Part shown: one piece after another, positions 1 to 64,000 of the stretch
How positions within the stretch are numbered: position 1 is the stretch's first letter
Layout of the letters: every line of letters starts with the position of its first letter
Assembly (NCBI RefSeq): GCF_024298765.1
Contig: NZ_CP101210.1
Source of the DNA: Escherichia coli
Lineage (GTDB): Bacteria > Pseudomonadota > Gammaproteobacteria > Enterobacterales > Enterobacteriaceae
Direction: 5' to 3' (one strand)
DNA length: 64,000 bases
Program-made: the position numbers and the translations under genes
The notes under the pieces: generated by a model
Told to the model about the DNA's origin: nothing
The model's input: only the letters and a program-made list of their open reading frames with translations
Databases searched by the model: none

Positions 1-1
1 G

Positions 2-214
2 GTCAGCGACAGTGCCAATCCTGTTCATCATTATGGTCATGTGCAGGGAGGCTACAGTGTGCCACTGATTATTACCGCCAGTGACATAACGTCTCATCAG
101 CCCGTCAGTAGAAAAATCAGTGCCCGTCATTTCGCAGGTATTTTTCAGTGGATGAACGGTATTTGTACTGAAAATATACCGCCATTCAATCCGCTGACAG
201 ACGAAGATAATTAA
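2..214 (+). CDS. hypothetical protein, 3' fragment; frame open from window start, stop TAA at 212-214 directly abutting IS5
   Basis: Hand translation of frame 2 gives 70 sense codons then TAA; no family recognised; could be chance. Confidence 0.25.
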   Translation, partial: VSDSANPVHHYGHVQGGYSVPLIITASDITSHQPVSRKISARHFAGIFQWMNGICTENIPPFNPLTDEDN

Positions 215-1409
<1,195 letters not shown>

Positions 1410-2823
1410 CTAGTGGTTAAAGTGGCAGCACTGATGACTTAAGCGATATTGTCTTTGTATACCAGATGAATATCTGCTCCTCGCTCATAGCAGACTTTTG
1501 CATAGGTTCTTTTCCTAAAATAGCATGACATTTGTTTCAAAATTAGCCTGTAAGTCAAGAAAATACTTGGAGAATAATAATCTAGGCATTGGTAGCAACG
1601 ATAAATATCTACATAACCGATATTATCGAGTTACTAAATTGATGTGTTCCGGTAGATGAACAAAATGGTAGATCCTTCTAGAAACAAATAGAGTGTGGAT
1701 GAGGTAACCTGACTCAGCCAATTTATTGAGTCCGTTGAGCATCTGATCGGTTAATCTCTGAGAAAGAGTTTTCAGACAGATTCATTTTCTAGAATTATTT
1801 TTACTCATCAAACAAGGATGATTTTAATTTAGGTTTATTACTATAATTATATTTATTCTTTATATATTCTTTATTCACTCCCTTTTTCATACAATCTCTA
1901 TTGTTATTTACTTCCTGTCTTCACTCACTCTCAATCTTTACACATTCCATTAGTATTACTCTTGTTATCGTATTCACTCCATCCCTCAATCATAACTACT
2001 GTAACTCATATGATGTTCAGGTAAGTTATTCTCTACTACGCTATTGTTGATATTCATCTATTCTCATCTTCAGTAAAACAGTAATTGATTCTAATTTATC
2101 CATTATGAACCGTATTTGCTTAACAATGATTGTTTATCTGAAGTGTTTTAACTATTCTGGTGAACATCAATTTCTCTGTCATTACTGATTAACTGAATGC
2201 TTACTCTTTAATAAGGTATCCATTATTCTGTAACGATTAGCCGAGCAGGGTAAATAACAGAATTAATAGAGTGAATTTCTGATTGTGTTTGTTCGTTCCT
2301 GATTATCTTGTATTTTAAACAAAATGAAAATTATCCATCCATGGTATGTTTCATTCTGGTACCGTGTACCCGTTAACGTTCATATCTTGAACATGAGTTG
2401 TTTTTAACAGATAAAATGAGTGCGTGTAAGTTTATTGGGTTACAGGTATCGTGTTGGCCTTGTACACGGTTTTTTAGAACCATTGAGAGCAAGTTTGTAA
2501 TTTATGATGGTGATTAGTCGTAATATGTTTCTTGAACTTCTGATCGTGGGTTTTTATCGCATATTTTGCAGTATTTCGTGATGTTTATTGATTCTGTATT
2601 TTATTCACTCCTCGTTTATCTCATCTCTTTAGCTAATACCATCAGATAATCCATTTATTTCTGCACAACGCTACGTGTCGTTAATAACCGACGTATCCAT
2701 TCTGTTACAGCATGCCTGATAAATACCGTCTGTAAGTTATTACCGTTTTAGATCTGATTATGAGCGAAAGCATTAATTCGTTTACAGCACTTAAAACGTC
2801 ATTAACTTTCAGGAGTCATCAGC

Positions 2824-3390
2824 ATGCCTAAATCTTACACACCAAACTGGTTTTTTACCGCTTTACTTGACAATCACATCAATCAGTTGGTCGCACGCTA
2901 TTCCCGCCTGCGGGCCTTACGCATGGATTTCTTCTACAGGAAAGATACGCCTGATTTCTTACAACCTGATCATCGCTGGCTTGAATTGCAGTTGCGTATG
3001 CTGCTGGAGCAGGTGGAACAATTTGAAAATATCGTTGGTTTCTTCTGGGTGATTGAATGGACGGCTGATCATGGTTTTCATGCGCATGCGGTTTTCTGGC
3101 TCGATCGTCAGAGGGTTAAAAAAATATATCCCTTTGCGGAGCGGATTACGGAATGCTGGCAGTCTATTACGCATAACAGCGGTTCGGCACACCGCTGTAC
3201 ATATCAGCCGCATTATACATACAACATCAACATTCCCGTGCGTCATAACGATCCCGGGAGCATCGATAATATTCGCGGTGTCCTGCATTATCTGGCGAAA
3301 GAAGAGCAAAAAGACGGACTGTGCGCATACGGTTGCAGTGAAGTTCCTGAACGACCTGCTGCAGGGCGTCCTCGTAAGCCTCACTTCTGA
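2824..3390 (+). CDS. island/prophage-associated hypothetical protein, possibly inovirus Gp2-like (YfjJ/YagK-type) family
   Basis: 188-aa ORF after a long AT-rich leader; family guess from gene context next to alpA and motif GFHAHAVFWLD; not verified. Confidence 0.4.
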   Translation: MPKSYTPNWFFTALLDNHINQLVARYSRLRALRMDFFYRKDTPDFLQPDHRWLELQLRMLLEQVEQFENIVGFFWVIEWTADHGFHAHAVFWLDRQRVKKIYPFAERITECWQSITHNSGSAHRCTYQPHYTYNINIPVRHNDPGSIDNIRGVLHYLAKEEQKDGLCAYGCSEVPERPAAGRPRKPHF

Positions 3391-3617
3391 AGCTTAAATC
3401 CTGAGCTTCCTGTCCTGGAAACATTCCGTCGGTAAAACCTTACCGCCTTGCTTAATGATGTGAACTGAAGTCAACGGAGATCATTCACTCTGAACCACAT
3501 CCGGTGTTCTGTCCCTTGTCGGTGACCTGATCTTCCCGTTCTGCCCCGGTTCTTCACTTATTCCATCAACCCCATCCGCAAACCATAACACGTCAGCTTA
3601 TTCACGGGCAGGACGCA

Positions 3618-4208
3618 TTGTGGGCTGCGCATAACGGAGCATATCTTATGAATGCTATCCCTTATTTCGACTATAGCCTGGCCCCCTTCTGGCCATCTTA
3701 TCAGAACAAAGTCATCGGCGTCCTTGAGCGTGCGCTGCGTGAGCAGTCCGGCTCACGGATACGGCGGATCCTGCTTCGTCTGCCGTGTGAATATGACAAT
3801 ACCTTCAACAGCAGAACGACCTGGTTTGGTATGGATTTTATCGAAACCGTCAGTGCGCTGATGAATGCAACACCCGGACGTGACCTTTGCTGGCTCCTGA
3901 CCCGTCATCCTGAAAAACCGGAATACCATGTGGTGCTGTGCGTCAGACAGGAGTATTTCGACGGCCCCGAACTGGATCGGTTGATTCTGGATGCCTGGAG
4001 TAACGTGCTGGGTTTCGCGTCACCAGGTGAAGCAAAGCCGTACCAGAAGCAGATCACCCGGGATGTGGTACTGGATCGCCGGTCACCGGACTGCGAAGCC
4101 CTGTTTAAGGACCTTATCTGGGCGTTCAGTGATTTCGCCCGCGATCGCCGTGGAGTGCGCGATCCGGAAGCCCGTTGCCTCGCCGGTAATCCCGGTTGGC
4201 AGTGCTGA
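3618..4208 (+). CDS. hypothetical protein (island-associated)
   Basis: 196-aa ORF in same orientation as neighbours; no family recognised. Confidence 0.35.
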   Translation: MWAAHNGAYLMNAIPYFDYSLAPFWPSYQNKVIGVLERALREQSGSRIRRILLRLPCEYDNTFNSRTTWFGMDFIETVSALMNATPGRDLCWLLTRHPEKPEYHVVLCVRQEYFDGPELDRLILDAWSNVLGFASPGEAKPYQKQITRDVVLDRRSPDCEALFKDLIWAFSDFARDRRGVRDPEARCLAGNPGWQC

Positions 4209-4276
4209 AAGCAGCATTCCATCCCATACCTCGTATTACCCCATTCTTCATCAATCTCACAGAGGATATTCTGACC

Positions 4277-4507
4277 ATGTTGACCACAATAAGCCACGAC
4301 AGCGTGTTGCTGCGTGCCGACGATCCCCTGATCGACATGAACTACATCACCAGTTTCACCGGCATGACCGATAAATGGTTTTACAGGCTGATCAGTGAAG
4401 GTCATTTCCCTAAACCCATCAAACTGGGGCGCAGCAGCCGCTGGTACAAAAGTGAAGTAGAGCAGTGGATGCAGCAGCGAATTGAGGAATCACGAGGAGC
4501 AGCATGA
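4277..4507 (+). CDS. alpA: AlpA-family phage transcriptional regulator (MerR-like HTH)
   Basis: Internal Met of ORF 4196-4507 gives ~76 aa MLTTISHDSVLL...FTGMTDKWFYRLISEGHFPKPIKLGRSSRWYKSEVEQWMQQR, typical AlpA pattern. Confidence 0.65.
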   Translation: MLTTISHDSVLLRADDPLIDMNYITSFTGMTDKWFYRLISEGHFPKPIKLGRSSRWYKSEVEQWMQQRIEESRGAA

Positions 4508-4617
4508 AACGAGTTGTGATGCCGGTACGCTGGCAATGTGCAAAATGCCGGCGCTGGTATTGCGGAAATCAGCTCTGTCCCTGGTGCTGGCGACATTACC
4601 GTTCATTTTCCTGCTGA
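4504..4617 (+). CDS. small Cys-rich (zinc-ribbon-like) protein, 37 aa, ATGA-coupled to alpA stop
   Basis: Hand translation MKRVVMPVRWQCAKCRRWYCGNQLCPWCWRHYRSFSC; CxxC and CxxC-like pairs; below ORF-track size cutoff. Confidence 0.3.
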   Translation: MKRVVMPVRWQCAKCRRWYCGNQLCPWCWRHYRSFSC

Positions 4618-4732
4618 CCCTCTCCGGTCAGCCAGCAGGTTGTAGCTCTTTCCTGACTGATTCGTTATTCCTTTCGTCCCGTCAGTCACTGGTGTTTGTA
4701 TCGTACTGTGCTGGTGTTGATGTGCGTTTTCC

Positions 4733-5275
4733 GTGTGTCTGCACCGGCTTAACAAAATTCACAGGGGTAAAATAGTGCAAATAACCGAAGCCTTACTTTC
4801 AGCGCCGGGGGAAATCCGGCGTTTTGTTCAGCAGGGGGTGGACCACTGGCCGCGTCTGCTGGCATTTCACTTCACGCTCCATTCGGCAGAAGGAAACATC
4901 AACGGGCAACAGATTCATGCATTCTGTACTTCCTTTTATGAACGTATTACTGAGCGTAATCACACGACCAGTCCATCATCGCCGGTGGTATTACGCTGGT
5001 TGCGGGAACAACATGGAGGAGCAACAATGCGATGCCTGTTGCTGCTCAGCCAGACGAGTATTTGTCACCCGCGAGCCAGTGTCACAGTTGATGAACAATG
5101 TTCGCAAGTGGTGGATTTACTGCAGCAGACCTGGCGGGGGATGGATACGGGCGGACAATGTCGGGTGGAAAGGTGTTTTCGGGTTACCCGGCCTGATACA
5201 TCAGAGCAATACGTTGCGTTAAAAACGGCTGTTCAGTCTCTGATGCCACTGGTTATTGCAACAATCATCCGGTGA
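4733..5275 (+). CDS. hypothetical protein
   Basis: 180-aa ORF; no family recognised; start uncertain. Confidence 0.3.
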   Translation: MCLHRLNKIHRGKIVQITEALLSAPGEIRRFVQQGVDHWPRLLAFHFTLHSAEGNINGQQIHAFCTSFYERITERNHTTSPSSPVVLRWLREQHGGATMRCLLLLSQTSICHPRASVTVDEQCSQVVDLLQQTWRGMDTGGQCRVERCFRVTRPDTSEQYVALKTAVQSLMPLVIATIIR

Positions 5276-5514
5276 TGACCGGGAGAAATATCGACTCTTC
5301 CGTTAATTTTTACAGACTGATAAAGTTTTGTCTGCTGAATCTTTATACGGAATTCTTTTCAGTATGCGTACACGAATTGATTATCTGGCGGATAAATACT
5401 GTTTTACAGAACTGAATGAATCGCCCCGTCTTCGCCGGCAATGGCAGGATGTCCTGGATGAGTGCCGGCAGACAGAGGCAGGGCCGGAAGAACGGTTGCG
5501 TATTGCACTGTTGA

Positions 5515-7206
5515 ATGTGGATTACGTCAGCAATGCTGAATCTGGATAAGCCTGGTGCCTGCGATCCCAGTGTGGAACGTCTGTTTGAAGGCTTTGCCTT
5601 CCTGATGGGACGTTTGCGTGAAAAGCTGGATGATGACCTGCCGGAGCTCACCGAAGGTCTGGTGAGTCTGCTGTGGCCGCACTATATGCGGACTATCCCG
5701 TCGCTGGCCATCGTTGAGTTCTCGCCTGACTGGCGTAGTCTGCGTCAGGCCGAAATACTGGCTGAAGGCTTTTCCGTTCTGTCCCGTCCTGTCGGGCCGC
5801 ATAAAACCGCCTGCCAGTACCGGGCGACCCGCGATGTGTTGCTACAACCGCTGCACCTTGCAGATGCCCGTCTCCATACTGAATCCGATGGCCGCTCTGC
5901 TATCCGTCTGCGCTTCGAATGCCCTGAAAAAGTGGACTGGAGTAAAGCCGGGATCGACAAAGTCGCCATTTTTCTTAACGCAGAGGCGCCGGTAAGTGCT
6001 GCGCTACATCTGGCAATGACCCGGCGTGTACATGCCATGTATGCGCGTCATGCCGGGACATATACCGGACGTCGTCAGTTTGACGGCTGGTGCAGACCCA
6101 TGGGCTTTGACGACAATGACTGCCTGTGGAAGAAAGCTGATACAGCCTTCAGTGGTTACCAGTTGCTGCTGGAGTATTTCAGCTTCCGTCCGAAGTTTAT
6201 GTTTGTTGAACTGCGCGGCCTCGACACCATTGGGCTCACTGCGGCCAGTACCTGGTTTGAAATCGACATTGTGCTCAGTGAAGCCTGGTCATCCGGTTTG
6301 CCTTTTGAGACAGAAAACTTCCGCCTGCACTGTGCGCCGGTTATCAATCTCTTTACCCTGGAAGCCGACCCGCTGATCCTTAACCCGCTGGATAACGAGT
6401 ACCTGCTCAGGCCGCTGCGTCTTCAGGATGGTCACACCGAAATTTACAGCGTCGATAACATTCACGGCTCGGTGAAGAACGGCAGACACCCTTATGTCCC
6501 GTTCACCAGCTTCCGGCACCGGGGCGGTATGATGCGCCACGATGCTCCTGAACGTTATTACCACACCCGTGTGAAACGGGGACCCTCCGGCCTGTATGAC
6601 ACATGGTTAGTTCTCGGGGGGCGTTCGTTCGAGCTGGAGCAGTTGTCCGATAAACCGGAGTCCCTCTCGATGCGAATCACCGCGACCAACGGGCAGCTTC
6701 CGCGCAGGGCGCTGGAAAGTACGCTCCTGGACAGGGTGGTCAAAACCGGCAAAGTCCCCGTCAGAGTCCTGAACCTGACCGCACCGACGATGCCACTGTA
6801 TCCCCCGGCAAATGACCGGTTTCACTGGCGGGTGATGAGTCACCTCGGATCAAACTTTCTCAGCATGATGGACAATCCGGAGGTGCTGCGGGGGACGCTG
6901 GCGCTCTATGACTGGACCGACGATGAAATGAACCGCCGCCGGCTTGAAGCCATCGTTGCTGTGAAGCACACCCTGATCCGCCGTTTTGAAAAGGGCTTTA
7001 TGCTCCGTGGCGTGGACATTGAGGTCACGCTGAATATGGATAATTTTGCCGGCGAGGGCGATGTGAATCTCTTCGGGGAGATGCTGCACCGTTTCTTTGC
7101 GCTCTATGCTGATGTTCACCTTTTCAACCAGCTCACACTGGTACTGCAACCCACAGGGAAACGACTGAGATGGAAAGAGAATCACAGCCAGCACGTACCG
7201 GGCTGA
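5515..7206 (+). CDS. tssF: type VI secretion baseplate subunit TssF (ImpG/VasA family), apparently lacking ~25-30 N-terminal residues
   Basis: Motif ERLFEGFAFLMGRLREKLDDDLPELTEGLVSLLWPHYMRTIPSLAIVEF is the conserved TssF N-proximal signature but sits at residue ~17; in-frame stop just upstream of 5515. Confidence 0.75.
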   Translation: MWITSAMLNLDKPGACDPSVERLFEGFAFLMGRLREKLDDDLPELTEGLVSLLWPHYMRTIPSLAIVEFSPDWRSLRQAEILAEGFSVLSRPVGPHKTACQYRATRDVLLQPLHLADARLHTESDGRSAIRLRFECPEKVDWSKAGIDKVAIFLNAEAPVSAALHLAMTRRVHAMYARHAGTYTGRRQFDGWCRPMGFDDNDCLWKKADTAFSGYQLLLEYFSFRPKFMFVELRGLDTIGLTAASTWFEIDIVLSEAWSSGLPFETENFRLHCAPVINLFTLEADPLILNPLDNEYLLRPLRLQDGHTEIYSVDNIHGSVKNGRHPYVPFTSFRHRGGMMRHDAPERYYHTRVKRGPSGLYDTWLVLGGRSFELEQLSDKPESLSMRITATNGQLPRRALESTLLDRVVKTGKVPVRVLNLTAPTMPLYPPANDRFHWRVMSHLGSNFLSMMDNPEVLRGTLALYDWTDDEMNRRRLEAIVAVKHTLIRRFEKGFMLRGVDIEVTLNMDNFAGEGDVNLFGEMLHRFFALYADVHLFNQLTLVLQPTGKRLRWKENHSQHVPG

Positions 7207-8015
7207 CGCAGGCCCTGGCCCTTAACAACGATATCTGGCGGGCCAGTTTTTATCGTTTCTGCCAGCTGCTGGAGCTGGAAAATCCGGACGGGCCAAAACT
7301 GGGCACGACCAGCCATCCGGGCGATGACCCGGTGCGATTCAGGCCCTGGCCCGGGATGGGATTCCCGGTCAGCACCCTGAAAGCGGTGGAGATCGACGAA
7401 GACCGTCCGACATTACCCCCAACGATCCGCACGACATTTCTCGGAATGTATGGGGTGGACTCACCTCTGCCGACGTCCTGGCTGGATGATATTGCGCAGC
7501 GCCGTGAAGGACATGAGGCGCTCACCTCATTTCTGGATATTTTCAGCCACCGCATCACCACCCAGTACTACCGGATCTGGCGAAAATATGCGTATCCGGC
7601 CACTTTCGAGGAGGGGGGGCGCGATGCCACATCGCAGTGTCTGCTGGGACTGGTCGGACTCGGTATACCCGGCACCGCTGAACAGGTGGCAACGCCGGTT
7701 TCCCGTTTCCTGGCCTTACTGGGTGCCATGCGATTACCCACCCGCAATGCTGAAGGCATCCGGGCTCTGGTGAGTCTGCTGGCACCGGATACCCGCGCAC
7801 TTATCACCGAACCCGATCCGGTTAAGGTCCATATCGATAACCGCAGTGGGCTGGGTGCCGGAAACCGCATCCGTCTTTCGCAGCGGGCCACGCTGGGTAA
7901 AACGGCAGGGGAAGCATGCAGCCGGCTCCTGATGACACTGGAAACAGCGGATCCGGACGAGGCGGAAGGCTGGTTGCCCACAGATAACCGGAGCAGGATT
8001 TACCGCCTTTCTTAG
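7170..8015 (+). pseudogene. tssG: type VI secretion baseplate subunit TssG (ImpH family), 3'-truncated at IS66 junction near 7970
   Basis: Overlaps tssF stop as in T6SS clusters; 281 codons versus ~330-350 expected; last ~15 codons are IS66-derived sequence read out of frame. Confidence 0.65.
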
Positions 8016-8066
8016 TGTTCAGGATCTTCAGGGTAGTCTCATCTGCATGCACCACCGGACGGTTTA

Positions 8067-8849
8067 TCAACTCGCGATGGAGTAACGCCGCCAGGGGAGA
8101 TAATGCGGCACCCGCCGCGCCAACCATGTCAGCCATCGAACTGACGGGCAGCCCGACACTGAACGGGCAAAGACCTGTTGCTGGCGATACAGAGGCAGGT
8201 GGTCACCGTATTTATTGATGATCACCTGTGTGATGACTGATGGCTCAACGGCACTTTTCGGGAGGATATGTGCCGGCATTTCACCGCTGAACACCTTCTG
8301 GCAACAGGAACAACTGTATTGCGGACGGACATAACGGTTCACCACGAAGTGAACGGGAATATACTCCAGCTTTTCACTCACCGCATCACGGATATAGTGC
8401 AGCGGCTCGTCACATTCAGGGCAATGGTCAGTGTCCGGCTGGATAATTTTTTCCACCCGTGGAAGATGAGCCGGTAAGGGTTTGCGTATCGGGCGTGAAC
8501 GGGACGCTTTTTCGTCTTCTTCAGGGGATTGCGGGAGCAGTTTATCCAGATGTGCGGTAAGCGCGGCGATATCGACATCAACATCCTCTTCGAACAGGGA
8601 GCGTTGCATACCAGCCAGCGTTTCACATTTTTTACCGAAGCGCTGTTGACGAACCAGTTTCAGCATTTCTTCCAGAAGCTGGATGCGCCGGCTTTTCTCC
8701 AGTAATTCCCGCTCTTTTTCGGCATTCTCCGACATGACTTTTTGTACCATGGTAAGTGCCATAGCACGCAGTTTTTCGATGTCATTCGTGGTGTTGAGAG
8801 CGGAGATATCCATACAGGGGAGTATACCACTCCAGATACGGATATTCAT
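8067..8849 (-). pseudogene. tnpC: IS66-family transposase TnpC, N-terminal portion (frameshift near 8140)
   Basis: 260-aa ORF with coiled-coil N-terminus, CPECDEPLHYI zinc motif and HLPLYRQQQVFAR, as in IS66 TnpC. Confidence 0.7.
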
Positions 8850-8855
8850 TATTTT

Positions 8856-9248
8856 TCACTGAGTTAGCAGTGTATTTTGCGTGTTTTCAGGGCGCAGTTC
8901 AGGTTCATTCTGCCAGCCCCATTTCGTCAGGTCATGTCCCTTAACCTGCTGCCAGTCAACACCGGCAATCAGCCAGTTAAACTCGTCGGGAGTTAGGTGC
9001 CAGGCAGCATCATTTGCACGTGGCCAGCGGAAGCTGCCTTTGTGCAGACGGCGGGTACACAACCACACCCCGTGTTTATCCCACCGGAGAACTTTGATAC
9101 GCGAACGGACTTTGTTAACAAAGACGAAGGCGGCTCCCTCATGCCATGTCGACCGGAGTTCATCCTGTATATACTGCGTCAGTGTGTCGATGCCCCGGCG
9201 CATGTCAACAGGTTTAATCGCGATGAAGACATTATCAGGACTGAGCAT
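8856..9248 (-). CDS. tnpB: IS66-family TnpB
   Basis: Internal start MLSPDNVFIAIKPVDMRRGIDTL... of ORF 8856-9542 matches IS66 orf2 pattern. Confidence 0.7.
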   Translation of the reverse strand: MLSPDNVFIAIKPVDMRRGIDTLTQYIQDELRSTWHEGAAFVFVNKVRSRIKVLRWDKHGVWLCTRRLHKGSFRWPRANDAAWHLTPDEFNWLIAGVDWQQVKGHDLTKWGWQNEPELRPENTQNTLLTQ

Positions 9249-9564
9249 ATTTGAGCGCCCTGAAGACATCGGTAAGTTGTGACGGCTGACAGCACATCCG
9301 TACTCCGCCGGGAAGGAAGAGCGTGACTGGCTCATTCGTGACGGGCTGTGGTACATCAGCATGCAGTGGTGGCGCAATATGAACGGGAAGAACGGTCGGT
9401 TCATTTGCCCGGCGTTCAGCTTTTGCGACATCCTGCGGCCATTCGCGAAGTGATGTGAAGGGAATATCGTTGAGTTCACAGTATTGCTGACGTGTAAGAC
9501 CACTGGCGCGCCAGGCAGCAACGTGCTGCCTTTTCTGTTCAATGGTCCATCGGGGTTTTGACAT
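9235..9564 (-). CDS. tnpA: IS66-family accessory protein TnpA
   Basis: 109-aa ORF immediately upstream of and overlapping tnpB in IS66 order. Confidence 0.55.
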   Translation of the reverse strand: MSKPRWTIEQKRQHVAAWRASGLTRQQYCELNDIPFTSLREWPQDVAKAERRANEPTVLPVHIAPPLHADVPQPVTNEPVTLFLPGGVRMCCQPSQLTDVFRALKYAQS

Positions 9565-9649
9565 TGATTATCTCCGGTAAGTTGGTGAATGAATGTCGGT
9601 AATGCTAACTGACTGAAAATCTCTGTGAAGATGACTTCCCCGTAACGAC

Positions 9650-10404
9650 ACCTTCTTTATCGCCTGCCGAATGACGCTGTTCAGCGATTCGATGGCTATC
9701 GTCGTGTCCGGGCTATTCTCAGACGGCAGTCTTAACGAAGGACTGCAGTTCGTGAATGCAAATCGCGTTTATCGAATAATGAGCGAGAATAACCTGTTGT
9801 TATTACATGACAAACCTTCACGACCGCAGAGGGAACATAAAGGCCCGAATATCGGTGAAGGAAAGCGACCCGCGCTGGTGTGCCGATGGCTTTGAGTTCG
9901 GTTGTGATGATGACGAAAAACTGCGTGTCACGTTCGCACTGGACTGTTGCGATCTTGAATCCATAGACTGGGCCGCAAGCACGGGAGGTTATGGCAAAGC
10001 AACGGTGCAGGATGTCATGTCAGGAGCGATAGAAAAACGCTTTGGCGATAGACCGGGATGGCCCATCCAGTGGCTGACCGATAACGGTTCGGCTTATACA
10101 ACTCATGAAACACGGCAGTTCGCCAGAGAGTTGAATCTGGAGCTCTGCACGACGGCAGTCAGTAGCCCTCAGAGTAATGGAATGAGAGAACGGTTCGTGA
10201 AAACGATGAAGAGCGATTACATCAGTATCATACCTAAACCGGACGGGTTAATGGCAGCAAAGAACCTTGCAGAGGCGTTCGAGCATTATAACGAATGGCA
10301 TCCGCATAGTGCACTGGGTTATCGCTCGCCACGGGAATATCTACGGCAGCGGGCCAGTAATGGGTTAAGTGATAACAGGTGTCTGGAAATATAGGGGCAA
10401 ATCC
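9650..10404 (+). mobile_element. IS2-like (IS3 family) element, 3' portion only; ends at IS2 right terminus GGGGCAAATCCA
   Basis: Encodes InsD-like C-terminal region; last ~150 bp identical to the IS2 fragment at 38287-38436. Confidence 0.7.
9671..10394 (+). pseudogene. insD: IS2-like transposase InsD (OrfB), 5'-truncated and frameshifted
   Basis: Frames 9671-9895 and 9807-10394 together give NANRVYRIM...WCADGFEF...WLTDNGSAY...[29 protein letters not shown]. Confidence 0.7.
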
Positions 10405-10650
10405 ATTTCGCAAGCAAAGACTCTGGTAAATACTCGTCATATTTATCCAGATCCTTATCAGGAACAACTGTAGCAGGCTCAAATTCTGAAGGTGCAAAAT
10501 GGCATCTGAATCGATCACGACTTGGCATGCTTCCGATCATTGATTGGCATCCTGCCAGTCGTATCGTAAGCGTAAACCGACCGCCGTATGTAGCCATTAG
10601 ACAAGAATTGGTAACTTAGACGCCCATCTGACACAGACGGACATCTAAGT

Positions 10651-11070
10651 ATGGAATTGCAGGACTGGCGAAAAGAACCTCGTAAAAAGTATTCGAATGA
10701 ATTCAAACTTCGTATGGTTGAACTGGCATCACAACCCGGTGCTTGTGTGGTCCAGATTGCACGAGAAAATGGCGTCAATGATAATGTTATATTCAAATGG
10801 CTCAGACTCTGGCAAAACGAAGGGTGTATATCGCAGCGTCTTCCGGTGACAACCACTTCTGACGCAGGCGTTGAATTATTACCTGTAGAGATAACGCCTG
10901 ATGAGCCGAAAGAACCGGTGGCTGCTCTTACTCCGTCTTTATCCACCCAGACTACTGTCAGTGCCAGCTCCTGCAAGGTGGAGTTCCGTCACGGTAACAT
11001 GACGCTGGAAAATCCTTCACCAGAGCTGCTCACTGTGTTGATCCGTGAACTGACCGGGAGGGGACGATGA
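10651..11070 (+). CDS. tnpA: IS66-family TnpA
   Basis: 139-aa ORF MELQDWRKEPRKKYSNEFKLRMVELAS...; overlaps tnpB start (ATGA). Confidence 0.7.
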   Translation: MELQDWRKEPRKKYSNEFKLRMVELASQPGACVVQIARENGVNDNVIFKWLRLWQNEGCISQRLPVTTTSDAGVELLPVEITPDEPKEPVAALTPSLSTQTTVSASSCKVEFRHGNMTLENPSPELLTVLIRELTGRGR

Positions 11071-11417
11071 TCTCACTCCCGTCAGGCACCCGCATCTGGC
11101 TCGTTGCCGGCGTTACCGATATGCGTAAATCCTTCAACGGACTGGGAGAACAGGTACAGCATGTGCTGAATGATAATCCCTTCTCCGGTCACCTGTTCAT
11201 CTTCCGTGGCCGACGGGGTGACACGATTAAAATCCTGTGGGCTGATGCTGATGGTCTGTGCCTGTTCACCAAACGCCTGGAGGAAGGCCAGTTTATCTGG
11301 CCTGCGGTGCGTGACGGCAAGATATCCATTACCCGCTCGCAACTGGCAATGCTCCTCGATAAGCTGGACTGGCGTCAGCCAAAAACATCCCGTCTTAACG
11401 CACTGACAATGTTGTAA
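11067..11417 (+). CDS. tnpB: IS66-family TnpB
   Basis: 116-aa ORF MISLPSGTRIWLVAGVTDMRKSFNGL..., canonical IS66 orf2. Confidence 0.75.
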   Translation: MISLPSGTRIWLVAGVTDMRKSFNGLGEQVQHVLNDNPFSGHLFIFRGRRGDTIKILWADADGLCLFTKRLEEGQFIWPAVRDGKISITRSQLAMLLDKLDWRQPKTSRLNALTML

Positions 11418-11447
11418 AAATGTCATGGCCGGATTATAAAAACGGTC

Positions 11448-12212
11448 ATGAGTCAGAAATACCTCATTCGGATCACTGAGCTGGAAAGGTTGCTCTCTGA
11501 GCAGGCTGAAGCCCTCCGTCAGAAAGACCAACAACTGAGTCTGGTTGAAGAGACGGAGGCCTTCCTGCGTTCTGCGCTGGCACGTGCCGAAGAAAAGATC
11601 GAAGAAGATGAGCGGGAAATAGAGCATCTGCGGGCCCAGGTGGAAAAACTGCGCCGGATGCTGTTCGGTACCCGTTCTGAAAAACTGCGTCGTGAAGTTG
11701 AACAGGCTGAAGCCCTGCTGAAACGACGCGAACAGAACAGCGATCGTTACAGCGGGCGTGAGGATGACCCGCAGGTTCCCCGCCAGTTGCGACAGTCGCG
11801 TCATCGTCGCCCGTTACCGGCGCATCTGCCCCGCGAAATAAACCGCCTGGAGCCAGAAGAAAGCTGTTGCCCGGAGTGTGGTGGTGAGCTGGATTATCTG
11901 GGGGAAGTCAGCGCAGAACAACTGGAACTGGTGAGCAGCGCCCTGAAAGTGATCCGCACAGAACGGGTAAAAAAAGCCTGTACAAAATGTGACTGCATCG
12001 TTGAAGCACCGGCACCGTCCCGTCCGATAGCGCGTGGTGTCGCGGGCCCGGGGTTACTTGCCCGCGTGTTAACGGGAAAATACTGCGAACACCTGCCACT
12101 GTATCGTCAGAGTGAAATCTTTGCCCGTCAGGGTGTCGAACTGAGCCGTGCGTTACTCTCCAACTGGGTTGACGAGCTCCTGCCATGGAACGTAGCACTC
12201 ACCAATAAATAA
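11448..12212 (+). pseudogene. tnpC: IS66-family transposase TnpC, N-terminal fragment (254 aa of ~520)
   Basis: Coiled-coil N-terminus, CPECGGELDYL zinc motif, HLPLYRQSEIFARQGVELSRALLSNWVDELLPW, then premature stop. Confidence 0.7.
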
Positions 12213-12437
12213 GTATCAATACGGCACTCCGTTAACGCTTACTGAAACGACGCCGGGGACCATCTTCTTTTGGGTAAAAAAGGCCGCGCCAGAATTCGAC
12301 ACGACCACTGCTATATGCGTATTATTCTGTTCCGGGAGATTGCCTCTCTTCTGGTTATTCAGCAATACAACGGACAAAAAGCACTGGCATAAATAACCCC
12401 TTGTTAAACGGAGAATAGTGATAATGTATTGACGCTA

Positions 12438-13685
12438 TTACTCATTTCTCATCTTCATCCTTCGGGTAAGCAGAGTCGCACAAATGAATCCCAGCAGACT
12501 AAATGCCACCATTACAGAAAAAACATAGTTATAGCCCTGTATGCCAGAAAAATTATCTAACAGCGAACCATAAAGCGTGTAAGCAAACATGGAAGGCATG
12601 TAACCAATAATGCACCCAAACGCCATTGCTGAACCAGCAAATTCTCTGGGGGTACCGATTTCATCCATTGGCGCAAAAAAAATTGCCCGTTGTGAAAAAA
12701 TGATTGCACCAAATCCAAGAGTTGCAGTCATTCCAAGATAAACATTCATTGAGTCGTGTGGTAGTTGAATAAAAAGTAGCATAGCGACTGCTGAAATAAG
12801 GAAAGTCCATTTCAGATAGATGACCGGAGAATGAGAAATTTTATCTGCGAGATAACCGCCAACTGGCCCGCCCACCATTTTTAGTCCGTACTGGTTAATA
12901 ATCCCGTAAGCACCCACGAGTGCAACGGGAAGGGCATAGATATCTTTCAGGAATGGTATGAAATATGTTAGCCCACAATATGCGGAGTACACAAAGAATA
13001 TACAAAATGAGGCCAGCCACAGATTTGGTGATTTAACGACATTCTTTATCCCCTTGAATATCTGTTTATTAACATCTTCGTCATTCTGTGGAATGGTCCT
13101 GTCGTCTGCATCCACAATAAAGTAGGTGATAATTCCAACAATAATGGTGATTAATGTGTAATAAACAAGACCAGCCTGCATGCCAGCTTTTCCTTCGCCA
13201 AACTGCACAAAGACGAATAAAGCGCCGGACGCAATTAATACATCCACGACTCCTCGTCCAGCTTCCAGAAAGCCGAACATACGTCCCTGTTCATCCCTGT
13301 TCCCCAACAGACGAACAGCTTTAAGTAGCACGGGCCAGTAGACCACTTCGCCAAAGAAAGCCATAGCACCAAAAGCTATAAGGTAACCAGAGAAGGGGGG
13401 TAATGTTGTGAGGTAAGCGCCGCACAGACCCACACCGATTAAACCTGCAGGAAGAAGTATTTTTTTGGAAAAGCGATCTGCTATATATAATGAACTAAAT
13501 AGTCCGATAGTCTGAACAGCAGCATATATTGTAAATCCAAAGCCAATCTGTGTATTAGTCAATCCCCAGTCAGCCTGCATAGGAACATAAAATACGTCCT
13601 TCATACTGGACAATTTGAAAATTGTCCCACCGCCAAGAATAAGGAAGCATAGCTTCATCCATTTATTCATCTGGTTATCCCCCAT
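12438..13685 (-). CDS. MFS transporter
   Basis: 415-aa polytopic hydrophobic ORF; start overlaps RidA stop (TAATG). Confidence 0.7.
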   Translation of the reverse strand: MGDNQMNKWMKLCFLILGGGTIFKLSSMKDVFYVPMQADWGLTNTQIGFGFTIYAAVQTIGLFSSLYIADRFSKKILLPAGLIGVGLCGAYLTTLPPFSGYLIAFGAMAFFGEVVYWPVLLKAVRLLGNRDEQGRMFGFLEAGRGVVDVLIASGALFVFVQFGEGKAGMQAGLVYYTLITIIVGIITYFIVDADDRTIPQNDEDVNKQIFKGIKNVVKSPNLWLASFCIFFVYSAYCGLTYFIPFLKDIYALPVALVGAYGIINQYGLKMVGGPVGGYLADKISHSPVIYLKWTFLISAVAMLLFIQLPHDSMNVYLGMTATLGFGAIIFSQRAIFFAPMDEIGTPREFAGSAMAFGCIIGYMPSMFAYTLYGSLLDNFSGIQGYNYVFSVMVAFSLLGFICATLLTRRMKMRNE

Positions 13686-14062
13686 TATTTGATAACCGCA
13701 ATGGCTTCAATTTCTATCAGCACGTCTTTCGGTAATCTGGCGACTTCAACACAGGACCTGGCCGGGTATTTGTCTGATGAGAAATATTCACTGTACAGAA
13801 GGTTAAATTGAGAAAAATTATCCATGTTACTGATAAAACAGGTTGTTTTTACGATGTTATCCATTCCGATTCCTGCAGATTCAATAATTGCCTTCAGATT
13901 ATCCATCGCTTGCCTGGTTTGCCTTTCTATAGTCTCGCCATTTACGGTTCCGTCTTCTGGTTTGAAAGGACAACATCCGGAAATGAACAATAAATTACCA
14001 GTTGATACTGCCTGTACATAGGGACCGATAGCTTTGGGGGCATGTTTAGTATCAATGATCAT
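13685..14062 (-). CDS. RidA/YjgF family reactive-intermediate deaminase
   Basis: 125-aa ORF MIIDTKHAPKAIGPYVQAV...SCVEVARLPKDVLIEIEAIA, typical RidA. Confidence 0.8.
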   Translation of the reverse strand: MIIDTKHAPKAIGPYVQAVSTGNLLFISGCCPFKPEDGTVNGETIERQTRQAMDNLKAIIESAGIGMDNIVKTTCFISNMDNFSQFNLLYSEYFSSDKYPARSCVEVARLPKDVLIEIEAIAVIK

Positions 14063-14083
14063 AAAAGTATCCTTTTAAATTTA

Positions 14084-15043
14084 TTAACAATATTTTTTTC
14101 TTAAATTCTTCAGAGTCTGAACAGAAACCTCAACACAACGATTTTGGGCTGCCATTAGTTCCTGTAATACAGAGTCAGATATTTTGGCAGGGTAGTAATA
14201 ATCAAGTGGCTTTATTTTCAGGTGTTCAAATGGTGCCTCTTTTACGGAGAATGCCCCTTCCAGAGAATATACGCCGCCAGTACCCTTTGGACGGGCAAAA
14301 GGTGAGGCATATGGGAAACATGTTTCGATGTTTATTCTGGTTAAAGAGGACTCTTTAACCAGAGTTTTAAAGCAGGTATCAATATCAATGCTTCCTTCTC
14401 CGACAGGAACACCACAGACAACCAGGTCTTCGCCGTTGCGTGTGACAATATGATCCTTGAAATGCGTGCTGTAAGCATAAGGAGCCAGTTTACGAACTGT
14501 TTCTACTGGTTCTTCCCATGCCATCATTCCATTACCTATATCACAGTGTGCTCCCACCCACTCAGAATTAACAGATTTGATAACTTCGATTATCTCGTCG
14601 GCAGTTTCATCTTCATGGTTTTCTATTGCCAGTTTAATTTTCTTTCTACTGAGTAAGGATGTCAGTGATTTTAACTGTTCTACTATTTCCGGATATTTCA
14701 GAGGGTTATATTCTCCTCTCCTGAACATATAAGTTCGGATAACTTCTGCTCCAAGTGCAGATGCAATTTCCACTGCTCTGGTGATAGCTTCACAGGAAGT
14801 GAATCGGGTATCTATCTCACAATAAAGACCATGAGAATCAATGGATTTTCTGACTTTTGACAGATATTCAGGAGATATACTGTTCAGGACACCAAATTCC
14901 GGATGCAGACCAACATCCGGAATGATATTAATTTCGACCCCATCCAGCCCCAGTTCACTGGTTTTATCAATGAAGTCGAAAATATCCATCATTCCCTGCT
15001 GAAAGAACAGATGATATGACTCAGTCTCAAGGCCTAGTTTCAT
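14084..15043 (-). CDS. sugar phosphate isomerase/epimerase (xylose isomerase-like TIM barrel)
   Basis: Start chosen at MKLGLETESYHL with GGAGG 7 nt upstream; family assigned from overall resemblance to sugar-phosphate isomerases, not verified. Confidence 0.6.
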   Translation of the reverse strand: MKLGLETESYHLFFQQGMMDIFDFIDKTSELGLDGVEINIIPDVGLHPEFGVLNSISPEYLSKVRKSIDSHGLYCEIDTRFTSCEAITRAVEIASALGAEVIRTYMFRRGEYNPLKYPEIVEQLKSLTSLLSRKKIKLAIENHEDETADEIIEVIKSVNSEWVGAHCDIGNGMMAWEEPVETVRKLAPYAYSTHFKDHIVTRNGEDLVVCGVPVGEGSIDIDTCFKTLVKESSLTRINIETCFPYASPFARPKGTGGVYSLEGAFSVKEAPFEHLKIKPLDYYYPAKISDSVLQELMAAQNRCVEVSVQTLKNLRKKYC

Positions 15044-15228
15044 GGCGAACCTCCATAGTATTTGAGACTGATTGTAGTTTTTTATACATTTGTAAAATGT
15101 GATCAAAGTAGAATAATTTCTCACTTAGTGAATAAATTTACTACCTGGTGTTATTTTGAGCCACTTTGGTGGACTCTGTTCTGCATCTGGTATAGCATTC
15201 AGATGTACTTTGTTCATGAGGTTATTAT

Positions 15229-15891
15229 ATGAAATCTATTGTTAATCATGAGTTTACTGAGGATGACAGGCAGCTTTTGCTCTCATATATTCCATTCATC
15301 GACAGTCTTGGTCAGTTCTTGGGTGAGTATTGCGAGATCGTCCTGCATAGTTTTGAGGACTTGCATCATTCCGTTATTCATATCGTTAACGGGCATGTGA
15401 CGGGGAGAGAGAAGGGGGCACCTGTAACAAATATAGCACTGGAAAAACTGGCAGAATTTAACTCAACAAACGATATGTGGGATGTCTATTTCAACCATAA
15501 AGGCGTTCGCCCTTTTAAATCATCGTCATCACTTATTCTGAATAAAAATAAAGAACCAGTAGGTATGATATGTATGAACTTTGCTCTGGATATGCCTCTT
15601 AATGCATTTATTGAAAACTTTGCAAAATCGTCAAACTGTAAAAACGAAAATTTCACTCAGGATATCAATAATCTTGTGCTTAGTCACCTTGAACCTGTTA
15701 AAAATATGGTTTACTCCAATAAGAATATACCAAGTAAAAACAAGAACTTTGAAATAGTAAAAGAACTTAATTCTATTGGGTTGTTTAAGTTCCCGGTTAC
15801 AACAAAAATTGTTTCATCGGTTCTTGGTATCAGTGCTAACACTATTTATAAACATCTCAGGGTATTAAATAATAAGGGGAAGGAGAATTAA
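15229..15891 (+). CDS. YheO-like transcriptional regulator (PAS-like N-domain plus C-terminal HTH)
   Basis: Motif CEIVLHSFEDLHHSVIHIVNGHVTGREKGAPVTNIALEKL matches YheO family; divergent from the isomerase operon. Confidence 0.7.
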   Translation: MKSIVNHEFTEDDRQLLLSYIPFIDSLGQFLGEYCEIVLHSFEDLHHSVIHIVNGHVTGREKGAPVTNIALEKLAEFNSTNDMWDVYFNHKGVRPFKSSSSLILNKNKEPVGMICMNFALDMPLNAFIENFAKSSNCKNENFTQDINNLVLSHLEPVKNMVYSNKNIPSKNKNFEIVKELNSIGLFKFPVTTKIVSSVLGISANTIYKHLRVLNNKGKEN

Positions 15892-16009
15892 GGTGTCTGT
15901 ATTCTGAACTTATAAGTAAGTTGTTTGTCTGAAGCGTATTGATATTTATTTTTCGGTTAGAGCAACTTTCTAGGGAAACAGATCGCGTATCCAGTTTGCC
16001 TGTCATTCC

Positions 16010-16290
16010 TAGATATGTTCAATGACGTAACGCAGCCATTTTTCTGGAGCCATATTGTTCAGACGGCATGTACCAATCCGCAGGTACAGCATCGCCGCAT
16101 CCTCAAGTAATGCCGGTAATTTGGGGCGTAATTCTGTTGCGCTTTTACTGAACACAATGCCGTATTCAGTAAGAAGTCCAAGAACATGATCTATCAGTTG
16201 TGTCCTTCCATCGAGATCAACCGATGCATTTTCAAAAAAGCCTGGACGTTCTGTAGGTCCAGACTTTTTATTGGTACCAGTCGTATAGTT
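16010..16290 (-). pseudogene. IS66-family transposase C-terminal remnant (no start codon)
   Basis: Hand translation ...AMLYLRIGTCRLNNMAPEKWLRYVIEHI* fits IS66 TnpC C-terminal pattern (A.L..LI.TC.LN...P..WL..V). Confidence 0.35.
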
Positions 16291-16823
16291 CTATATTGAT
16301 AGGTTTCAGCTATTGCTGTGCGTTGTTATAATCATTTTTCTGACGCCATTGATAAGATTTAACATGTTGTGCTGGATGCAATATTACATCATAGTTGAGT
16401 TCCCTTATTTCCTGTGGGCAGTGATGGGATGTCCCGCAAGCCTTCATCGCAACGGTCATTTTGGCTGTTATACCAGCCAGTTAAGCAGTTGGTTGTGAGA
16501 AAGTTTGATCTTTCCCGCGTGATTGCCACGAGCATTGATACTGAAAAGATAAAAGTTCGTTTTAGCCTGAGCGATGTCGGTAATTTTCTGTTCAATCATG
16601 GCCTTTCTCTTACTTTTGTGGTTAAAATTTATTCGCTATGGCGCAATTGAAAGCGGTCGTGAAGGTGGGGGAAGACTATCTCATCACTTACCATATTTCC
16701 GACATATTCTCACAACAAAATACCACGTAACTATTGATGAATATTGTTCTCTCCTGAGCAGCGTTTATGCTTTAATTGCTAAATCGATTTAATTAGTTTA
16801 GCAATTAGTATATTGGAGCCTTT

Positions 16824-17744
16824 ATGAGCACAAGAGTATGGGTACTTGGTGATGCGGTTGTTGATTTATTACCCGAAAGCCAGGGGAGACTACTACAGTG
16901 TCCTGGCGGGGCGCCTGCTAATGTTGCAGTCGGTATCGCAAGGCTGGGGGGGAAAAGTGCCTTTATTGGCAAAGTTGGCGATGATCCTTTCGGTCGCTTT
17001 ATGTATCAGACACTGAGTACAGAAAATGTTGATACACGTTATATGTCTCTTGATCCTCAACATCGCACCTCAATTGTGGCTGTAGGACTTGATGAGCAAG
17101 GAGAAAGAAACTTTACCTTTATGGTACGCCCAAGTGCCGATCTTTTTTTACAACCTGATGGCCTTCCTGCATTTGGGCCGGGTGAATGGCTCCATCTTTG
17201 TTCCATTGCGCTCAGTGCAGAACCTTCCCGAAGTACCGCATTTCTGGCTATGGAGAAAATACGTCAGGCTGGCGGAAACATCAGTTTTGATCCCAATATC
17301 CGCAGCGATCTCTGGCAGAGTGAAGCGCTATTAAGGAAATACCTTGATCGCGCACTTTCGCTGGCGAATATCGCTAAATTGTCCGAAGAAGAGTTGCTAT
17401 TCATCAGTGGCGAAAGCCAGGTTCAGCAAGGCGCATATTCATTAGTACAACGTTATTCGTTGACTTTATTGCTTATCACACAAGGAAAAAATGGCGTACT
17501 TGTGTATTTTCAGGGGCAGTTTATCCACTATCCCGCCAAACCTGTTTCTGTCGTCGATACGACCGGGGCAGGAGATGCTTTTGTCGCTGGATTACTTGCC
17601 GGTCTGGCTGATTCTGGAATACCAACAAATACCAGACAGCTTGAACGAATCATTGTACAAGCTCAGATTTGTGGTGCTCTGGCGACCACGGCTAAAGGCG
17701 CGATGACCGCCTTACCCCGACAACACGATCTCCCTTCACAATAG
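16824..17744 (+). CDS. scrK: fructokinase
   Basis: 306-aa PfkB-family ORF with GAGDAF motif; first gene of scr regulon. Confidence 0.85.
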   Translation: MSTRVWVLGDAVVDLLPESQGRLLQCPGGAPANVAVGIARLGGKSAFIGKVGDDPFGRFMYQTLSTENVDTRYMSLDPQHRTSIVAVGLDEQGERNFTFMVRPSADLFLQPDGLPAFGPGEWLHLCSIALSAEPSRSTAFLAMEKIRQAGGNISFDPNIRSDLWQSEALLRKYLDRALSLANIAKLSEEELLFISGESQVQQGAYSLVQRYSLTLLLITQGKNGVLVYFQGQFIHYPAKPVSVVDTTGAGDAFVAGLLAGLADSGIPTNTRQLERIIVQAQICGALATTAKGAMTALPRQHDLPSQ

Positions 17745-17887
17745 TGATCCTGCTGTTGTATCTGTAACCCGATTTGTCGTGCCTGTCACATTTACTAAAT
17801 CGGTTTAGCGAAAATAATTGCTTTGGCTAAAAAGTCAGCTTTATTATCAACACCTAAACCGGTTTAGCATTTTAGCAATTTTTATAA

Positions 17888-19429
<1,542 letters not shown>

Positions 19430-19489
19430 TACCAGACAACCTCACAGATGTGAAGTTTTTACTGAAATAACAATGAATTAGAGGGTTAT

Positions 19490-20860
19490 ATGGATTTCGA
19501 TAAAATCGCCCAATCGTTGCTTCCTTTATTAGGTGGTAAGGAGAACATCGCCAGTGCAGCACATTGCGCCACTCGCCTACGGCTGGTACTGGTTGACGAC
19601 ACACTTGCCGATCAACATGCCATTGGCCAGATTGATGGAGTGAAAGGTTGTTTTCGTAATTCAGGGCAAATGCAAATTATCTTTGGCACCGGCGTGGTTA
19701 ATAAAGTCTATGCTGCCTTTATTCAGGTTGCAGGTATTAGCGAATCCAGTAAAGCAGATATCGCTCGACTCGCCGCTCAAAAACTCAATCCTTTTCAGCG
19801 AATAGCACGGCTACTTTCTAATATTTTTGTCCCCATCATTCCAGCCATTGTTGCTTCTGGTTTATTAATGGGGCTTCTGGGAATGGTGAAAACATATGGC
19901 TGGGTGAATACCGATAATGCGATTTATATCCTGCTGGATATGTGCAGTTCAGCCGCATTTATTATTCTCCCCATCCTTATTGGCTTTACTGCTGCTCGTG
20001 AATTTGGTGGAAATCCTTATCTTGGCGCGACATTAGGAGGGATTCTGACTCACCCGGCACTCACAAATGCCTGGGGCGTTGCTGCGGGATTTCAGACAAT
20101 GAACTTCTTCGGTTTTGAAATCGCCATGATTGGCTATCAGGGAACGGTTTTCCCCGTGCTTCTGGCAGTATGGTTTATGAGCATAGTGGAAAAACAGTTA
20201 CGCAGGTTTATCCCTGATGCTCTGGATCTCATTCTGACGCCATTTCTGACTGTCGTCATTTCTGGCTTTATCGCTCTTTTGATTATTGGTCCGGCAGGAC
20301 GAGCGTTAGGTGACGGTATCTCTTTCGTTCTCAGCACGCTGATTGCACACGCAGGCTGGTTAGCAGGGTTGTTATTCGGCGGGCTATATTCAGCGATTGT
20401 TATTACGGGTATTCATCATAGCTTCCACGCAATTGAAGCAGGACTTTTAGGTAACCCTGCAATCGGTGTTAATTTCCTGCTGCCTATTTGGGCAATGGCA
20501 AACGTTGCGCAAGGCGGTGCATGTCTGGCGGTATGGTTTAAAACCAAAGATACAAAAATTAAAGCAATCACCCTACCCTCGGCCTTTTCCGCAATGTTAG
20601 GGATTACTGAAGCCGCTATTTTTGGTATCAACCTTCGTTTTGTTAAACCTTTTATTGCGGCCTTAATTGGTGGCGCTGCCGGCGGTGCCTGGGTTGTCTC
20701 TGTTCACGTTTATATGACTGCCGTTGGTCTGACCGCAATACCCGGCATGGCAATCGTTCAGCCAACATCGTTGGTTAATTATATTATTGGAATGGTGATT
20801 GCTTTCGCTGTCGCTTTTAGCCTCTCTTTATTATTCAAATACAAAACGGACGAGGAGTAA
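19490..20860 (+). CDS. scrA: PTS sucrose-specific EIIBC component
   Basis: 456 aa; EIIB Cys motif AAHCATRLRL followed by polytopic EIIC. Confidence 0.9.
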   Translation: MDFDKIAQSLLPLLGGKENIASAAHCATRLRLVLVDDTLADQHAIGQIDGVKGCFRNSGQMQIIFGTGVVNKVYAAFIQVAGISESSKADIARLAAQKLNPFQRIARLLSNIFVPIIPAIVASGLLMGLLGMVKTYGWVNTDNAIYILLDMCSSAAFIILPILIGFTAAREFGGNPYLGATLGGILTHPALTNAWGVAAGFQTMNFFGFEIAMIGYQGTVFPVLLAVWFMSIVEKQLRRFIPDALDLILTPFLTVVISGFIALLIIGPAGRALGDGISFVLSTLIAHAGWLAGLLFGGLYSAIVITGIHHSFHAIEAGLLGNPAIGVNFLLPIWAMANVAQGGACLAVWFKTKDTKIKAITLPSAFSAMLGITEAAIFGINLRFVKPFIAALIGGAAGGAWVVSVHVYMTAVGLTAIPGMAIVQPTSLVNYIIGMVIAFAVAFSLSLLFKYKTDEE

Positions 20861-22269
20861 TGTCGATGCCTTCACAAATGCCCGCGATTTTACAGGCAGT
20901 GATGAAAGGTCAGTCCAAAGCACTGGCAGATGCCCACTATCCTTGTTGGCATCTCGCTCCCGTCACCGGACTAATGAACGATCCAAATGGCTTTTGCTGG
21001 TCTGGAGGCCGCTATCATCTGTTTTATCAGTGGAATCCACTGGCTTGTGATCATAAGTACAAATGTTGGGGGCACTGGAGTTCGACGGATTTATTGCACT
21101 GGCAGCATGAACCATTAGCGCTAATGCCCGATAAAGAGTACGACCGTAATGGTTGTTACTCAGGAAGCGCGGTTAATAATCAGGGCGTTCTCACACTTTG
21201 CTATACCGGTAATGTTAAGTTTGATGATGGCAGCAGAACGGCATGGCAATGTCTGGCCACCGAAAATAACCAGGGCGGGTTTGATAAACTAGGCCCTGTC
21301 ATATCGTTACCTGATGGTTACACCGGACATGTTCGTGATCCAAAAGTCTGGAAGCACAACAGCCAATGGTACATGGTGCTTGGCGCGCAAGATAAAGAGA
21401 AACGGGGGAAAGTGCTGCTGTATTCCTCTGTCGATCTGAATACCTGGTCTTTTCATGGAGAAATTGCTGGTAACGGTCTGAATGAAATAGATAACGCAGG
21501 ATACATGTGGGAATGTCCTGATCTTTTCGCCCTTGATGGTGAATACATTCTCCTCTGTTGCCCCCAGGGAATGGTGCGCGAACATGAGCGCTATCTGAAT
21601 ACTTATCCCTGCGCCTGGCTACATGGACAGTTTGATTACGAGACAGGCAAATTTACGCATGGCGCTTTCTCAGAGCTGGATGCGGGATTTGAATTCTATG
21701 CACCACAGACGATGGAAGCCCCGGACGGGCGACGATTGCTGGTCGGCTGGATGGGGGTTCCTGATGGCGAAGAGATGTTGCAGCCAACCAGAAAGCATCA
21801 TTGGCAGCATCAAATGACCTGTTTTCGCGAACTCTCATTCCAGAAGGGAAAATTGTTTCAGATGCCAATCAGGGAACTCGCGCAACTGCGTGAAGCTGAA
21901 CACTTCTGGCAAGGAAAAGCGGATCATGCGCCGCATGTCGAAATTGAACGCCTGGAAATGGACATCATTCCGTCGGGTGAGCTGTATCTGAATTTTGGCA
22001 ATGCGCTGGCACTGCATCTTAATGACGATGGTATTCAACTACAGAGGAGAAGCCTTGCAGGGCAAGAGAAACTAACTCGTTACTGGCGAGGAAGCGTAAC
22101 GTCACTGAAGATTCTCTGTGACAGTTCCAGCGTAGAGATATTCATCAATAATGGTGAAGGTGTAATGAGTAATCGTTATTTTCCCCATCATCCAGCTTCG
22201 CTGATATTACAGGGTGAGTCTGACGTCACGTTACGCTACTGGTCGCTACGCGCCTGCATGGTAGAATGA
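20860..22269 (+). CDS. scrB: sucrose-6-phosphate hydrolase (GH32)
   Basis: 469 aa with GH32 motifs [27 protein letters not shown]. Confidence 0.9.
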
Positions 22270-22294
22270 GGGTTTTGAATTACGGATCCTCGTC

Positions 22295-23302
22295 GTGAGA
22301 AAAACCAAACGCGTTACTATTAAAGACATTGCTGAACTGGCGGGAGTGTCGAAAGCAACCGCCAGTCTGGTTCTCAATGGTCGTGGCAAAGAGTTACGTG
22401 TTGCGCAGGAAACGCGTGAGCGTGTGCTGAGTATTGCCCAACAGCAGCATTATCAGCCCAGCATTCATGCCCGCTCATTACGGGACAACCGCAGTCATAC
22501 CATTGGTCTCGTCGTTCCTGAAATCACTAACTACGGATTTGCAGTATTTTCCCATGAACTGGAAACATTGTGTCGGGAAGCGGGCGTCCAACTCCTCATA
22601 TCCTGTACTGATGAAAATCCTTCACAGGAAACAATGGTGGTGAACAATATGATTGCCCGCCAGGTTGATGGGTTAATCGTCGCATCCAGTATGCTGCATG
22701 ATAATGACTATCAAAAACTTAGCGAGCAATTACCTGTTGTGTTGTTCGATCGCCACATGAACGGCAGCACATTGCCATTGGTCATTACTGACTCTGTTTC
22801 TCCCACCGCCGCTCTGGTGGCAGATATTGCACGGAGTCACCCGGATGAATTCTATTTTCTGGGGGGACAACCCCGTTTGTCACCGACTCGCGATCGACTG
22901 GAAGGATTTACACAAGGCTTGCAGCAAGCCGGAGTAACGCTACAACCTGAATGGATTATTCACGGTAATTATCATCCGAGCTCAGGCTATGAAATGTTTG
23001 CCGCGCTATGCGCTCGTTTAGGACGTCCTCCTAAAGCCTTATTCACTGCCGCTTGTGGATTACTGGAAGGCGTTCTGCGCTATATGAGCCAATATAATTT
23101 ACTCGACAGTACAATCCACCTGGCGAGTTTTGATGATCATTATTTGTATGATTCACTTTCGGTAAGAATCGACACAATACAACAGGATAATCGCCAACTT
23201 GCTTTTCACTGCTTTGAGCTTATTTCGCAACTGATTGAAGGTGAAACGCCATCCCCATTACAGCGTTATCTTCCTGCCAGTTTACAAAAACGCTATAGAT
23301 AA
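22295..23302 (+). CDS. scrR: LacI-family sucrose operon repressor (GTG start)
   Basis: 335 aa; N-terminal [26 protein letters not shown]; follows scrB. Confidence 0.85.
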
Positions 23303-23853
23303 TTTATTAATTATCTTATGTAGCTGAGTATTAGGTGACAAATGATCAGTCTTTCCCACGACAATTGTATCGTTCTGATGAACTCATATTGACGCATTTT
23401 TCGGGCGTATCAGCCCCCGGTGTTACGAATGGTGCATACGAACGATCGCAGTTTGACGATGGTTGATTTATTTTGTTGCGCAGGGGCAATCGCCTGCTAG
23501 GTACCGAAGGCTGGCTCTGAAGTACTGAGTCGGGTGATCGCGTCTGGCCGCTGGCTGCGAATTACTGACACGGGATTGGTGGCAGGTGATGAAATCCTGT
23601 CCCGGAAATGGCTCCGGATTGATTCAAGTTCTGACCCGCTGTCAGCCCGCGTGGTTGCTGCTCTGGCTCATTTCCTGTCGTCAGTTTTCTCATGCCCGGC
23701 TGCGGGTTTTCGGACTGAATGATAATATCTGACGACAGGAGTCGCTCATCTATCGAAGGTAAATCTCCCTGAAAGTAATAGTTCTGGCAGGGGGAACAGA
23801 ACTGTAATCATTGTGCCGTAATTTGAGTTGGCTACCTTTGCTACATGAAAACT

Positions 23854-24327
23854 TTATTCACTTTGTTCATGTTGATTGGGTTTTTCAATGAGGAAAGTTT
23901 CCAGGGTACAATCTCCATTAACCTGTTTCCGCAAAGCAAGTGGCATTTTACCGTTACCAGACCACGTCCTGGTTTCGCCGTTCTCATCCTCAAAGATATA
24001 TTTCGCTTTTCTCACACCGCCTTTGGGTTTTCGTTTGGTTTCCGTTGTCCCTGCAATAGCAGAAACTGGACCCTGCCATTCTTCCGGGTCAAGCCCCACA
24101 GAAACGATGTACTCAAATACCTGTTGACATTTAGTTTCCAGTTCCTTACGTTCAGCCGCTTTTCGTTCAGCATCTTCACGGCGTTCTTCAATAACAGTGT
24201 TGAGCTTTTCCTGCATGTCGAGTAATTGCTCAAAATCAAGTTCGCGTACATACGTGCGTAGTGAACGAATATTCGTCATTGTCCGACTGATGATGCTGTA
24301 TTCTTCTTCTTTAGTCAGTTTGCACAT
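23854..24327 (-). CDS. H-NS family nucleoid-associated protein (island-borne paralog)
   Basis: NIRSLRTYVREL oligomerisation N-terminus and C-terminal DNA-binding motif AKYIFEDENGETRTWSGNGKMPLALRK; GAGG RBS upstream of ATG. Confidence 0.8.
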   Translation of the reverse strand: MCKLTKEEEYSIISRTMTNIRSLRTYVRELDFEQLLDMQEKLNTVIEERREDAERKAAERKELETKCQQVFEYIVSVGLDPEEWQGPVSAIAGTTETKRKPKGGVRKAKYIFEDENGETRTWSGNGKMPLALRKQVNGDCTLETFLIEKPNQHEQSE

Positions 24328-34549: not shown

Positions 34550-34834
34550 ATGTCATACCGTTCAGCAGCCAGCGTTGCCTTCCCCGGCTGCTGTTATTGT
34601 AAGGCATTTTCGTTAAGAATGCAGAAGGAGAGGAGCGTGAGATTGCTGTTAAAAGGGCTCGTCGGAATGGCGCTGGCCTGGCTTGTTATTGGTTTCGGGA
34701 TGGAGTTATTTTTTCTCGCCGATCGGGTTCATCCGGCATTAAGAGTAATCGTTGGCCTGGGGATGTTATTCCTGATGATAATGATTGCGGGTGGTATGTG
34801 CGGTTCTCTTCTGTCACGAAAGAAAACATCATGA
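34550..34834 (+). CDS. small hydrophobic membrane protein (2 TM helices), hypothetical
   Basis: ORF with two hydrophobic stretches; true start may be the internal Met at 34622. Confidence 0.35.
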   Translation: MSYRSAASVAFPGCCYCKAFSLRMQKERSVRLLLKGLVGMALAWLVIGFGMELFFLADRVHPALRVIVGLGMLFLMIMIAGGMCGSLLSRKKTS

Positions 34835-34886
34835 CGTTCCTGTTTACGCCGCTACATTTGTGGTGGCTTTATGATTATTCAGAATA

Positions 34887-36560
34887 ATGAATTCACCTGT
34901 CGCGGCATGTTCAGCGACCAGCGCCGGACAGAAATATCGCTTTTTCTCAATTATTATGAAAATTAATCTTCCGTTCATACACTGGTCACGGATTAGCAAT
35001 GATAAGCGCCTCGTGTTATCAGTGGTTGTCTTTACCCTTTCTAATCTCCTTGTATCCTCAGGAGCGCATCTGATTTACCGGATATTATTCTTTATCCTGG
35101 CACTTCTTATTATTAAGGCAATGAAATCGATTACGTTGCGTTTGATTCTTGCCTTCCCGTTCACATTACTGACTGCTGCAGATATCAGTATCAGCCTGTA
35201 TTCATGGTGTACATTTGGCACAACATTTAATGATGGTTTTGCAATCAGTATCCTTCAGACAGATCCTGATGAAGTAATAAGAATGTTCAGGATGTATGTT
35301 GTTTATGTTATCGCATTTATTATCCTCTTTTTATTGTTCTTCTGTTCAGCAATAAATAAAACGTCCTCATTGCCATCGGAAAAGGTCACGGTAATTACAT
35401 TTTTATTGTTAATTACAGTAACGTTATATTCTTCCTTCCAGTTTGCGTTGAAGAAACAGTATCAAATAAATGAAGTTGATCCTTACATAGTCGCTTCCCG
35501 GTTTGCCACATATACCCCTTTCTTTAATCTGAACTATTTTGCACTGGCCGCAAAGGAGCATCAGAGATTAATGACGATTGCTGATACCATACCTCACTAC
35601 GATCTGGTGATTACGGATAACAACACTGACGTATTTGTTCTGGTGATTGGTGAATCTGCAAGGACTGATAACATGTCCATTTACGGGTATTCGCGCCCTA
35701 CCACACCAGAGCTTCAGAAACAGAAATCACGACTGAAACTGTTCACTCAGGCAATCAGTGGCGCACCTTACACCGCGCTGGCTGTTCCACTGGCGTTATC
35801 TGCCGATAGTGTACTGCATCATGATATCCGTAATTACCCTGATAACATTATCAACATGGCGAATCAGGCGGGGTTCGATACCTGGTGGCTCAGTGCGCAG
35901 TCCGCTTTCCGACAGAACGGAACGGCTGTGGCCAGTATCGCCATGCGGGCCAGAAACAGAATTTATGTCAGAGGCTATGATGAGTTACTGCTCCCACACC
36001 TGGCTGAAGCACTGAACAGTAATCCGGGGAGCAGGAAACTGATTGTTCTGCATCTGACGGGCAGCCATGAACCGGTTTGCAGTAACTGGCCCAGAGATAA
36101 AGCCGTGTTTAAACCGCTGGATACAGAAGAAGTCTGTTACGATAATTCCATTCATTATACCGACAGTTTGTTGGGACAGGTTTTCACCATGCTGGAAACG
36201 CGTCAGGCATCCGTCATGTATTTTTCAGATCACGGTCTGGAGTATGACCCGACAAAAGAACATGCCTATTTTCATGGTGGAATAAAACCCAGTCAGCAGG
36301 CTTATCATGTTCCGATGTTTATCTGGTACAGCCCGGCACTGGGAGAGCATGTCGATCGCCAGACGGTGAACAGCGTTTTTTCCACTGCGTATAATGATTA
36401 TCTGATTAATGCATGGATGGGCGTAACCAGACCGGCTCAACCGAAAACGCCGGAGGAGGTGATTACCCGCTGGCAGGGGAAATCCGTGGTTTTTGATGCC
36501 AGTCATAACGTGTTTGATTACAAAGTATTACGAAAGAACTTTAATGAACTCCAGGAATAA
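34887..36560 (+). CDS. phosphoethanolamine transferase, sulfatase superfamily (YhbX/EptA-like)
   Basis: N-terminal TM helices plus motifs VLVIGESARTDNMSIYGY, HLTGSHEP, YFSDHGL; close to remembered E. coli YhbX; start may be Met at 34956. Confidence 0.75.
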   Translation: MNSPVAACSATSAGQKYRFFSIIMKINLPFIHWSRISNDKRLVLSVVVFTLSNLLVSSGAHLIYRILFFILALLIIKAMKSITLRLILAFPFTLLTAADISISLYSWCTFGTTFNDGFAISILQTDPDEVIRMFRMYVVYVIAFIILFLLFFCSAINKTSSLPSEKVTVITFLLLITVTLYSSFQFALKKQYQINEVDPYIVASRFATYTPFFNLNYFALAAKEHQRLMTIADTIPHYDLVITDNNTDVFVLVIGESARTDNMSIYGYSRPTTPELQKQKSRLKLFTQAISGAPYTALAVPLALSADSVLHHDIRNYPDNIINMANQAGFDTWWLSAQSAFRQNGTAVASIAMRARNRIYVRGYDELLLPHLAEALNSNPGSRKLIVLHLTGSHEPVCSNWPRDKAVFKPLDTEEVCYDNSIHYTDSLLGQVFTMLETRQASVMYFSDHGLEYDPTKEHAYFHGGIKPSQQAYHVPMFIWYSPALGEHVDRQTVNSVFSTAYNDYLINAWMGVTRPAQPKTPEEVITRWQGKSVVFDASHNVFDYKVLRKNFNELQE

Positions 36561-36703
36561 TTCGTTAAAGTAATTTACGACTCTATTCTTTTTTAAAGGA
36601 AACTTTCAGAAAATGCCCCCAGGGCGATAACCTGGGGAAGGGGGACTGTGTTATTACTGGTGGATAAATTATTACTTGTTTGAAAGATACACTAATGCAA
36701 TAT

Positions 36704-37723
36704 CTACTGATGCTGGATGCTTGAGTGTTTCATTCCTGCTGCTGAAAACGGCAATATCCAGGGCCAGACATATTCACCGTTAATATTTCTGCATTTCTGT
36801 ACAATTTCCTCAGAAAGTGTCTCATCAATTCTTTCCCGCAACAGCTTCTGCTGTCTTAAAATGCTTTCGCATATTTCGAAATCATCTTCCTGCATCAGCA
36901 TTTCGGCGCATTTAATGATTTCTGCTCGTTCATGCAGCACAGAGGAATGGTTATAGAGCCAGTTTACAAACAGCAATGCTTCCGGATATTGTCCCCATAA
37001 TGGTGAGTATGTTGCATAGTAATCTTCTGCCGTATCCAGAGAGCCGGAGAAGTTATGCCGCACAGCAAGTGGAAATGGATGCAAATTTCCGCACAGCATT
37101 TCCGCGATGTAAGTGTTTGTAGCAAAGCCATGACGAAAAGCTGTGGCAGCCTTAACATGTTCCCCATTCAGAAAATGCAGAAGACCAAGTTCATACCAGT
37201 AAGGTGAAAATTCATCAGCATGCTCTTTCAGTACACTGAAGGCTTGCTTATGATCGCCTGTTCGTAACAGTTCTGAGCCCAACAACCAGCGGGCACCCTG
37301 ATTATCTTCAGGATTGTATGCCAGTATTTTATCAGTGAGCATAACCGCATCCTGATGACGCTGTAAGTGCACATTTGCGAGAATTGTTGCATAAAGCGCG
37401 CGCAGATAAGGGCGGTTTTCGGGATGCATCCAGATGATTTCACCACTGAAACTTTCCGGGATGAGACGATTACCTGCCGCCAGTCCTTTAAGAGCGGCGT
37501 TCAGTGCCTTACGCGGGGCATTCTGCTCCAGAAATGCATATGCCAGATGAGCGTGTATATCAATAAAGTCAGGCTCCTGTTGAGCAAGGCGTCTGAGTTT
37601 GTTGATATAACCCGTCTCACTGATTTCATCAGTGTCGTATGCATCAAGCACTTCTTCAAACTCCCCCAGTAATGGGCCAAACCAGGTATCCGGAAATACG
37701 AAACGACCCTGGTTATTGTTCAC
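36704..37723 (-). CDS. TPR-like hypothetical protein, probably 5'-truncated by IS1 (listed start is GTG abutting the IS1 end)
   Basis: 339-aa ORF whose frame stays open into IS1 at 37733; helical-repeat-like sequence; no family recognised. Confidence 0.45.
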   Translation of the reverse strand: MNNNQGRFVFPDTWFGPLLGEFEEVLDAYDTDEISETGYINKLRRLAQQEPDFIDIHAHLAYAFLEQNAPRKALNAALKGLAAGNRLIPESFSGEIIWMHPENRPYLRALYATILANVHLQRHQDAVMLTDKILAYNPEDNQGARWLLGSELLRTGDHKQAFSVLKEHADEFSPYWYELGLLHFLNGEHVKAATAFRHGFATNTYIAEMLCGNLHPFPLAVRHNFSGSLDTAEDYYATYSPLWGQYPEALLFVNWLYNHSSVLHERAEIIKCAEMLMQEDDFEICESILRQQKLLRERIDETLSEEIVQKCRNINGEYVWPWILPFSAAGMKHSSIQHQ

Positions 37724-37787
37724 TTCAAAGCGGGTGATGCTGCCAACTTACTGATTTAGTGTATGATGGTGTTTTTGAGGTGCTCCA

Positions 37788-38063
37788 GTGGCTTCTGTTT
37801 CTATCAGCTGTCCCTCCTGTTCAGCTACTGACGGGGTGGTGCGTAACGGCAAAAGCACCGCCGGACATCAGCGCTATCTCTGCTCTCACTGCCGTAAAAC
37901 ATGGCAACTGCAGTTCACTTACACCGCTTCTCAACCCGGTACGCACCAGAAAATCATTGATATGGCCATGAATGGCGTTGGATGCCGGGCAACAGCCCGC
38001 ATTATGGGCGTTGGCCTCAACACGATTTTACGTCACTTAAAAAACTCAGGCCGCAGTCGGTAA
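37788..38063 (+). CDS. insA: IS1 protein InsA
   Basis: 91 aa [48 protein letters not shown]... Confidence 0.9.
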
Positions 38064-38425
38064 CCTCGCGCATACAGCCGGGCAGTGACGTCATCGTCTG
38101 CGCGGAAATGGACGAACAGTGGGGCTATGTCGGGGCTAAATCGCGCCAGTTCGCCCGGATGTTGGGACTTGAACCGAAGAACACGGCGGTGCGGAGTCCG
38201 GAGAGTAACGGCATAGCAGAGAGCTTCGTGAAAACGATAAAGCGTGATTACATCAGTATCATGCCCAAACCAGACGGGTTAACGGCAGCAAAGAACCTTG
38301 CAGAGGCGTTCGAGCATTATAACGAATGGCATCCGCATAGTGCACTGGGTTATCGCTCGCCACGGGAATATCTACGGCAGCGGGCCAGTAATGGGTTAAG
38401 TGATAACAGGTGTCTGGAAATATAG
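37982..38425 (+). pseudogene. chimeric ORF: IS1 InsB N-terminus (56 aa) fused in frame to IS2 InsD C-terminus
   Basis: [16 protein letters not shown]...GAKSRQ then [34 protein letters not shown]...NRCLEI; junction at CGCCAG 38143-38148. Confidence 0.75.
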
Positions 38426-39002
38426 GGGCAAATCCACTGCATGACAAAGTCATCGGGCATTATCTGAACATAAAACACTATCAATAAGTTGGAGTCATTA
38501 CCGACGAAGCGATAGCGATAATGACTGAAAGCGGAAAAATAAAAACAAATTGAATAATGTGTTTGGTAATGAATTTATCGGGGGGAATTGGGCATATCTA
38601 CCGCTTACGTCGAGCCGCTCACACCCGGTCAATGACCTGACAATCTCCCGGCAAGTCCCGACGTCGGGACTTGCGCCCCTGACACCGAAAAATAGCAGGA
38701 ACCCGCTCGCTACGGGTCCTCAGCTCAGTGCAAACCTGACTCAGCTCCTGCATTGCATCCCCGAAATTACCACACTCAGTACTTCATCACCTGCCACCAA
38801 TACCCGTGTCAGTCCTTCGTGACCTGACGCAATTACCCGACTCAGAGCTTCAGAGTCAGCCGCCGGTACCTGCCCGGTGCTCGCCCCTGCGCAACCAAGA
38901 TAAATCGACCATTGGCAGACTGCGATCATTCGTATGCATCGCTGATGACGCGCCCGAAAAACGCGTTAATGTAAGTGTGGAACAATACTTTGTTACTATG
39001 CA

Positions 39003-40397
39003 TCAAAAAAAGTATTTGAAACGTAATCGGGCACCGTAACGATCATCGGTAATGTCACAATTACTATATCTACAGTTACTATCCAGAATTGAGTAATAAG
39101 CCCCGAGGTAAATATTAAAGTTCTCCATATCCATCACATTAGCAAACTGATAAGATGCATGAATGGTGTGAATGTTGTATATTCCTTCACCATCAATCCA
39201 GCAACCATTATTACACACGACACCACTAAATTCATCAATCTTATTATGTGCGTAGATATAACCCAGTTCGAAACGTTTCCACAGAGCATTAATACTGGCA
39301 GTGAAATCTTTCTCATTACTGGCATCCAAATAGGCGGTATTAAGAGTAACCACGATGCCATTTTCCGGATCTGTTTTCAGACCGTTCCATGTCATGCTAA
39401 TACCATAACCGGAACGATTGGACTGATCGACAAAATTCCCCTTATTATCGGTATAGCCATAAGCATTTTTTACCACGTTCGCTTCCATCGCTGCGGAGAC
39501 TGTGAATTCTTCCGTTGGCGACCAGGCAATTACCGGGCGCAGATAAGCGACATTTTTCTGCTGCTCCATATATCGTCCATGATAATTACCGTTATTATAT
39601 AAAGATGTTCCGTCTTCAAGTAACGTGTTTAACTCAAAATACCAGTTATCGAGTTGTTTACTGATGAGGAAATTACCACCAGCGTCAGAACGACCGCGTC
39701 CCTCTTTCATCATATAGATATAACCACGGCCATCAGCATAAATATCATTAGCTGTATTACCGGAATACTCAATGAAAGTATCCTGATTTAGAGGGAACAT
39801 ATCGTAAGCTTCAAAACGACCGACTTTCACTTTCCACTCGTCATCTTTTCCAAAAAAGAATAATGCATCATCAATATTCACTGAACCGTGCATATCCGCC
39901 AGTGGTTGTGCTGAAAATCCAGCGAAATAACCATTATCAAGCTTACGGGTACCGTCAAAACCTAATAGAATACGGCCATTAAGGTCCCACCGTTCATTCA
40001 CTGACTCACTGTTCGCCCCGGAACTTATCATTACTAACTGACCGGGTTTACTGGCAGCATCTATATTAAACTCCACATCACCATAAAACTTCAAATCATT
40101 GTAACCAGAGAGCAGAAAACCTGGAGAAGATGTTTTTTCTTTTGTTGACTCAACTACTGCATAGCTGTTAGCATCTTTTTTATTCTGCTCTGAACTAATT
40201 TGACGTATTTCAGAATGTTGTTCTATATCAAAACTCTTTAACATTCTTTCTGCTTTTTCCGCCCTTTTTTCTGCAGCTTCCAGGCGTTCTTCCAGCAATG
40301 CCATTCTTTGTTCAAGCGTTAGCCCCCCTGTTTTTGCTGCACACGCATTGTATTCCAGTAATAAAAAAAGAGATAAACCCAAAAGTAACTTATTCAT
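39003..40397 (-). CDS. rafY: raffinose-inducible outer membrane glycoporin
   Basis: 464 aa with signal peptide, coiled-coil N-extension, C-terminal ...RFKYFF; last gene of raf operon. Confidence 0.8.
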   Translation of the reverse strand: MNKLLLGLSLFLLLEYNACAAKTGGLTLEQRMALLEERLEAAEKRAEKAERMLKSFDIEQHSEIRQISSEQNKKDANSYAVVESTKEKTSSPGFLLSGYNDLKFYGDVEFNIDAASKPGQLVMISSGANSESVNERWDLNGRILLGFDGTRKLDNGYFAGFSAQPLADMHGSVNIDDALFFFGKDDEWKVKVGRFEAYDMFPLNQDTFIEYSGNTANDIYADGRGYIYMMKEGRGRSDAGGNFLISKQLDNWYFELNTLLEDGTSLYNNGNYHGRYMEQQKNVAYLRPVIAWSPTEEFTVSAAMEANVVKNAYGYTDNKGNFVDQSNRSGYGISMTWNGLKTDPENGIVVTLNTAYLDASNEKDFTASINALWKRFELGYIYAHNKIDEFSGVVCNNGCWIDGEGIYNIHTIHASYQFANVMDMENFNIYLGAYYSILDSNCRYSNCDITDDRYGARLRFKYFF

Positions 40398-40591
40398 TTT
40401 ACCCCCTTAAATAAAAACAAATGTGGGTACTCTTATATTCTCTGTATCAACACAAAATACCATTCATATTCTTCACCAGACTGGTATATATAATCGCAAC
40501 ACATTACCAAAAGCACACAGCAAAGATAATTAATGTGTACTGGCAAAGTAATGACAGATAATGTCAGAAAAAATACTGATATCGATATGTC

Positions 40592-42022
40592 TCAGGTCAG
40601 CATCCATAAAGTGCCATCAGTTAATATCGCATCGCCATGAGCGGCATATAACGATAATTGTCTCGAGTCCGCTTGCGGATAAATACGACTTGATAAGGTT
40701 GCCTCACCATCGTTAACAAACACTTCAACAGATGAACGATCCAAGAAAATACGAAGAGTCAGATATTCTGTATCAGGAAGTTCAACACTGCGGTAACCAT
40801 CCAACCCTTCCTCAGGGTAATAGCGCCACAGTACCAGTCGCCCGGCCTGATTATCCACATAAAGTCGCAGACCGTCTCCAAGGCGGACGCCATAGTGCTC
40901 CGCATGACTGTCAACCGTATGCCACGTCACCAATAATTCTGCGGCCTGTACATTTTCGGTCAGTAATTGCAAACCCTGTAACCTTACAGGGGATAATGGC
41001 TGGCATTTTTTGCGCAGAGATTCGACTTCACGCACAGGTCGCTGGCACAGCCGGCCATCGCGCTCAAAAACCTCTCTGGGCAGCGTCAGACATCCTGCCC
41101 AGGCTTCACTGCGGGTGGGCACGGGTGAATCCCACATATTCATCCATGCCATAATGATACGCCTGCCGTCCTCAGCCAGCATGGACTGTGGAGCATAAAA
41201 GTCATGACCATAATCCAGCTCTTCAAATCCCCCTTTCAGCGCAAAGACAGAACCAGGCTTCCAGCTCCCTGCCAACACACCGCTCTGAAAAAGGTTACGG
41301 AACCGATAACCGGAAGGGGGCATCCCCTGTGGTGAGAACATCAGCCAGTGAAAATTACCACACCTGAAGAAATCGGGGCATTCCCACATATAACTTTTTC
41401 CGGCTGCGGAATGAGCAAGAACATGCTCCAGATGCCAGTCCCGCAAAGATGTCCCGCGATACAACAGAACTTGCCCATTGTCAGAAGCGTCCCGGGCACC
41501 AATGACCATCCACCAGGAGCCGTCTTCGTGCCAGACTTTGGGATCACGGAAATGCATTATACCTTCCGGAGGTGTCAGCACACAGCCCTGCTTCTCAAAG
41601 TGAATACCATCATGACTTGTAGCCAGACACTGTACTTCACGGATAATGCTGTCATTACCACGATCATCGAGACAAATATGACCAGTATAAATAAGTGATA
41701 GCACGCCATCATCATCCACGGCACTCCCTGAAAAACAGCCATCACGATCATATTTATCTCCGGGTGCCAGCGCGATAGGTTCGTGTTGCCAGTGCAACAT
41801 GTCGGTACTGGTGGCATGCCCCCAGTGCATTGGCCCCTGATATGCGCTTGCAGGATGATGCTGGAAGAACGCATGGTAACGCCCATTGAAGTAAATAAGG
41901 CCATTTGGATCATTCATCCAGCCGGCAGGTGGAGCCAGATGAAAAATCGGGTACCAGGCATTACCACGACGTGCGCAAAGTTTTTCAAGGGCAGACTGTG
42001 CCAAAGCAAGACGCTGTTTCAT
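40592..42022 (-). CDS. rafD: raffinose invertase / sucrose hydrolase (GH32)
   Basis: 476 aa; motifs HLAPPAGWMNDPNG, RDPKVW, MWECPD. Confidence 0.85.
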   Translation of the reverse strand: MKQRLALAQSALEKLCARRGNAWYPIFHLAPPAGWMNDPNGLIYFNGRYHAFFQHHPASAYQGPMHWGHATSTDMLHWQHEPIALAPGDKYDRDGCFSGSAVDDDGVLSLIYTGHICLDDRGNDSIIREVQCLATSHDGIHFEKQGCVLTPPEGIMHFRDPKVWHEDGSWWMVIGARDASDNGQVLLYRGTSLRDWHLEHVLAHSAAGKSYMWECPDFFRCGNFHWLMFSPQGMPPSGYRFRNLFQSGVLAGSWKPGSVFALKGGFEELDYGHDFYAPQSMLAEDGRRIIMAWMNMWDSPVPTRSEAWAGCLTLPREVFERDGRLCQRPVREVESLRKKCQPLSPVRLQGLQLLTENVQAAELLVTWHTVDSHAEHYGVRLGDGLRLYVDNQAGRLVLWRYYPEEGLDGYRSVELPDTEYLTLRIFLDRSSVEVFVNDGEATLSSRIYPQADSRQLSLYAAHGDAILTDGTLWMLT

Positions 42023-43299
42023 CAGTTAATCTCCGAATGCGCTGCAGGGGCTTTTTCTACAGAAGGGTGTACGCTCCCGCGGGAAGAACTCAGCGTGAAA
42101 ACTGATATCACGGTAACAGTCAGAGCAATCATCCCGAGCACAAAATACGTATTCTGGAATCCCATACGATCATACAGGTGGCCGGCAAAGGTAGAGAGAA
42201 GTATTGCAGCAAGTTGTTTGGAAAACTGAAAACCTATTAAATAAACGGTCGCTGACAGTCGGGTGTCAAACACTGCCGTAATATATTTGAACGCCCCAAC
42301 CAGCAAAAATGGAACTTCAAGAGCGTGAAGCATTTTCAGAATCACCACTTCTGTCGCGGTGGTGGCAAAAGCAGAACCGGTAATGCGGATGGTCATAATT
42401 CCCCCCGCAACAAGCAGGGTATTTTTGGCACCAATGCGATGAATTATCCATGGTGTACAGAACATGATAATGGCATTACAAATCTCCCCCGCAGTGGTAG
42501 CAAATCCGAATGCTTTTATTCCTGCCTGAGGAGTGTCAAAGAATGAACGAAAAAATGTGGCAAACTGCTGATCAAATACATCATAGACACAGGCCACACC
42601 AATCGTGTAGAGAACAAACATCCACATCTGACGCATGCGAAACAGGCTGAAGACCATTCTGGTCGAAATCAGGGAAGAATTGGCACCCAGTGTATTCATA
42701 ACCATTGCCGTCTGGCTGGTACTGGGGCGCGCCAGAAACAACAGAAGAAGCAACAATAATGCGCTTCCTGACCCCATCCAGAAAACCAGAGAAGGATCGA
42801 CATTAAAAAGCATTCCAGCCATAGCCGCACATAACGCCCAGCCCAGACACCCGAACATCCTCGCTTTACCGTATTCAAATCCACGACTGCGACTGACCCG
42901 CTCTATATAAGCTTCAATAGCTCCGGCACCTGCAGAAAACACAAAACCAATAAAGACACCGCCAGTCAGTGCGCCTGCCCAGATATTGAAGCGCAGCAGG
43001 GGCGCAAATACATATAAAAAAAAGGGGGCGAAAAATACAAGTAACAGGCTGATACTCCAGATCAGGTTTTTTTTCAGTCCCAGGCGATCTGATATGACCC
43101 CAAGCAATGGCTGGAAACTGATGGCAAACAGAGAAAGACATGAAAAGACTATACCTGTATCCGTTTTACTCAGTCCGACCACATCGGACAGCCATACAGG
43201 CAAAAACGGAAAACAGGTTGCCATGATGAAAAAGTAGAGAAAGAAGAACAGACCGAAAATCCAGAAATCGGGATTTTTATGCGTACTTGCAGAATTCAT
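42022..43299 (-). CDS. rafB: raffinose permease (LacY-family MFS symporter)
   Basis: Start at MNSASTHKNPDFWIFGLFFFLYFF (GAGGG RBS); LacY-like throughout. Confidence 0.85.
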   Translation of the reverse strand: MNSASTHKNPDFWIFGLFFFLYFFIMATCFPFLPVWLSDVVGLSKTDTGIVFSCLSLFAISFQPLLGVISDRLGLKKNLIWSISLLLVFFAPFFLYVFAPLLRFNIWAGALTGGVFIGFVFSAGAGAIEAYIERVSRSRGFEYGKARMFGCLGWALCAAMAGMLFNVDPSLVFWMGSGSALLLLLLLFLARPSTSQTAMVMNTLGANSSLISTRMVFSLFRMRQMWMFVLYTIGVACVYDVFDQQFATFFRSFFDTPQAGIKAFGFATTAGEICNAIIMFCTPWIIHRIGAKNTLLVAGGIMTIRITGSAFATTATEVVILKMLHALEVPFLLVGAFKYITAVFDTRLSATVYLIGFQFSKQLAAILLSTFAGHLYDRMGFQNTYFVLGMIALTVTVISVFTLSSSRGSVHPSVEKAPAAHSEIN

Positions 43300-43361
43300 T
43301 ATTCTTACCCTCACGGGATAATATTGAGAAACAGGACGGAGCTGAGGCTCCGTACCTCTCT

Positions 43362-45488
43362 TCACACAGCTCTTTCAAGTGCTATCAAAATCGCACTCTC
43401 CGGATCCAGTACGGGGAGCTGAATCCCTCCCTGTGCCAGCCATTCACCACTGGCCTCAAGGCTCTGATTCATCCAGACAGGTAATTTGCGCATGGTATGA
43501 CCGCCTTCACCAACCACCTGGAGGTCCGGGTGATCAATAACCCGAAGCCGGTAACGCACTTCCGCCGCCAGACCGGGAAAACGAAGTATGCCTGGTAAGG
43601 TGTAATCCGGCATTGCAAGCTGGCTGATCATAAAAAGTGCCTGAGACTGATCAGGGCTGACGACTCCCTGAACCTGTATCGAAGGATCTGGCATATCCAC
43701 ACGCCAGAGAACTCCTGTATGAATCAGTTGTCGCCATTCTTTATAGAGCAAGGCATACCGGCGATAACCGTCAGATTCCTTCGCATCTGCGGCCACCGGA
43801 TCCAGCTCCAGCCCCATATGGCCGAACAATGCCGTCAGCCCACGAAAAGCGATGCTGTGCTGCCGGAAAGTTGCATGGCAGCGGCGATGGCCAATATGCG
43901 CCCCCATCACCTCAGGAGGGAAAAAGTAACTCATGCCACGTTGTATGGTGCAGCGCTCCAGGGCATCATTATTGTCAGATGCCCAGAACCGGTGTGTGCG
44001 TTTCAGGACTTCGAAGTCAATACGCCCCCCACCGGAAGCACAGGACTCAAACTCAACATGTGGAAAACGTTCACGGAGGAGATCAAGCAATCGATAGAAC
44101 TGACGGGTCTGTGCATCTGCTGCCGCACGGCCTTCATGCCCTGCCTGTACAAGCTCACGATTCATGTCCCATTTCACATAATCAACCGGATGTTCTCCCA
44201 GTAACCATAAGAAACGTTCATAAATGTAAGCAAAGGCCTCTGGAATATTCAGGTTAAGAACATACTGATATCTTCCGGTTGGCTGGGAATATCCAGGCAT
44301 TGACAATACCCAGTCAGGATGAAGACGAAACAGGTCAGAATCCGGGTTAATCATTTCCGGCTCAACCCATATGCCAAATTCCATACCGAGAGATTTCACA
44401 TGTTTAATAACCGGCATCAGCCCGTTCGGGTATTTCTGTTCATCGGTATACCAGTCGCCCAGAGCCGCGCGGTCATCGTTACGTCCTTTAAACCAGCCAT
44501 CATCAATAATGAAACGTTCAACGCCCAGTGCTGCTGCACGCTCAGCCATCTGCATGATGTAATCAGGATTGTGATTGAAATAAATACCTTCCCAGGTATT
44601 GAGATGTACAGGGCGGGGTTTTTGCTCAGGGAAACGGATAATTTCATCACGCAAAAAACGATGGTATTGCTGACTCATTCCATTCAGGCCATCCGCAGAG
44701 TGGCAGGCATATAGCCACGGGGTGTACAGGGTTTCATTCTTCCTGAGAGCCTTCTCACCCGGCATCCACAGAGCCTCAGCCTGAACGTAACGCCTGCCGT
44801 CAGTTTTTGCCTCACATCTCATGCGGTGATTTCCACTCCACCCCAGATGCACAGCCCACACCTCTCCCTGTTGTTCCGAGAAGCCTGGCGTGCCGACAAT
44901 CAGCGCCGGAAAATGCTCATGAGATGTCCGCCCTCTGCGATTTTCCAGAACAAAAGCATCATGAGTGAGACGTACCCTGTGCGGCTGAAATTCACGAGTC
45001 CAGCGTCCGTGAAAAGCCATGACTTCTTCCGCACGTTCCGCTAAAGGTAAAGTGATGGCGAAACGATTTATCTGCCAGTCCCCCTCTCTGAGGTTGGTCA
45101 GTGCATGACGAACTTTCAGAATTCCTGATGGCGTCATCACCAGCTCGCTGACCAGACGCAGGCCGGCTACCGAATCTTCACTGGTAAGTCTCAGAGTGTT
45201 TTCGGTATGTTCCACGTCAACTGTATAAAAAACAGGAGATGCATCCAGCCCATTCCTGTGTCCTTCCAGTCCCGGAGAGCTAAAAAGTCCCAGGGCATTT
45301 TCAGCCATCAGTGTTAGTGGCGTATCAATATCCAGACGACCATTCGCAACCGGTCTTTCCAGGCTGGCACAGTCATCCGGTGAGAAATGTTTCAGTGCAG
45401 AGCCCCACCAGATAATTTCTGCATGTGGACGGGTTTTAATAATTAAATCAGAGCGAGGACTGCTCAGTCTGCAGTACTTTGAAACCAT
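43362..45488 (-). CDS. rafA: alpha-galactosidase (GH36)
   Basis: 708-aa ORF with GH36-like catalytic region (KWDMN, CASGGGR). Confidence 0.85.
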   Translation of the reverse strand: MVSKYCRLSSPRSDLIIKTRPHAEIIWWGSALKHFSPDDCASLERPVANGRLDIDTPLTLMAENALGLFSSPGLEGHRNGLDASPVFYTVDVEHTENTLRLTSEDSVAGLRLVSELVMTPSGILKVRHALTNLREGDWQINRFAITLPLAERAEEVMAFHGRWTREFQPHRVRLTHDAFVLENRRGRTSHEHFPALIVGTPGFSEQQGEVWAVHLGWSGNHRMRCEAKTDGRRYVQAEALWMPGEKALRKNETLYTPWLYACHSADGLNGMSQQYHRFLRDEIIRFPEQKPRPVHLNTWEGIYFNHNPDYIMQMAERAAALGVERFIIDDGWFKGRNDDRAALGDWYTDEQKYPNGLMPVIKHVKSLGMEFGIWVEPEMINPDSDLFRLHPDWVLSMPGYSQPTGRYQYVLNLNIPEAFAYIYERFLWLLGEHPVDYVKWDMNRELVQAGHEGRAAADAQTRQFYRLLDLLRERFPHVEFESCASGGGRIDFEVLKRTHRFWASDNNDALERCTIQRGMSYFFPPEVMGAHIGHRRCHATFRQHSIAFRGLTALFGHMGLELDPVAADAKESDGYRRYALLYKEWRQLIHTGVLWRVDMPDPSIQVQGVVSPDQSQALFMISQLAMPDYTLPGILRFPGLAAEVRYRLRVIDHPDLQVVGEGGHTMRKLPVWMNQSLEASGEWLAQGGIQLPVLDPESAILIALERAV

Positions 45489-45526
45489 AAGACATTCTCC
45501 TTTCTCAGGGATGCCTTACTGTTGAT

Positions 45527-45561
45527 CCGAAACGTTTCGGGTATCAACCAAAACGTTTCGG
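45527..45561 (-). promoter_or_regulatory. putative RafR operator pair (two LacI-type palindromes) in rafA promoter
   Basis: CCGAAACGTTTCGG (45527-45540, perfect) and CCAAAACGTTTCGG (45548-45561) between rafR stop and rafA start. Confidence 0.55.
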
Positions 45562-45583
45562 ATATGTGAGCTGGATAAAAAAA

Positions 45584-46594
45584 TCAGGAGCAAGGAGGAT
45601 GAATCGTCTTTCCCGGATAAAATACCGGGTTCCAGACAACCTGTAGTGGTTTTGATGATGAATCAGTAATTATCTGATATATCATCTCGGAAATCTGGCG
45701 ACCAACGAGGCTTCGTGTTGACTGAATAACTGCAGCCACATCCAGCTCAATAATACTGTCCTGTGGCAAACCATCATATACAACCAGAGATACCGCATCT
45801 TTTCCTGAAAGACGACCGCTCAACTGCAGTGCCATGGCAGCACCATCTCCACTCAGGTCATTGTCAGTAATAATAGCTGTTGGTGGTATCGGTAGTGACA
45901 TTAACTCCATCACGGCCTGATATCCTGCTCGCCGTGTGGGAGAAACCAGCCGCAGCCATGTATCTTCCAGTTCATGCTCATTCAGTGCATCAAGCCATCC
46001 CTGACGTCTTGCAACAACATAGCTATGTGAAGTGTCTTCACTCAACAATGCAATACGTTTATGTCCCAAAGCAATCAGTTTCTGGGTTGCCTGTCCAGTC
46101 CCGGCATGATTATCAAAGTCAAACCACGCACAGGGCAGACCAGATGGTACCCGACCAAGAGCCAGAAATGGAATACCTGCTTTATGAAGGTGTGTGATAC
46201 GGGGATCGTCATCCAGAGTGTGTGCAATGATGAGAGCATCAACCCTGCGACTTTCAACAAGCCGCATATAGCTGTGGCAATCGGCATGCTCATCATCAGC
46301 TATCAGTAGTAAGTCAATATCATGGTGAGCAAGTTCCCGGCTGATGCAACTGACCATATCCATAAAAACACCACTGTTAAATGGCACATCACGTCCAGGA
46401 TAAACCAGACCGACAGCATCGGTTTTACCGGTTTTGAGTCTTCTTGCCTGAGTATTAGGACGGTAACCGCGTCGACGAGCTTCAGCTTCCACCCGTGCAC
46501 GGGTGGAAGCTGACACATCTGCATAGCCTCCAAGAGCCCGACTGACAGTGGTGACAGAAACTCCGAGTGCAGTGGCAATCGCCTTAAGTGACAT
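45584..46594 (-). CDS. rafR: LacI-family raffinose operon repressor
   Basis: 336 aa; HTH MSLKAIATALGVSVTTVSRAL. Confidence 0.8.
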   Translation of the reverse strand: MSLKAIATALGVSVTTVSRALGGYADVSASTRARVEAEARRRGYRPNTQARRLKTGKTDAVGLVYPGRDVPFNSGVFMDMVSCISRELAHHDIDLLLIADDEHADCHSYMRLVESRRVDALIIAHTLDDDPRITHLHKAGIPFLALGRVPSGLPCAWFDFDNHAGTGQATQKLIALGHKRIALLSEDTSHSYVVARRQGWLDALNEHELEDTWLRLVSPTRRAGYQAVMELMSLPIPPTAIITDNDLSGDGAAMALQLSGRLSGKDAVSLVVYDGLPQDSIIELDVAAVIQSTRSLVGRQISEMIYQIITDSSSKPLQVVWNPVFYPGKTIHPPCS

Positions 46595-46743
46595 ATTATC
46601 TCCTGCTAATTATTATAGTAGACCGTCCCCCTAAATCTCCAGACAACCAATATCACTTATTGTAAGTTAACGGAATCCCTCTGATCTGTAAGATCAGAGG
46701 GAAAGGTTATTGATTGTGAGAATAATTTCAGGACAAAGTGTAA

Positions 46744-47928
46744 TTAACTCTCCTGGATGGAAAGTGAATCAATGTAGTCAGCGTACCATTGCATCATTTC
46801 ACGGCGACCATCGAGATACAGGGCATGATTATAGGTACCCCTGATGGAATTTTTATCCACATGAGCTAACTGCATTTCAATCCAGGCAGAATTAAAGCCC
46901 TGTTCGTGCAGAATGGTACTCATGGTGTGACGAAAACCATGACCGGTTGCCCTGCCATCGTAACCGATACGTTTGAGCACCATATTGATGCTGGCTTCGC
47001 TCATTGGCTTGTTGATATCACAACGTCCCGGGAAAACCAGCCGGTATTGTCCGGAGAAAGTTTTGAGCTGCAGCAGAATGTCAGTGGCCTGTCGTGACAG
47101 TGGTACGACATGTTTACGTCGCATTTTCATGCGGCTTTCAGGGATTGTCCACAGGGCATTATCAAAATCAATTTCTGACCATTCAGCGGACCGTAGTTCA
47201 ATCGTTCTGAGGCCTGTCAGAAGCAGCAGATTTGTCGCCATGCGGGTAACAGGACTGCCATGATATTCAGCGAGCTTCCGGAGAAAAACAGGGAGCTCAT
47301 CTGCTCTCAGGTGGGGGAAATGTGCAGCTTTTGGCGCCGCCAGCGTACTGGTCAGTTCAGATGCCGGATTGACAGTGGCTCGTCCGGTGGCGATGGCATA
47401 ACGAAAAATCTGATTACAGTATTGACGCACCTTACGAAGTTTTTCCAGCGAGCCACGTTTTTCTATGCGGCGCAGAATTTCCAGCATTTCCAGCGGGAGG
47501 ATATCAGTAACGCTTCGTTTGCCCAGATACGGGAAAATATCTTTATCCAGAGCCTCCAGTACGCTTCTGGCGTAACTTTCAGACCATGACAAAGATTTAT
47601 GCTGATGCCATTCCGTAGCAAGGGCATGGAACGTATTGGTGGCAGAGATTTTCTGAGTGAGTTTTTCCTTTCGCTTCTTTTCGCCCGGGTCGCCACCTTC
47701 GGAGATAATTTTTCGGGCATCGTCGCGTTTGATTCTGGCTTCAGCAAGGGAGACGTCGGGATAGACGCCGAGGGCCAGTTTTTTCTCTTTTCCTGCTATC
47801 CGGTATTTAAGCCGCCAGTAGCGGGCACCCGTGGTTTTTACCAGCAGATATAAACCACGTTCGTCAGAGAGTTTATAGTCTTTTTCTTTAGGTCTGGCTG
47901 TTTCGACCTGTCTGGCTGTAAGTGCCAT
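46744..47928 (-). CDS. int: P4-type tyrosine integrase
   Basis: Start MALTARQVETARPKEKDYKLSDERGLYLLV (AGGAG RBS); C-terminal catalytic region HGFRHT...Y; adjacent to tRNA-Phe. Confidence 0.85.
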   Translation of the reverse strand: MALTARQVETARPKEKDYKLSDERGLYLLVKTTGARYWRLKYRIAGKEKKLALGVYPDVSLAEARIKRDDARKIISEGGDPGEKKRKEKLTQKISATNTFHALATEWHQHKSLSWSESYARSVLEALDKDIFPYLGKRSVTDILPLEMLEILRRIEKRGSLEKLRKVRQYCNQIFRYAIATGRATVNPASELTSTLAAPKAAHFPHLRADELPVFLRKLAEYHGSPVTRMATNLLLLTGLRTIELRSAEWSEIDFDNALWTIPESRMKMRRKHVVPLSRQATDILLQLKTFSGQYRLVFPGRCDINKPMSEASINMVLKRIGYDGRATGHGFRHTMSTILHEQGFNSAWIEMQLAHVDKNSIRGTYNHALYLDGRREMMQWYADYIDSLSIQES

Positions 47929-48104
47929 ATGGGGGCTCCTGAAACTGACTGAACACAATGAGCCCCCACCGGTGCCCCCAATGAACGCTTGATTGAGAGA
48001 GAGTTCAGTAGAGTTCGGTGGAGTTCAGGATGTTCAGATTGCTTGTAACGATGTGATTATACTTGAGTTTCGTGGAGTTCGGGAGATGAATCTGGAAGTG
48101 AAAG

Positions 48105-48180
48105 TGGTGCCCGGACTCGGAATCGAACCAAGGACACGGGGATTTTCAATCCCCTGCTCTACCGACTGAGCTATCCGGGC
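48105..48180 (-). tRNA. pheV: tRNA-Phe (anticodon GAA)
   Basis: Reverse complement reads GCCCGGATAGCTCAGTCGGTAGAGCAGGGGATTGAAAATCCCCGTGTCCTTGGTTCGATTCCGAGTCCGGGCACCA; pheV rather than pheU inferred from neighbouring yqgA-speC. Confidence 0.95.
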
Positions 48181-48285
48181 AACGGGGCGCATTAAACCTG
48201 ATTCGCCTCGTCTCGTCAATCAAATTTCTTCAATTTACTGCAGACTGCACAATCTATCATCACTTTGCCGCTATTGCACGCATTG

Positions 48286-48993
48286 TCAGGCAAACCAGGC
48301 GGTCCAGGCGGCGGAAAGCGGCATTGCCAGAAGGAGTGCTGGAAGCATGTTGACCACCGGGAACATTTTAATGCCACAGATGCGTAATCCGGTTGCCAGC
48401 AGCAATAAACCGCCTACGGCGCTGAAGTCTGCCATCATCGACGGTGTGGTCAGCGGTAATATCAGCGCGGCAGCCCACGCCAGCGTTAACTGGATGATCA
48501 GTAATGGGATACTAATTACCGACACCGCAATACCCAACGAGCAGGCGAAGATCATCGCCGTAAAGAAATCGAGAAATGACTTGGCGATTAAAATACTCGG
48601 ATCGCCGGTCATCCCTTCGTTCATCGCCCCGAAGATCCCGGTGCCGCTGGCGCAAAACAGGACAATAATCGCGACATAATTCTGAATAAAAGATTCATGC
48701 GCTGGCTTCTTACGTGAGTGGCGAAACAGATTTTGTGCTTTGGTGACCGCGGTATTGACGCCTTTTTCCAGCAGACAAATTTCGCCGATTAATGCACCGA
48801 GTAAGGTTGCTAAAACCATCGCCGGAAGGTTGGCGCATTTCACCACCAGTAAAATACCAATCCCCAGCGATGCCAGACCAAAAATAGATGTCATGGAGAC
48901 GCGGATACGTTCCGGTAAACGTTGGCTGAGCAGTGCGCCGAGAACGCCACCCAGTAAGACTGCACTAGCGTTGATAAAAGGGCCGATGACCAC
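48286..48993 (-). CDS. yqgA: DUF554 inner membrane protein YqgA
   Basis: 235-aa hydrophobic ORF matching YqgA; conserved neighbour of pheV. Confidence 0.8.
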   Translation of the reverse strand: MVIGPFINASAVLLGGVLGALLSQRLPERIRVSMTSIFGLASLGIGILLVVKCANLPAMVLATLLGALIGEICLLEKGVNTAVTKAQNLFRHSRKKPAHESFIQNYVAIIVLFCASGTGIFGAMNEGMTGDPSILIAKSFLDFFTAMIFACSLGIAVSVISIPLLIIQLTLAWAAALILPLTTPSMMADFSAVGGLLLLATGLRICGIKMFPVVNMLPALLLAMPLSAAWTAWFA

Positions 48994-49384
48994 AAGAGTT
49001 CCTGTTAACTGTATTGTCTGATTTTCTTATTATGAACTTTTTGCCTTGTTGATGGCTTGTCTGGTCGCAAAGTCCTGGCTTGCACGCTTTAGCGAAAGGT
49101 GCCATGATTGCGCGAATTTTCTCCTCTCTGTACGGAGTTTGCCCGATGCACGCCACCTCCTTACATTCTCTCGCTTATCGCCGTTTCGCGCGAAACTCCT
49201 CCCCTTTTCTGCTCATGCGGTGAAGTTAACGCACGCTCACTGCAGGACAACAGTAAAATCAGAGCGTTTCTGCTTTTACTGATGTCTGGCGGTCGGAGCT
49301 GGTGACCAGTTTGACCCATATCTCATGGGGCAGGGTTTTCCACCTTGTCCGGTATTCTTACTTCCCCGAAACGGGTTTGCGCTT

Positions 49385-51520
49385 ATGAAATCAATGAATA
49401 TTGCCGCCAGTAGTGAACTGGTATCCCGACTTTCTACTCATCGCCGCGTGGTGGCGTTGGGAGATACTGATTTTACGGACGTCGCGGCAGTCGTCATTAC
49501 CGCTGCGGATAGCCGCAGTGGCATTCTTGCGTTGCTTAAGCGCACCGGTTTTCATCTACCGGTGTTTTTGTATTCCGAACATGTTGTTGAATTACCTGCG
49601 GGCGTTACGGCGGTAATCAACGGCAACGAGCAGCAGTGGCTGGAGCTGGAATCCGCAGCCTGTCAGTATGAAGAGAATTTGCTGCCACCGTTTTATGACA
49701 CGCTGACGCAGTACGTTGAGATGGGCAACAGCACTTTTGCTTGCCCTGGGCATCAACATGGTGCGTTCTTTAAAAAGCATCCTGCCGGACGCCATTTTTA
49801 CGATTTCTTTGGTGAGAACGTCTTTCGCGCCGATATGTGTAACGCTGACGTAAAATTGGGCGATCTGCTTATTCATGAAGGATCGGCGAAAGATGCGCAG
49901 AAATTCGCAGCCAAAGTCTTTCATGCCGATAAAACCTATTTTGTGCTGAACGGCACATCGGCAGCGAATAAAGTAGTGACGAATGCGCTGTTAACGCGTG
50001 GCGATCTGGTGCTCTTCGACCGTAACAACCATAAGTCGAATCATCACGGCGCGCTGATTCAGGCGGGGGCGACGCCGGTCTATCTGGAAGCTTCACGTAA
50101 CCCGTTTGGTTTCATTGGCGGTATTGATGCGCACTGTTTTAATGAAGAGTATCTGCGCCAGCAAATTCGCGACGTTGCGCCAGAAAAAGCGGAGTTGCCG
50201 CGCCCGTTTCGCCTGGCGATTATTCAGCTGGGAACCTATGACGGCACTGTCTATAACGCCCGTCAGGTGGTCGATACCGTTGGGCATCTGTGTGATTACA
50301 TTCTGTTTGATTCCGCGTGGGTCGGTTACGAACAGTTTATCCCGATGATGGCGGATAGCTCGCCGCTGCTGTTAGAACTTAACGAAAACGATCCGGGGAT
50401 CTTTGTGACTCAGTCGGTGCACAAACAGCAGGCGGGATTCTCACAGACGTCGCAGATCCATAAAAAAGATAACCATATTCGCGGACAGGCGCGTTTTTGC
50501 CCGCATAAGCGGTTGAATAATGCCTTTATGCTCCATGCTTCTACCAGCCCGTTCTATCCGCTGTTTGCTGCACTGGACGTTAACGCCAAAATTCATGAAG
50601 GGGAGAGTGGGCGTCGGCTGTGGGCGGAGTGCGTTGAGATAGGGATTGAAGCGCGCAAGGCGATTCTTGCGCGCTGTAAGCTGTTCCGCCCGTTTATCCC
50701 GCCCGTTGTTGATGGCAAATTGTGGCAGGATTATCCGACATCAGTGTTAGCCAGCGACCGCCGTTTTTTCAGTTTTGAGCCGGGGGCGAAGTGGCACGGC
50801 TTTGAAGGATATGCCGCGGATCAGTATTTTGTTGATCCGTGCAAGCTGTTACTCACTACACCTGGTATCAATGCCGAAACTGGCGAATATAGCGACTTTG
50901 GCGTTCCGGCGACGATTCTGGCGCACTATCTGCGTGAGAACGGCATTGTGCCGGAGAAGTGCGATCTCAATTCCATTCTGTTCTTATTAACGCCGGCGGA
51001 AAGCCACGAGAAGCTGGCGCAACTGGTGGCGATGCTGGCGCAGTTTGAACAGCATATTGAGGATGACTCACCGCTGGCTGAGGTGTTGCCGAGCGTTTAT
51101 AACAAATATCCGGTGCGCTATCGCGACTACACCCTGCGCCAGTTGTGTCAGGAGATGCACGATCTGTATGTCAGTTTCGACGTCAAAGACCTACAAAAAG
51201 CGATGTTCCGCCAGCAGAGTTTCCCGTCAGTGGTGATGAACCCCCAGGATGCACATAGTGCTTATATTCGCGGTGAAGTGGAGTTGGTGCGGATTCGTGA
51301 TGCCGAAGGGCGAATTGCGGCAGAAGGGGCGTTGCCTTATCCACCAGGCGTGCTTTGCGTGGTACCCGGAGAAGTCTGGGGTGGGGCGGTTCAGCGTTAT
51401 TTCCTTGCGCTGGAAGAAGGGGTGAATTTATTGCCGGGATTTTCGCCGGAGCTGCAAGGTGTCTATAGCGAAACCGATGCGGATGGCATGAAACGATTGT
51501 ACGGTTATGTGTTGAAGTAA
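49385..51520 (+). CDS. speC: ornithine decarboxylase, constitutive
   Basis: Start MKSMNIAASSELVSRL; 711 aa, matches SpeC. Confidence 0.9.
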   Translation: MKSMNIAASSELVSRLSTHRRVVALGDTDFTDVAAVVITAADSRSGILALLKRTGFHLPVFLYSEHVVELPAGVTAVINGNEQQWLELESAACQYEENLLPPFYDTLTQYVEMGNSTFACPGHQHGAFFKKHPAGRHFYDFFGENVFRADMCNADVKLGDLLIHEGSAKDAQKFAAKVFHADKTYFVLNGTSAANKVVTNALLTRGDLVLFDRNNHKSNHHGALIQAGATPVYLEASRNPFGFIGGIDAHCFNEEYLRQQIRDVAPEKAELPRPFRLAIIQLGTYDGTVYNARQVVDTVGHLCDYILFDSAWVGYEQFIPMMADSSPLLLELNENDPGIFVTQSVHKQQAGFSQTSQIHKKDNHIRGQARFCPHKRLNNAFMLHASTSPFYPLFAALDVNAKIHEGESGRRLWAECVEIGIEARKAILARCKLFRPFIPPVVDGKLWQDYPTSVLASDRRFFSFEPGAKWHGFEGYAADQYFVDPCKLLLTTPGINAETGEYSDFGVPATILAHYLRENGIVPEKCDLNSILFLLTPAESHEKLAQLVAMLAQFEQHIEDDSPLAEVLPSVYNKYPVRYRDYTLRQLCQEMHDLYVSFDVKDLQKAMFRQQSFPSVVMNPQDAHSAYIRGEVELVRIRDAEGRIAAEGALPYPPGVLCVVPGEVWGGAVQRYFLALEEGVNLLPGFSPELQGVYSETDADGMKRLYGYVLK

Positions 51521-51521
51521 G

Positions 51522-51556
51522 AAAAAAACGGGTCACCTTCTGGCGACCCGTTTTTC
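51522..51556. terminator. bidirectional rho-independent terminator between speC and nupG
   Basis: A-run, stem ACGGGTC/GACCCGT with 10-nt loop, T-run. Confidence 0.6.
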
Positions 51557-51565
51557 TTTGCGTAA

Positions 51566-52822
51566 TTAGTGGCTCACCGTCTGTGTGCCTGTCGGGACAC
51601 GAACGTGTTTATATTTGAACATCGCCATGAACGCGAAGGCCAGAACCACGGAGTAACCTGCGAAAATCAGCCATACGGTCTGCCAGTCGGTAATGCCGTT
51701 TTGGGTGTACATCTCAACCACTTTACCGCTCACGATGCCGCCGAGGATACAGCCGAAGCCGTTGGTCATCATCAGGAACATCCCCTGCGCGCTGGCGCGA
51801 ATTGCCGGGCTAACTTCTTTTTCGACAAACACCGAACCAGAGATGTTGAAGAAGTCGAATGCGCAACCGTAAACGATCATCGACAGTACCAGCAGTACAG
51901 TACCGAACGGAGTCGGGTCGCCGTAAGCAAACAGAGCAAAACGCAGGATCCACGCCACAATACTGATCATCATTACGTTCTTAATACCGTAGCGGCTTAA
52001 GAAGAACGGGATGGTCAGAATGAACAGGGTTTCAGAGATCTGCGAAATCGACATGATGATTGACGCATGCTGCACGATGAAGCTGCTGGCAAACATCGGA
52101 TCTTTGTCGAAGCTGTGCAGGAAGGTATTACCGAACATGTTGGTAATCTGCAGTTCCGCGCCCAGCAGCATTGAGAAGATGAAGAAGATTGCCATACGCT
52201 TGTTTTTAAACAGAGCGAATGCATCGAGGCCCAGCAGGGTTGTCCAGCTCTGATTCGCTTGCTGTTTAGCAACCGGAATATGCGGCAGAGTCAGGGTAAA
52301 CAGAACCAGAATGGCGGAAAGCGCTGCGCCAATATACAGCTGCATGTGGCTTAATTCGAAGCCGGACAGGCTCACCACCCACATTGCCATGATAAAGCCG
52401 ATGGTGCCCCAGATACGGATTGGCGGGAAGTCAGTAACGATATCCATCCCGGCATTTTGCAGGCGATAGTAAGAGATGGTGTTGATTAACCCAAGCGTTG
52501 GCATATAAGCAAACGAGTTAATCAATATCACAAGGAACATCGCCTCCGGCGTAGTGACCTCTGCCGCCATGAACAGCGTGATAGCGCCAATGGTGTGGCA
52601 AATGGCATAGACCCATTTCGCACTTAACCATTTGTCGGCCACAATCCCCAGCAGCGCAGGCATAAAGACCGCGGCGATACCCAGTGAACTATAAACTGCG
52701 CCAATAGAAGCACCGTCAAACTTCAGGGTAACAAACATATAGGAGCCGAGGGTCGTCAGCCAACTTCCCCACAGACAGAACTGCAGAAAAGAGAGGATTT
52801 TCAGCTGCAGCTTAAGATTCAT
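51566..52822 (-). CDS. nupG: nucleoside:H+ symporter
   Basis: Start MNLKLQLKILSFLQF (GAGGA RBS); 418 aa, matches NupG. Confidence 0.9.
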   Translation of the reverse strand: MNLKLQLKILSFLQFCLWGSWLTTLGSYMFVTLKFDGASIGAVYSSLGIAAVFMPALLGIVADKWLSAKWVYAICHTIGAITLFMAAEVTTPEAMFLVILINSFAYMPTLGLINTISYYRLQNAGMDIVTDFPPIRIWGTIGFIMAMWVVSLSGFELSHMQLYIGAALSAILVLFTLTLPHIPVAKQQANQSWTTLLGLDAFALFKNKRMAIFFIFSMLLGAELQITNMFGNTFLHSFDKDPMFASSFIVQHASIIMSISQISETLFILTIPFFLSRYGIKNVMMISIVAWILRFALFAYGDPTPFGTVLLVLSMIVYGCAFDFFNISGSVFVEKEVSPAIRASAQGMFLMMTNGFGCILGGIVSGKVVEMYTQNGITDWQTVWLIFAGYSVVLAFAFMAMFKYKHVRVPTGTQTVSH

Positions 52823-53023
52823 GTTAATTTCCTCACATCGTGATGCGGATGAGTGTTTGAAAAAGCACATTTGACCGTGCGAGATGATGGGATTCTATCA
52901 ACTTCGCGGACTGGTTTTTTGTTACCTGTGGCAAATAATTGCAAACATTCCCAATTTGCAAAACGAAATTGTGATGTGGATAACATTTTTACCCCTGAGC
53001 ATCGTCAGGGGCGGTTAGTGGAA

Positions 53024-54130
<1,107 letters not shown>

Positions 54131-54167
54131 TTATGCAAGTTGCCGGAGGCGTGCTCCGGCACTGTTT

Positions 54168-54446
<279 letters not shown>

Positions 54447-54470
54447 TCATCCTCTTTATCGACTCACGCG

Positions 54471-55523
54471 CTAAACCGGCGCGCCAGTGCGTAACTGCTG
54501 TAACAAACGCTCCACGGGAGCCGCCAGGCCAACTGACGGCGGTTGCGCTAAGTTATACCAGAGCGCATTGTCTTCATCCATGCAGCCGGTGAATGACGAC
54601 ACGGGAAGCCACATAGGCACAATATCTAAGTGGAAATGGCTGAAGGTATGCCGAAACGCGGTCAGTTGCGTCAGGTTATCGGCAGCAATCTGCCGTTGCG
54701 CCAGCCATAGTCGCAAACTTTCTTCATCGGCAAACTGCGGGAAACAGTATAAACCGCCCCACAATCCACTCGGCGGGCGCTGCGCCAGCAATACCTCATC
54801 ATCATGCTGTAACAGTAAAAAGTAACCCGTGCGCTCCGGTAGCGTCTGCTTTGGTTTTTTGCCCGGATAAAGCGACCAGCTATTGTTGGCGGTGGCAATA
54901 CACCCGTTTTGTAGCGGACAGAGCGAGCATTTCGGCTTCGAGCGCGTGCAAATCATCGCGCCCAAATCCATCATCGCCTGATTAAACCGCTCCACGCCGA
55001 GCGCGGGCGTCACCTGCTCGCTCAAACTCCACAGTTTATTCTCGACCTCTTTTTTCCCAGGCCAGCCGCTTACAGCATAGCAGCGCGCCAGCACCCGTTT
55101 GACGTTACCGTCGAGAATCGGAAAGTGCTTACCCAGAGAAAGCGAGAGAATCGCGCCTGCGGTGGAACGCCCGACGCCCGGTAACGCCGCGACTTCTTCA
55201 AAGGTTTCCGGGAATTTACCGCCGTGTAAGGTCGCCACTTGTTGTGCCGCTTTATGCAGATTGCGCGCGCGGGCGTAATAGCCAAGCCCGGTCCACAAGT
55301 GGAGAACTTCGTCGAGCGGCGCATTGGCGAGATCGGTCACCGTTGGGAAGCGCGCCATAAAGCGTTCAAAATAGGGGATAACGGTCGCAACCTGAGTTTG
55401 TTGCAACATCACTTCTGAGAGCCATACTTTGTAGGGCGTCTTGTCAATTTGCCAGGGCAGCGTTTTCCGCCCGTATTTATCGTACCAGTCCAGAACCTGG
55501 GCTGAAAATTGCGACGCTTGCAT
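54471..55523 (-). CDS. mutY: adenine DNA glycosylase
   Basis: Start [25 protein letters not shown]; 350 aa. Confidence 0.9.
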
Positions 55524-55683
55524 GGTCACCGAATTCACTGTTATTGGGGGCAAGATTGCAGCACAGCGACGGCAGGGTGTAAACCGGAACTTTCCGCAGC
55601 CACGGCCTTATCATGCTTGCATCCGGCAACTAACTTTGGATAATGCCCGTTTTCAGAACACTTTCACAAGCGACTAAATCTTT

Positions 55684-56403
55684 ATGAAAAACGACGTCAT
55701 CTCACCGGAATTTGATGAAAACGGCCGCCCGCTGCGCCGTATCCGTAGTTTTGTGCGCCGCCAGGGGCGACTGACCAAAGGCCAGGAACATGCGCTGGAA
55801 AACTACTGGCCGGTGATGGGCGTTGAGTTCAGCGAAGATATGCTGGATTTCCCTGCGCTTTTTGGCCGTGAAGCGCCGGTGACGCTTGAGATTGGTTTCG
55901 GCATGGGGGCGTCGCTGGTGGCAATGGCTAAAGATCGCCCCGAGCAGGACTTCCTCGGCATTGAAGTGCATTCACCGGGCGTTGGTGCGTGCCTGGCTTC
56001 TGCGCATGAAGAGGGCTTAAGCAACCTGCGCGTGATGTGTCACGATGCGGTTGAAGTGCTGCATAAAATGATTCCTGACAATTCATTGCGCATGGTGCAG
56101 CTCTTTTTCCCTGACCCGTGGCACAAAGCGCGCCATAATAAACGCCGTATCGTTCAGGTGCCGTTTGCCGAACTGGTAAAAAGCAAACTGCAACTGGGGG
56201 GCGTATTCCATATGGCGACCGACTGGGAACCTTATGCGGAACATATGCTTGAAGTGATGTCTTCTATTGACGGTTATAAAAACCTGTCAGAGAGCAATGA
56301 TTACGTACCGCGTCCGGCATCACGTCCGGTGACGAAATTTGAACAACGTGGTCATCGTCTTGGTCACGGAGTATGGGACTTAATGTTCGAGAGGGTGAAA
56401 TAA
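55684..56403 (+). CDS. trmB: tRNA (guanine-N7)-methyltransferase
   Basis: 239 aa [49 protein letters not shown]... Confidence 0.9.
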
Positions 56404-56729
56404 TGGCAAAGAACCGTAGCCGTCGTCTGCGTAAAAAAATGCACATCGACGAATTCCAGGAATTAGGATTTTCGGTGGCATGGCGATTCCCGGAAGGTAC
56501 ATCGGAAGAACAGATTGATAAAACCGTTGATGACTTTATTAACGAGGTTATCGAACCGAACAAACTGGCCTTTGACGGCAGCGGTTATCTGGCCTGGGAA
56601 GGTCTGATCTGCATGCAGGAAATCGGCAAATGCACCGAAGAACATCAGGCGATTGTGCGTAAGTGGCTGGAAGAGCGCAAACTGGGCGAGGTACGCACCA
56701 GCGAACTTTTCGACGTTTGGTGGGACTAA
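56403..56729 (+). CDS. yggL: DUF469 protein YggL
   Basis: Start [18 protein letters not shown] overlapping trmB stop (TAATG). Confidence 0.85.
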   Translation: MAKNRSRRLRKKMHIDEFQELGFSVAWRFPEGTSEEQIDKTVDDFINEVIEPNKLAFDGSGYLAWEGLICMQEIGKCTEEHQAIVRKWLEERKLGEVRTSELFDVWWD

Positions 56730-56912
56730 GAAAGCATACGGGCGATGACAAATGCAAAACTGCCTGATGTGCTACGCTTATCAGGCCTATAAAGATGCAC
56801 GATCGAGTAGGCTGGATAAGGCGTTTACGCCGCATCCGGCATGGAAAACGCGCACTTTGTTATCAATCTGGGGCCAGCAAATGCTGGCCTGATTTGTTCT
56901 TGAGGGAAGACT

Positions 56913-57632
56913 ATGATGCGCAAAATGCTGCTGGCGGCAGCACTTTCAGTGACGGCAATGACCGCTCACGCCGACTACCAGTGCAGCGTCACGCCGCGTG
57001 ACGATGTGATTGTCAGCCCGCAAACCGTGCAGGTGAAGGGCGAAAACGGCAATCTGGTGATCACGCCAGACGGCAACGTGATGTATAACGGTAAGCAATA
57101 TTCCCTGAATGCCGCCCAGCGCGAGCAGGCGAAGGATTATCAGGCTGAACTCCGTAGCACCCTGCCGTGGATTGATGAAGGCGCGAAAAGCCGCGTCGAA
57201 AAAGCCCGTATTGCGCTGGATAAAATTATCGTTCAGGAGATGGGCGAAAGCAGCAAAATGCGCAGCCGTCTGACCAAACTTGATGCGCAGCTGAAAGAGC
57301 AGATGAACCGCATTATCGAAACGCGCAGCGATGGCCTGACGTTTCACTATAAAGCCATTGATCAGGTTCGCGCCGAAGGCCAGCAATTAGTGAATCAGGC
57401 AATGGGTGGAATTTTACAGGACAGCATTAATGAAATGGGCGCGAAAGCGGTGCTGAAAAGCGGCGGTAACCCATTACAGAATGTGCTGGGAAGCCTGGGC
57501 GGTCTGCAATCCTCAATCCAAACCGAGTGGAAAAAGCAGGAAAAAGATTTCCAGCAGTTTGGCAAAGATGTTTGTAGCCGCGTTGTGACTCTGGAAGATA
57601 GCCGCAAAGCCCTGGTCGGGAATTTAAAATAA
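56913..57632 (+). CDS. yggN: DUF2884 periplasmic protein YggN
   Basis: 239 aa with signal peptide; conserved position between yggL and ansB. Confidence 0.8.
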   Translation: MMRKMLLAAALSVTAMTAHADYQCSVTPRDDVIVSPQTVQVKGENGNLVITPDGNVMYNGKQYSLNAAQREQAKDYQAELRSTLPWIDEGAKSRVEKARIALDKIIVQEMGESSKMRSRLTKLDAQLKEQMNRIIETRSDGLTFHYKAIDQVRAEGQQLVNQAMGGILQDSINEMGAKAVLKSGGNPLQNVLGSLGGLQSSIQTEWKKQEKDFQQFGKDVCSRVVTLEDSRKALVGNLK

Positions 57633-57807
57633 TCCTCTATTTTAAGACGGCATAATACTTTTTTATGCCGTTTAATTCTTCGTTTTGTTACCTGCCTCTA
57701 ACTTTGTAGATCTCCAAAATATATTCACGTTGTAAATTGTTTAACGTCAAATTTCCCATACAAAGCTAAGGGATAATGCGTAGCGTTCACGTAACTGGAG
57801 GAATGAA

Positions 57808-58854
57808 ATGGAGTTTTTCAAAAAGACGGCACTTGCCGCACTGGTTATGGGTTTTAGTGGTGCAGCATTGGCATTACCCAATATCACCATTTTAGCAACT
57901 GGCGGGACCATTGCCGGTGGTGGTGACTCCGCAACCAAATCTAACTACACAGCGGGTAAAGTTGGCGTAGAAAATCTGGTTAATGCGGTGCCGCAACTGA
58001 AGGACATTGCGAACGTTAAAGGCGAGCAGGTAGTGAATATTGGCTCCCAGGACATGAACGATGATGTCTGGCTGACACTGGCGAAAAAAATTAACACCGA
58101 CTGCGATAAAACCGACGGCTTCGTCATTACCCACGGTACCGACACGATGGAAGAAACCGCTTACTTCCTCGACCTGACGGTGAAATGCGACAAACCGGTG
58201 GTGATGGTCGGCGCAATGCGCCCGTCCACGTCCATGAGCGCAGACGGTCCATTCAACCTGTATAACGCGGTAGTGACCGCAGCTGATAAAGCCTCCGCTA
58301 ATCGTGGCGTGCTGGTGGTGATGAACGACACCGTACTGGACGGTCGCGATGTCACCAAAACCAACACCACCGACGTAGCGACCTTCAAGTCTGTTAACTA
58401 CGGTCCTCTGGGATACATTCACAACGGTAAGATTGACTACCAACGTACCCCGGCACGTAAGCACACCAGCGACACGCCGTTCGATGTCTCTAAGCTGAAT
58501 GAACTGCCGAAAGTCGGCATTGTTTATAACTACGCTAACGCATCCGATCTTCCGGCTAAAGCACTGGTAGATGCGGGCTATGATGGCATCGTCAGCGCTG
58601 GTGTGGGTAACGGTAACCTGTATAAATCCGTGTTCGACACTCTGGCGACCGCCGCGAAAAACGGCACTGCAGTCGTGCGTTCTTCCCGCGTACCGACGGG
58701 CGCTACCACTCAGGATGCCGAAGTGGATGATGCGAAATATGGCTTCGTGGCCTCTGGCACGCTGAACCCGCAAAAAGCGCGCGTTCTGCTGCAACTGGCT
58801 CTGACGCAAACCAAAGATCCGCAGCAGATCCAGCAGATCTTCAATCAGTACTAA
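57808..58854 (+). CDS. ansB: periplasmic L-asparaginase II
   Basis: 348 aa; signal peptide and motif ILATGGTIAGGGDS. Confidence 0.9.
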   Translation: MEFFKKTALAALVMGFSGAALALPNITILATGGTIAGGGDSATKSNYTAGKVGVENLVNAVPQLKDIANVKGEQVVNIGSQDMNDDVWLTLAKKINTDCDKTDGFVITHGTDTMEETAYFLDLTVKCDKPVVMVGAMRPSTSMSADGPFNLYNAVVTAADKASANRGVLVVMNDTVLDGRDVTKTNTTDVATFKSVNYGPLGYIHNGKIDYQRTPARKHTSDTPFDVSKLNELPKVGIVYNYANASDLPAKALVDAGYDGIVSAGVGNGNLYKSVFDTLATAAKNGTAVVRSSRVPTGATTQDAEVDDAKYGFVASGTLNPQKARVLLQLALTQTKDPQQIQQIFNQY

Positions 58855-58861
58855 TCACCTC

Positions 58862-58887
58862 GCCCCGGTATCGTGCCGGGGCTTTTT
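58862..58887 (+). terminator. rho-independent terminator after ansB
   Basis: Stem GCCCCGG/CCGGGGC, loop TATCGTG, followed by TTTTT. Confidence 0.65.
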
Positions 58888-58970
58888 CACTTCAGACTCA
58901 CGTCCATTGCCAATTTTCATCACCCTAATGATAATCACCGGAATAAATTATTCCGCGCGAGGGTTTTCGG

Positions 58971-59978
58971 GTGAAAAAGCAATGGATTGTTGGTACGGCG
59001 CTGCTTATGTTGATGACTGGTAATGTCCGGGCAGATGGTGAACCGCCAACTGAAAATATCTTAAAAGATCAATTCAAAAAGCAGTATCACGGCATTCTCA
59101 AGCTTGATGCCATCAGCTTAAAAAATCTTGATGCTAAGGGTAATCAGGCCACCTGGTCAGCGGAAGGCGATGTCTCTTCCAGTGACGATCTCTATACCTG
59201 GGTCGGTCAGTTGGCAGATTACGAACTGCTCGAACAGACCTGGACGAAAGATAAACCGGTAAAATTCTCGGCGATGTTAACCAGTAAAGGAACGCCCGCT
59301 TCTGGCTGGTCGGTGAACTTTTACTCTTTTCAGGCGGCAGCCAGCGATCGTGGGCGGGTGGTCGACGATATCAAAACGAATAATAAATATCTGATCGTGA
59401 ATAGCGAAGATTTCAATTATCGCTTTAGTCAGCTTGAGTCTGCGTTGAATAACCAGAAGAACTCGATTCCTGCGCTGGAAAAGGAAGTGAAAGCGCTTGA
59501 TAAGCAAATGGTGGCGGCGCAGAAAGCAGCGGATGCATATTGGGGAAAAGATGCAAACGGTAAGCAAATGACCCGCGAAGACGCCTTTAAAAAAATTCAC
59601 CAACAGCGTGATGAGTTTAATAAACAGAATGATAGCGAGGCGTTCGCGGTTAAATATGACAAAGAGGTTTATCAACCGGCGATTGCGGCATGTCATAAAC
59701 AGAGTGAAGAGTGTTATGAAGTGCCGATTCAGCAGAAGCGAGATTTCGATATCAACGAACAACGGCGACAGACTTTTCTGCAATCACAAAAACTTAGCCG
59801 TAAATTGCAGGATGACTGGATAACGCTCGAAAAAGGGCAATATCCGTTAACGATGAAAGTTTCAGAAATAAACAGTAAAAAAGTCGCGATTTTGATGAAA
59901 ATTGACGATATCAATCAGGCTAATGAACGCTGGAAAAAAGACACCGAACAACTGCGGCGCAATGGGGTGATTAAGTAA
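58971..59978 (+). CDS. yggM: DUF1202 periplasmic protein YggM
   Basis: 335 aa MKKQWIVGTALLMLMTGNVRADGEPPTENILKDQFKK... Confidence 0.8.
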   Translation: MKKQWIVGTALLMLMTGNVRADGEPPTENILKDQFKKQYHGILKLDAISLKNLDAKGNQATWSAEGDVSSSDDLYTWVGQLADYELLEQTWTKDKPVKFSAMLTSKGTPASGWSVNFYSFQAAASDRGRVVDDIKTNNKYLIVNSEDFNYRFSQLESALNNQKNSIPALEKEVKALDKQMVAAQKAADAYWGKDANGKQMTREDAFKKIHQQRDEFNKQNDSEAFAVKYDKEVYQPAIAACHKQSEECYEVPIQQKRDFDINEQRRQTFLQSQKLSRKLQDDWITLEKGQYPLTMKVSEINSKKVAILMKIDDINQANERWKKDTEQLRRNGVIK

Positions 59979-59994
59979 CTCATGTTAAGTGCCT

Positions 59995-60035
59995 TTGCCG
60001 GATAATATAAAAAGTTATCCGGCAAATTATTTTTT
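59995..60035. terminator. bidirectional terminator between yggM and TRAP dctM
   Basis: Stem TTGCCGGATAA/TTATCCGGCAA, loop TATAAAAAG, flanking T-run. Confidence 0.55.
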
Positions 60036-61335
60036 ACATTAGCCCTAGTAGCTGTGGAATGAACAAGGATATTTGCGGGATGTAAGTGATCATCATCAAC
60101 GCGATTAACAATGCGGCATAAAATGGCAGCAATGGTTTGATCAAATGTTGAATCTTCACACCTGAAATAGAACAACCAACAAATAGCGCACTACCCACCG
60201 GCGGTGTTAACAGCCCAATACAAAGGTTAGCCACCATCATAATACCGAAATGTACCGGATCCATTCCCAGCTCTTGTGCAATCGGCAAGAAGATTGGTGT
60301 GAAGATTAGTACAGCCGGTGTCATGTCCATAAAGATGCCGACAATTAATAAGACGATATTAATCAGCAGCAATATGATCAGTGGGTTATCAGAAATCCCC
60401 ATCAATGCGTCGCTGATCATATAAGGAATATCAGCATTGGTCATTGCCCAGGACATGCCCACGGAAAAACCGATCAACAGTAATACAATCGAAGTGGTAA
60501 CAACCGATTCCAGAATCAGTTTGGGTAAATCGCGCCATTTTACTTCCCGGTAAATCAGCACCGAGAGAATAAATGTGTAGACAACGGCAATTGCTGACGC
60601 TTCAGTTGCGGTAAAAATGCCGCCCAGAATGCCGCCCATTACAATGAACACCAGAAGCAAACTTGGTAAGGCATCCAGAAAAGCTTTACATGCCTGAGCA
60701 AAGGTTGCTCTTTCTGAAAGTGGGTAGCCACGGCGTTTAGCAATAATGCCGCAGACTATCATTACCGCGAGACCCATTAAGATCCCTGGCAAATATCCCG
60801 CCATAAATAACGATGCTACAGAAACGCCGCCAGCTGTCAGGGAAAACACAATTAACACGTTTGAGGGCGGTATCAGTAATCCAGTAATACAAGATGAGAC
60901 GTTTACAGCGGTAGAAAATGCCGGATCATAACCTTCTTTGGTCTGAATGGGATTCAGTGTGCCACCAACGGCAGCAGCTGCCGCAACGGCTGAACCAGAA
61001 ATGGAACCAAACATCATATTCGCCAGGACGTTCACATGACCAAGCGAACCAGGAACGCGGCCAACCATTACCTGGGCGAGGTTAATCAAACGTATCGCAA
61101 TACCGCCGCTGTTCATCAGTGTTCCGGCAAAGATGAAAAAGGGGATTGCCAACAGGGCAAAGTTATCCAGTCCATTAGCCAATCGTTGCGAAACAGTGAT
61201 TGCCGCGATATCCCAGGGAAACATCAACAGCATTGAAGCTACAGTCGCAATAGCGATTGAGAACGAAATGGGCACACCAATAAAGACCAGCACAAAAAAA
61301 CAGTCAAACAGTGTAATCGCGATATAACTATCCAT
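60034..61335 (-). CDS. TRAP transporter large permease (DctM family)
   Basis: 433-aa polytopic ORF; start overlaps DctQ stop. Confidence 0.8.
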   Translation of the reverse strand: MDSYIAITLFDCFFVLVFIGVPISFSIAIATVASMLLMFPWDIAAITVSQRLANGLDNFALLAIPFFIFAGTLMNSGGIAIRLINLAQVMVGRVPGSLGHVNVLANMMFGSISGSAVAAAAAVGGTLNPIQTKEGYDPAFSTAVNVSSCITGLLIPPSNVLIVFSLTAGGVSVASLFMAGYLPGILMGLAVMIVCGIIAKRRGYPLSERATFAQACKAFLDALPSLLLVFIVMGGILGGIFTATEASAIAVVYTFILSVLIYREVKWRDLPKLILESVVTTSIVLLLIGFSVGMSWAMTNADIPYMISDALMGISDNPLIILLLINIVLLIVGIFMDMTPAVLIFTPIFLPIAQELGMDPVHFGIMMVANLCIGLLTPPVGSALFVGCSISGVKIQHLIKPLLPFYAALLIALMMITYIPQISLFIPQLLGLM

Positions 61336-61847
61336 TAACTGGCCTCCTGCGCAGGTTGTTTCAGTTGTTGAATGCTTTGATTAATAAAACACAAGGCATA
61401 AAACATCATCACCACTCCACTTAATGGCAGAATGATATATACGTATCCCATCGGTATTTGCATTGCGGCAGATACCTGTGATGTTGCCAGTGTTTTATCA
61501 ATTAATTTCAGGCCACCAGTCACAATGACCGAACCGGCAAAACCTAAAATAAGAACGTTAATGACTATACTAAGAAGTAATTGCTTGCGCTTATTCAGGG
61601 CGAGAGCAAATAAATCGATAGAGAGATGTCTCTGCGCGCCGACGGTATATGCAGCACCTAATAATCCTACCCAGATCATCAAAAAGCGTGCCAGCTCATC
61701 GGTTAATGTACTTGGCTGGTTAAGTACGTAGCGGCTAAATACTTGCCAGACTACGCATACAACCAGAGCAAGCATTACGGCGACAGAAAACGCGGCAATG
61801 ACGCGGTCTACCGCAAGTTTCAGGCGGTTAAATATCATTGTAAGCAT
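61335..61847 (-). CDS. TRAP transporter small permease (DctQ family)
   Basis: 170-aa 4-TM ORF between DctP and DctM. Confidence 0.75.
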   Translation of the reverse strand: MLTMIFNRLKLAVDRVIAAFSVAVMLALVVCVVWQVFSRYVLNQPSTLTDELARFLMIWVGLLGAAYTVGAQRHLSIDLFALALNKRKQLLLSIVINVLILGFAGSVIVTGGLKLIDKTLATSQVSAAMQIPMGYVYIILPLSGVVMMFYALCFINQSIQQLKQPAQEAS

Positions 61848-61882
61848 CCTGGAAAATCAGGGCCAGAGACTGGCCCGAAATA

Positions 61883-62869
61883 TTATTGAGCAGCGTTGTC
61901 GAATTTCTCTAACAAAGCAGCTTGTTTTGGATCTTTTTTGAAGTCGTCAAACAGAGGTTGAACTGCGGCACGGAATGGGGCTTTATCAACCTTAACGATT
62001 TCACCACCCATAGCTTTCGCCTGAGCACGTGTGTCAGCGTCAATTTTTTCCCACAATTTTTGTTGATAAGCTTCGGATTTCTTCGCCGCTGTTTCGAGGA
62101 TTTGTTGCTGTTCTGGGGTTAATTTATTCCATGTTTTGGTGGAGATAACCAAAAAGTCAGGAATTGAGGCATGTTCATCTTCAGAAAAGACTTTGGCAAT
62201 TTCGATATGTCGAGTCTGCACCCAGGAAGGCACGTTATTTTCTGCGCCATCTACTACACCTTGTTGCATCGCAGTATAAACTTCGCCAAATGAAATTGGA
62301 GTGGGTGAGCCACCCATCAGTTCAATCATTTTGATGGTGGTCGGGCTTGGCTGAACACGAATTTTCAGCCCTTTAAGATCTTCTGGCTTAGTAATCGGTT
62401 TTTTCGCATAGAAACTGCGAGTACCCGCTACATAAGCTGATAAAGCAAAAAAGCCTTTATCTTTTGTTGAATCCATAATTTCTTTACCAACTTCACCAAA
62501 AACCACTTTGTTGAAGTGCGCCTGATCTTTAAATAAGAACGGCAAATTATAGATAGCATAAATATTATCAAAAGACTCCAGATCACTGGCGGAACCTTTG
62601 GTCATATCCAGTGCACCATTTTGCAACAACTCCATAGTTTCTCGCGCATTACCCATCTGGCTGCTGGGGTAAATACGGATCACCATATTACCTTTTGACA
62701 GCTGTTTTACTTCTTTCGCCAGCTCTTCAAAACTCTGATGTACAACATGACTTCTTTCCAGGTTGTGTGCTAACTTTAACGTCACTTTTTCTGCGGCGTT
62801 TACGCCAGTGCTAACCAGAGCCAGCAAGGATGCGCAGACTAATGAGCGGGTAAATGACCTCATTTTCAT
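61883..62869 (-). CDS. TRAP transporter substrate-binding protein (DctP family)
   Basis: 328 aa with signal peptide MKMRSFTRSLVCASLLALVSTGVNA. Confidence 0.8.
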   Translation of the reverse strand: MKMRSFTRSLVCASLLALVSTGVNAAEKVTLKLAHNLERSHVVHQSFEELAKEVKQLSKGNMVIRIYPSSQMGNARETMELLQNGALDMTKGSASDLESFDNIYAIYNLPFLFKDQAHFNKVVFGEVGKEIMDSTKDKGFFALSAYVAGTRSFYAKKPITKPEDLKGLKIRVQPSPTTIKMIELMGGSPTPISFGEVYTAMQQGVVDGAENNVPSWVQTRHIEIAKVFSEDEHASIPDFLVISTKTWNKLTPEQQQILETAAKKSEAYQQKLWEKIDADTRAQAKAMGGEIVKVDKAPFRAAVQPLFDDFKKDPKQAALLEKFDNAAQ

Positions 62870-63136
62870 AAAAAAACTCCCTGTTGAAGAATGGAAATTG
62901 GTTGATATCTAATTGTGCTTATCAGTGCTTTGTGCGACAAATTGGTTAACCTGTCTGACAACTTGTCTATGTTTATCACAACTTGAAATAAAGTCAGAAA
63001 TTAAATATTAATTTTGTGCGCCAGGTTGTACATGTTTATAATCAATAAATGATGAGTAAATATTCACTAAATATATATAATAAATATCGTCGATATTTAT
63101 TCTGTAAGAAATATATTTTTGCCGAAGTTAATTAAC

Positions 63137-63150
63137 GGGGGGGGGGGGGG
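63137..63150. repeat. homopolymeric G14 tract (C14 on the TRAP/hemW coding strand)
   Basis: Read directly: ...ttaacGGGGGGGGGGGGGGtaaaag...; between hemW stop and AT-rich region upstream of dctP. Confidence 0.9.
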
Positions 63151-63189
63151 TAAAAGAAGTGATTAATGCGCCCGCAGGCGCATTAATGA

Positions 63190-64000
63190 TTACTCAGCGA
63201 GGAATAATTCAAGAAGTGAGTTTAAGAATAATTTACCATGCTCGGTTATCTGCCAGTAATCCGCACATTCTGTGAGATAACCCTGAGCGATGGCCTCGTC
63301 TAACTGAGAGCGAATAACTTCTTCAGAAAGGCCAGTATACTGGCTAAACTCCACGCGCGGCGCGGCCTCCAGCAGACGGAAGCGATTCATAAAGAACTCA
63401 AACGGCTTATCTGCGGCTTCGACATCACGCTGGCTTTCCAGATACCTTCCTTGCATAAAACCACGCGGATGACGCGTTTTGGTGGTACGCAGAATGCGCC
63501 CATCCGGGAAGGTCACTTTGCCGTGCGCGCCGCAGCCAATACCGATGTAGTCGCCAAATCGCCAGTAGTTGAGATTGTGCTGGCACTGATAACCTGGTTT
63601 GGCGTAAGCGGATGTTTCATACTGCTGATAGCCCGCTGCGGTTAATAACTGATGCCCCTGTTCGAAAATATCCCACAGCGCGTCATCGTCCGGCAGTACA
63701 GGAGGGCGCGAGCCAAACAGCGTATTAGGTTCGATGGTCAGTTGATACCAGGAAAGATGCGGCGGATTCAGTTCAATGGCCTGGCGCAGATCGCCAAGCG
63801 CCTCTTCCAGTGATTGATCCGGTAGCCCATGCATCAAATCGAGGTTAAAGCTACGTAACCCTAAACCGCTCGCCAGATTTGCCGCTCGTTTCGCTTCTTG
63901 CGGGCCATGAATGCGCCCAAGTCGTTTCAGCTTTTCTTCGCTAAAACTCTGCACGCCAATGGAGATGCGGTTCACACCAGCACGCTGATAATCAACAAAG
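63190..64000 (-). CDS. hemW: heme chaperone HemW (radical SAM family), 3' portion; N-terminus beyond window end
   Basis: C-terminal 261 aa of ORF running off the window; matches YggW/HemW. Confidence 0.8.
   Translation of the reverse strand, partial: FVDYQRAGVNRISIGVQSFSEEKLKRLGRIHGPQEAKRAANLASGLGLRSFNLDLMHGLPDQSLEEALGDLRQAIELNPPHLSWYQLTIEPNTLFGSRPPVLPDDDALWDIFEQGHQLLTAAGYQQYETSAYAKPGYQCQHNLNYWRFGDYIGIGCGAHGKVTFPDGRILRTTKTRHPRGFMQGRYLESQRDVEAADKPFEFFMNRFRLLEAAPRVEFSQYTGLSEEVIRSQLDEAIAQGYLTECADYWQITEHGKLFLNSLLELFLAE

What the first reader, a model, noticed from the sequence alone, without database searches (positions are those of the whole stretch)
1414..2823. 1.4-kb ORF-free, AT-rich, strongly G-depleted tract upstream of the prophage-like gene cluster
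No ORF of 60 aa or more on either strand. The top strand between ~1850 and 2100 is almost purely C/T/A, with repeated ATTCACTCC-like and CTCA(A)TC motifs. This strand-asymmetric composition is unusual for coding-dense enterobacterial DNA and is compatible with a non-coding RNA locus, a replication/partition-like repeat region, or an H-NS-bound regulatory leader.
Basis: seen in the sequence. Interest (0 to 1): 0.4.

Follow-up and report, generated by a model that had tools for sequence, protein, structure and literature searches.

The report
Long regulatory leader of island operon
The gene-free stretch is the unannotated upstream control region of a small operon in an E. coli genomic island: a near-invariant promoter-like box, then a G-poor C/T-rich tract, then about 800 bases of AT-rich spacer; it is cut on its left by an IS5 insertion and is not an RNA gene or a dead gene.

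Summary
The ORF-free, AT-rich tract is real. G depletion is confined to about 1800-2080 (G 5-7%); the whole tract has G 16%, C 17%. Its left edge (1414) is an IS5 junction.

Homologous sequence lies upstream of a 188-aa YagK/YfjJ-type gene in 1572 of 5426 complete E. coli genomes and is never annotated.

From 68 distinct versions:
- A near-invariant 30-nt box (1822-1851) with a -10-like TATAAT.
- A C/T-rich tract (1852-1985), 67-197 nt long, always 2-6% G, almost unfoldable as RNA.
- About 700 nt of AT-rich leader (1986-2689) that varies as fast as or faster than synonymous sites.
- A strongly conserved 134 nt (2690-2823) whose predicted hairpin pairs the Shine-Dalgarno and start codon.

There is no conserved ORF, Rfam match, conserved fold or terminator.

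The box, followed by a C>G leader, recurs upstream of orthologues in Citrobacter, Enterobacter, Salmonella, Mixta and Serratia.

Best reading: promoter/operator plus a long untranslated leader, with the G-poor tract a likely Rho-loading site and the AT-rich body a likely H-NS target. These steps are inferred.

Rival: the box is the nick or binding site of the adjacent protein, which has an HUH Rep-like fold and motifs.

Moderately interesting; a new member of a known kind.

The parts
215..1409 (-). IS5 (1195 bp; transposase ORF 361-1341). It sets the artificial left edge of the finding. Its flanks are TTAA (211-214) and CTAG (1410-1413), so this is not a simple insertion.
   Evidence: Sequence read directly: ends GGAAGGTGCGAATAAG and CTTGTTCGCACCTTCC.
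1410..1795 (.). AT-rich spacer that depends on context. It is shared only by loci with the same left neighbour. In IS-free genomes it continues 167 nt to a divergent TIR-domain gene.
   Evidence: Only 139 of 1572 genomes cover 80% or more of the query. Conservation here is 0.17-0.36 pairwise. L001 annotation.
1796..1821 (+). Semi-conserved stretch just upstream of the box (TTATTTTTACNCATCAAACATGGATAATTTT in most versions). A -35 element would lie here, but none is conserved.
1822..1851 (+). Near-invariant box TTTTAATTTAGGTTTATTACTAT[A/T]ATTATA. The core AATTTAGGTTTATTACTAT is at 1826-1844. A -10-like TATAAT (TATTAT in 23 of 58 versions) is at 1842-1847.
   Evidence: In 58 versions, apart from a few aberrant sequences such as IS-truncated L012, only 1834 and 1845 vary appreciably. 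Single copy in the window. Conserved upstream of orthologues of 39-60% protein identity in other genera, with T, A, T, n, A, T kept.
1852..1985 (+). G-depleted C/T-rich tract of variable length. It contains CACTCCCTTTTT (1876-1887), which is conserved across genera, and TCACTC-type motifs.
   Evidence: The tract is 67-197 nt long in 43 unique versions, each with G 2-6% and C 24-37%. Modules are gained and lost, and a 9-nt CTTCTCCAC unit is present in 3 or 6 copies in some. RNA fold is -1.2 kcal/mol over 166 nt. Only 69 of about 160,000 100-nt test windows elsewhere are as G-poor and C-rich.
1986..2689 (+). AT-rich body of the leader. It has no ORF, conserved fold or terminator, and its length is kept while its sequence drifts. 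A boxA-like ACTCTTTAATAA lies at 2203-2214.
   Evidence: Nucleotide diversity is 0.11-0.18 for 1985-2560 and 0.080 for 2561-2689, against 0.088 at fourfold sites of the gene..
2690..2823 (+). Strongly conserved proximal leader. The predicted hairpin 2710-2827 pairs the Shine-Dalgarno AGGAG (2811-2815) and the start codon (2824-2826).
   Evidence: Diversity 0.019 (22 of the 134 columns were fixed by my search pattern). MFE -33.2 kcal/mol, z -2.84. Consensus -27.9 kcal/mol in 25 variants, with no compensatory change and no excess over shuffles.
2760..2831 (+). Possible 23-codon upstream ORF (MSESINSFTALKTSLTFRSHQHA). Its stop overlaps the yagK-like start (ATGCCTAA).
   Evidence: Read as an intact 23-codon ORF in 18 of the 27 variants. 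It is clearly destroyed in two: start lost in L102 and premature stop in L084. Two read through to 28 codons, and five differ inside the 12-nt string my script used to find the start, so they were not scored. There is no Shine-Dalgarno sequence and no clear excess of synonymous change.
2824..3390 (+). yagK/yfjJ-type gene (188 aa) with an HUH Rep-like fold and motifs (HAH at residues 86-88, YLAK).
3648..4208 (+). Second gene of the module (186 aa, no family match).
4277..4507 (+). AlpA-type helix-turn-helix gene, the third gene of the module.
   Evidence: PF05930 E 2.4e-10. Weak match to the excisionase domain TIGR01764. Annotation in L001.

Best explanation
Window 1796-2823 is the cis-regulatory region and long untranslated 5' leader of a three-gene island module: a yagK-like HUH gene, an unknown gene and an alpA-like gene.

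Shown:
- It is non-coding.
- It travels with that module whatever lies to its left.
- It starts with a near-invariant box containing a -10-like hexamer.
- The box is followed by a tract whose G-poor, C/T-rich composition is kept while its sequence and length turn over.
- It ends in a strongly conserved segment that can fold to occlude the ribosome-binding site and start codon.

Inferred:
- Transcription starts a few bases after the box, so the G-poor tract is the 5' end of the RNA.
- Being C-rich, G-poor and unstructured, that RNA is a loading (rut-like) site for the Rho terminator. Rho then has about 800 nt of untranslated RNA in which to stop RNA polymerase before the operon.
- H-NS probably coats the 67% A+T DNA.
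- RNA that gets through is translated poorly because of the hairpin.
- The net effect is a module that is off by default and opened by a factor acting at the box.

I give about 0.75 to the general statement (cis-regulatory leader of this operon) and about 0.4 to the Rho step specifically.
For: Linkage and prevalence:
- The homologous block precedes the same gene in 1572 of 5426 E. coli genomes and is never annotated.
- Left neighbours differ: a TIR gene, an H-NS-like gene, a sugar kinase, DUF3987 or IS elements.

Non-coding and unstructured:
- No shared ORF of 35 aa or more.
- No Rfam match.
- Consensus fold about 0 kcal/mol on both strands.
- No terminator on either strand.

Box:
- Near-invariant in 58 versions.
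- Kept upstream of orthologues of 39-60% identity in five or more genera, with the T, A, T, n, A, T pattern expected of a sigma-70 -10 element.

Tract:
- G 2-6% and C 24-37% in all 43 versions despite lengths of 67-197 nt.
- Leaders of the distant orthologues are also C>G: C 22-41%, G 5-16%.
- RNA fold -1.2 kcal/mol over 166 nt.
- This composition is nearly unique in about 800 kb of related DNA.

Constraint profile:
- Diversity is 0.019 in 2690-2823 and 0.11-0.18 in the body, against 0.088 at fourfold sites.
- The hairpin is kept in 25 variants, and the third-codon-like changes in stem 4 are all G-C to G-U, which pair only on the + strand RNA.

Established knowledge: Rho prefers C-rich, G-poor, unstructured, untranslated RNA, and H-NS prefers AT-rich acquired DNA.
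Against: - No transcript, start site, Rho dependence or H-NS binding was measured, and I found no paper on this region.
- No -35 element is conserved, and the promoter scans rank the box only moderately: not listed, score 6.7.
- The hairpin has no compensatory changes and does not exceed shuffled controls.
- Most of the leader evolves as fast as or faster than synonymous sites, so it may be a tolerated spacer rather than a functional part.
- The H-NS consensus is not enriched.
- The Budvicia leader is long but not C>G.
- In relatives the box lies inside an inverted repeat followed by a T run. That fits a terminator or an HUH hairpin as well as it fits an operator.
Confidence: 0.55

Rival explanations
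1. The box, with or without the TCACTC-type repeats after it, is the DNA site on which the adjacent HUH Rep-like protein binds and nicks. It would be an origin of rolling-circle replication or transfer for the excised island, which may at the same time serve as the gene's autoregulated promoter.
For: - The neighbouring protein has a conserved H-x-H motif and a Y-x-x-K tyrosine motif.
- It matches PF11726 and, weakly, REP_ORF2-G2P.
- It is under purifying selection: diversity 0.016 at codon positions 1 and 2 against 0.088 at fourfold sites.
- The box is conserved across protein divergence of 40-60%. That is more typical of nick sites than of promoters.
- In Citrobacter, Enterobacter and Mixta the box sits in the AT-rich centre of a GC-rich 7-bp inverted repeat (DNA fold -7.5 kcal/mol, z -2.3). 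Serratia has both arms changed.
- The box shares AATTTAGG with the terminal motif of rudiviruses (PMC7156643), whose Rep is the best structural match.
Against: - In E. coli, including this window, there is no inverted repeat or hairpin around the box (-0.7 kcal/mol, z +0.9).
- The repeats are irregular in number and spacing.
- DnaA-like sites are only marginally above shuffles (10 against 4.4 +/- 2.4, because of TTATTCACT). IHF, P4-iteron and CRESS nonamer motifs are at chance level.
- A DNA site does not explain why the whole leader after the box is G-poor on the sense strand in unrelated sequences.
- The variable position in the box is the one that varies in -10 hexamers.
- The AATTTAGG match has roughly a 1 in 100 chance by my own estimate.
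- K-12 YfjJ and YagK lack any such box.
- No exact copy of the box exists in 2.9 million viral contigs.
Confidence: 0.2
2. The tract is AT-rich spacer DNA with no specific function. It persists because H-NS silences it and nothing selects against it. The G-poor part is an unstable low-complexity stretch, and only the last 130-260 nt are the real promoter and leader.
For: - Diversity of 1985-2560 equals or exceeds that of synonymous sites.
- IS1, IS3, IS5 and IS481 family elements have inserted into the region in different genomes.
- Orthologues in other genera manage with 145-230 nt between box and gene.
- No binding-site consensus is enriched.
Against: - The box, about 1 kb from the gene, is far less variable than neutral sites and is conserved between genera.
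- The G-poor composition is kept in all 43 versions of the tract.
- The box-to-gene length is kept at about 930-1010 nt across alleles despite bacterial deletion bias.
- No promoter-like site was found in 2560-2823.
Confidence: 0.15
3. The region encodes a separate small or long non-coding RNA, or a small protein, that is independent of the downstream operon.
For: - The region is unannotated and conserved in about 29% of E. coli genomes.
- A ProQ/FinO-family gene lies at the far end of the module in many loci.
- Short ORFs exist: 49 aa at 1901-2050 and the 23-codon uORF.
Against: - No Rfam hit at E <= 1.
- No conserved secondary structure on either strand for 1815-2650.
- No terminator-like site.
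- No ORF of 35 aa or more is shared among versions. The 49-aa ORF starts with TTG and lies in the indel-rich tract.
- The uORF is broken in at least 2 of 27 variants.
Confidence: 0.07

Closest known systems
Rho-dependent attenuating 5' leaders (for example Salmonella mgtA and corA, the E. coli rho leader, the rut site after tnaC)
   Same: Long untranslated leader. It has a C-rich, G-poor, unstructured segment near the 5' end and no intrinsic terminator. The start codon can be occluded.
   Different: - Rho dependence is not shown here.
- The leader is three to four times longer than those examples.
- Its G-poor segment is hypervariable in length.
- No ligand-, peptide- or sRNA-sensing element was identified.
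Xenogeneic silencing of AT-rich acquired DNA by H-NS, acting together with Rho
   Same: - 67% A+T inside a genomic island.
- IS elements accumulate in the region, and IS5-type elements sit at the same CTAG site in other genomes.
- H-NS-like or truncated H-NS genes lie next to the region in some islands.
   Different: H-NS binding was not measured and the high-affinity motif is not enriched. Silencing alone does not explain the invariant box or the one-strand G depletion.
Double-strand origins of HUH Rep proteins (geminivirus and circovirus stem-loop plus iterons, pMV158 nic and bind loci, parvovirus Rep-binding element plus nick site)
   Same: A conserved short sequence lies next to direct repeats, immediately upstream of a gene for an HUH-fold protein. 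In some genera the sequence lies in the AT-rich centre of a GC-rich inverted repeat.
   Different: There is no hairpin in E. coli, the repeats are irregular, and nicking has not been shown. No replication or transfer of such islands by this protein is known.
Loading sites of Q-type and P. aeruginosa AlpA antiterminators, a regulator site between -35 and -10 (PMC9371919)
   Same: The conserved block lies where such a site would be, at about -28 to -15 relative to the -10-like hexamer. An AlpA-named gene is always linked.
   Different: The linked protein is a 76-aa helix-turn-helix protein that is much shorter than P. aeruginosa AlpA, whose DNA-contacting residues are numbered 126-142 (PMC9371919), so it cannot hold that protein's N-terminal ring segment. 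No pause element or terminator was identified. This is an analogy only.

Membership tests
Rho-dependent attenuator / rut site | C-rich, G-poor stretch of about 70-80 nt or more on the RNA strand | tested here: met
   In 1850-1949 there are 2 G and 26 C. G is 2-6% and C 24-37% in all 43 versions.
Rho-dependent attenuator / rut site | Little secondary structure in that RNA | tested here: met
   -1.2 kcal/mol over 166 nt. Consensus fold is about 0.
Rho-dependent attenuator / rut site | The RNA is transcribed and not translated | tested here: inconclusive
   No conserved ORF, and a promoter-like box lies just upstream. No transcript data were available.
Rho-dependent attenuator / rut site | Termination depends on Rho (bicyclomycin or rho mutants) | not testable with these tools
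   Needs an experiment.
Sigma-70 promoter | -10 hexamer with T at -12, A at -11 and T at -7 | tested here: met
   TATAAT at 1842-1847. T, A (90%), T, n, A, T are kept in 11 taxa and in 58 E. coli versions.
Sigma-70 promoter | -35 hexamer at 16-18 bp | tested here: not met
   The best candidate is ATGATT at 18 bp. It is not conserved.
Sigma-70 promoter | Mapped transcription start | not testable with these tools
   No data were found in the literature searches.
Structured non-coding RNA (Rfam family or new) | Match to a covariance model | tested here: not met
   0 matches at E <= 1 in window 1-6000.
Structured non-coding RNA (Rfam family or new) | Conserved secondary structure with covariation | tested here: not met
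   Consensus fold z-scores lie between -1.6 and +1.6 with energies near 0 for 1815-2650. The only stable fold is 2710-2827, which has no compensatory pairs.
HUH Rep origin (nick site plus binding repeats) | Adjacent gene for a protein with an HUH motif and a catalytic tyrosine | tested here: met
   HAH and YLAK are conserved. Rep-like fold.
HUH Rep origin (nick site plus binding repeats) | Conserved nick sequence presented in a hairpin or inverted repeat | tested here: inconclusive
   The box is conserved between genera. An inverted repeat is present in the Citrobacter/Enterobacter/Mixta group and in Serratia, but absent in E. coli.
HUH Rep origin (nick site plus binding repeats) | Regular direct repeats (iterons) next to the nick site | tested here: inconclusive
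   TCACTC occurs about 2.5 times per tract with irregular spacing and number. No tandem array.
HUH Rep origin (nick site plus binding repeats) | Site-specific cleavage by the protein | not testable with these tools
   Needs a biochemical assay.
H-NS-silenced region | A+T well above the genome average over hundreds of bases | tested here: met
   GC is 0.29-0.35 across 1500-2700, against 0.47 for the window.
H-NS-silenced region | High-affinity nucleation motif TCGATAAATT | tested here: not met
   6 sites with up to 2 mismatches, against 3.7 +/- 2.0 in shuffles.
Pseudogene / decayed coding region | Homologues with an intact ORF, or shared reading-frame remnants | tested here: not met
   No ORF of 35 aa or more is shared among 11 diverged versions. 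Indels are not multiples of three.
Theta-type origin or partition site | DnaA boxes, IHF sites, phased iterons | tested here: not met
   DnaA-like sites are 10 against 4.4 +/- 2.4, because of the TTATTCACT motif. There are no IHF sites. P4 type I iterons are 2 against 0.9.

The most novel reading that the evidence does not exclude
The invariant box, with the repeats after it, is the cognate nick or binding site of the YagK/YfjJ-type HUH protein. On this reading, many tRNA-linked E. coli genomic islands and their relatives in other Enterobacterales carry a so far unrecognised rolling-circle replication or mobilisation module, whose expression is gated by a Rho- and H-NS-sensitive 1-kb leader.
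Probability: 0.2. Interest if true: 0.7.

Novelty: new member of a known kind. Interest (0 to 1): 0.42.

Why it matters
The module is present in about 29% of complete E. coli genomes and sits in pathogenicity-type islands, yet neither its proteins nor its 1-kb upstream region has a described function.

A conserved promoter-like box, a composition-constrained G-poor leader and a start-codon-occluding hairpin give concrete handles for asking how such islands keep a Rep-like gene and an AlpA-type (possibly excision-related) gene silent, and what switches them on.

If the box proves to be the substrate of the HUH protein, the way these islands replicate or move would need to be reconsidered. If not, this is one more example of layered silencing of acquired DNA. 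That would be useful for annotation but not surprising.

Tried and rejected
- Rfam scan of window 1-6000 at E <= 1: nothing.
- tRNA/tmRNA scan: only tRNA-Phe, at 48105.
- Tandem repeats: one 11-nt unit with 2.3 copies.
- Direct and inverted repeats: only short, mostly two-copy matches.
- Promoter and terminator consensus scan: 3 promoter-like sites against 6.9 expected, none conserved, and no terminator.
- My own promoter matrix: no strong conserved site.
- Conserved small ORFs: none of 35 aa or more.
- Sliding consensus RNA folds on both strands with column shuffles: no signal before 2600.
- Covariation in the proximal hairpin: none.
- H-NS, IHF, DnaA, Fis, Dam, P4 type I iteron and CRESS nonamer motifs: at chance level, or marginal in the case of DnaA.
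- The other 1.5-kb gap upstream of a second Gp2-family gene in L001: not homologous and not G-poor.
- K-12 yfjJ and yagK: short upstream gaps and no box.
- Homology between the E. coli and Budvicia long leaders: not significant (0.42 identity against 0.37 +/- 0.03 in shuffles).
- Exact box in viral contigs: none.
- A plasmid copy (H86): only an IS-truncated relic.
- Literature on YfjJ, YagK, inovirus Gp2, island sRNAs, H-NST and EARL islands, and AlpA antitermination: nothing on this region.
- The paper on SIRV1 Rep cleavage (PMC3019997) is not held, so the rudivirus nick site could not be compared.
- No complete genome in the collection has the window's own IS5 left junction.
Full report
**What is in the window**

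The finding (1414-2823) lies between an IS5 copy (215-1409, transposase 361-1341 on the minus strand) and a 188-aa gene at 2824-3390.
- No ORF of 60 aa or more exists on either strand. The longest is 49 aa with a TTG start.
- The tract is 33% G+C, the lowest of any kilobase in the window.
- G depletion is real but local. The whole tract has G 16.0% and C 17.2%. In 1850-2100 G is 6.8%, and 1834-1902 is the longest G-free run in 64 kb. From 2400 to 2600 the skew is reversed.
- ATTCACTCC occurs three times here and nowhere else in the window.
- There is no regular repeat array.

**The left edge is artificial**

The IS5 ends are flanked by TTAA and CTAG, not by a duplicated target. Window 1-214 has no match next to the tract in IS-free genomes. 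There the same sequence continues from the CTAG for 167 nt to the start of a divergent TIR-domain gene. IS5-like elements sit at the same CTAG in other genomes, and IS1, IS3 and IS481 family elements interrupt the region elsewhere.

**Distribution**

Megablast finds the tract in 1572 of 5426 complete E. coli genomes. Only 139 cover 80% or more of it. Most matches begin at about window 1843-1991 and run to 2821 at 80-90% identity, and no record annotates anything there.

In twelve annotated loci the block always precedes the same module: a YagK/YfjJ-type gene of 188 aa, a hypothetical gene of about 186 aa and an AlpA-type helix-turn-helix gene. Often a second YagK-like gene and a ProQ/FinO-family gene follow.

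The gene on the left differs between loci: a TIR gene, an H-NS-like gene, a sugar kinase or IS elements. In the largest classes from the metagenome set the order is a 243-aa Gp2-like gene, then a 534-541-aa ORF that I read by eye as DUF3987/YfjI-like (not searched against a family library), then about 560 nt, then the box.

**Anatomy from 68 distinct versions**

The versions come from the E. coli loci plus one metagenome scan with a 22-nt pattern.
1. A box, TTTTAATTTAGGTTTATTACTAT[A/T]ATTATA (1822-1851). In 58 versions only two positions vary appreciably, apart from a few aberrant sequences such as one truncated by an IS. It contains TATAAT or TATTAT at 1842-1847.
2. Directly after it, a C/T-rich tract (1852-1985).
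   - It ranges from 67 to 197 nt and is built of modules that come and go. In some versions a 9-nt unit CTTCTCCAC is present in 3 or 6 copies.
   - All 43 unique versions have G 2-6% and C 24-37%.
   - As RNA the window's copy folds at -1.2 kcal/mol over 166 nt.
   - In about 160,000 test windows of 100 nt from related DNA, only 69 outside this element are as G-poor and C-rich.
3. A body of about 700 nt (1986-2689) with small indels.
4. A proximal segment (2690-2823) that is almost invariant.

**Constraint**

The reference is nucleotide diversity of 0.088 at 53 fourfold sites of the yagK-like gene, against 0.016 at codon positions 1 and 2.

| Segment | Diversity |
|---|---|
| 2690-2823 (proximal segment) | 0.019 |
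| 2561-2689 | 0.080 |
| 1985-2560 (body) | 0.11-0.18 |
| 1851-1984 (tract) | 0.27 |

The box and the last 134 nt are under purifying selection. The body is not constrained in sequence, although its length is kept. The figure for 2690-2823 is lowered a little by my search pattern, which fixed 22 of its columns.

**What it is not**
- No ORF of 35 aa or more is shared by 11 diverged versions.
- There is no Rfam match at E <= 1.
- Consensus folding of 41 diverse versions gives about 0 kcal/mol on both strands from 1815 to 2650, no better than column shuffles.
- No terminator-like site exists on either strand.
- DnaA, IHF, Fis, H-NS, P4 iteron and CRESS nonamer consensus sites are not convincingly enriched.

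**The proximal hairpin**
- Window 2710-2827 folds at -33.2 kcal/mol (z -2.84). The fold pairs AGGAG (2811-2815) and the AUG.
- The consensus of 25 variants keeps it at -27.9 kcal/mol. All variation in stem 4 is G-C to G-U, which is compatible only with the + strand RNA.
- There is no compensatory change and no excess over shuffled controls. The fold is plausible but unproven.
- A 23-codon ORF (2760-2831) ends on the yagK-like start (ATGCCTAA). It is clearly destroyed in two of 27 variants and was not scored in five more, so its reality is uncertain.

**The neighbouring protein**
- It matches PF11726 and, below the cut-off, PF23343 REP_ORF2-G2P.
- An alignment with relatives down to 39% identity, and with K-12 YfjJ and YagK, keeps an H-x-H motif and a Y-x-x-K motif.
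- It is therefore an HUH-type nuclease by fold and motifs. Its substrate is unknown.

**Beyond E. coli**
- Orthologues of 39-60% identity in Citrobacter, Enterobacter, Salmonella diarizonae, Mixta, Serratia, a metagenomic lineage and an E. coli paralogue carry the box 145-230 nt before the start codon. In Budvicia it is 1031 nt before.
- The alignment consensus reads AATTTAGGTTAATTAATATAATTAA, with several positions varying between lineages. The box is usually followed by CACTCCCTTTTT, as at window 1876-1887.
- In alignment A3 the hexamer keeps T, A (90%), T, any base, A, T. That is the pattern of a sigma-70 -10 element. No -35 element is conserved, while the block AAT...GGTT..TT just upstream is.
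- The leaders after the box are C>G in all lineages but Budvicia: C 22-41%, G 5-16%.
- So the G-poor leader is a property of this gene family. E. coli has in addition about 800 nt of AT-rich sequence between tract and gene.
- In the Citrobacter/Enterobacter/Mixta group the box lies between GGGAGTG and CACTCCC (DNA fold -7.5 kcal/mol, z -2.3). Serratia has GGAGTAA and TTACTCT. E. coli has no such repeat.

**Interpretation**

The evidence best fits a promoter/operator (the box) driving a long untranslated leader. A conserved -10-like hexamer, a sense-strand composition constraint that survives complete sequence turnover, the absence of structure, ORFs and terminators, and a conserved structure that sequesters the ribosome-binding site all point to function at the level of the transcript.

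The only well-known bacterial factor that prefers C-rich, G-poor, unstructured, untranslated RNA is Rho (established knowledge). I therefore propose Rho loading on the tract and termination within the leader, reinforced by H-NS on the 67% A+T DNA and by the translational hairpin. None of these steps was measured.

The main rival is that the box is the site of the HUH protein. In its favour:
- The degree of conservation of the box between genera.
- The inverted repeat in some genera.
- A shared AATTTAGG with the rudivirus terminal motif (PMC7156643), whose Rep is the best structural match.

Against it:
- The lack of any hairpin in E. coli.
- The irregular repeats.
- The strand-wide G depletion.

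The two readings are not exclusive, since Rep proteins often bind their own promoters.

**Novelty and score**

I found no description of this region or of the box in Rfam, in genome annotations or in the papers searched. It is an undescribed but conceptually familiar element: a regulatory leader of an island operon. Interest is moderate (0.42). It would be higher if the HUH-site reading proved true.

Noticed in passing
window 211-214 and 1410-1413 (IS5 at 215-1409): The 4-bp flanks of IS5 differ (TTAA and CTAG), and window 1-214 is unrelated to the DNA that adjoins 1414 in IS-free genomes. An IS5-mediated deletion or rearrangement removed the TIR-gene side of the island. No complete genome in the collection has this junction, but IS5-like ISKpn26 sits at the same CTAG in others.
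   Followed up: partly
window 2760-2831: A 23-codon upstream ORF whose stop overlaps the yagK-like start (ATGCCTAA). It lies inside the hairpin that occludes the ribosome-binding site. This could be translational coupling, but the start is lost in one of 27 variants and a premature stop appears in another; five further variants were not scored.
   Followed up: partly
loci L007, L008, L026, L042, L114 against L053, L081, L104 (equivalent to window 1940-1985): A 9-nt unit CTTCTCCAC is present in 6 or 3 tandem copies in otherwise near-identical tracts. This is copy-number slippage inside the G-poor tract.
   Followed up: no
window 2203-2214: ACTCTTTAATAA resembles the boxA element of Nus-factor antitermination sites (by memory TGCTCTTTAACAA, about 10 of 12 over this stretch by my count). 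It lies in one of the best conserved stretches of the leader body.
   Followed up: no
L018 3825-3885 and the equivalent in L016, L020, L021, L128: In other genera the box is flanked by a 7-bp GC-rich inverted repeat (GGGAGTG and CACTCCC) followed by TTTTT. Serratia has both arms changed (GGAGTAA and TTACTCT). The repeat is absent in E. coli.
   Followed up: partly
window 3648-4208 and 4775-5275: The second and fourth genes of the module align weakly with the YagK-like protein but lack the H-x-H and tyrosine motifs. They may be degenerate paralogues. NCBI labels the fourth 'YagK/YfjJ domain-containing' in some genomes.
   Followed up: partly
window 5515-8015: tssF and tssG (type VI secretion baseplate) follow the module directly. 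In a related genome they are annotated as truncated pseudogenes next to IS66 fragments, while in another genome the same position holds defence-type genes (MAD1 helix-turn-helix, SNF2-related, Abi, AIPR). The right side of the module is a cargo-exchange point.
   Followed up: no
L005 2292-2507 and L009 2207-2422: A 71-aa truncated H-NS-like gene lies immediately upstream of the AT-rich leader in some islands. It could act on the same region.
   Followed up: no
window 14772-16433 and 28752-31416: Two further AT-rich stretches (1-kb GC down to 0.33-0.35). Near 15861 and 32471 the minus strand is also G-poor and C-rich over 100 nt. These were not examined.
   Followed up: no
window 46744-48180: tRNA-Phe (48105-48180, minus strand) with a 404-aa ORF next to it (46744-47958). 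By position it is probably the island integrase, though I did not search it against any family. The leader studied here lies about 45 kb from this probable attachment end.
   Followed up: no

What the first reader, a model, noticed from the sequence alone, without database searches (positions are those of the whole stretch)
4504..4617. Unannotated 37-codon Cys-rich ORF translationally coupled to alpA
ATG overlaps the alpA stop (ATGA). The product MKRVVMPVRWQCAKCRRWYCGNQLCPWCWRHYRSFSC has spaced Cys pairs like a zinc ribbon. Small proteins after alpA may be regulatory partners and are routinely missed by ORF callers.
Basis: seen in the sequence. Interest (0 to 1): 0.35.

Follow-up and report, generated by a model that had tools for sequence, protein, structure and literature searches.

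The report
Missed small zinc-ribbon gene after alpA
A 37-codon reading frame that starts on the stop codon of an AlpA-type island regulator is a real, evolutionarily conserved gene for a tiny cysteine-rich zinc-ribbon protein; gene callers almost always miss it, and its function is still unknown.

Summary
The ORF is at 4504-4617 (+), as described. Its ATG overlaps the stop of an AlpA-family gene (ATGA), and a GAGGAG Shine-Dalgarno lies 4 nt upstream.

The sequence alone is not significant: about 0.27 such CxxC...CxxC ORFs are expected per random window. The comparative evidence settles it.
- A small ORF with the motif W-x-C-x2-C-x3-[YF]-x-G-x3-C-P-x-C follows alpA in at least 8 other enterobacterial genera, with its own start and SD in four lineages.
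- Synonymous change is near saturation (pS 0.5-0.9, pN 0.11-0.38).
- Among 14 distinct E. coli copies, pN/pS is 0.16 in this frame and 1.59 and 0.79 in the other two.

Only codons 1-30 are conserved. The family is a stand-alone relative of the Pfam Zn_ribbon_11 domain (hhalign 93%, E 3e-7), which sits at the C-terminus of DUF7828 proteins in the same islands.

The exact 37-aa sequences are absent from 15 billion predicted proteins. PGAP sometimes calls an unselected alternative frame instead. About a quarter of E. coli copies carry a 26-nt deletion between direct repeats that destroys the gene.

Natural in-frame AlpA-ribbon fusions and conserved gene order suggest it works with AlpA. That role is inferred, not shown.

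The parts
4504..4617 (+). Small zinc-ribbon gene, 37 codons plus stop
   Evidence: ORF listed. It is conserved after alpA in other genera. pN/pS is 0.16 within E. coli, and pS greatly exceeds pN between genera.
4504..4593 (+). Conserved core, codons 1-30 (MKRVVMPVRWQCAKCRRWYCGNQLCPWCWR). Invariant Cys12 (4537-4539), Cys15 (4546-4548), Cys25 (4576-4578) and Cys28 (4585-4587); near-invariant Cys20 (4561-4563).
   Evidence: Alignments A2 and A3 give invariant P7, W10, C12, C15, R17, G21, C25, P26 and C28. Tails after codon 30 differ or are frameshifted among E. coli copies. The AF2 model has a beta-hairpin (9-11, 18-20) and a helix (26-35), pLDDT 73.
4494..4499 (+). Shine-Dalgarno GAGGAG, 4 nt before the ATG and inside the alpA 3' end
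   Evidence: Read. Orthologs in four other lineages also have an SD-like purine run, mostly 8-9 nt before their ATG.
4277..4507 (+). AlpA-family HTH regulator gene. Its stop TGA 4505-4507 overlaps the small gene's ATG.
   Evidence: Pfam PF05930 at E 1.2e-10, above the cutoff. RefSeq annotates it as WP_001389194.1.
4519..4551 (+). Two direct repeats ATGCCGG (4519-4525 and 4545-4551), 26 nt apart. Their position and spacing match the common 26-nt deletion that removes Cys12 and Cys15 and shifts the frame.
   Evidence: Repeats read. The deletion is seen in L003. About 23% of sampled E. coli records match only from query position 48 onward. The hybrid product WP_001342704.1 is on at least 1000 contigs.
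4536..4775 (+). Alternative-frame ORF (MCKMPALVLRKSALSLVLATLPFIFLL...), which PGAP annotates in some genomes. Judged not to be a gene.
   Evidence: It is annotated as WP_000335228.1 in strain c1-17, on sequence identical over the 124-nt query (window 4497-4620), and as WP_153275897.1 in N21. pN/pS is 1.59 over the shared 90 nt. It has stops or no conservation in other genera and in some E. coli copies.
2824..3390 (+). YagK/YfjJ-family (inovirus Gp2 / REP_ORF2-G2P-like) gene, first gene of the conserved module
   Evidence: Pfam PF11726 at 2.6e-6. The same order, YagK/YfjJ then AlpA then small ribbon, is seen in L067 and L068.
3618..4208 (+). Hypothetical gene between yagK-like and alpA (RefSeq start at about 3648)
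   Evidence: No significant family match.
4775..5275 (+). Downstream same-strand gene of 166 aa (WP_001167446.1), 157 nt after the small gene. Its homolog is labelled 'UCP030791 family' or 'YagK/YfjJ domain-containing' in other genomes.

Best explanation
Positions 4504-4617 are a genuine protein-coding gene. Its product is a very small, very basic zinc-ribbon protein: 37 aa, net charge about +8, no acidic residues, four Trp.

The functional unit is the first 30 residues. Two Cys pairs are placed to hold one zinc ion: C12-x2-C15 on a beta-hairpin and C25-P-x-C28 at the start of a helix.

It is transcribed with the AlpA-family regulator immediately upstream. It is probably translated by ribosomes that finish alpA and restart at the overlapping ATGA, helped by a GAGGAG Shine-Dalgarno, so the two proteins come from one message.

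It is a stand-alone relative of the Zn_ribbon_11 domain, which forms the C-terminus of DUF7828 proteins in the same island family.

The most likely role is as an accessory to AlpA. It would bind AlpA itself, or the nucleic acid or RNA polymerase that AlpA acts on, and so tune AlpA-dependent transcription or excision of the chromosomal island.

Shown here:
- The ORF, its overlap with alpA and its SD.
- Conservation and purifying selection.
- Homology to Zn_ribbon_11.
- Linkage to alpA.
- Natural AlpA-ribbon fusions.

Inferred:
- Translation and coupling.
- Zinc binding.
- The fold details.
- The partner role, about 0.35-0.4 on its own.
For: 1. A Cys-frame homolog follows alpA in Siccibacter, Yokenella, Hafnia, Kosakonia, Rosenbergiella, Superficieibacter, Tenebrionibacter and Citrobacter-like genomes. 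tblastn E-values run from 1e-6 to 1e-10 against a small local database, while the DNA is barely alignable.
2. Between genera pS is 0.5-0.9 and pN 0.11-0.38. The shifted frames give ratios of about 1 or more. Mean amino-acid identity is 66%, against 42-44% in the other frames, at 68% nucleotide identity.
3. Among 14 distinct E. coli copies pN/pS is 0.16, against 1.59 and 0.79 in the other frames. Thirteen of 22 variable sites are third positions, binomial P = 0.012.
4. An ATG with an SD-like purine run upstream is kept in four further lineages. Spacing to the alpA stop is: TGATG overlap, +6, +18, and +115 to +119 nt.
5. hhalign of the small-ORF family against the C-terminal ribbon of DUF7828 proteins gives 93% probability, E 3e-7. 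Those proteins match PF11682 at 1e-12 to 1e-15. Distant orthologs carry precomputed PF11682 hits and the NCBI name 'putative zinc ribbon protein'.
6. Stand-alone members P0035 and P0042 also sit directly after a Phage_AlpA gene and a YagK/YfjJ gene, and P0035 is followed by DUF7828 / Zn_ribbon_11 genes (also 53).
7. In-frame AlpA-ribbon fusion proteins occur in E. coli (P0057, P0058, P0076) and in another genus (P0037).
8. AF2 predicts a beta-hairpin plus helix at pLDDT 73.
9. A small protein that binds an AlpA regulator and blocks its DNA binding has a precedent: YgfB in P. aeruginosa (PMC9998450).
Against: - No expression or translation data were found. The peptide is not in the text or held supplements of the Sakai Ribo-seq paper.
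- About 23% of sampled E. coli records carry the 26-nt deletion, and a further 5% or so are truncated. Two of 17 non-deleted copies have C15Y.
- Copies in Rosenbergiella (frameshift), Kosakonia (no canonical start), Entomohabitans (stop) and Serratia microhaemolytica (lost Cys) look degenerate. The gene is therefore dispensable and often decaying.
- The 37-mer has no Pfam or NCBIfam hit. The 44-aa ortholog scores 13.1 bits against PF11682, below the 24-bit cutoff.
- AF2 of concatenated AlpA+ribbon gives pTM 0.52. That neither supports nor excludes docking.
- Loci for the between-genus dN/dS were partly picked by the motif, which fixes 7 of 24 residues.
- Some fusions could be sequencing errors.
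Confidence: 0.7

Rival explanations
1. It is a decaying relic, not a working gene. On this view the ORF is the leftover C-terminal ribbon of a once longer Zn_ribbon_11 or AlpA-fusion gene. It still looks conserved because the islands are young and exchange sequence, and it has no function today in E. coli.
For: - The 26-nt deletion is frequent (about 23%), and the hybrid ORF is on at least 1000 contigs.
- There are C15Y variants, frameshifted tails and a stop right after codon 30 in some copies.
- Copies in four other genera are degenerate.
- The surrounding island is full of pseudogenes and IS elements.
Against: - pN/pS is 0.16 among E. coli copies at pS = 0.22. That is real divergence with amino-acid conservation.
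- Synonymous sites are saturated between genera while the motif is kept.
- Start and SD are retained independently in several lineages.
- All 17 non-deleted E. coli-type copies sampled keep the ATG and an open 30-codon core.
Confidence: 0.15
2. The real gene is the alternative frame: the hydrophobic peptide MCKMPALVLRKSALSLVLATLPFIFLL... at 4536-4775, or its hybrids, as PGAP annotates in some genomes. It would be a small membrane protein.
For: - RefSeq annotates it as WP_000335228.1, WP_153275897.1 and WP_001342704.1.
- It has a hydrophobic stretch, and the frame is open in many E. coli copies.
- The clusters are seen on hundreds to more than 1000 contigs.
Against: - pN/pS is 1.59 in that frame over the shared 90 nt.
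- Its length and end vary with indels, and it has stops in L002, L053 and L060.
- Other genera show stops and no similarity.
- Between genera its frame shows pN at or above pS.
Confidence: 0.04
3. The act of translating the ORF is what matters, not the peptide. It would be a coupling or leader cistron that carries ribosomes from alpA toward the downstream gene at 4775, or that modulates termination in the 157-nt spacer.
For: - The stop/start overlap with alpA.
- A weak terminator-like hairpin at 4680-4694 between the ORF and the next gene.
- The variable C-terminal tail and variable stop position.
Against: - A leader role does not need invariant W, four Cys, G and P kept over saturated synonymous divergence.
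- The downstream gene differs between E. coli (UCP030791-like) and other genera (DUF7828), yet the peptide is kept.
- RNA folding is unremarkable (z = -1.6) and there is no Rfam match.
Confidence: 0.06
4. It is a chance ORF with no biological meaning.
For: About 0.27 CxxC...CxxC ORFs of this size are expected per random window. Gene callers do not call it.
Against: All the comparative evidence above.
Confidence: 0.02

Closest known systems
Pfam PF11682 Zn_ribbon_11 ('Probable zinc-ribbon'), the C-terminal domain of DUF7828 (PF25165) proteins
   Same: It has the same motif, W-x-C-x2-C-x3-[YW]-x-G-x3-C-x2-C, with hhalign probability 93% and E 3e-7. It is found in the same island family, often 0.2-1 kb downstream of the small gene. 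It is likewise uncharacterised: no papers and no solved structures.
   Different: The small protein stands alone, with no DUF7828 domain. It has a basic N-terminal tail and an extra conserved Cys (YCG instead of YxG), and it always sits directly after alpA. The E. coli 37-mer does not reach the Pfam threshold.
NCBI 'putative zinc ribbon protein' WP_451923538.1 (Tenebrionicola larvae, 52 aa) and the Dryocola clanedunensis homolog (P0080)
   Same: These are orthologous stand-alone small proteins and the top hits of the family profile, E 2e-17 and 2e-14. The first is encoded 115 nt after an alpA homolog in L029.
   Different: They share only about 32-43% identity. They have a longer acidic or neutral C-terminal tail, FGG instead of YCG, and no overlap with the alpA stop.
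YgfB, a protein that binds the antiterminator AlpA in Pseudomonas aeruginosa (PMC9998450)
   Same: It is a precedent for a separate protein that binds an AlpA-family regulator and changes its DNA binding. That is the kind of role proposed here.
   Different: It is unrelated in sequence and not a zinc ribbon, is not encoded next to alpA, and P. aeruginosa AlpA is only a distant relative. This is an analogy of mechanism only and was not tested here.
Small Cys4 zinc-finger transcription factors of P2/P4-type elements (Ogr, Delta). Recalled from general knowledge, not tested here.
   Same: They are small, basic, zinc-binding regulators encoded by mobile elements that also carry AlpA/Vis-type proteins.
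   Different: They are about twice as long with different Cys spacing. No similarity was detected with PHROGs or Pfam. The gene is absent from 50,697 phage records.

Membership tests
Pfam PF11682 Zn_ribbon_11 | HMM score at or above the gathering threshold (24 bits) | tested here: not met
   The 37-mer has no hit at E <= 1. The 44-aa Yokenella ortholog scores 13.1 bits, E 0.075. More distant orthologs P0001, P0080 and P0042 do carry precomputed PF11682 hits, P0042's marked weak.
Pfam PF11682 Zn_ribbon_11 | Motif W-x-C-x2-C ... G-x3-C-x2-C and profile-level homology | tested here: met
   W, both Cys pairs and G are invariant in both alignments. hhalign gives 93% probability, E 3e-7, over 33 columns.
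Pfam PF11682 Zn_ribbon_11 | Usual architecture: C-terminal to a DUF7828 domain in a protein of 130-150 aa | tested here: not met
   The product is a stand-alone 37-61 aa protein. The DUF7828 proteins are separate downstream genes.
Zinc ribbon / treble-clef zinc-binding fold (general) | Four zinc ligands in two knuckles, with zinc actually bound | not testable with these tools
   The sequence has C12-x2-C15 and C25-x2-C28, all invariant. AF2 gives a hairpin plus helix at pLDDT 73. Foldseek against the PDB finds nothing significant; the best E is 1.4, to ribosomal zinc-ribbon proteins. Metal binding needs an experiment.
AlpA-linked small ribbon family (defined here) | Encoded on the same strand directly 3' of an AlpA-family gene, itself preceded by a YagK/YfjJ gene | tested here: met
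   True for the window, the E. coli copies, the other genera and the independently retrieved P0035, P0042 and P0037.
Translationally coupled gene pair | Stop/start overlap with an SD inside the upstream gene | tested here: met
   ATGA at 4504-4507 and GAGGAG at 4494-4499. A TGATG overlap is seen in L007, L009 and L019. Actual coupling, meaning dependence on alpA translation, cannot be tested here.
Pfam PF05930 Phage_AlpA (the upstream neighbour) | HMM score above the gathering threshold | tested here: met
   41.6 bits against 21, E 1.2e-10. PHROG 'excisionase and transcriptional regulator' at 4.6e-10.

The most novel reading that the evidence does not exclude
The mini zinc ribbon is an obligatory second subunit of this clade of AlpA regulators. 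The real regulator of these chromosomal islands would then be a two-piece AlpA-ribbon complex, made in fixed ratio by translational coupling and occasionally fused into one chain. Its ribbon would contact RNA polymerase or nucleic acid to switch island transcription or excision. The DUF7828-Zn_ribbon_11 proteins downstream would use the same ribbon to plug into the same partner.
Probability: 0.25. Interest if true: 0.6.

Novelty: new variant of a known kind. Interest (0 to 1): 0.45.

Why it matters
DNA matching the gene is present in about half of complete E. coli genomes: 2578 of 5426, including O157:H7, UPEC and APEC strains. It is absent from 15 billion predicted proteins in its common 37-aa form. 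RefSeq sometimes annotates an overlapping frame that shows no sign of selection.

This is a clean case of a conserved bacterial microprotein lost to annotation, and it could be used to correct annotations. It also adds a candidate cofactor to AlpA-type regulators, which control excision and gene expression of pathogenicity islands and phage satellites.

Function remains unknown, so the importance is moderate. The gene is absent from the three CP4 prophages checked in K-12 MG1655, which could explain why K-12 small-protein surveys have not reported it.

Tried and rejected
- **Annotation libraries.** Pfam, NCBIfam, PHROGs and PADLOC on the 37-mer gave nothing significant. The only hit was phrog_24876 at E 0.011, of unknown function.
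- **RNA element.** Rfam on 3500-5500 gave no match. RNA folding of 4480-4700 gave z = -1.6, so an RNA element does not explain the conservation.
- **Promoters and terminators.** The scan gave counts at the level of shuffled sequence.
- **Structure searches.** Foldseek of the AF2 model against the PDB gave no E below 1. A sequence-profile search of the PDB gave nothing below E 0.45. A DUF7828 protein also has no solved relative.
- **AlpA-ribbon docking.** AF2 of a concatenated AlpA+ribbon chain gave pTM 0.52, with the ribbon's pLDDT about the same as when modelled alone. No PAE is available, so this says nothing about docking.
- **Literature.** A full-text search for the peptide, Zn_ribbon_11, DUF3279, DUF7828 and PF11682 found 0 papers.
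- **Ribo-seq.** The supplements of the Sakai Ribo-seq paper contain neither the peptide nor the DNA string. I tried to find the Sakai coordinates by guessing two regions and missed both times, so that dataset could not be checked by coordinate.
- **K-12.** MG1655 CP4-6, CP4-44 and CP4-57 have no copy. KpLE2 was not checked.
- **Phages and plasmids.** The phage collection gave no match. Plasmids gave 8 records, several of which look like chromosomal pieces.
- **Programmed frameshift.** A frameshift fusing alpA to the ribbon was considered and dropped. The ribbon frame is open for only 18 nt upstream of the ATG (4486-4503), and no slippery heptamer is visible there.

Full report
**1. The observation**

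It runs from ATG 4504 to TGA 4617 on the + strand: 37 codons, MKRVVMPVRWQCAKCRRWYCGNQLCPWCWRHYRSFSC.

The gene upstream, 4277-4507, is an AlpA-family helix-turn-helix regulator. It matches Pfam Phage_AlpA at 41.6 bits against a cutoff of 21, E 1.2e-10. Its TGA stop shares two bases with the ORF's ATG (ATGA). A GAGGAG Shine-Dalgarno sits at 4494-4499, 4 nt before the ATG.

A 531-nt query around the ORF (window 4250-4780) is 100% identical to the E. coli strain 165 chromosome, and RefSeq has no feature on the ORF there.

The sequence alone does not make the case. Random sequences with the window's dinucleotide make-up give 0.27 ATG-ORFs of 30-80 aa with CxxC-x(5-20)-CxxC per 64 kb; one is observed.

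**2. Conservation outside E. coli**

I fetched 44 loci encoding relatives of this AlpA from one genome per species. A local tblastn with the 37-mer found a homolog directly after alpA in loci from many genera:
- Enterobacteriaceae RIT691 and a Citrobacter-labelled genome
- Siccibacter, Yokenella, Hafnia, Superficieibacter
- Kosakonia, Rosenbergiella, Tenebrionibacter

A typical product is MEKRRRTQPWKIPPRWTCARCQRRYCGAGPCPVCFRPSGTPAQP. The alternative frames are not conserved and contain stops.

The aligned family has these invariant positions, numbered on the E. coli protein: P7, W10, C12, C15, R17, G21, C25, P26 and C28. R9, Y19, C20 and P24 are nearly invariant.

Over the 24-codon core in 10 distinct sequences:

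| Measure | Value |
|---|---|
| Nucleotide identity | 68% |
| Amino-acid identity, Cys frame | 66% |
| Amino-acid identity, other two frames | 42% and 44% |

Nei-Gojobori estimates give pS 0.5-0.9 (near saturation) against pN 0.11-0.38 in the Cys frame. The shifted frames give pN at or above pS.

One caveat applies. Part of this locus set was recognised through the motif, which fixes 7 of the 24 residues. The tblastn hits, the position after alpA and the remaining conserved residues are independent of that choice.

Four lineages keep an ATG with an SD-like purine run upstream, mostly 8-9 nt before the ATG. Their spacing to the alpA stop is a TGATG overlap, +6, +18, and +115 to +119 nt.

Some copies look dead:
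- Rosenbergiella: the start is out of frame.
- Kosakonia: no canonical start.
- Entomohabitans: an internal stop.
- Serratia microhaemolytica: a lost Cys.

**3. Conservation within E. coli**

A blastn of the ORF against 5426 complete genomes finds it in 2578. In an evenly spaced sample of 60 records:

| Outcome | Records | Share |
|---|---|---|
| Match full length | 43 | 72% |
| Match only from query position 48 | 14 | 23% |
| Truncated at the 3' end | 3 | 5% |

The 23% class, matching only from query position 48, fits the 26-nt deletion seen in L003. The deleted stretch matches the spacing of two ATGCCGG direct repeats at 4519-4525 and 4545-4551. It removes C12 and C15 and shifts the frame.

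I read 17 copies without that deletion, spanning 86-100% identity and including O157:H7. All keep the ATG and an open 30-codon core. Two have C15Y. Two end right after codon 30 because of a 4-nt insertion. The tails after codon 30 differ widely.

Among the 14 distinct 90-nt cores:

| Frame | pS | pN | pN/pS |
|---|---|---|---|
| Cys frame | 0.220 | 0.035 | 0.16 |
| Shifted +1 | 0.050 | 0.079 | 1.59 |
| Shifted +2 | 0.085 | 0.067 | 0.79 |

Thirteen of 22 variable sites are third codon positions, binomial P = 0.012.

So the first 30 codons are under purifying selection in this frame. The last 7 are not.

**4. What it is related to**

In the non-E. coli loci the same motif forms the C-terminus of 130-150-aa proteins encoded a few hundred bases downstream, often as two tandem paralogs. 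These proteins match Pfam DUF7828 (1e-29 to 1e-30) plus Zn_ribbon_11, PF11682 (7e-12 to 1e-15).

A profile-profile comparison of the small-ORF family with those C-terminal domains gives 93% probability, E 3e-7.

The E. coli 37-mer has no Pfam or NCBIfam hit, and the 44-aa ortholog scores 13.1 bits, below the cutoff. I therefore treat the family as a stand-alone sister of PF11682, not as a member.

AlphaFold2 with the 18-sequence alignment predicts strands 9-11 and 18-20 and a helix 26-35, mean pLDDT 73. That places the first Cys pair on a hairpin and the second at a helix start.

Fold and sequence searches of the PDB found nothing significant. No paper mentions the peptide or these Pfam names.

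The protein has 8 Lys+Arg, no Asp or Glu, four Trp and a pI of 9.9. The orthologs are similar.

**5. Annotation status**

- The window's 37-aa sequence and six other E. coli 37-aa variants are absent from a 15-billion-protein collection.
- A profile search of 1.84 billion cluster representatives finds only 25 relatives. A search of 5.8 billion clusters finds 21, each on a handful of contigs.
- Two of those are named 'putative zinc ribbon protein' (Tenebrionicola, Dryocola). The E. coli ones are odd long-tailed or frameshifted versions named 'hypothetical protein'.
- PGAP more often calls an overlapping frame instead. Examples are a 79-aa ORF on sequence identical over the 124-nt query (WP_000335228.1), a 50-aa version (WP_153275897.1), and a 41-aa hybrid on the 26-nt-deleted allele (WP_001342704.1, at least 1000 contigs).
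- That overlapping frame shows no selection and is not conserved elsewhere.

**6. Link to AlpA and likely function**

Every copy examined lies on the same strand directly after an AlpA-family gene, which usually follows a YagK/YfjJ (inovirus Gp2-like) gene. Two distant stand-alone members, retrieved independently through the profile search, have the same arrangement.

AlpA homologs below about 66% identity (Gilliamella, Serratia, Pectobacterium and others) lack the adjacent small gene.

In-frame AlpA-ribbon fusion proteins exist in three E. coli records and in one metagenomic contig from a different lineage. Fusion of two separately encoded proteins is a classical hint that they act together, but some of these could be sequencing errors.

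AlpA-family proteins act as excision or transcription regulators. In P. aeruginosa, AlpA acts as an RNA-polymerase-bound antiterminator (PMC7969949, PMC9371919). Its activity is blocked by a separate binding protein, YgfB (PMC9998450).

The most likely reading is that this small, basic zinc ribbon is made together with AlpA and modulates what AlpA does, by binding AlpA, the DNA or RNA, or the polymerase. This step is inference. An AF2 model of the concatenated pair was uninformative (pTM 0.52).

**7. Setting**

The module sits in a CP4-type chromosomal island. The backbone carries an integrase, ParDE, CbtA/YeeU, RadC-like, antirestriction, DUF932 and a YeeP-like GTPase, with IS elements and broken type VI secretion genes next to it.

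The gene is absent from 50,697 phage records and almost absent from plasmids. It is also absent from the three CP4 prophages of K-12 MG1655.

**8. Verdict**

This is a real, conserved and almost universally unannotated microprotein gene, a stand-alone variant of an uncharacterised zinc-ribbon domain, tightly linked to AlpA. It is dispensable and often degraded in E. coli.

Function, zinc binding and translation remain to be shown. Interest is moderate.

Noticed in passing
window 4536-4775 (+); L004 1793-1945; L003 1758-1883; L071 640-879: RefSeq/PGAP annotates an overlapping hydrophobic ORF (WP_000335228.1, WP_153275897.1) or a deletion hybrid (WP_001342704.1) here in many E. coli genomes. This frame has pN/pS of 1.59 and is not conserved in other genera, so these look like spurious gene calls that have propagated.
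   Followed up: yes
window 4519-4525 and 4545-4551: Two ATGCCGG direct repeats 26 nt apart match the position and length of the common 26-nt deletion allele. Their spacing suggests replication slippage, possibly recurrent. Whether the deletion arose once or many times was not tested.
   Followed up: partly
L010-L018 (e.g. L011 2988-3410 and 3398-3817), L063 457-1333, L068 3766-4553: In other genera the small gene is followed by one or two tandem DUF7828 + Zn_ribbon_11 genes whose ends overlap. In L063 a DUF2913 gene comes next. The whole module is uncharacterised, with no papers, no PDB relatives and no PADLOC hits.
   Followed up: partly
P0057, P0058, P0076 (E. coli); P0037 / L063 30-320: In-frame AlpA-zinc-ribbon fusion proteins of 96-128 aa occur naturally. 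In E. coli the junction lies in the GGAGCAGCAGCA run at the alpA 3' end. I did not check whether they are real alleles or sequencing errors.
   Followed up: partly
L055 2258-2620 (E. coli O157:H7 strain 9234): In O157:H7 the alpA gene has a different, shortened C-terminus and ends about 50 nt before the small ORF. The small ORF itself is intact (MKRVVMPVRWQCAKCQRWYCGTRPCPWCWRYSRSSSC) and nothing is annotated over it.
   Followed up: partly
window 361-1341 (-) compared with NZ_CP020509.1 845553-846257: The window carries an IS5-type transposase ORF of 326 aa near its start. Strain 165 is identical around the finding but has a TIR-domain gene annotated at the corresponding distance upstream. The window therefore comes from a related but different genome or island arrangement.
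   Followed up: no
window 5515-8015 (+), 8067-9564 (-): Type VI secretion baseplate genes tssF and tssG are present as truncated or frameshifted fragments cut off by IS66-family elements, according to the strain 165 annotation.
   Followed up: no
L006 (labelled Collinsella sp. MAG), L019 (labelled Chryseobacterium sp.): Contigs filed under non-enterobacterial names carry near-identical enterobacterial alpA / zinc-ribbon modules. L006 is identical to the O157:H7 allele over the 90-nt core. This is probably contamination or mis-binning in those assemblies.
   Followed up: no
L021 1594-2139, L025 4046-4456, L027 3929-4468, L036 4360-4794: AlpA loci that lack the adjacent small gene still encode, 1.5-2 kb away or upstream, 136-181-aa proteins ending in a related ribbon (WxCCxC...G...CPxC) with weak Zn_ribbon_11 and DUF7828 hits. 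The ribbon is a recurring part of these islands.
   Followed up: partly

What the first reader, a model, noticed from the sequence alone, without database searches (positions are those of the whole stretch)
5515..8015. Orphan type VI secretion remnant: tssF lacking its N-terminus and tssG cut by IS66
Only two baseplate genes are present, with no tssE upstream and no further T6SS genes downstream. The TssF signature ERLFEGFAFL...PHY sits at residue ~17 instead of ~45, and tssG ends inside IS66-derived sequence near 7970. This marks a decayed T6SS locus in the island.
Basis: partly seen in the sequence, partly recalled or inferred. Interest (0 to 1): 0.5.

Follow-up and report, generated by a model that had tools for sequence, protein, structure and literature searches.

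The report
Decayed type VI secretion gene remnant
Two truncated genes (tssF and tssG) are all that two large deletions left of a complete bacterial "type VI secretion" weapon in an E. coli genomic island; this is ordinary gene decay that reference annotation already marks as pseudogenes.

Summary
ORF 5515-7206 is TssF (TIGR03359 E=4e-154) and ORF 7170-8015 is TssG (TIGR03347 E=2e-60). Both are truncated.

Against intact alleles (97.9-98.2% nt; TssF 589 aa, TssG 362 aa), the remnant keeps TssF residues 31-589 and TssG residues 1-270. No other T6SS gene from that cluster is found in the 64 kb window.

The left joint (5528/5529, 2-nt overlap) fuses a 5' fragment of an ECs1377-family island gene to tssF codon 31. 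The right joint (7975-7979, 5-nt overlap) fuses tssG codon 270 to an internal point of the tnpC gene of an IS66-family element (ISEc49). The IS is therefore truncated too. This is a deletion joint, not an IS-end insertion.

The intact Sci-1/T6SS-1-type island of strain STEC316 is collinear on both sides. Deletions of about 26.3 kb and 19.6 kb explain the structure.

Each joint, and the remnant at ≥99% identity, is found in 58 of 5,426 complete E. coli genomes. PGAP already annotates the pair as pseudogenes.

Verdict: a real but ordinary remnant in a pheV island, of low interest. The "cut by IS66" mechanism and the expectation of tssE upstream need correcting.

The parts
5364..5529 (+). 5' fragment (about 55 of about 207 codons) of an ECs1377-family island-backbone gene; left partner of the left deletion joint
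   Evidence: NF052300 profile positions 1-44 of 190, E=2e-16, below cutoff because truncated. 96% nt identity to the intact gene region in strain TL20, ending at 5529. PGAP annotates it as a pseudogene missing its C-terminus.
5528..5529 (.). Left deletion joint; the 2-nt overlap (CA) is shared by both parental sequences
   Evidence: Base-by-base comparison with L003 and L001. A 200-nt probe across the joint matches end to end in 58 of 5,426 genomes.
5515..7206 (+). tssF pseudogene: a chimeric ORF. ATG plus 4 codons come from ECs1377-derived DNA read out of frame; from 5527/5528 onward it is native tssF codons 31-589
   Evidence: TIGR03359 and PF05947. tblastn against intact 589-aa TssF covers residues 31-589 at 98.6% identity. 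PDB 6GIY TssF aligns from residue 31 to 587.
7170..7979 (+). tssG pseudogene: native codons 1-270 of 362, overlapping the tssF 3' end by 37 nt as in intact clusters
   Evidence: TIGR03347 and PF06996. tblastn covers residues 1-270 at 97.8% identity. PDB 6GIY TssG aligns residues 7-271 of 366.
7975..7979 (.). Right deletion joint; the 5-nt overlap (TGCCC) is shared by tssG and the interior of ISEc49 tnpC
   Evidence: A 200-nt probe across the joint matches end to end in 58 of 5,426 genomes.
7980..8015 (+). Foreign tail of 11 codons plus stop on the tssG ORF (the 12th non-native residue, T271, is encoded by the codon spanning the joint at 7979/7980), read from the antisense strand of IS66 tnpC
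   Evidence: ORF list and joint alignment.
7975..9651 (-). Truncated IS66-family element (ISEc49-like). tnpC fragment runs to 8813, is frameshifted, and keeps about 280 of 521 codons; tnpB is 8856-9248; tnpA is 9235-9564. The tnpC-side IS end is missing
   Evidence: 98.3% nt identity to ISEc49 of CFT073, starting at an internal tnpC position. NCBIfam IS66 tnpC profile positions 3-115 of 387 only; TnpB and TnpA are complete. PGAP annotation.
9652..10405 (+). 3' fragment of IS2 (IS3 family) ending at its right terminus; its 5' part is replaced by the ISEc49 left end
   Evidence: PGAP 'integrase core domain' pseudogene. IS2 homology in thousands of records ends at window ~10405.
10406..10562 (.). 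Unique island DNA collinear with the region about 19.6 kb downstream of tssG in the intact STEC316 island; marks the far side of the right-hand deletion
   Evidence: 99% identity to NZ_CP041431.1 4645903-4645483, running on into the same IS66-like insertion.
10563..12173 (+). Second IS66-like element (tnpA 10651-11070, tnpB 11067-11417, tnpC truncated at 12173), at the same site as an IS66 fragment in STEC316

Best explanation
The segment 5528-7979 is the non-functional residue of a complete Sci-1/T6SS-1-type type VI secretion cluster. That cluster once sat in this family of Phe-tRNA (pheV/pheU) integrative islands.

The inferred ancestor resembled the STEC316 or SC407 islands. Its order was: backbone genes (YagK/YfjJ, hypothetical, AlpA-like HTH, hypothetical, ECs1377-family gene), then tssB-C-K-L-tagL-hcp-tssH-vgrG-effector-PAAR-tssM-tssA-tssF-tssG-tssJ-vgrG-effector/immunity-tssE, then defence genes and PerC, then IS66-like.

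Two illegitimate (microhomology) deletions removed everything else. One, of about 26.3 kb, ran from inside the ECs1377-family gene to tssF codon 31. The other, of about 19.6 kb of island DNA, ran from tssG codon 270 into an IS nest (ISEc49 inserted in IS2) that had formed downstream, and ended inside ISEc49 tnpC.

The surviving tssF' and tssG' are pseudogenes. They have lost their promoter and operon context and the 11 other core genes. TssF has lost its native start and first 30 residues. TssG has lost residues 271-362, which hold half of its C-terminal triangle-core domain and TssK-binding loop 2. No baseplate can be built from them.

Shown here: gene identity, truncation points, joint sequences, collinearity and population frequency. 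Inferred: the order and mechanism of the deletions, and the lack of function.
For: Identity and truncation.

Joints at base resolution, with 2-nt and 5-nt overlaps and no IS terminus at either.

The IS66 partner is joined at an internal tnpC position.

Collinearity with islands that carry the whole cluster:
- SC407 pheU island: window 1473-4674, 5528-7979, 24149-25841 and 30626-36594 match in the same order and orientation (annotation).
- STEC316 pheU island: window 3405-5532 (94%) ends in the ECs1377-like gene about 1.1 kb upstream of tssB, and window 5528-7979 resumes 26.3 kb further on.
- Window 10403-10823 matches STEC316 DNA 19.6 kb beyond the tssG breakpoint, with the same IS66-like insertion.

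The window lies in a pheV island: tRNA-Phe at 48105-48180, with yqgA and speC beyond.

Each joint probe matches end to end in 58 of 5,426 complete genomes. The same number carry the remnant at ≥99% identity, and the same number cover ≥80% of a probe spanning both joints. This suggests a single origin, although I did not cross-check that the four sets of 58 are the same genomes. PGAP independently annotates both genes as incomplete pseudogenes.

Structure-function: in EAEC TssG the C-terminal domain is residues 179-365, and loop 2 contacts TssK through L308, L319 and M325. Mutating loop 2 abolishes TssK binding (PMC6300606). The remnant stops at the equivalent of residue 271.

No above-background promoter-like site lies directly upstream of tssF'.
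Against: Both reading frames are intact over 1.68 kb and 0.81 kb, with no internal stops or frameshifts. Remnant-specific substitutions are 12 synonymous to 6 non-synonymous, similar to differences among intact alleles. So there is no positive sign of relaxed selection. This fits a recent deletion but does not prove loss of function.

Read-through transcription from the co-oriented island genes upstream is possible and was not tested.

The exact ancestor is not in the collection. Deletion sizes are measured on STEC316 as a proxy, and the SC407 island has different DNA between the backbone and tssB. No genome with only one of the two joints was seen, so the order of events is unknown.
Confidence: 0.93

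Rival explanations
1. The fragment was not left by decay in place. It was imported already truncated, for example mobilised next to the IS66-family element or patched in by recombination, into an island that never held a T6SS.
For: The DNA directly abutting the fragment (4675-5527 and 7980-10402) is not homologous to the SC407 T6SS island. IS66-family and IS2 debris adjoin the right side. Islands of this family are mosaic and are exchanged between pheV and pheU.
Against: In STEC316 the ECs1377-family gene lies directly upstream of tssB in the same orientation, and the DNA at window 10406-10562 lies downstream of the same cluster. One simple deletion per side therefore reproduces the window. 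The IS66 element is joined at an internal point and lacks the end it would need to mobilise adjacent DNA. The left joint has no IS at all.
Confidence: 0.04
2. The two ORFs are expressed and retained for a function, for example truncated TssF/TssG acting with, or interfering with, another T6SS baseplate in the same cell.
For: The reading frames are intact, an ATG was created at 5515, and the native tssG start is kept. There are no disabling mutations in 58 genomes from varied hosts. The N-terminal 46 residues of EAEC TssF are not part of the modelled fold (PMC6300606), so TssF' might still fold.
Against: Copies are 99-100% identical, so the absence of further decay carries no weight. TssG' lacks loop 2 and half of its core domain. 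No Shine-Dalgarno-like sequence is visible before the 5515 ATG (sequence), and there is no nearby promoter-like site. The listed carriers show no second tssF/tssG locus at megablast sensitivity (one place per record). The nearest common E. coli T6SS-1 alleles are only about 71% identical.
Confidence: 0.02
3. The truncations are assembly or sequencing artefacts (mis-join or frameshift), and the real genome has full-length genes.
For: None found.
Against: Both joints occur identically in 58 independently assembled complete genomes. The flanking DNA is bona fide homologous sequence from other genes right up to the joints.
Confidence: 0.01

Closest known systems
EAEC Sci-1 (E. coli T6SS-1 organisation) cluster of the pheU island; TssK-TssF-TssG wedge structures PDB 6GIY, 6GJ1, 6N38
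   Same: The best and only PDB relatives are TssF (E=4e-240, aligned 31-587) and TssG (E=1e-80, aligned 7-271). Close intact relatives have the same gene order: tssB-C-K-L, OmpA/TagL, hcp, tssH, vgrG ... tssM, tssA, tssF, tssG, tssJ ... tssE. They also sit in a Phe-tRNA island (PMC6730261).
   Different: Only 2 of the core genes survive, and both are truncated. The allele is a distinct lineage. The common E. coli tssF/tssG loci (presumably T6SS-1-type) found by megablast are only about 71% nt identical, whereas 24 genomes carry intact alleles at 95-99% identity.
Intact T6SS islands of E. coli STEC316 (NZ_CP041431.1, pheU) and SC407/SC422 (NZ_LR778141.1 and NZ_LR778143.1)
   Same: tssF-tssG are 97.9-98.2% nt identical. 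The island backbone is shared, as are the ECs1377-family gene upstream (STEC316), the downstream H-NS/tia/HTH/cobalamin adenosyltransferase/PEA-transferase module (SC407) and the IS66-like insertion site (STEC316).
   Different: They keep the whole cluster, with variable effector/immunity and anti-phage modules (Zorya II; Hachiman/Kiwa-like). The window has replaced these with IS debris and sugar-utilisation cargo, and it sits at pheV rather than pheU.
GI-pheV islands carrying a T6SS (e.g. the intP4.5 type, EAEC 55989) and module loss by deletion in GI-pheV (PMC11537424)
   Same: T6SS clusters are a known GI-pheV cargo. Whole-module loss and remnants (pap, flu, yee) are described as the usual mode of evolution of these islands.
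   Different: That paper does not describe this tssF'-tssG' remnant. It attributes module loss mainly to flanking IS elements, whereas here neither joint is at an IS end.
Other degraded E. coli secretion loci (ETT2 T3SS, Flag-2, IS-inactivated T6SS of E. coli W)
   Same: Mutational attrition leaves terminal or internal gene remnants of a large secretion apparatus (PMC3032704).
   Different: It is a different apparatus and locus. Here only an internal 2.45-kb piece survives, rather than terminal remnants.

Membership tests
TssF (TIGR03359 / PF05947) | Full-length match to the family profile above the curated cutoff | tested here: met
   514.7 bits against a cutoff of 260.3, but covering only profile positions 28-597 of 600. 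Pfam covers 32-606 of 608. It is a family member by sequence and N-terminally truncated by 30 residues relative to intact 589-aa alleles.
TssG (TIGR03347 / PF06996) | Full-length match including the C-terminal domain with both TssK-binding loops | tested here: not met
   The score of 204.4 bits exceeds the cutoff of 143.3, so it is a family member by sequence. The match stops at profile position 252 of 300 and at residue 271 of 366 of PDB 6GIY chain C. Loop 2 (L308, L319, M325; PMC6300606) is absent.
Functional T6SS locus | Presence of the 13 core genes (tssA-M, including hcp, vgrG and clpV/tssH) | tested here: not met
   tblastn of 23 proteins of the intact SC407 cluster against the whole window hits only tssF and tssG. 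PGAP annotation of the near-identical 8GC region lists no other T6SS gene. The rest of the source genome could not be examined.
Sci-1 / E. coli T6SS-1 organisation | Gene order tssA-tssF-tssG-tssJ with TagL-type OmpA protein, and closest similarity to EAEC Sci-1 proteins | tested here: met
   This was tested on the intact 98%-identical relatives, not on the remnant itself. The closest solved structures are EAEC TssF and TssG.
IS66-family insertion (as the cause of the tssG truncation) | Target gene abuts an intact IS terminus (inverted repeat) of a complete tnpA-tnpB-tnpC element | tested here: not met
   Homology to ISEc49 starts 840 nt into the 1,566-nt tnpC gene. The 3' 726 nt of tnpC and the IS end are missing. 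The tnpC fragment matches only profile positions 3-115 of 387.
Phe-tRNA (pheV) integrative genomic island | P4-type integrase next to tRNA-Phe, flanked by yqgA/speC, with CP4-like backbone genes | tested here: met
   tRNA-Phe is at 48105-48180 on the minus strand. The integrase, yqgA and speC are seen in the collinear 8GC record. gspM/yghD and the CP4-like yee module lie at the other end in SC516.

The most novel reading that the evidence does not exclude
The chimeric tssF' ORF (new ATG at 5515) and tssG' are transcribed by read-through from the island backbone genes. They would yield truncated baseplate proteins that are retained because they modulate, for example poison or prime, assembly of another T6SS, or serve a non-secretion role. 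This would explain why 58 genomes keep both frames open.
Probability: 0.02. Interest if true: 0.35.

Novelty: already known. Interest (0 to 1): 0.1.

Why it matters
It matters little on its own. It is a clean, base-resolved example of how cargo modules in Phe-tRNA islands are lost. A roughly 46-kb T6SS-plus-defence region is reduced to 2.45 kb by two microhomology deletions, one of which ends inside an IS nest.

The practical value is for annotation. These ORFs should not be counted as evidence of a T6SS in strains carrying this island. The two joint sequences are also a convenient lineage marker for this island variant, which is found in about 1% of complete E. coli genomes.

Tried and rejected
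- Hidden N-terminus or frameshift: rejected. The upstream DNA is an ECs1377-family gene read in another frame, and the joint is shared by 58 genomes.
- Simple IS66 insertion into tssG: rejected, because the IS is joined at an internal tnpC position.
- Search for intermediates with only one joint: none found. Each joint probe gave 58 end-to-end matches and all other hits were half-matches to the parental sequences.
- Test for relaxed selection: uninformative. Remnant-specific changes are 12 synonymous to 6 non-synonymous, comparable with differences among intact alleles.
- Promoter and terminator scan: nothing above shuffled background near the ORFs.
- SC407 as ancestor proxy for the left joint: inadequate, since it has different DNA between the backbone and tssB and no ECs1377 gene. 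STEC316 proved a better proxy.
- Literature search for a description of this specific remnant: none found. Only general reports of T6SS cargo and module remnants in GI-pheV turned up.
- Not attempted: scanning a carrier's whole genome for other T6SS loci, which the tools cannot do.
Full report
**1. Observation.**
The ORF list shows 5515-7206 (+, 563 aa) and 7170-8015 (+, 281 aa), overlapping by 37 nt.
- The first is TssF: NCBIfam TIGR03359, E=4.4e-154, 514.7 bits against a cutoff of 260.3, profile positions 28-597 of 600. Pfam PF05947 gives E=1e-150, model positions 32-606 of 608.
- The second is TssG: TIGR03347, E=2.1e-60, positions 2-252 of 300. PF06996 gives E=2.7e-56, positions 2-255 of 304.

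The segment is also richer in G+C (56-60%) than its flanks (about 50%).

**2. Truncation points.**
Megablast against 5,426 complete E. coli genomes found intact relatives at 97.4-98.2% nt identity. In SC407, STEC316 and E10, TssF is 589 aa and TssG is 362 aa.
- A tblastn of the 23 proteins of the SC407 cluster against the whole window hit only TssF (residues 31-589, 98.6% identity) and TssG (residues 1-270, 97.8%). No other gene of the cluster is present in the 64 kb.
- The lost TssF N-terminus is MDDLTLRYYEAEMRYLREAGKEFARAHPDR.
- The ERLFEGFAFL motif starts at residue 21 of the ORF and residue 47 of the intact protein.

**3. The joints.**
- *Left.* Homology to an ECs1377-family gene region (strain TL20, 96%) runs to 5529, and tssF homology starts at 5528, a 2-nt overlap (CA). 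The upstream ORF 5328-5549 matches NF052300 (ECs1377 family) positions 1-44 of 190. It is in a different frame from tssF'. The ATG at 5515 is therefore a fortuitous out-of-frame codon in ECs1377-derived DNA, and the 563-aa ORF is chimeric.
- *Right.* tssG homology ends at 7979, and homology to ISEc49 (IS66 family, CFT073, 98.3%) begins at 7975, a 5-nt overlap (TGCCC). The ISEc49 breakpoint lies 840 nt into its 1,566-nt tnpC gene. The element has lost the 3' 726 nt of tnpC and its terminus. NCBIfam sees only profile positions 3-115 of 387 of the transposase, while tnpB and tnpA are complete.
- *Conclusion.* tssG was not simply "cut by IS66". Both partners are truncated at a microhomology joint, which is the signature of an illegitimate deletion. 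The tssG ORF then reads 12 antisense-IS codons to a stop at 8013-8015.

**4. Context and reconstruction.**
The window lies in a pheV island. tRNA-Phe is at 48105-48180 on the minus strand. The collinear genome 8GC has a P4-type integrase, yqgA and speC beyond it, and the other island end abuts gspM/yghD in SC516.

The intact clusters sit in sister islands at pheU. They have the Sci-1/T6SS-1 gene order tssB-C-K-L, OmpA/TagL, hcp, tssH, vgrG ... PAAR ... tssM, tssA, tssF, tssG, tssJ, vgrG ... tssE. The native neighbours of the surviving pair are therefore tssA and tssJ, not tssE.

- *Against SC407.* Four window segments match in the same order and orientation: the backbone 1473-4674, tssFG 5528-7979, H-NS/tia 24149-25841, and the HTH-to-PEA-transferase module 30626-36594.
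- *STEC316, left side.* STEC316 is a better ancestor proxy. Window 3405-5532 aligns at 94% up to the ECs1377-like gene, which lies about 1.1 kb upstream of tssB in the same orientation. The window then resumes in tssF 26.3 kb further on.
- *STEC316, right side.* Window 10403-10823 matches STEC316 at 99%, 19.6 kb beyond the tssG breakpoint. This includes 157 nt of unique DNA (10406-10562) followed by an IS66-like element at the same site.
- *Between tssG' and that DNA.* This stretch holds the truncated ISEc49 (7975-9651, minus strand) and the 3' 754 bp of IS2 (9652-10405).
- *Simplest history (inferred).* IS2 inserted downstream of the T6SS/defence region, and ISEc49 inserted into IS2. A deletion then ran from inside ISEc49 tnpC to tssG codon 270. 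A separate deletion ran from the ECs1377 gene to tssF codon 31.

**5. Population.**
Each joint probe matches end to end in 58 of 5,426 genomes, and all other hits are half-matches to the parental sequences.
- The same number, 58, carry the fragment at ≥99% identity and cover ≥80% of a probe spanning both joints. I did not cross-check that these sets are the same genomes.
- 24 genomes carry intact alleles at 95-99% identity, and about 300 carry a T6SS locus about 71% identical.
- Carriers come from humans, poultry, dogs, mink and the environment.
- PGAP already annotates the pair as "incomplete; missing N-terminus" and "incomplete; missing C-terminus" pseudogenes next to a frameshifted, incomplete IS66 transposase.

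**6. Function.**
The closest solved structures are the EAEC Sci-1 TssF and TssG of the baseplate wedge, PDB 6GIY, 6GJ1 and 6N38.
- In that structure the TssG C-terminal domain (residues 179-365) forms the triangular core with two TssF copies, and its loops 1 and 2 each anchor a TssK trimer. Loop-2 residues L308, L319 and M325 are required for TssK binding (PMC6300606).
- The remnant stops at the equivalent of residue 271. It therefore lacks loop 2 and about half of the core domain.
- TssF' loses residues 1-30, which lie upstream of the modelled fold (residues 47-587). It also loses its native start and its operon context.
- With 11 of 13 core genes absent from the locus, no apparatus can be made from it.
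- No promoter-like site above background lies just upstream.
- The frames are otherwise intact. Remnant-specific changes are 12 synonymous to 6 non-synonymous, like the differences among intact alleles. This fits a recent deletion and gives no power to test selection.

**7. Comparison and novelty.**
T6SS clusters are known cargo of pheU and pheV islands (Sci-1 and Sci-2 in EAEC, PMC6730261; GI-pheV of EAEC 55989, PMC11537424). Loss of whole modules that leaves remnants is the described mode of evolution of GI-pheV. Attrition of secretion loci is common in E. coli (PMC3032704). I found no paper describing this particular remnant, but reference annotation already labels it correctly. It is an ordinary pseudogene remnant and I file it as already known.

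**8. Verdict.**
Interest is about 0.1.

Noticed in passing
window 25851-30625: A 4.8-kb insertion, absent from the closest genome (8GC), carries a chromosomal blaCTX-M gene (26715-27590, minus strand; NF033089, 620.7 bits against a cutoff of 570). It is flanked by a partial IS5-family (IS903-like) transposase (26042-26680), an IS4-family (IS10-like) transposase (27835-29043) and an IS1380-family (ISEcp1-like) transposase (29178-30440). An ESBL transposition unit has therefore landed inside the pheV island.
   Followed up: partly
window 1-1409 (IS5-family transposase at 361-1341, minus strand): The left edge of the window does not match 8GC, which has a TIR-domain protein gene there. The window has an IS5-family transposase instead (NF033581, E=7e-110).
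   Followed up: partly
window 7975-12173: This is a nest of IS debris. It holds truncated ISEc49 (minus strand), the 3' part of IS2, 157 nt of island DNA, and a second IS66-like element (plus strand) whose tnpC is also truncated at 12173. The two IS66-family elements face in opposite directions, and both lack the 3' part of tnpC.
   Followed up: partly
window 12438-23302, and ~39000-46600 by offset from 8GC: The island cargo is largely sugar utilisation. It includes an MFS/RidA/sugar-phosphate isomerase module, a sucrose PTS (scr-type) operon with porin, IIBC, sucrose-6-phosphate hydrolase and a LacI regulator, and a second porin/GH32/MFS/alpha-galactosidase cluster next to the integrase.
   Followed up: no
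L009 33522-36989 (STEC316); L001 31555-35653 (SC407): In the islands with the intact T6SS, anti-phage systems sit immediately downstream of tssE: type II Zorya in STEC316, and KwaB-like plus HamA/helicase (Hachiman-like) in SC407. This variable defence slot lies within the region deleted from the window.
   Followed up: no
L001 28953-30311; L009 31171-32535; L010 28072-29442: All three intact clusters carry, just after tssE, fragments annotated as an ImpA N-terminal domain, a POTRA/hypothetical fragment, and a VasL-domain fragment or short ORF. This looks like a conserved older decay scar within otherwise intact clusters.
   Followed up: no
L002 15644-17613 (strain WP4-S18-ESBL-08): In one carrier an IS21 element has inserted into the already truncated ISEc49 tnpC next to the remnant. 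This shows continuing IS accretion at the site.
   Followed up: no

Follow-up and report, generated by a model that had tools for sequence, protein, structure and literature searches.

The interval 7975-12242 of a 64-kb stretch of Escherichia coli DNA (64,000 nt, hereinafter the window) is a non-functional pile of insertion sequence (IS) debris in a pheV-associated genomic island. The interval contains the remains of six ISs from four families. All of its elements belong to known families and are already annotated as pseudogenes by RefSeq. None of the ISs is autonomous or able to transpose by itself, and the interval as a unit has no function. The region is a case of ordinary genome decay via insertions, small deletions and a single 12.5-kb recombination loss. 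As such, it provides a fine-detail example of gene loss by a pheV island; otherwise its value is mostly that of bookkeeping.

Composition of the interval and the T6SS joint

The features of the interval and its surroundings are as follows (IS names are RefSeq product names, not ISfinder assignments).

5528-7979, plus strand: type VI secretion system (T6SS) remnant, with tssF lacking its first 91 nt and tssG (7170-7979) lacking about 280 nt at its 3' end
7975-7979: putative deletion scar, TGCCC, 5 bp common to tssG and ISEc49 tnpC
7975-9651, minus strand: ISEc49-like IS66-family remnant (left copy), left end at 9651, right end absent; tnpA 9235-9564 intact, tnpB 8856-9248 intact, tnpC 8813-7975 broken
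9652-9696, minus strand: short internal fragment of the transposase gene of ISEc39 (IS256 family), 45-56 bp, similarity extending to 9707
9692-10245, plus strand: relic A, an orfB fragment of a diverged IS2-group (ISEc48-like) element, from about InsD codon 67, frameshifted
10242-10405, plus strand: 3' end and right inverted repeat of IS2-type copy B, the last 164 bp of a genuine IS2
10406-10492, minus strand: terminal (3') part of an ATP-dependent helicase pseudogene, native DNA that was the target of the IS2 copy B insertion
10493-10560, plus strand: left-terminal 68 bp of an IS21-family (ISSso4-like) element, followed by five orphan bp, GTATC (10561-10565)
10566-12242, plus strand: internally deleted IS66-family element (right copy), 1677 bp, both inverted repeats present; left repeat 10566-10589, tnpA 10651-11070, tnpB 11067-11417, tnpC-delta 11448-12212 (254 aa), right repeat 12219-12242
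15916-16100, minus strand: ISCro1-like (IS66 family) 3'-terminal remnant, with its right repeat GTAAGTTGTTTGTCTGAAGCGTAT at 15916-15939

The Pfam and NCBIfam E-values of the IS66-family and IS2-group pieces range from 1e-12 to 1e-95, and the nucleotide identity of the pieces to named ISs is 88-98%.

Of the T6SS core set (tssA-M, hcp and vgrG), only the 5'-cut tssF and the 3'-cut tssG are left in the window, both labelled by RefSeq as partial pseudogenes. The latter matches Pfam T6SS_TssG with E=2e-56 over model positions 2-255 of 304. The remnant (5528-7979) is 98.2% identical to positions 18529-20980 of the STEC711 locus (L009), a stretch that lies within a complete T6SS locus; STEC711 thus holds an intact version of the same locus. 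Three-way sequence comparison places the end of tssG homology at 7979 and the start of ISEc49 homology at 7975. Because this joint lies within both genes, which have the 5 bp TGCCC in common, it looks like a scar of a microhomology deletion. The joint is present in about 60 complete genomes.

An earlier note on this DNA, made from the sequence alone, had suggested that serial insertions and deletions removed the rest of the T6SS locus. The kind of history that it proposed is supported, as shown by the scar at 7975-7979 and the intact locus of STEC711. However, no IS adjoins the left T6SS breakpoint (5527/5528), and therefore ISs do not explain the whole T6SS loss. Moreover, the DNA from tssG to the helicase stump in strain 222 is entirely unlike that in STEC711, which argues that the tssG-side history involved replacement, not a single simple deletion. 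In related strains, the DNA after tssG was replaced and not simply deleted.

The helicase stump is 97% identical to those of EV36 (L013) and STEC711 (L009), where it follows ibrA, ibrB, perC and two hypothetical genes; RefSeq annotates it as a partial helicase. The adjoining 10493-10560 is 93-95% identical to the DNA directly upstream of istA in ISSso4-family copies, including the intact copy of strain 8GC. Only the left terminus of an IS21-family element is present, with repeated TGGCAT motifs and no ist genes. At the point where intact copies have CCAGTC|ACTCC, the window has CCAGTC|GTATC. STEC711 carries this helicase stump, this IS21 end and the joint with the left end of an IS66 element as well, downstream of its intact T6SS locus.

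IS66-family copies

The left copy displays the IS66 gene order on the minus strand, namely tnpA (NF047593, E=2e-13), tnpB (PF05717, E=4e-34) and the N-terminal part of tnpC. Its domains are TnpB_IS66, LZ_Tnp_IS66 and zf-IS66, while the DDE domain is represented by positions 2-33 of 284 only. Compared with ISEc49 of ATCC 25922 (L008, 4001-5681), it encodes an identical TnpA protein (WP_000042910.1), has the same gene order and left end, and is 98.3% identical over 1.68 kb with one gap, a 1-nt deletion at window position 8158 that shifts the tnpC frame. Unlike ISEc49, it stops at about codon 280 of 521 in tnpC, lacks codons ~281-521 and the right end, and is fused to tssG with no terminal inverted repeat. 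The left end at 9651 was placed by comparing several unrelated insertion contexts, in which the homology begins at one and the same base. At the other side, the right end is deleted and tssG sequence directly adjoins, and therefore an 8-bp target duplication cannot exist. The left copy is a remnant, not a functional member of the family.

The ISEc39 scrap adjoins the ISEc49-like left end exactly and is identical to the ISEc39 tnp gene (L007, 2001-2056) at 54 of 56 positions (96%). It is an internal gene fragment of 45-56 bp, lacking the full transposase gene and the ends of an IS256-family element. It switches to relic A at a common ATGGC (9692-9696), and the ISEc39 similarity crosses this joint. 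The ISEc49/ISEc39/relic A joint is found in 60 genomes.

The right copy is bounded by GTAAGCG... repeats, GTAAGCGTAAACCGACCGCCGTAT and GTAAGCGTTAACGGAGTGCCGTAT, which match at 20 of 24 positions. These repeats align with the ends of IS682, themselves set by the 8-bp duplication that flanks IS682 in strain 48 (window 8759-8766 aligned twice). Between them, tnpA and tnpB are intact and tnpC has an in-frame 849-bp internal deletion with its joint at GTTGACG (12168-12174), so that the copy reads IS682 TnpC residues 1-242 (94% identity) and 521-537 (88%) in one frame. In ISEc47, the spacing of the two GTTGACG sites is 849 bp. The 5' 726 nt of tnpC are 94.7% identical to ISEc47 and 88% identical to IS682. 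In contrast to the ISEc47/IS682/ISEc23 group, the right copy is 1677 bp instead of ~2.53 kb long and lacks 283 codons of tnpC (residues ~243-520), essentially the whole DDE domain, of which positions 1-49 of 284 are left. It has no 8-bp target-site duplication, the flanks being GTCGTATC and TGAAACGA. The deletion joint occurs in 49 genomes, one copy each, all in the same flanking context. The lesson for annotation is that a 'missing C-terminus' label may conceal an internally deleted element that retains both ends.

Outside the interval, a further IS66-family 3' end does exist, as the earlier note had reported, but it lies at 15916-16100 and only about half of the originally proposed 16010-16290 is IS-derived. 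What it has in common with ISCro1 is the right inverted repeat and the terminal 52 tnpC codons (16104-15949), with 83% nucleotide identity (L012, 3201-3374), 65% amino-acid identity to TnpC residues 472-523, and a Pfam DDE_Tnp_IS66_C match of E=5e-6. Unlike ISCro1, it survives as ~185 bp with three in-frame stops. ISCro1 homology, across thousands of copies, ends at window position 16100.

The IS2-like piece and the 12.5-kb block

IS2-group elements consist of orfA, orfB and two inverted repeats, use a programmed -1 frameshift and encode a DDE (rve) domain; IS2 makes a 5-bp target duplication. The IS2-like piece (9692-10405) retains orfB codons ~67-301 and the right repeat only. It resembles IS2 and ISEc48 in having the orfB integrase-core (rve) domain, and over its right 41 bp it has a single mismatch to the right inverted repeat of IS2. 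It differs from them in having neither orfA nor the frameshift site nor a left repeat, and in not being one element: 9692-10245 is ISEc48-like and 10246-10405 is IS2-type. Relic A shares 88-91% identity with an unnamed, intact IS3-family element of STEC2018-553 and 87% with ISEc48, and matches NCBIfam IS2 TnpB with E=1e-94. Compared with K-12 IS2, the identity is ~71% for copy A and 75% for the whole piece.

Strain 222 carries copies A and B in direct orientation, 12.5 kb apart. Its copy B, complete at 1331 bp, shares 95.8% identity with K-12 IS2A and has no target duplication (flanks CCAAG and TTTCG). Relic A matches copy A of strain 222 at 100% identity up to 10245, while 10246-10434 differs from copy B by two mismatches. 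Consistent with this, every A/B informative site up to 10241 is A-type and every one from 10246 onwards is B-type. The window thus corresponds to the A head, the B tail and the right flank of B of strain 222. Judged from these sites, the IS2-like piece is a chimera of two different elements with a crossover at 10242-10245. An IS fragment that looks single may therefore be a recombinant marking a deletion, which is a second lesson for annotation.

The short form, with the A/B chimera, is found in three of 5,426 complete genomes, and the long form in ~57 related genomes. The three short-form assemblies are complete and independent, from different laboratories and hosts. Copies A and B are ~73% identical overall and ~85% identical close to the crossover, where perfect identity extends over 4 bp (GACG) in the window lineage. 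Because only these 4 bp are perfectly identical, the A x B event may have been either a RecA-dependent homeologous exchange or a microhomology-mediated deletion. Recombination between directly repeated IS copies is a classical route of bacterial genome reduction. The present case resembles it in that two direct IS2-group copies are involved, the intervening DNA is lost and one hybrid copy is left; it differs in that the partners are different IS species, only ~73-85% identical.

Order of events and alternatives

What each piece is and where it ends, the joint sequences and the alternative arrangements in related genomes are direct observations, while the order of events was deduced from presence and absence in a handful of genomes, not from phylogeny. 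We regard the following history as very probably the best explanation. In an old step shared with STEC711, an IS21-family element would have inserted just downstream of the helicase pseudogene, and an ISEc47/IS682-like IS66 element would then have inserted ~70 bp inside its left end. A crossover in GTTGACG, between two imperfect direct repeats of 19 bp, probably removed 849 bp of tnpC from this right IS66, whose right flank may later have been exchanged, which would account for the missing target duplication. Thereafter, an ISEc49-like IS66 element would have inserted into an ISEc39 copy. Microhomology-mediated deletions then probably joined the broken tnpC to tssG (at TGCCC) and the ISEc39 stump to the ISEc48-like relic (at ATGGC), removing the right end of ISEc49 and those T6SS genes that followed tssG. 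A genuine IS2 would next have inserted beside the helicase stump. Most recently, direct-repeat recombination between the relic and this IS2 probably deleted 12,516 bp and left the chimeric orfB fragment. With this DNA went the genes for a 1652-aa AAA-domain protein and a 515-aa hypothetical protein, together with a group II intron and further IS debris.

The earlier note had offered a simpler picture, namely three pieces only, two different 3'-truncated IS66 elements in opposite orientation around one 5'-truncated IS2-like copy, all nested. The open reading frames and domains fit it at first sight, RefSeq calls the right tnpC simply 'missing C-terminus', and the families, orientation and approximate coordinates agree with the domain matches and DNA identity. 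Neither IS66 copy has an intact tnpC, and ~46% of the IS2-like piece is missing from its 5' side, both as claimed. However, the right IS66 is not truncated: it runs to 12242 and retains the last 17 tnpC codons and the right inverted repeat, which the proposed end at 12215 cut off. The IS2-like piece, taken as one copy, changes parent and is a recombinant that marks a separate loss of 12.5 kb. Between the three sit the pieces of ISEc39, helicase and IS21, which the note had missed, no IS2 end lies within either IS66 and no IS66 end within IS2, and nesting holds only for the ISEc49-like element inside ISEc39. The three-piece model is thus refuted in its details by the internal deletion of the right tnpC and by the A/B informative sites, and we consider it highly unlikely. 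None of the pieces proved to be a complete element of another family, an outcome that the note had envisaged, and its view that none is autonomous agrees with the finding that no intact IS66 TnpC is encoded anywhere within the 64-kb window. The right IS66 could in principle be mobilised by transposase supplied from elsewhere. A live non-autonomous element moved in trans by a full-length IS66, with TnpC-delta perhaps as regulator, would fit the intact repeats, tnpA and tnpB, the in-frame deletion that leaves a 254-aa open reading frame, and the abundance of full-length ISEc47/ISEc23/IS682 relatives in E. coli. It is nevertheless improbable, as all 49 joint-bearing genomes share one flanking context with a single copy, the element has no target duplication, no full-length IS66 lies in the window, and the 100% identity of the copies is due to recent common descent and not to selection. 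TnpC-delta retains the DNA-binding part, with leucine zipper and zinc finger, but none of the catalytic core; that 10566-12242 is a natural trans-mobilisable miniature IS66, whose TnpC-delta would bind IS66-type ends and damp transposition of the many full-length relatives in E. coli as a built-in inhibitor, is a very unlikely extension.

Two other readings concern the 12.5-kb block. Two sequences alone cannot separate deletion from insertion, and the short form might be ancestral, with the block of strain 222 and its relatives inserted later. There is no direct support for this order, and such an insertion would have to recreate a proper A-type 3' tail and the complete 5' 1.17 kb of IS2 at its ends. 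In addition, the A-type tail with an integrase fragment is also carried by strain 48, STEC2018-553 has an intact A-type element with a larger integrase fragment after it, and long forms outnumber short forms by ~57 to 3; we consider an ancestral short form extremely unlikely. Repeats are a classic cause of collapsed assemblies, and the chimera with its missing 12.5 kb might be a collapse across repeated IS2. The probability of this is negligible, since the parents, at ~73% identity, are too different to collapse and the short form recurs in the three independent assemblies, one of which has a different crossover point. Loss by recombination between relic A and IS2 copy B remains the preferred reading. 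In FDAARGOS_1287, the assembly with the different crossover point, the same deletion switches parent between 10193 and 10208, which is 35-50 bp to the left, with 14 bp of perfect identity, corresponding either to more than one deletion event or to one event followed by gene conversion. Two crossover points in near-identical islands hint at recurrence of the deletion, or of conversion of its product.

Composition and setting of the IS pile

The earlier note described an IS66/IS2-like/IS66 array from its open reading frames (ORFs) and domains. These features are real, lie far beyond chance and are also annotated as pseudogenes in RefSeq, but the anatomy of the array differs from that description in four ways; overall, the array as observed is confirmed in part, and the reading of it is supported in part. 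The left copy, IS66-L (7975-9651, minus strand), is ISEc49-like, and the right copy, IS66-R (10566-12242, plus strand), is ISEc47/IS682-like.

Features of the IS pile, with the basis of each assignment
minus strand, N-terminal part of tnpC of IS66-L (ORF and domain search)
8856-9248, minus strand, tnpB of IS66-L (ORF and domain search)
9235-9564, minus strand, tnpA of IS66-L (ORF and domain search)
9652-9696, ISEc39 scrap (homology to the interior of the ISEc39 transposase gene)
plus strand, IS2-like orfB fragment (integrase core; NCBIfam IS2 TnpB model, E=1e-94)
10406-10492, 3' end of a helicase pseudogene (homology to EV36 and STEC711)
10493-10560, left terminus of an IS21-family, ISSso4-like element (homology)
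10651-11070, plus strand, tnpA of IS66-R (ORF and domain search)
11067-11417, plus strand, tnpB of IS66-R (ORF and domain search)
plus strand, tnpC product of IS66-R, 254 aa (ORF and domain search)

All pieces belong to catalogued IS families and are marked as pseudogenes in RefSeq; features of this kind are already known. An intact IS66 TnpC is encoded nowhere in the window, which bears out the claim that the elements are non-autonomous, and nothing in the pile can transpose alone.

The only tRNA gene in the window is a tRNA-Phe gene (48105-48180). In the near-identical strain 8GC, the corresponding tRNA gene adjoins a tyrosine integrase, yqgA and speC, which identifies the tRNA-Phe gene as pheV and places the IS pile within a pheV genomic island, whose other genes include a TIR-domain gene, sucrose (scr) genes and raffinose-type genes. 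The 4.4-kb segment 7900-12300 is 100% identical in two complete genomes, ECJXMCRH7 and 8GC, and 99.3% identical in FDAARGOS_1287; among the 5,426 genomes searched, no other contains it as one piece. Two window segments, 25852-30625 and 59979-63189, are missing in 8GC (L016). A second IS2 3' fragment lies in the island at 38126-38422 (InsD residues 203-301, 94% amino-acid identity) and adjoins an IS1 fragment in 8GC.

The IS2-like segment and the 12.5-kb deletion

The IS2-like segment had been read as one 5'-truncated copy. The truncation stands: homology begins near InsD codon 67, which leaves about 46% of the element missing on the 5' side. The segment is not one copy, however, but a chimera of two, both of which are present as separate copies in strain 222: A, a diverged ISEc48-like relic of the IS2 group, and B, a genuine IS2-type copy. 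From 9692, identity is 88-91% to an intact, unnamed IS3-family element in STEC2018-553 and 87% to ISEc48; identity to K-12 IS2 is about 71% for A in strain 222 and 75% for the whole IS2-like piece of the window. A runs on to its own 3' end in strain 222 and in about 57 further genomes. Downstream of A in these genomes are an integrase fragment, genes for a 1652-aa AAA-domain protein and a 515-aa hypothetical protein, and IS debris that includes a group II intron, followed by B, a complete IS2-type element 95.8% identical to K-12 IS2A.

Up to 10245 no base of the window differs from A; from 10246, through the right end of IS2 (10405) and beyond, only two bases differ from B. Specifically, all 13 informative sites from 10181 to 10241 are A-type and all seven from 10246 to 10297 are B-type. 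From this clean switch, we conclude that the window lost 12,516 bp by recombination between A and B, which are direct repeats of different IS2-group elements and share 73% identity overall and about 85% around the crossover.

The A x B deletion is also present in FDAARGOS_1287 (L017), where the change from A to B falls between positions 10193 and 10208, in a 14-bp identical tract. This genome also has 22 clustered SNPs in IS66-R, the cluster being limited to tnpB and 5' tnpC (11159-11531). The sequence pattern suggests either recurrent deletion, or a single deletion followed by gene conversion by other IS copies. Two apparent crossover points in near-identical islands, for a deletion between two IS species, are mildly unusual.

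In the DNA deleted from the window, positions 17528-24033 of strain 222 (L003) contain the 1652-aa AAA-domain and 515-aa hypothetical protein genes beside the integrase fragment, which are kept in about 57 related islands; the two genes could be a defence-type pair. Strains 48 and 222 had indicated a tyrosine-integrase fragment at 10406-10565. This assignment was rejected: the integrase fragment is located within the deleted 12.5 kb, and 10406-10565 consists of the helicase stump and the IS21 end. B in strain 222 is flanked by CCAAG and TTTCG and lacks a 5-bp duplication, so its left flank has been rearranged as well.

The IS66-family copies and their joints

Both IS66 copies had been called truncated, which holds for IS66-L only. 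IS66-L is 98.3% identical to the ISEc49 copy in ATCC 25922, with a lone 1-base gap at window position 8158 that causes a frameshift. Its ISEc49 homology ends at 7975 (about codon 280 of 521), and tssG homology to the intact type VI secretion system (T6SS) locus of STEC711 extends to 7979, so TGCCC is common to both sequences at the joint. The joint falls within both genes at 5 bp of microhomology, which is the signature of illegitimate deletion and not of transposition. It is common to about 60 complete genomes.

The left end of IS66-L is 9651, as copies in several unrelated contexts start matching within 1-2 bases of this position. A right inverted repeat to pair with it was sought in the ATCC 25922 ISEc49 with no convincing match, so the end is placed by context comparison alone. 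The 56 bp directly outside it match the interior of the transposase gene of ISEc39 (IS256 family) at 54 positions, and the switch from ISEc39 to A occurs at a common ATGGC (9692-9696). The elements had been described as nested; the ISEc49-like end against the ISEc39 interior, a scrap that the earlier note had missed, is the one true nested insertion of the region.

IS66-R has both inverted repeats (20 of 24 positions matched), the right one, ATACGGCACTCCGTTAACGCTTAC, coming after the tnpC stop codon, and is not a truncated copy. Residues 1-242 of IS682 TnpC align to 11448-12173 (94%), and residues 521-537 align in the same frame to 12159-12209 (88%). The closest tnpC is that of ISEc47 (94.7%), which contains the motif CTCCAAC(T/C)G(G/T)GTTGACG twice, 849 bp apart; IS66-R has a single hybrid copy with the crossover within GTTGACG (12168-12174). 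Thus tnpC lost 283 codons in frame, nearly all of the DDE domain (Pfam match to profile positions 1-49 of 284 only). An IS66 element with an internal deletion, both ends kept and an in-frame TnpC stump is mildly unusual.

IS66-family elements reportedly have three genes, GTAAGCG-type repeats and an 8-bp target duplication. This duplication is seen directly in strain 48 (L002 6589-9121), where a complete IS682 lies within tnpC of an ISEc49-like element with a clean 8-bp duplication. In contrast, comparison of the IS66-R flanks, GTCGTATC and TGAAACGA, reveals no target duplication. The IS of strain 48 has a tnpA/tnpB part 98.7% identical to the window's and a tnpC portion only 91% identical, so this IS is mosaic across strains. 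The IS66-R deletion joint occurs in 49 genomes, as a single copy per genome and with an identical right flank in all of them; among 5,426 genomes the derivative has no second context and shows no sign of movement.

The 10-mer CCAGTCGTAT occurs in the window only at 10555-10564, on the left flank of IS66-R, and at 16277-16286, beyond a third IS66-family remnant, and had raised the possibility that IS66-R was formerly at 16280. We rejected this, as the synthetic ancestral joint (10406-10565 plus 16288-16487) is contiguous in no genome. Of its ten bases, six belong to the IS21 end, and the match at both sites is probably due to chance.

The helicase stump is in its native context in EV36 and STEC711 (ibrAB-perC-hyp-hyp-helicase'). 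GTATC (10561-10565), between the IS21-family end and the IS66-R left repeat, matches neither element; intact ISSso4-type copies have ACTCC in its place. 8GC has an intact ISSso4-type IS21 copy within a TPR gene, which the window lacks. STEC711 shares the joint of helicase stump, IS21 end and IS66 left end, 18 kb downstream of its intact T6SS, so the IS21 and IS66-R insertions are old.

Order of events, T6SS edges and the third remnant

Island decay mediated by ISs and by microhomology is textbook. The identities and joints of the pieces are established here, and from which genomes share which joints we infer an order of events. An old IS21-family insertion would have come first and received the IS66-R element, which would then have decayed internally. 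An ISEc49-like element would next have entered ISEc39, and microhomology deletions would have created the ISEc49/tssG fusion and the fusion of ISEc39 with the IS2-group relic. Insertion of IS2 would have followed, with the A x B deletion last.

The proposal that the rest of the T6SS was lost through these events holds on the tssG side but not on the tssF side. The left edge of the remnant (5527/5528) cuts tssF 91 nt into the gene and joins it to an unannotatable 73-aa ORF without a Pfam match; no IS lies nearby, and the deletion at this edge has no connection with the IS pile. In STEC711, tssG is followed by Zorya II, ibrAB and other genes, and this DNA has been replaced in the window lineage, not simply deleted.

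The third IS66 remnant is real, but its placement at 16010-16290 was off by about 100-190 bp. ISCro1 DNA homology (83%) is limited to 15916-16100 (minus strand), and 16101-16290 matches an unrelated region elsewhere that encodes a hypothetical protein. The remnant starts with a degenerate right inverted repeat, GTAAGTTGTTTGTCTGAAGCGTAT (GTAAGCGACTCGTCAGAACCGTAT in ISCro1), and retains the last 52 tnpC codons, with 65% amino-acid identity to ISCro1 and three in-frame stops. That it is the lost half of either IS66 copy was considered and rejected: it is ISCro1-like, has just 44% amino-acid identity to IS682 TnpC, and is on the wrong strand for IS66-R. At E<=0.01, a search against the strain 48 TnpC of the left type gives no significant match; a match of 26% (E=0.007) appears only when the word size is 2 and composition correction is off.

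The low-GC block 12243-15915 (about 40%) has four genes, for an MFS transporter, RidA, a sugar-phosphate isomerase/epimerase and a YheO-type PAS-HTH regulator. On either side it is flanked by the right end of an IS66-family element; the two elements differ, their right ends face each other and neither has a target duplication. The block looks like a composite transposon, but the ISs are unrelated.

Follow-up and report, generated by a model that had tools for sequence, protein, structure and literature searches.

Direct repeats of inert IS2-type 3' remnants bracket a 28-kb scr, bla and candidate defence block in a mosaic pheV island of Escherichia coli

Introduction

The pheV-associated genomic island of E. 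coli, GI-pheV, is composed of modules separated by IS elements, and deletions of whole modules have been ascribed to the flanking IS (PMC11537424). The locus described here, contained in a 64-kb window (the whole stretch of DNA analysed) of E. coli contig NZ_CP101210.1 (GCF_024298765.1), resembles GI-pheV in having pheV beside yqgA/speC, a P4-type integrase, a mosaic structure separated by IS, and modules that are present or absent depending on the strain. It differs in the modules themselves, which are the scr genes, WYL/PDC genes, a phosphoethanolamine transferase and raf-like genes (sucrose, raffinose and IS2 all go unmentioned in the main text of PMC11537424), and in that the flanking homology consists only of IS2 remnants of 153-293 bp, with joints that can be resolved to the nucleotide.

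More generally, direct repeats in E. coli, such as IS copies or rrn operons, undergo RecA-dependent deletion or tandem amplification (e.g. PMC12892994), and the minimal processing segment (MEPS) for RecA/RecBCD recombination is 23-27 bp (PMC12074656). As in those systems, the repeats of the window are longer than the MEPS and their expected outcome is deletion, or duplication of a unit with a resistance gene by unequal sister exchange; however, they measure only 153 bp and lie 28 kb apart. With respect to IS2 itself (IS3 family, 1,331 bp), the right copy is 99% identical to nt 1039-1331 and both copies share the right terminus, but both are fragments, and the 5' 548 bp of the left copy come from an ISEc48-like element with ~73% identity to IS2.

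The mechanism concerned, the loss of IS-flanked modules from GI-pheV by homologous recombination, is already well known, and we consider the present finding sound but ordinary. Our reading, to which we assign a probability of roughly 0.8, is that both copies are inert IS2-type 3' remnants in direct orientation that serve as passive homology within a mosaic pheV island, the variants of which are consistent with loss of the bracketed block.

Results and discussion

A single pair of direct repeats in the window

An ungapped comparison anchored at both ends revealed 153 bp of perfect identity on the same strand between a left arm (10253-10405, +) and a right arm (38284-38436, +), the copies being 28,031 bp apart. 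The original prediction had placed identical direct repeats at ~10255-10404 and ~38287-38436, and its coordinates were off by only 1-3 bases. The uninterrupted identity of 153 bp lies above the ~50 bp below which the prediction was to be abandoned; the ~220 bp proposed for the similar sequence proved too low, since the full similarity covers 298 bp at 86%. Upstream of the perfect arms, identity in successive 50-bp bins is 86%, 70% and 60%, and becomes random past ~298 bp (10108/38139). No other repeat family of at least 60 bp exists within the 64-kb window, which excludes chance as an explanation of the pair. Two independent complete assemblies, ECJXMCRH7 and 8GC, carry the repeat structure at 100% identity, ruling out an assembly artefact.

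The first element within the bracketed segment is an IS66-family remnant (10406-12200, +) with tnpA, tnpB and a truncated tnpC, according to the RefSeq annotation of the identical sequence. The segment also contains the scrK-scrY-scrA-scrB-scrR sucrose PTS regulon (16824-23302, +; RefSeq annotation), blaCTX-M-14 (26715-27590) and a candidate defence module recognised with Pfam and PADLOC (30628-34234, +). The latter comprises a WYL/WCX HTH regulator, the gene of which is 5'-truncated by an ISEcp1 unit, and two proteins of 359 and 523 aa, with PADLOC matches to WYL (2e-22), PDC-M09A (3.5e-22) and PDC-M40B (1.3e-42). The scr, bla and candidate defence genes are thereby confirmed to be bracketed by the repeats, as had been predicted. 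Annotation and Pfam further identified a phosphoethanolamine transferase with a sulfatase domain (34887-36560, +) and a TPR protein gene (36704-37723, -) that abuts the left end of an IS1. On the other side of the right copy, the tRNA-Phe gene pheV (48105-48180, -) is the integration site of the island, with yqgA and speC annotated in its context. A P4-type tyrosine integrase gene adjoins pheV ~8.3 kb right of the right copy, and the island has all the hallmarks of GI-pheV: insertion at tRNA-Phe pheV, yqgA/speC neighbours and an adjacent P4-type integrase.

Anatomy of the right copy

The right copy (38144-38436, +) corresponds to IS2 nt 1039-1331, with 98.98% identity to the full IS2, and is nested in a split IS1. 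The left half of this IS1 (nt 1-417; 37733-38149, +; 98.3% identical to IS1B of SC516) is fused to the IS2 interior via a 6-bp overlap (38144-38149), and the right end of the same IS1 (nt 703-768; 38437-38502, +; 98.5% identical to IS1B nt 703-768) forms the immediate right flank of the copy. In other words, what we call the porin flank starts with the last 66 bp of IS1. In RefSeq, the right copy is annotated as an 'integrase core domain' pseudogene devoid of its N-terminus; it has neither a left end nor an intact transposase. This arrangement would have originated when an IS2 jumped into an IS1 and then shed its 5' 1,038 nt through a deletion at the 6-bp microhomology that also took away IS1 nt 418-702.

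The left copy as the scar of an earlier deletion

The left copy opens with the 3' part of an ISEc48-like IS3-family element (9694-10241, +; hereafter X). It encodes an rve/rve_3 integrase core (Pfam), is 84% identical to the full ISEc48, beginning ~620 nt into it, and appears in RefSeq as a frameshifted pseudogene without N-terminus; its 5' end is truncated by an IS66-family remnant. X is 99.8% identical to the same remnant in ~60 genomes, where the matches end at 10241, and X-type matches in ~1,100 genomes end at this base. The second part of the left copy is the IS2 3' terminus (10246-10405, +; ~IS2 nt 1172-1331), including the right inverted repeat with the terminus ...GGGGCAAATCCA. Diagnostic bases on either side, the last X-specific G at 10241 and the first IS2-specific G at 10246, confine the crossover between X and IS2 in the window lineage to 10242-10245 (+). 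It is because of this switch from X to IS2 that perfect identity between the repeats ends near 10241-10246; the boundary itself is set by a T/C difference at 10252, a position also variable among IS2 copies. The original description of both repeats as the 3' end of IS2 holds in that each finishes at the IS2 right inverted repeat, but the left copy is an ISEc48-like/IS2 hybrid.

Except for known allelic positions, the IS2 part of the left copy matches the full IS2 that SC516 and PK8276 carry at this site, and its downstream flank, TTTCGCAAGC, is common to these two genomes. In SC516, X keeps its own, different 3' end, and a 1,331-bp IS2 abutting TTTCGCAAGC is found 22,206 bp downstream, the window and SC516 being collinear on either side of this 22.2-kb gap. 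From these alignments we infer that the left copy is the recombination joint of an earlier 22.2-kb deletion between direct IS2-family 3' ends. The crossover, between the ISEc48-like remnant and a full IS2, would have taken out a fimbrial operon and several IS elements along with the gene of a large AAA protein.

The same 22.2-kb deletion joint occurs in FDAARGOS_1287, but with the crossover at the window-equivalent positions 10194-10207. The crossover blocks of the scar thus amount to 4 bp and 14 bp of identity, in DNA that is ~88% identical and contains perfect blocks of at most 17 bp. Since these are shorter than the MEPS of 23-27 bp, the 22.2-kb event may not have been a case of classical RecA recombination. 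The two crossover points suggest either repeated homeologous/RecA-independent events or a single unrepaired heteroduplex that segregated into two lineages. One might even imagine that the C-terminal integrase-core region of the IS2 family is a recurrent deletion hot spot where long perfect homology is unneeded, although we find this very doubtful. If such deletions were frequent, the loss of the 28-kb scr/bla/defence block would not be a rare accident and the block could be switchable, reversibly so after re-acquisition.

Neither copy is a functional IS2

Both copies contain the IS2 right terminal inverted repeat and 3' orfB sequence, with recognisable rve/rve_3 domains. A complete IS2 spans 1,331 bp, possesses the left inverted repeat, keeps orfA/orfB intact and is bordered by a 5-bp target duplication; neither copy is of this kind. 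The exact IS2 left-end motif is found nowhere in the window, where the one sequence resembling a left end is a solo, degenerate copy of 41 bp (46619-46659) situated 8 kb right of the right copy. Deprived of a left end and of an intact transposase, neither copy can transpose and they provide portable homology only.

These features bear on the idea that the IS2 transposase moves the 28-kb segment, either as a composite transposon or as a translocatable unit mobilised by IS. IS-derived sequence does occur at both ends, with accessory cargo in between. However, the ends are right-end termini alone, in direct orientation, with no IS2 left end or intact transposase to go with them, and the two right ends of IS2 border directly on unlike bases, TTTCG and CTGCA. 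In addition, the scr block was not found as a unit with these ends at other loci, and the reciprocal joint was found in 0 genomes. Two functional-ended IS and an outer target duplication are both missing from the segment, and we rejected this interpretation on anatomy as virtually untenable.

The repeats could also be seen as att-like sites at which a site-specific recombinase, for instance the P4-type integrase of the island, would excise the module in a programmed and possibly reversible way. The presence of a tyrosine integrase ~8.3 kb right of the right copy is compatible with this, and in Salmonella wzy there is a 113-bp direct-repeat excision system, the mechanism of which is unknown (PMC12074656). 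Nevertheless, the sequence of the repeats is clearly that of the transposase gene and inverted repeat of a multicopy IS (the IS-derived sequence of our queries matched almost all genomes in the collection), the module has no recombinase gene inside, and the crossover points vary between lineages, as is typical of general and not of site-specific recombination. We consequently rejected att sites, also on anatomical grounds, as highly improbable.

Island variants across complete genomes

As passive homology, the two arms offer an adequate substrate for RecA-mediated deletion, with 153 bp of perfect direct repeat against a MEPS of 23-27 bp. In this strain, a RecA crossover between the 153-bp arms would release the 28-kb block as an origin-less circle, which would then be lost along with scr, blaCTX-M-14, the WYL/PDC genes and the phosphoethanolamine transferase; between sister chromosomes, the same exchange would leave the block duplicated. 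Such deletions or duplications are expected to be rare, since only 153 bp of homology is available on arms separated by 28 kb.

We surveyed 5,426 complete E. coli genomes. The deletion joint predicted for the window lineage (X/IS2 hybrid, IS1 end and porin), queried as window 9694-10405 joined to 38437-39200, was present in 0 of the 5,426. With at least 80% coverage, this query detected 19 places, 18 of them with a full IS2 beside the porin flank and one in SMS-3-5. The latter has two apparent IS2-like fragments 1.2 kb apart, and was rejected as a deletion product of the repeat pair because the upstream of these fragments, an X-like piece (84%), is unrelated. The reciprocal joint, in which TPR-IS1::IS2 runs into the IS66 flank and which would betray a tandem duplication or the re-insertion of a circle, was likewise found in 0 genomes of the collection. 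The repeats are long enough for the recombination that had been proposed to delete the block, but neither the predicted nor the reciprocal joint was seen. Two other arrangements also scored 0 genomes: the SC516 left flank joined to IS2 and the right flank, and a right IS2 site left empty, with the cyt b562 flank directly on the porin flank. The former result no longer counts against deletion, given that PK8276 reveals cyt b562 as the relevant left flank.

PK8276, in which the left position is occupied by a full IS2 as it is in 2020N21-246, exhibits the order cyt b562 - full IS2 - IS66...scr...TPR - IS1::IS2::IS1 - porin. Cyt b562, IS2 and porin are adjacent in 12 genomes, with the order cyt b562 - full IS2 - IS1(703-768) - porin in 702/18, PKF4 and PK8275; the other nine single-IS2 strains are PK8261, PKF11, EF5-18-41, 1517k, 98232, GF43, 23CRST007, 23CRST012 and VTB97420v. 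When we compared the in-silico product of PK8276 with the latter three, each gave a single HSP of 23-25.6 kb with 99.7-99.9% identity. What the 12 genomes possess is exactly the arrangement that a crossover between the two IS2 ends of a PK8276-type island would leave. None of the full IS2 copies is surrounded by a perfect target-site duplication (CTGC-IS2-CTGC in 702/18 has only 4 bp). The 66-bp IS1 end beside a full IS2, a left flank that is not IS1 and the lack of a 5-bp duplication show that recombination exchanged what lay to the left of this IS2. The comparison with related genomes recommended in the original prediction yielded two arrangements that fit the mechanism, the 22.2-kb scar and the 12 genomes with the product of a PK8276-type island; the joint of the window lineage itself was not encountered.

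The polarity between PK8276-type and 702/18-type islands is a different matter, and deletion is not proven. PKF4 and PK8275 have left-type alleles at 5/5 markers in the last 293 bp, such that deriving them by deletion from a PK8276-like parent would require either that the crossover fell within the final 31 bp or that mismatches were corrected. These alleles are explained equally well if a double crossover with an SC516-type donor brought the block in. The repeats would then be the footprint of this acquisition, the scr block having entered a single-IS2 island (IS1 end and porin) through two homologous exchanges, one within IS2 and one, at the opposite side, within the conserved raf-like/int module, and the 12 'deleted' genomes would be ancestral. 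Single-IS2 islands are in fact more numerous (12 genomes) than PK8276-type islands (3 genomes), and the IS2 of PKF4 and PK8275 is the same as the left IS2 of PK8276 at 34/34 variable positions, 3' markers included. Block exchange by homologous recombination is also evident elsewhere in the island. The identity between the window and 8GC is 98.0% over 30626-37037 versus 99.9% over 1410-25851, and across 30626-37037 ECJXMCRH7 (100% identical to the window in all pieces compared) and EC17CM2 share 6/6 RefSeq protein accessions, the left half of EC17CM2 being unrelated. By contrast, IS1(1-417) and IS1(703-768) are halves of one IS1, in the same orientation and with only IS2 sequence between them, which makes TPR-IS1 on the left of IS2 the older arrangement at this junction. 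The single-IS2 islands appear derived, since the left flank of their IS2 is not IS1 and there is no target duplication. Moreover, the same homology serves both directions, and acquisition would alter the history of the repeats but not their nature. Overall, we regard prior acquisition as possible though rather unlikely, and favour passive IS2-type remnants, with island variants consistent with loss of the block.

The blaCTX-M-14 unit and phenotypic consequences

The ISEcp1 transposition unit (25843-30625, -) was delimited thanks to an empty site in 8GC and to the duplicated TTTGA that flanks it as a 5-bp target duplication (25838-25842 and 30626-30630). It includes ISEcp1, an IS10-type element (ISVsa5), blaCTX-M-14, an IS903 fragment and 0.2 kb of extra DNA, and sits in the 5' end of the WYL regulator gene. 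The ISEcp1 left end, the bla gene captured downstream and the 5-bp duplication relative to the empty site are those of an ISEcp1 transposition unit, and, with the IS903 fragment, correspond to known ISEcp1-blaCTX-M-14 units, but here ISVsa5 (IS10-type) parts ISEcp1 from bla. This bla unit is an independent insertion in the bracketed block, unconnected with the IS2 repeats. It occupies the same site in 3 genomes only, and in EC17CM2 the same bla block stands beside a different left half without scr.

One crossover could remove or duplicate a block carrying chromosomal blaCTX-M-14, the sucrose PTS, the phosphoethanolamine transferase and the candidate defence operon, so that isolates of one clone could differ in ESBL/sucrose phenotype or show amplification-based heteroresistance. 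The practical weight of this is modest and there is nothing conceptually new in it, but the joints resolved at the nucleotide level (the X/IS2 hybrid with its two alleles, and the single-IS2 islands marked by the orphan IS1 end) provide a worked example of how IS remnants remodel GI-pheV. The proposal that the repeats are a source of strain-to-strain variation in ESBL phenotype found no support. For sucrose, the repeat pair accounts for little of the variation at most, since scrKYABR is present in 986 of the 5,426 genomes but the IS1::IS2-porin junction in 211.

Structure of the repeat pair and its island

The segments at 10253-10405 and 38284-38436 form a perfect 153-bp match on the same strand, with a start-to-start distance of 28,031 bp, as found concordantly by pairwise alignment, a repeat scan of the window and an anchored ungapped base-by-base comparison. 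Identity in the DNA 5' of these perfect arms decreased to 86%, 70% and 60% over successive 50-bp intervals and disappeared past 298 bp (10108/38139), and the scan of the whole 64 kb detected no further repeats of at least 60 bp. The same structure occurs at 100% identity in two independent complete Escherichia coli assemblies, ECJXMCRH7 (from chicken) and 8GC (from mink). These results confirmed that the originally noted pair of identical direct segments is neither a chance occurrence nor an artefact. Such pairs are a well-known kind of feature, of which this is a tidy example.

The window belongs to a genomic island integrated at the tRNA-Phe gene pheV (48105-48180), with yqgA/speC adjoining and a P4-type integrase. 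The cargo comprises, from left to right, an IS66 remnant, MFS, RidA and isomerase genes, a regulator, scrKYABR, genes for an H-NS paralogue and an outer membrane protein, an ISEcp1-ISVsa5(IS10)-blaCTX-M-14-IS903 fragment unit, a WYL regulator, two proteins of PADLOC candidate families, and phosphoethanolamine transferase and TPR genes. Annotation, domain and PADLOC matches thus place scr, bla and the candidate defence genes inside the bracketed 28 kb, as originally noted. The candidate defence set (30628-34234) consists of the WYL/WCX HTH regulator, a 359-aa protein (PADLOC PDC-M09A, 3.5e-22) and a 523-aa protein (PDC-M40B, 1.3e-42) without any Pfam match, whose RefSeq label, 'ATP--cob(I)alamin adenosyltransferase', looks doubtful. 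The bla unit (25843-30625; 4,783 bp) is flanked by a 5-bp duplication, TTTGA (25838-30630 with both duplications), its empty site is found in 8GC, and it is a classical ISEcp1 transposition event. It sits ~40 bp into the WYL-domain regulator gene, the first of the candidate defence operon, and its insertion removed the start and native promoter of this gene, a loss that may alter how the PDC-like genes downstream are expressed. EC17CM2 and CM2 carry this insertion as well.

Distinct origins of the two copies

Both arms had been described as 3' ends of IS2. Both do contain the IS2 right terminus, but the left copy is a scar joining ISEc48-like to IS2 sequence, and the right one lies nested within IS1. 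At the left site, next to the flank TTTCGCAAGC, most related islands (e.g., that of strain SC516) carry a complete 1,331-bp IS2, of which only the last 160 bp remain in the window. The preceding sequence (9694-10241) belongs to a separate IS3-family element, 84–87% identical to ISEc48 and ~73% to IS2. In SC516, this ISEc48-like remnant has its own, different 3' end and is oriented like the IS2 that follows 22,206 bp downstream; the DNA between them contains a gene for a 1,652-aa AAA protein, several IS elements, EAL and PIN genes and a fimbrial operon. Judging from this sequence comparison, the left copy is the joint of a 22.2-kb deletion, because the two elements are separate in SC516 and the window is collinear with it on both sides of the gap. 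The crossover fell between 10241 (last marker of the ISEc48-like remnant) and 10246 (first IS2 marker), and the IS2 sequence therefore begins only at 10246; perfect identity begins at 10253, past position 10252, where the arms differ (T/C) at a base that is variable among IS2 copies as well.

Only three of the 5,426 complete E. coli genomes carry this deletion. One of them, FDAARGOS_1287, has different IS2 alleles and another crossover, in a 14-bp identity block (window-equivalent 10194-10207), so that there were either two independent events or a single one followed by conversion or heteroduplex segregation. Since the longest perfect block common to the ISEc48-like remnant and IS2 is at most 17 bp, the scar joints arose in homeologous DNA. 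FDAARGOS_1287 also differs from window positions 11000-12000 by 22 clustered SNPs in the IS66 tnpB region, within an otherwise nearly identical 24-kb stretch; this cluster, adjoining the variant joint, resembles a gene-conversion tract donated by a different copy of IS66.

Local alignment of the right copy to full elements identified IS1 nt 1-417 (37733-38149), IS2 nt 1039-1331 (38144-38436; 99%) and IS1 nt 703-768 (38437-38502), a layout indicating that IS2 had inserted into IS1. A subsequent deletion with a 6-bp overlap took out IS1 nt 418-702 together with IS2 nt 1-1038. Among the 5,426 genomes, 211 have a 4-kb stretch across this junction (TPR gene, IS1::IS2, porin gene). The chimera (37733-38502) measures 770 bp, against 768 bp for intact IS1, and keeps both IS1 ends; its 9-bp flanks agree at only six of nine positions. 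As a non-autonomous derivative of IS1, the chimera might in principle undergo mobilisation in trans. Further right, a solo 41-bp sequence resembling the IS2 left end (46619-46659; 90% to IS2 nt 1-41) lies between a raf-like regulator gene and the island integrase, in the orientation of both 3' remnants. The raf-like module (38503-46618) therefore lies between two IS2 termini, a right end at its left border and a left end at its right border.

Recombination between IS2 ends

As IS remnants with neither a left end nor an intact transposase, both repeats are non-autonomous, and they are direct, with 153 bp of perfect identity; readings of the pair as a composite transposon or as att sites fail on this anatomy. 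The length of the repeats exceeds the minimal processing segment of RecA/RecBCD, 23–27 bp (PMC12074656). In GI-pheV, IS copies that border modules give rise to deletions (PMC11537424), and IS copies also mediate tandem amplification of resistance genes (PMC12892994). In the source strain, RecA-dependent crossover would be rare and would lead to loss or duplication of the 28-kb block; the excised circle, having no origin, integrase or usable IS ends, would be lost.

We searched for the corresponding joints in the 5,426 complete genomes. The deletion joint expected for the window's lineage was found in none of them, and neither the deletion joint built with the SC516 left flank nor the reciprocal duplication/circle joint was present. 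Eighteen genomes, however, carry a full IS2 directly beside the IS1 end and porin flank; in 12 of them the left flank is cytochrome b562, with IS1, RelB and a type I restriction-modification system ahead of it. The same cytochrome b562 flank and full IS2 occur in PK8276, in 2020N21-246 and in a derivative of the latter, where IS2 leads into the IS66 remnant and the entire scr-to-TPR block, after which come the IS1::IS2::IS1 remnant and the porin gene. The product of a crossover between the two IS2 ends of PK8276, built in silico, aligned with 702/18 and PKF4 as a single 25.6-kb HSP (99.7%) and with PK8275 at 99.90% over 23 kb. Recombinants of the kind predicted thus do occur naturally, in these 12 genomes, although none of the 5,426 has the joint expected for the window's lineage.

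The polarity of this change has two possible readings. The same picture would result if the block had been acquired from an SC516-type donor through a double crossover; homologous-recombination block exchange does occur in the pheV island, and in PKF4 and PK8275 each of the five markers within the last 293 bp is of the left type (702/18 is mixed). However, IS1 nt 1-417 and 703-768 are halves of one IS1, and the left flank of the single-IS2 islands is non-IS1, without target duplication, so that the single-IS2 form is derived at that junction. A single intramolecular crossover, that is, deletion, is the simplest route to it, although not a proven one.

The original interpretation is thus partly supported. 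We found no evidence that the pair drives ESBL variation; as to sucrose, scr is present in 986 of the 5,426 genomes, compared with the 211 having the IS1::IS2-porin junction.

Block exchange and other swap points

The window is 99.9% identical to 8GC over 1410-25851 and 98.0% over 30626-37037; SNPs cluster from ~24 kb. ECJXMCRH7, 100% identical to the window in each piece compared, has all six RefSeq protein accessions across 30626-37037 in common with EC17CM2; the left half of EC17CM2 is unrelated and has no scr. The identity drop and the common accessions suggest homologous recombination between islands, with exchange of the half that bears bla.

The full-IS2/IS1-end/porin junction has at least two more unrelated left flanks, neither with target duplication: a NotI-family restriction-modification system in DETEC-S560 (L005, 17190-20554) and a lysozyme-inhibitor/PTS region at a second locus of EC17CM2 (L007, 11484-13331), the latter with no annotated tRNA-Phe beside the integrase. 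With several unrelated left flanks, the full IS2 has repeatedly served as a swap point for the distal island.

Otherwise 100% identical to the window, ECJXMCRH7 carries an additional ISVsa5/IS10 copy, located between the genes for the HTH regulator and the isomerase (window-equivalent ~15044-15228). Its two copies (16743-17951 and 30782-31990 of locus L003), one of them inside the ISEcp1 unit, are mutually inverted and enclose scrKYABR and blaCTX-M-14 in a Tn10-like arrangement, which could allow mobilisation or inversion of the 13-kb segment.
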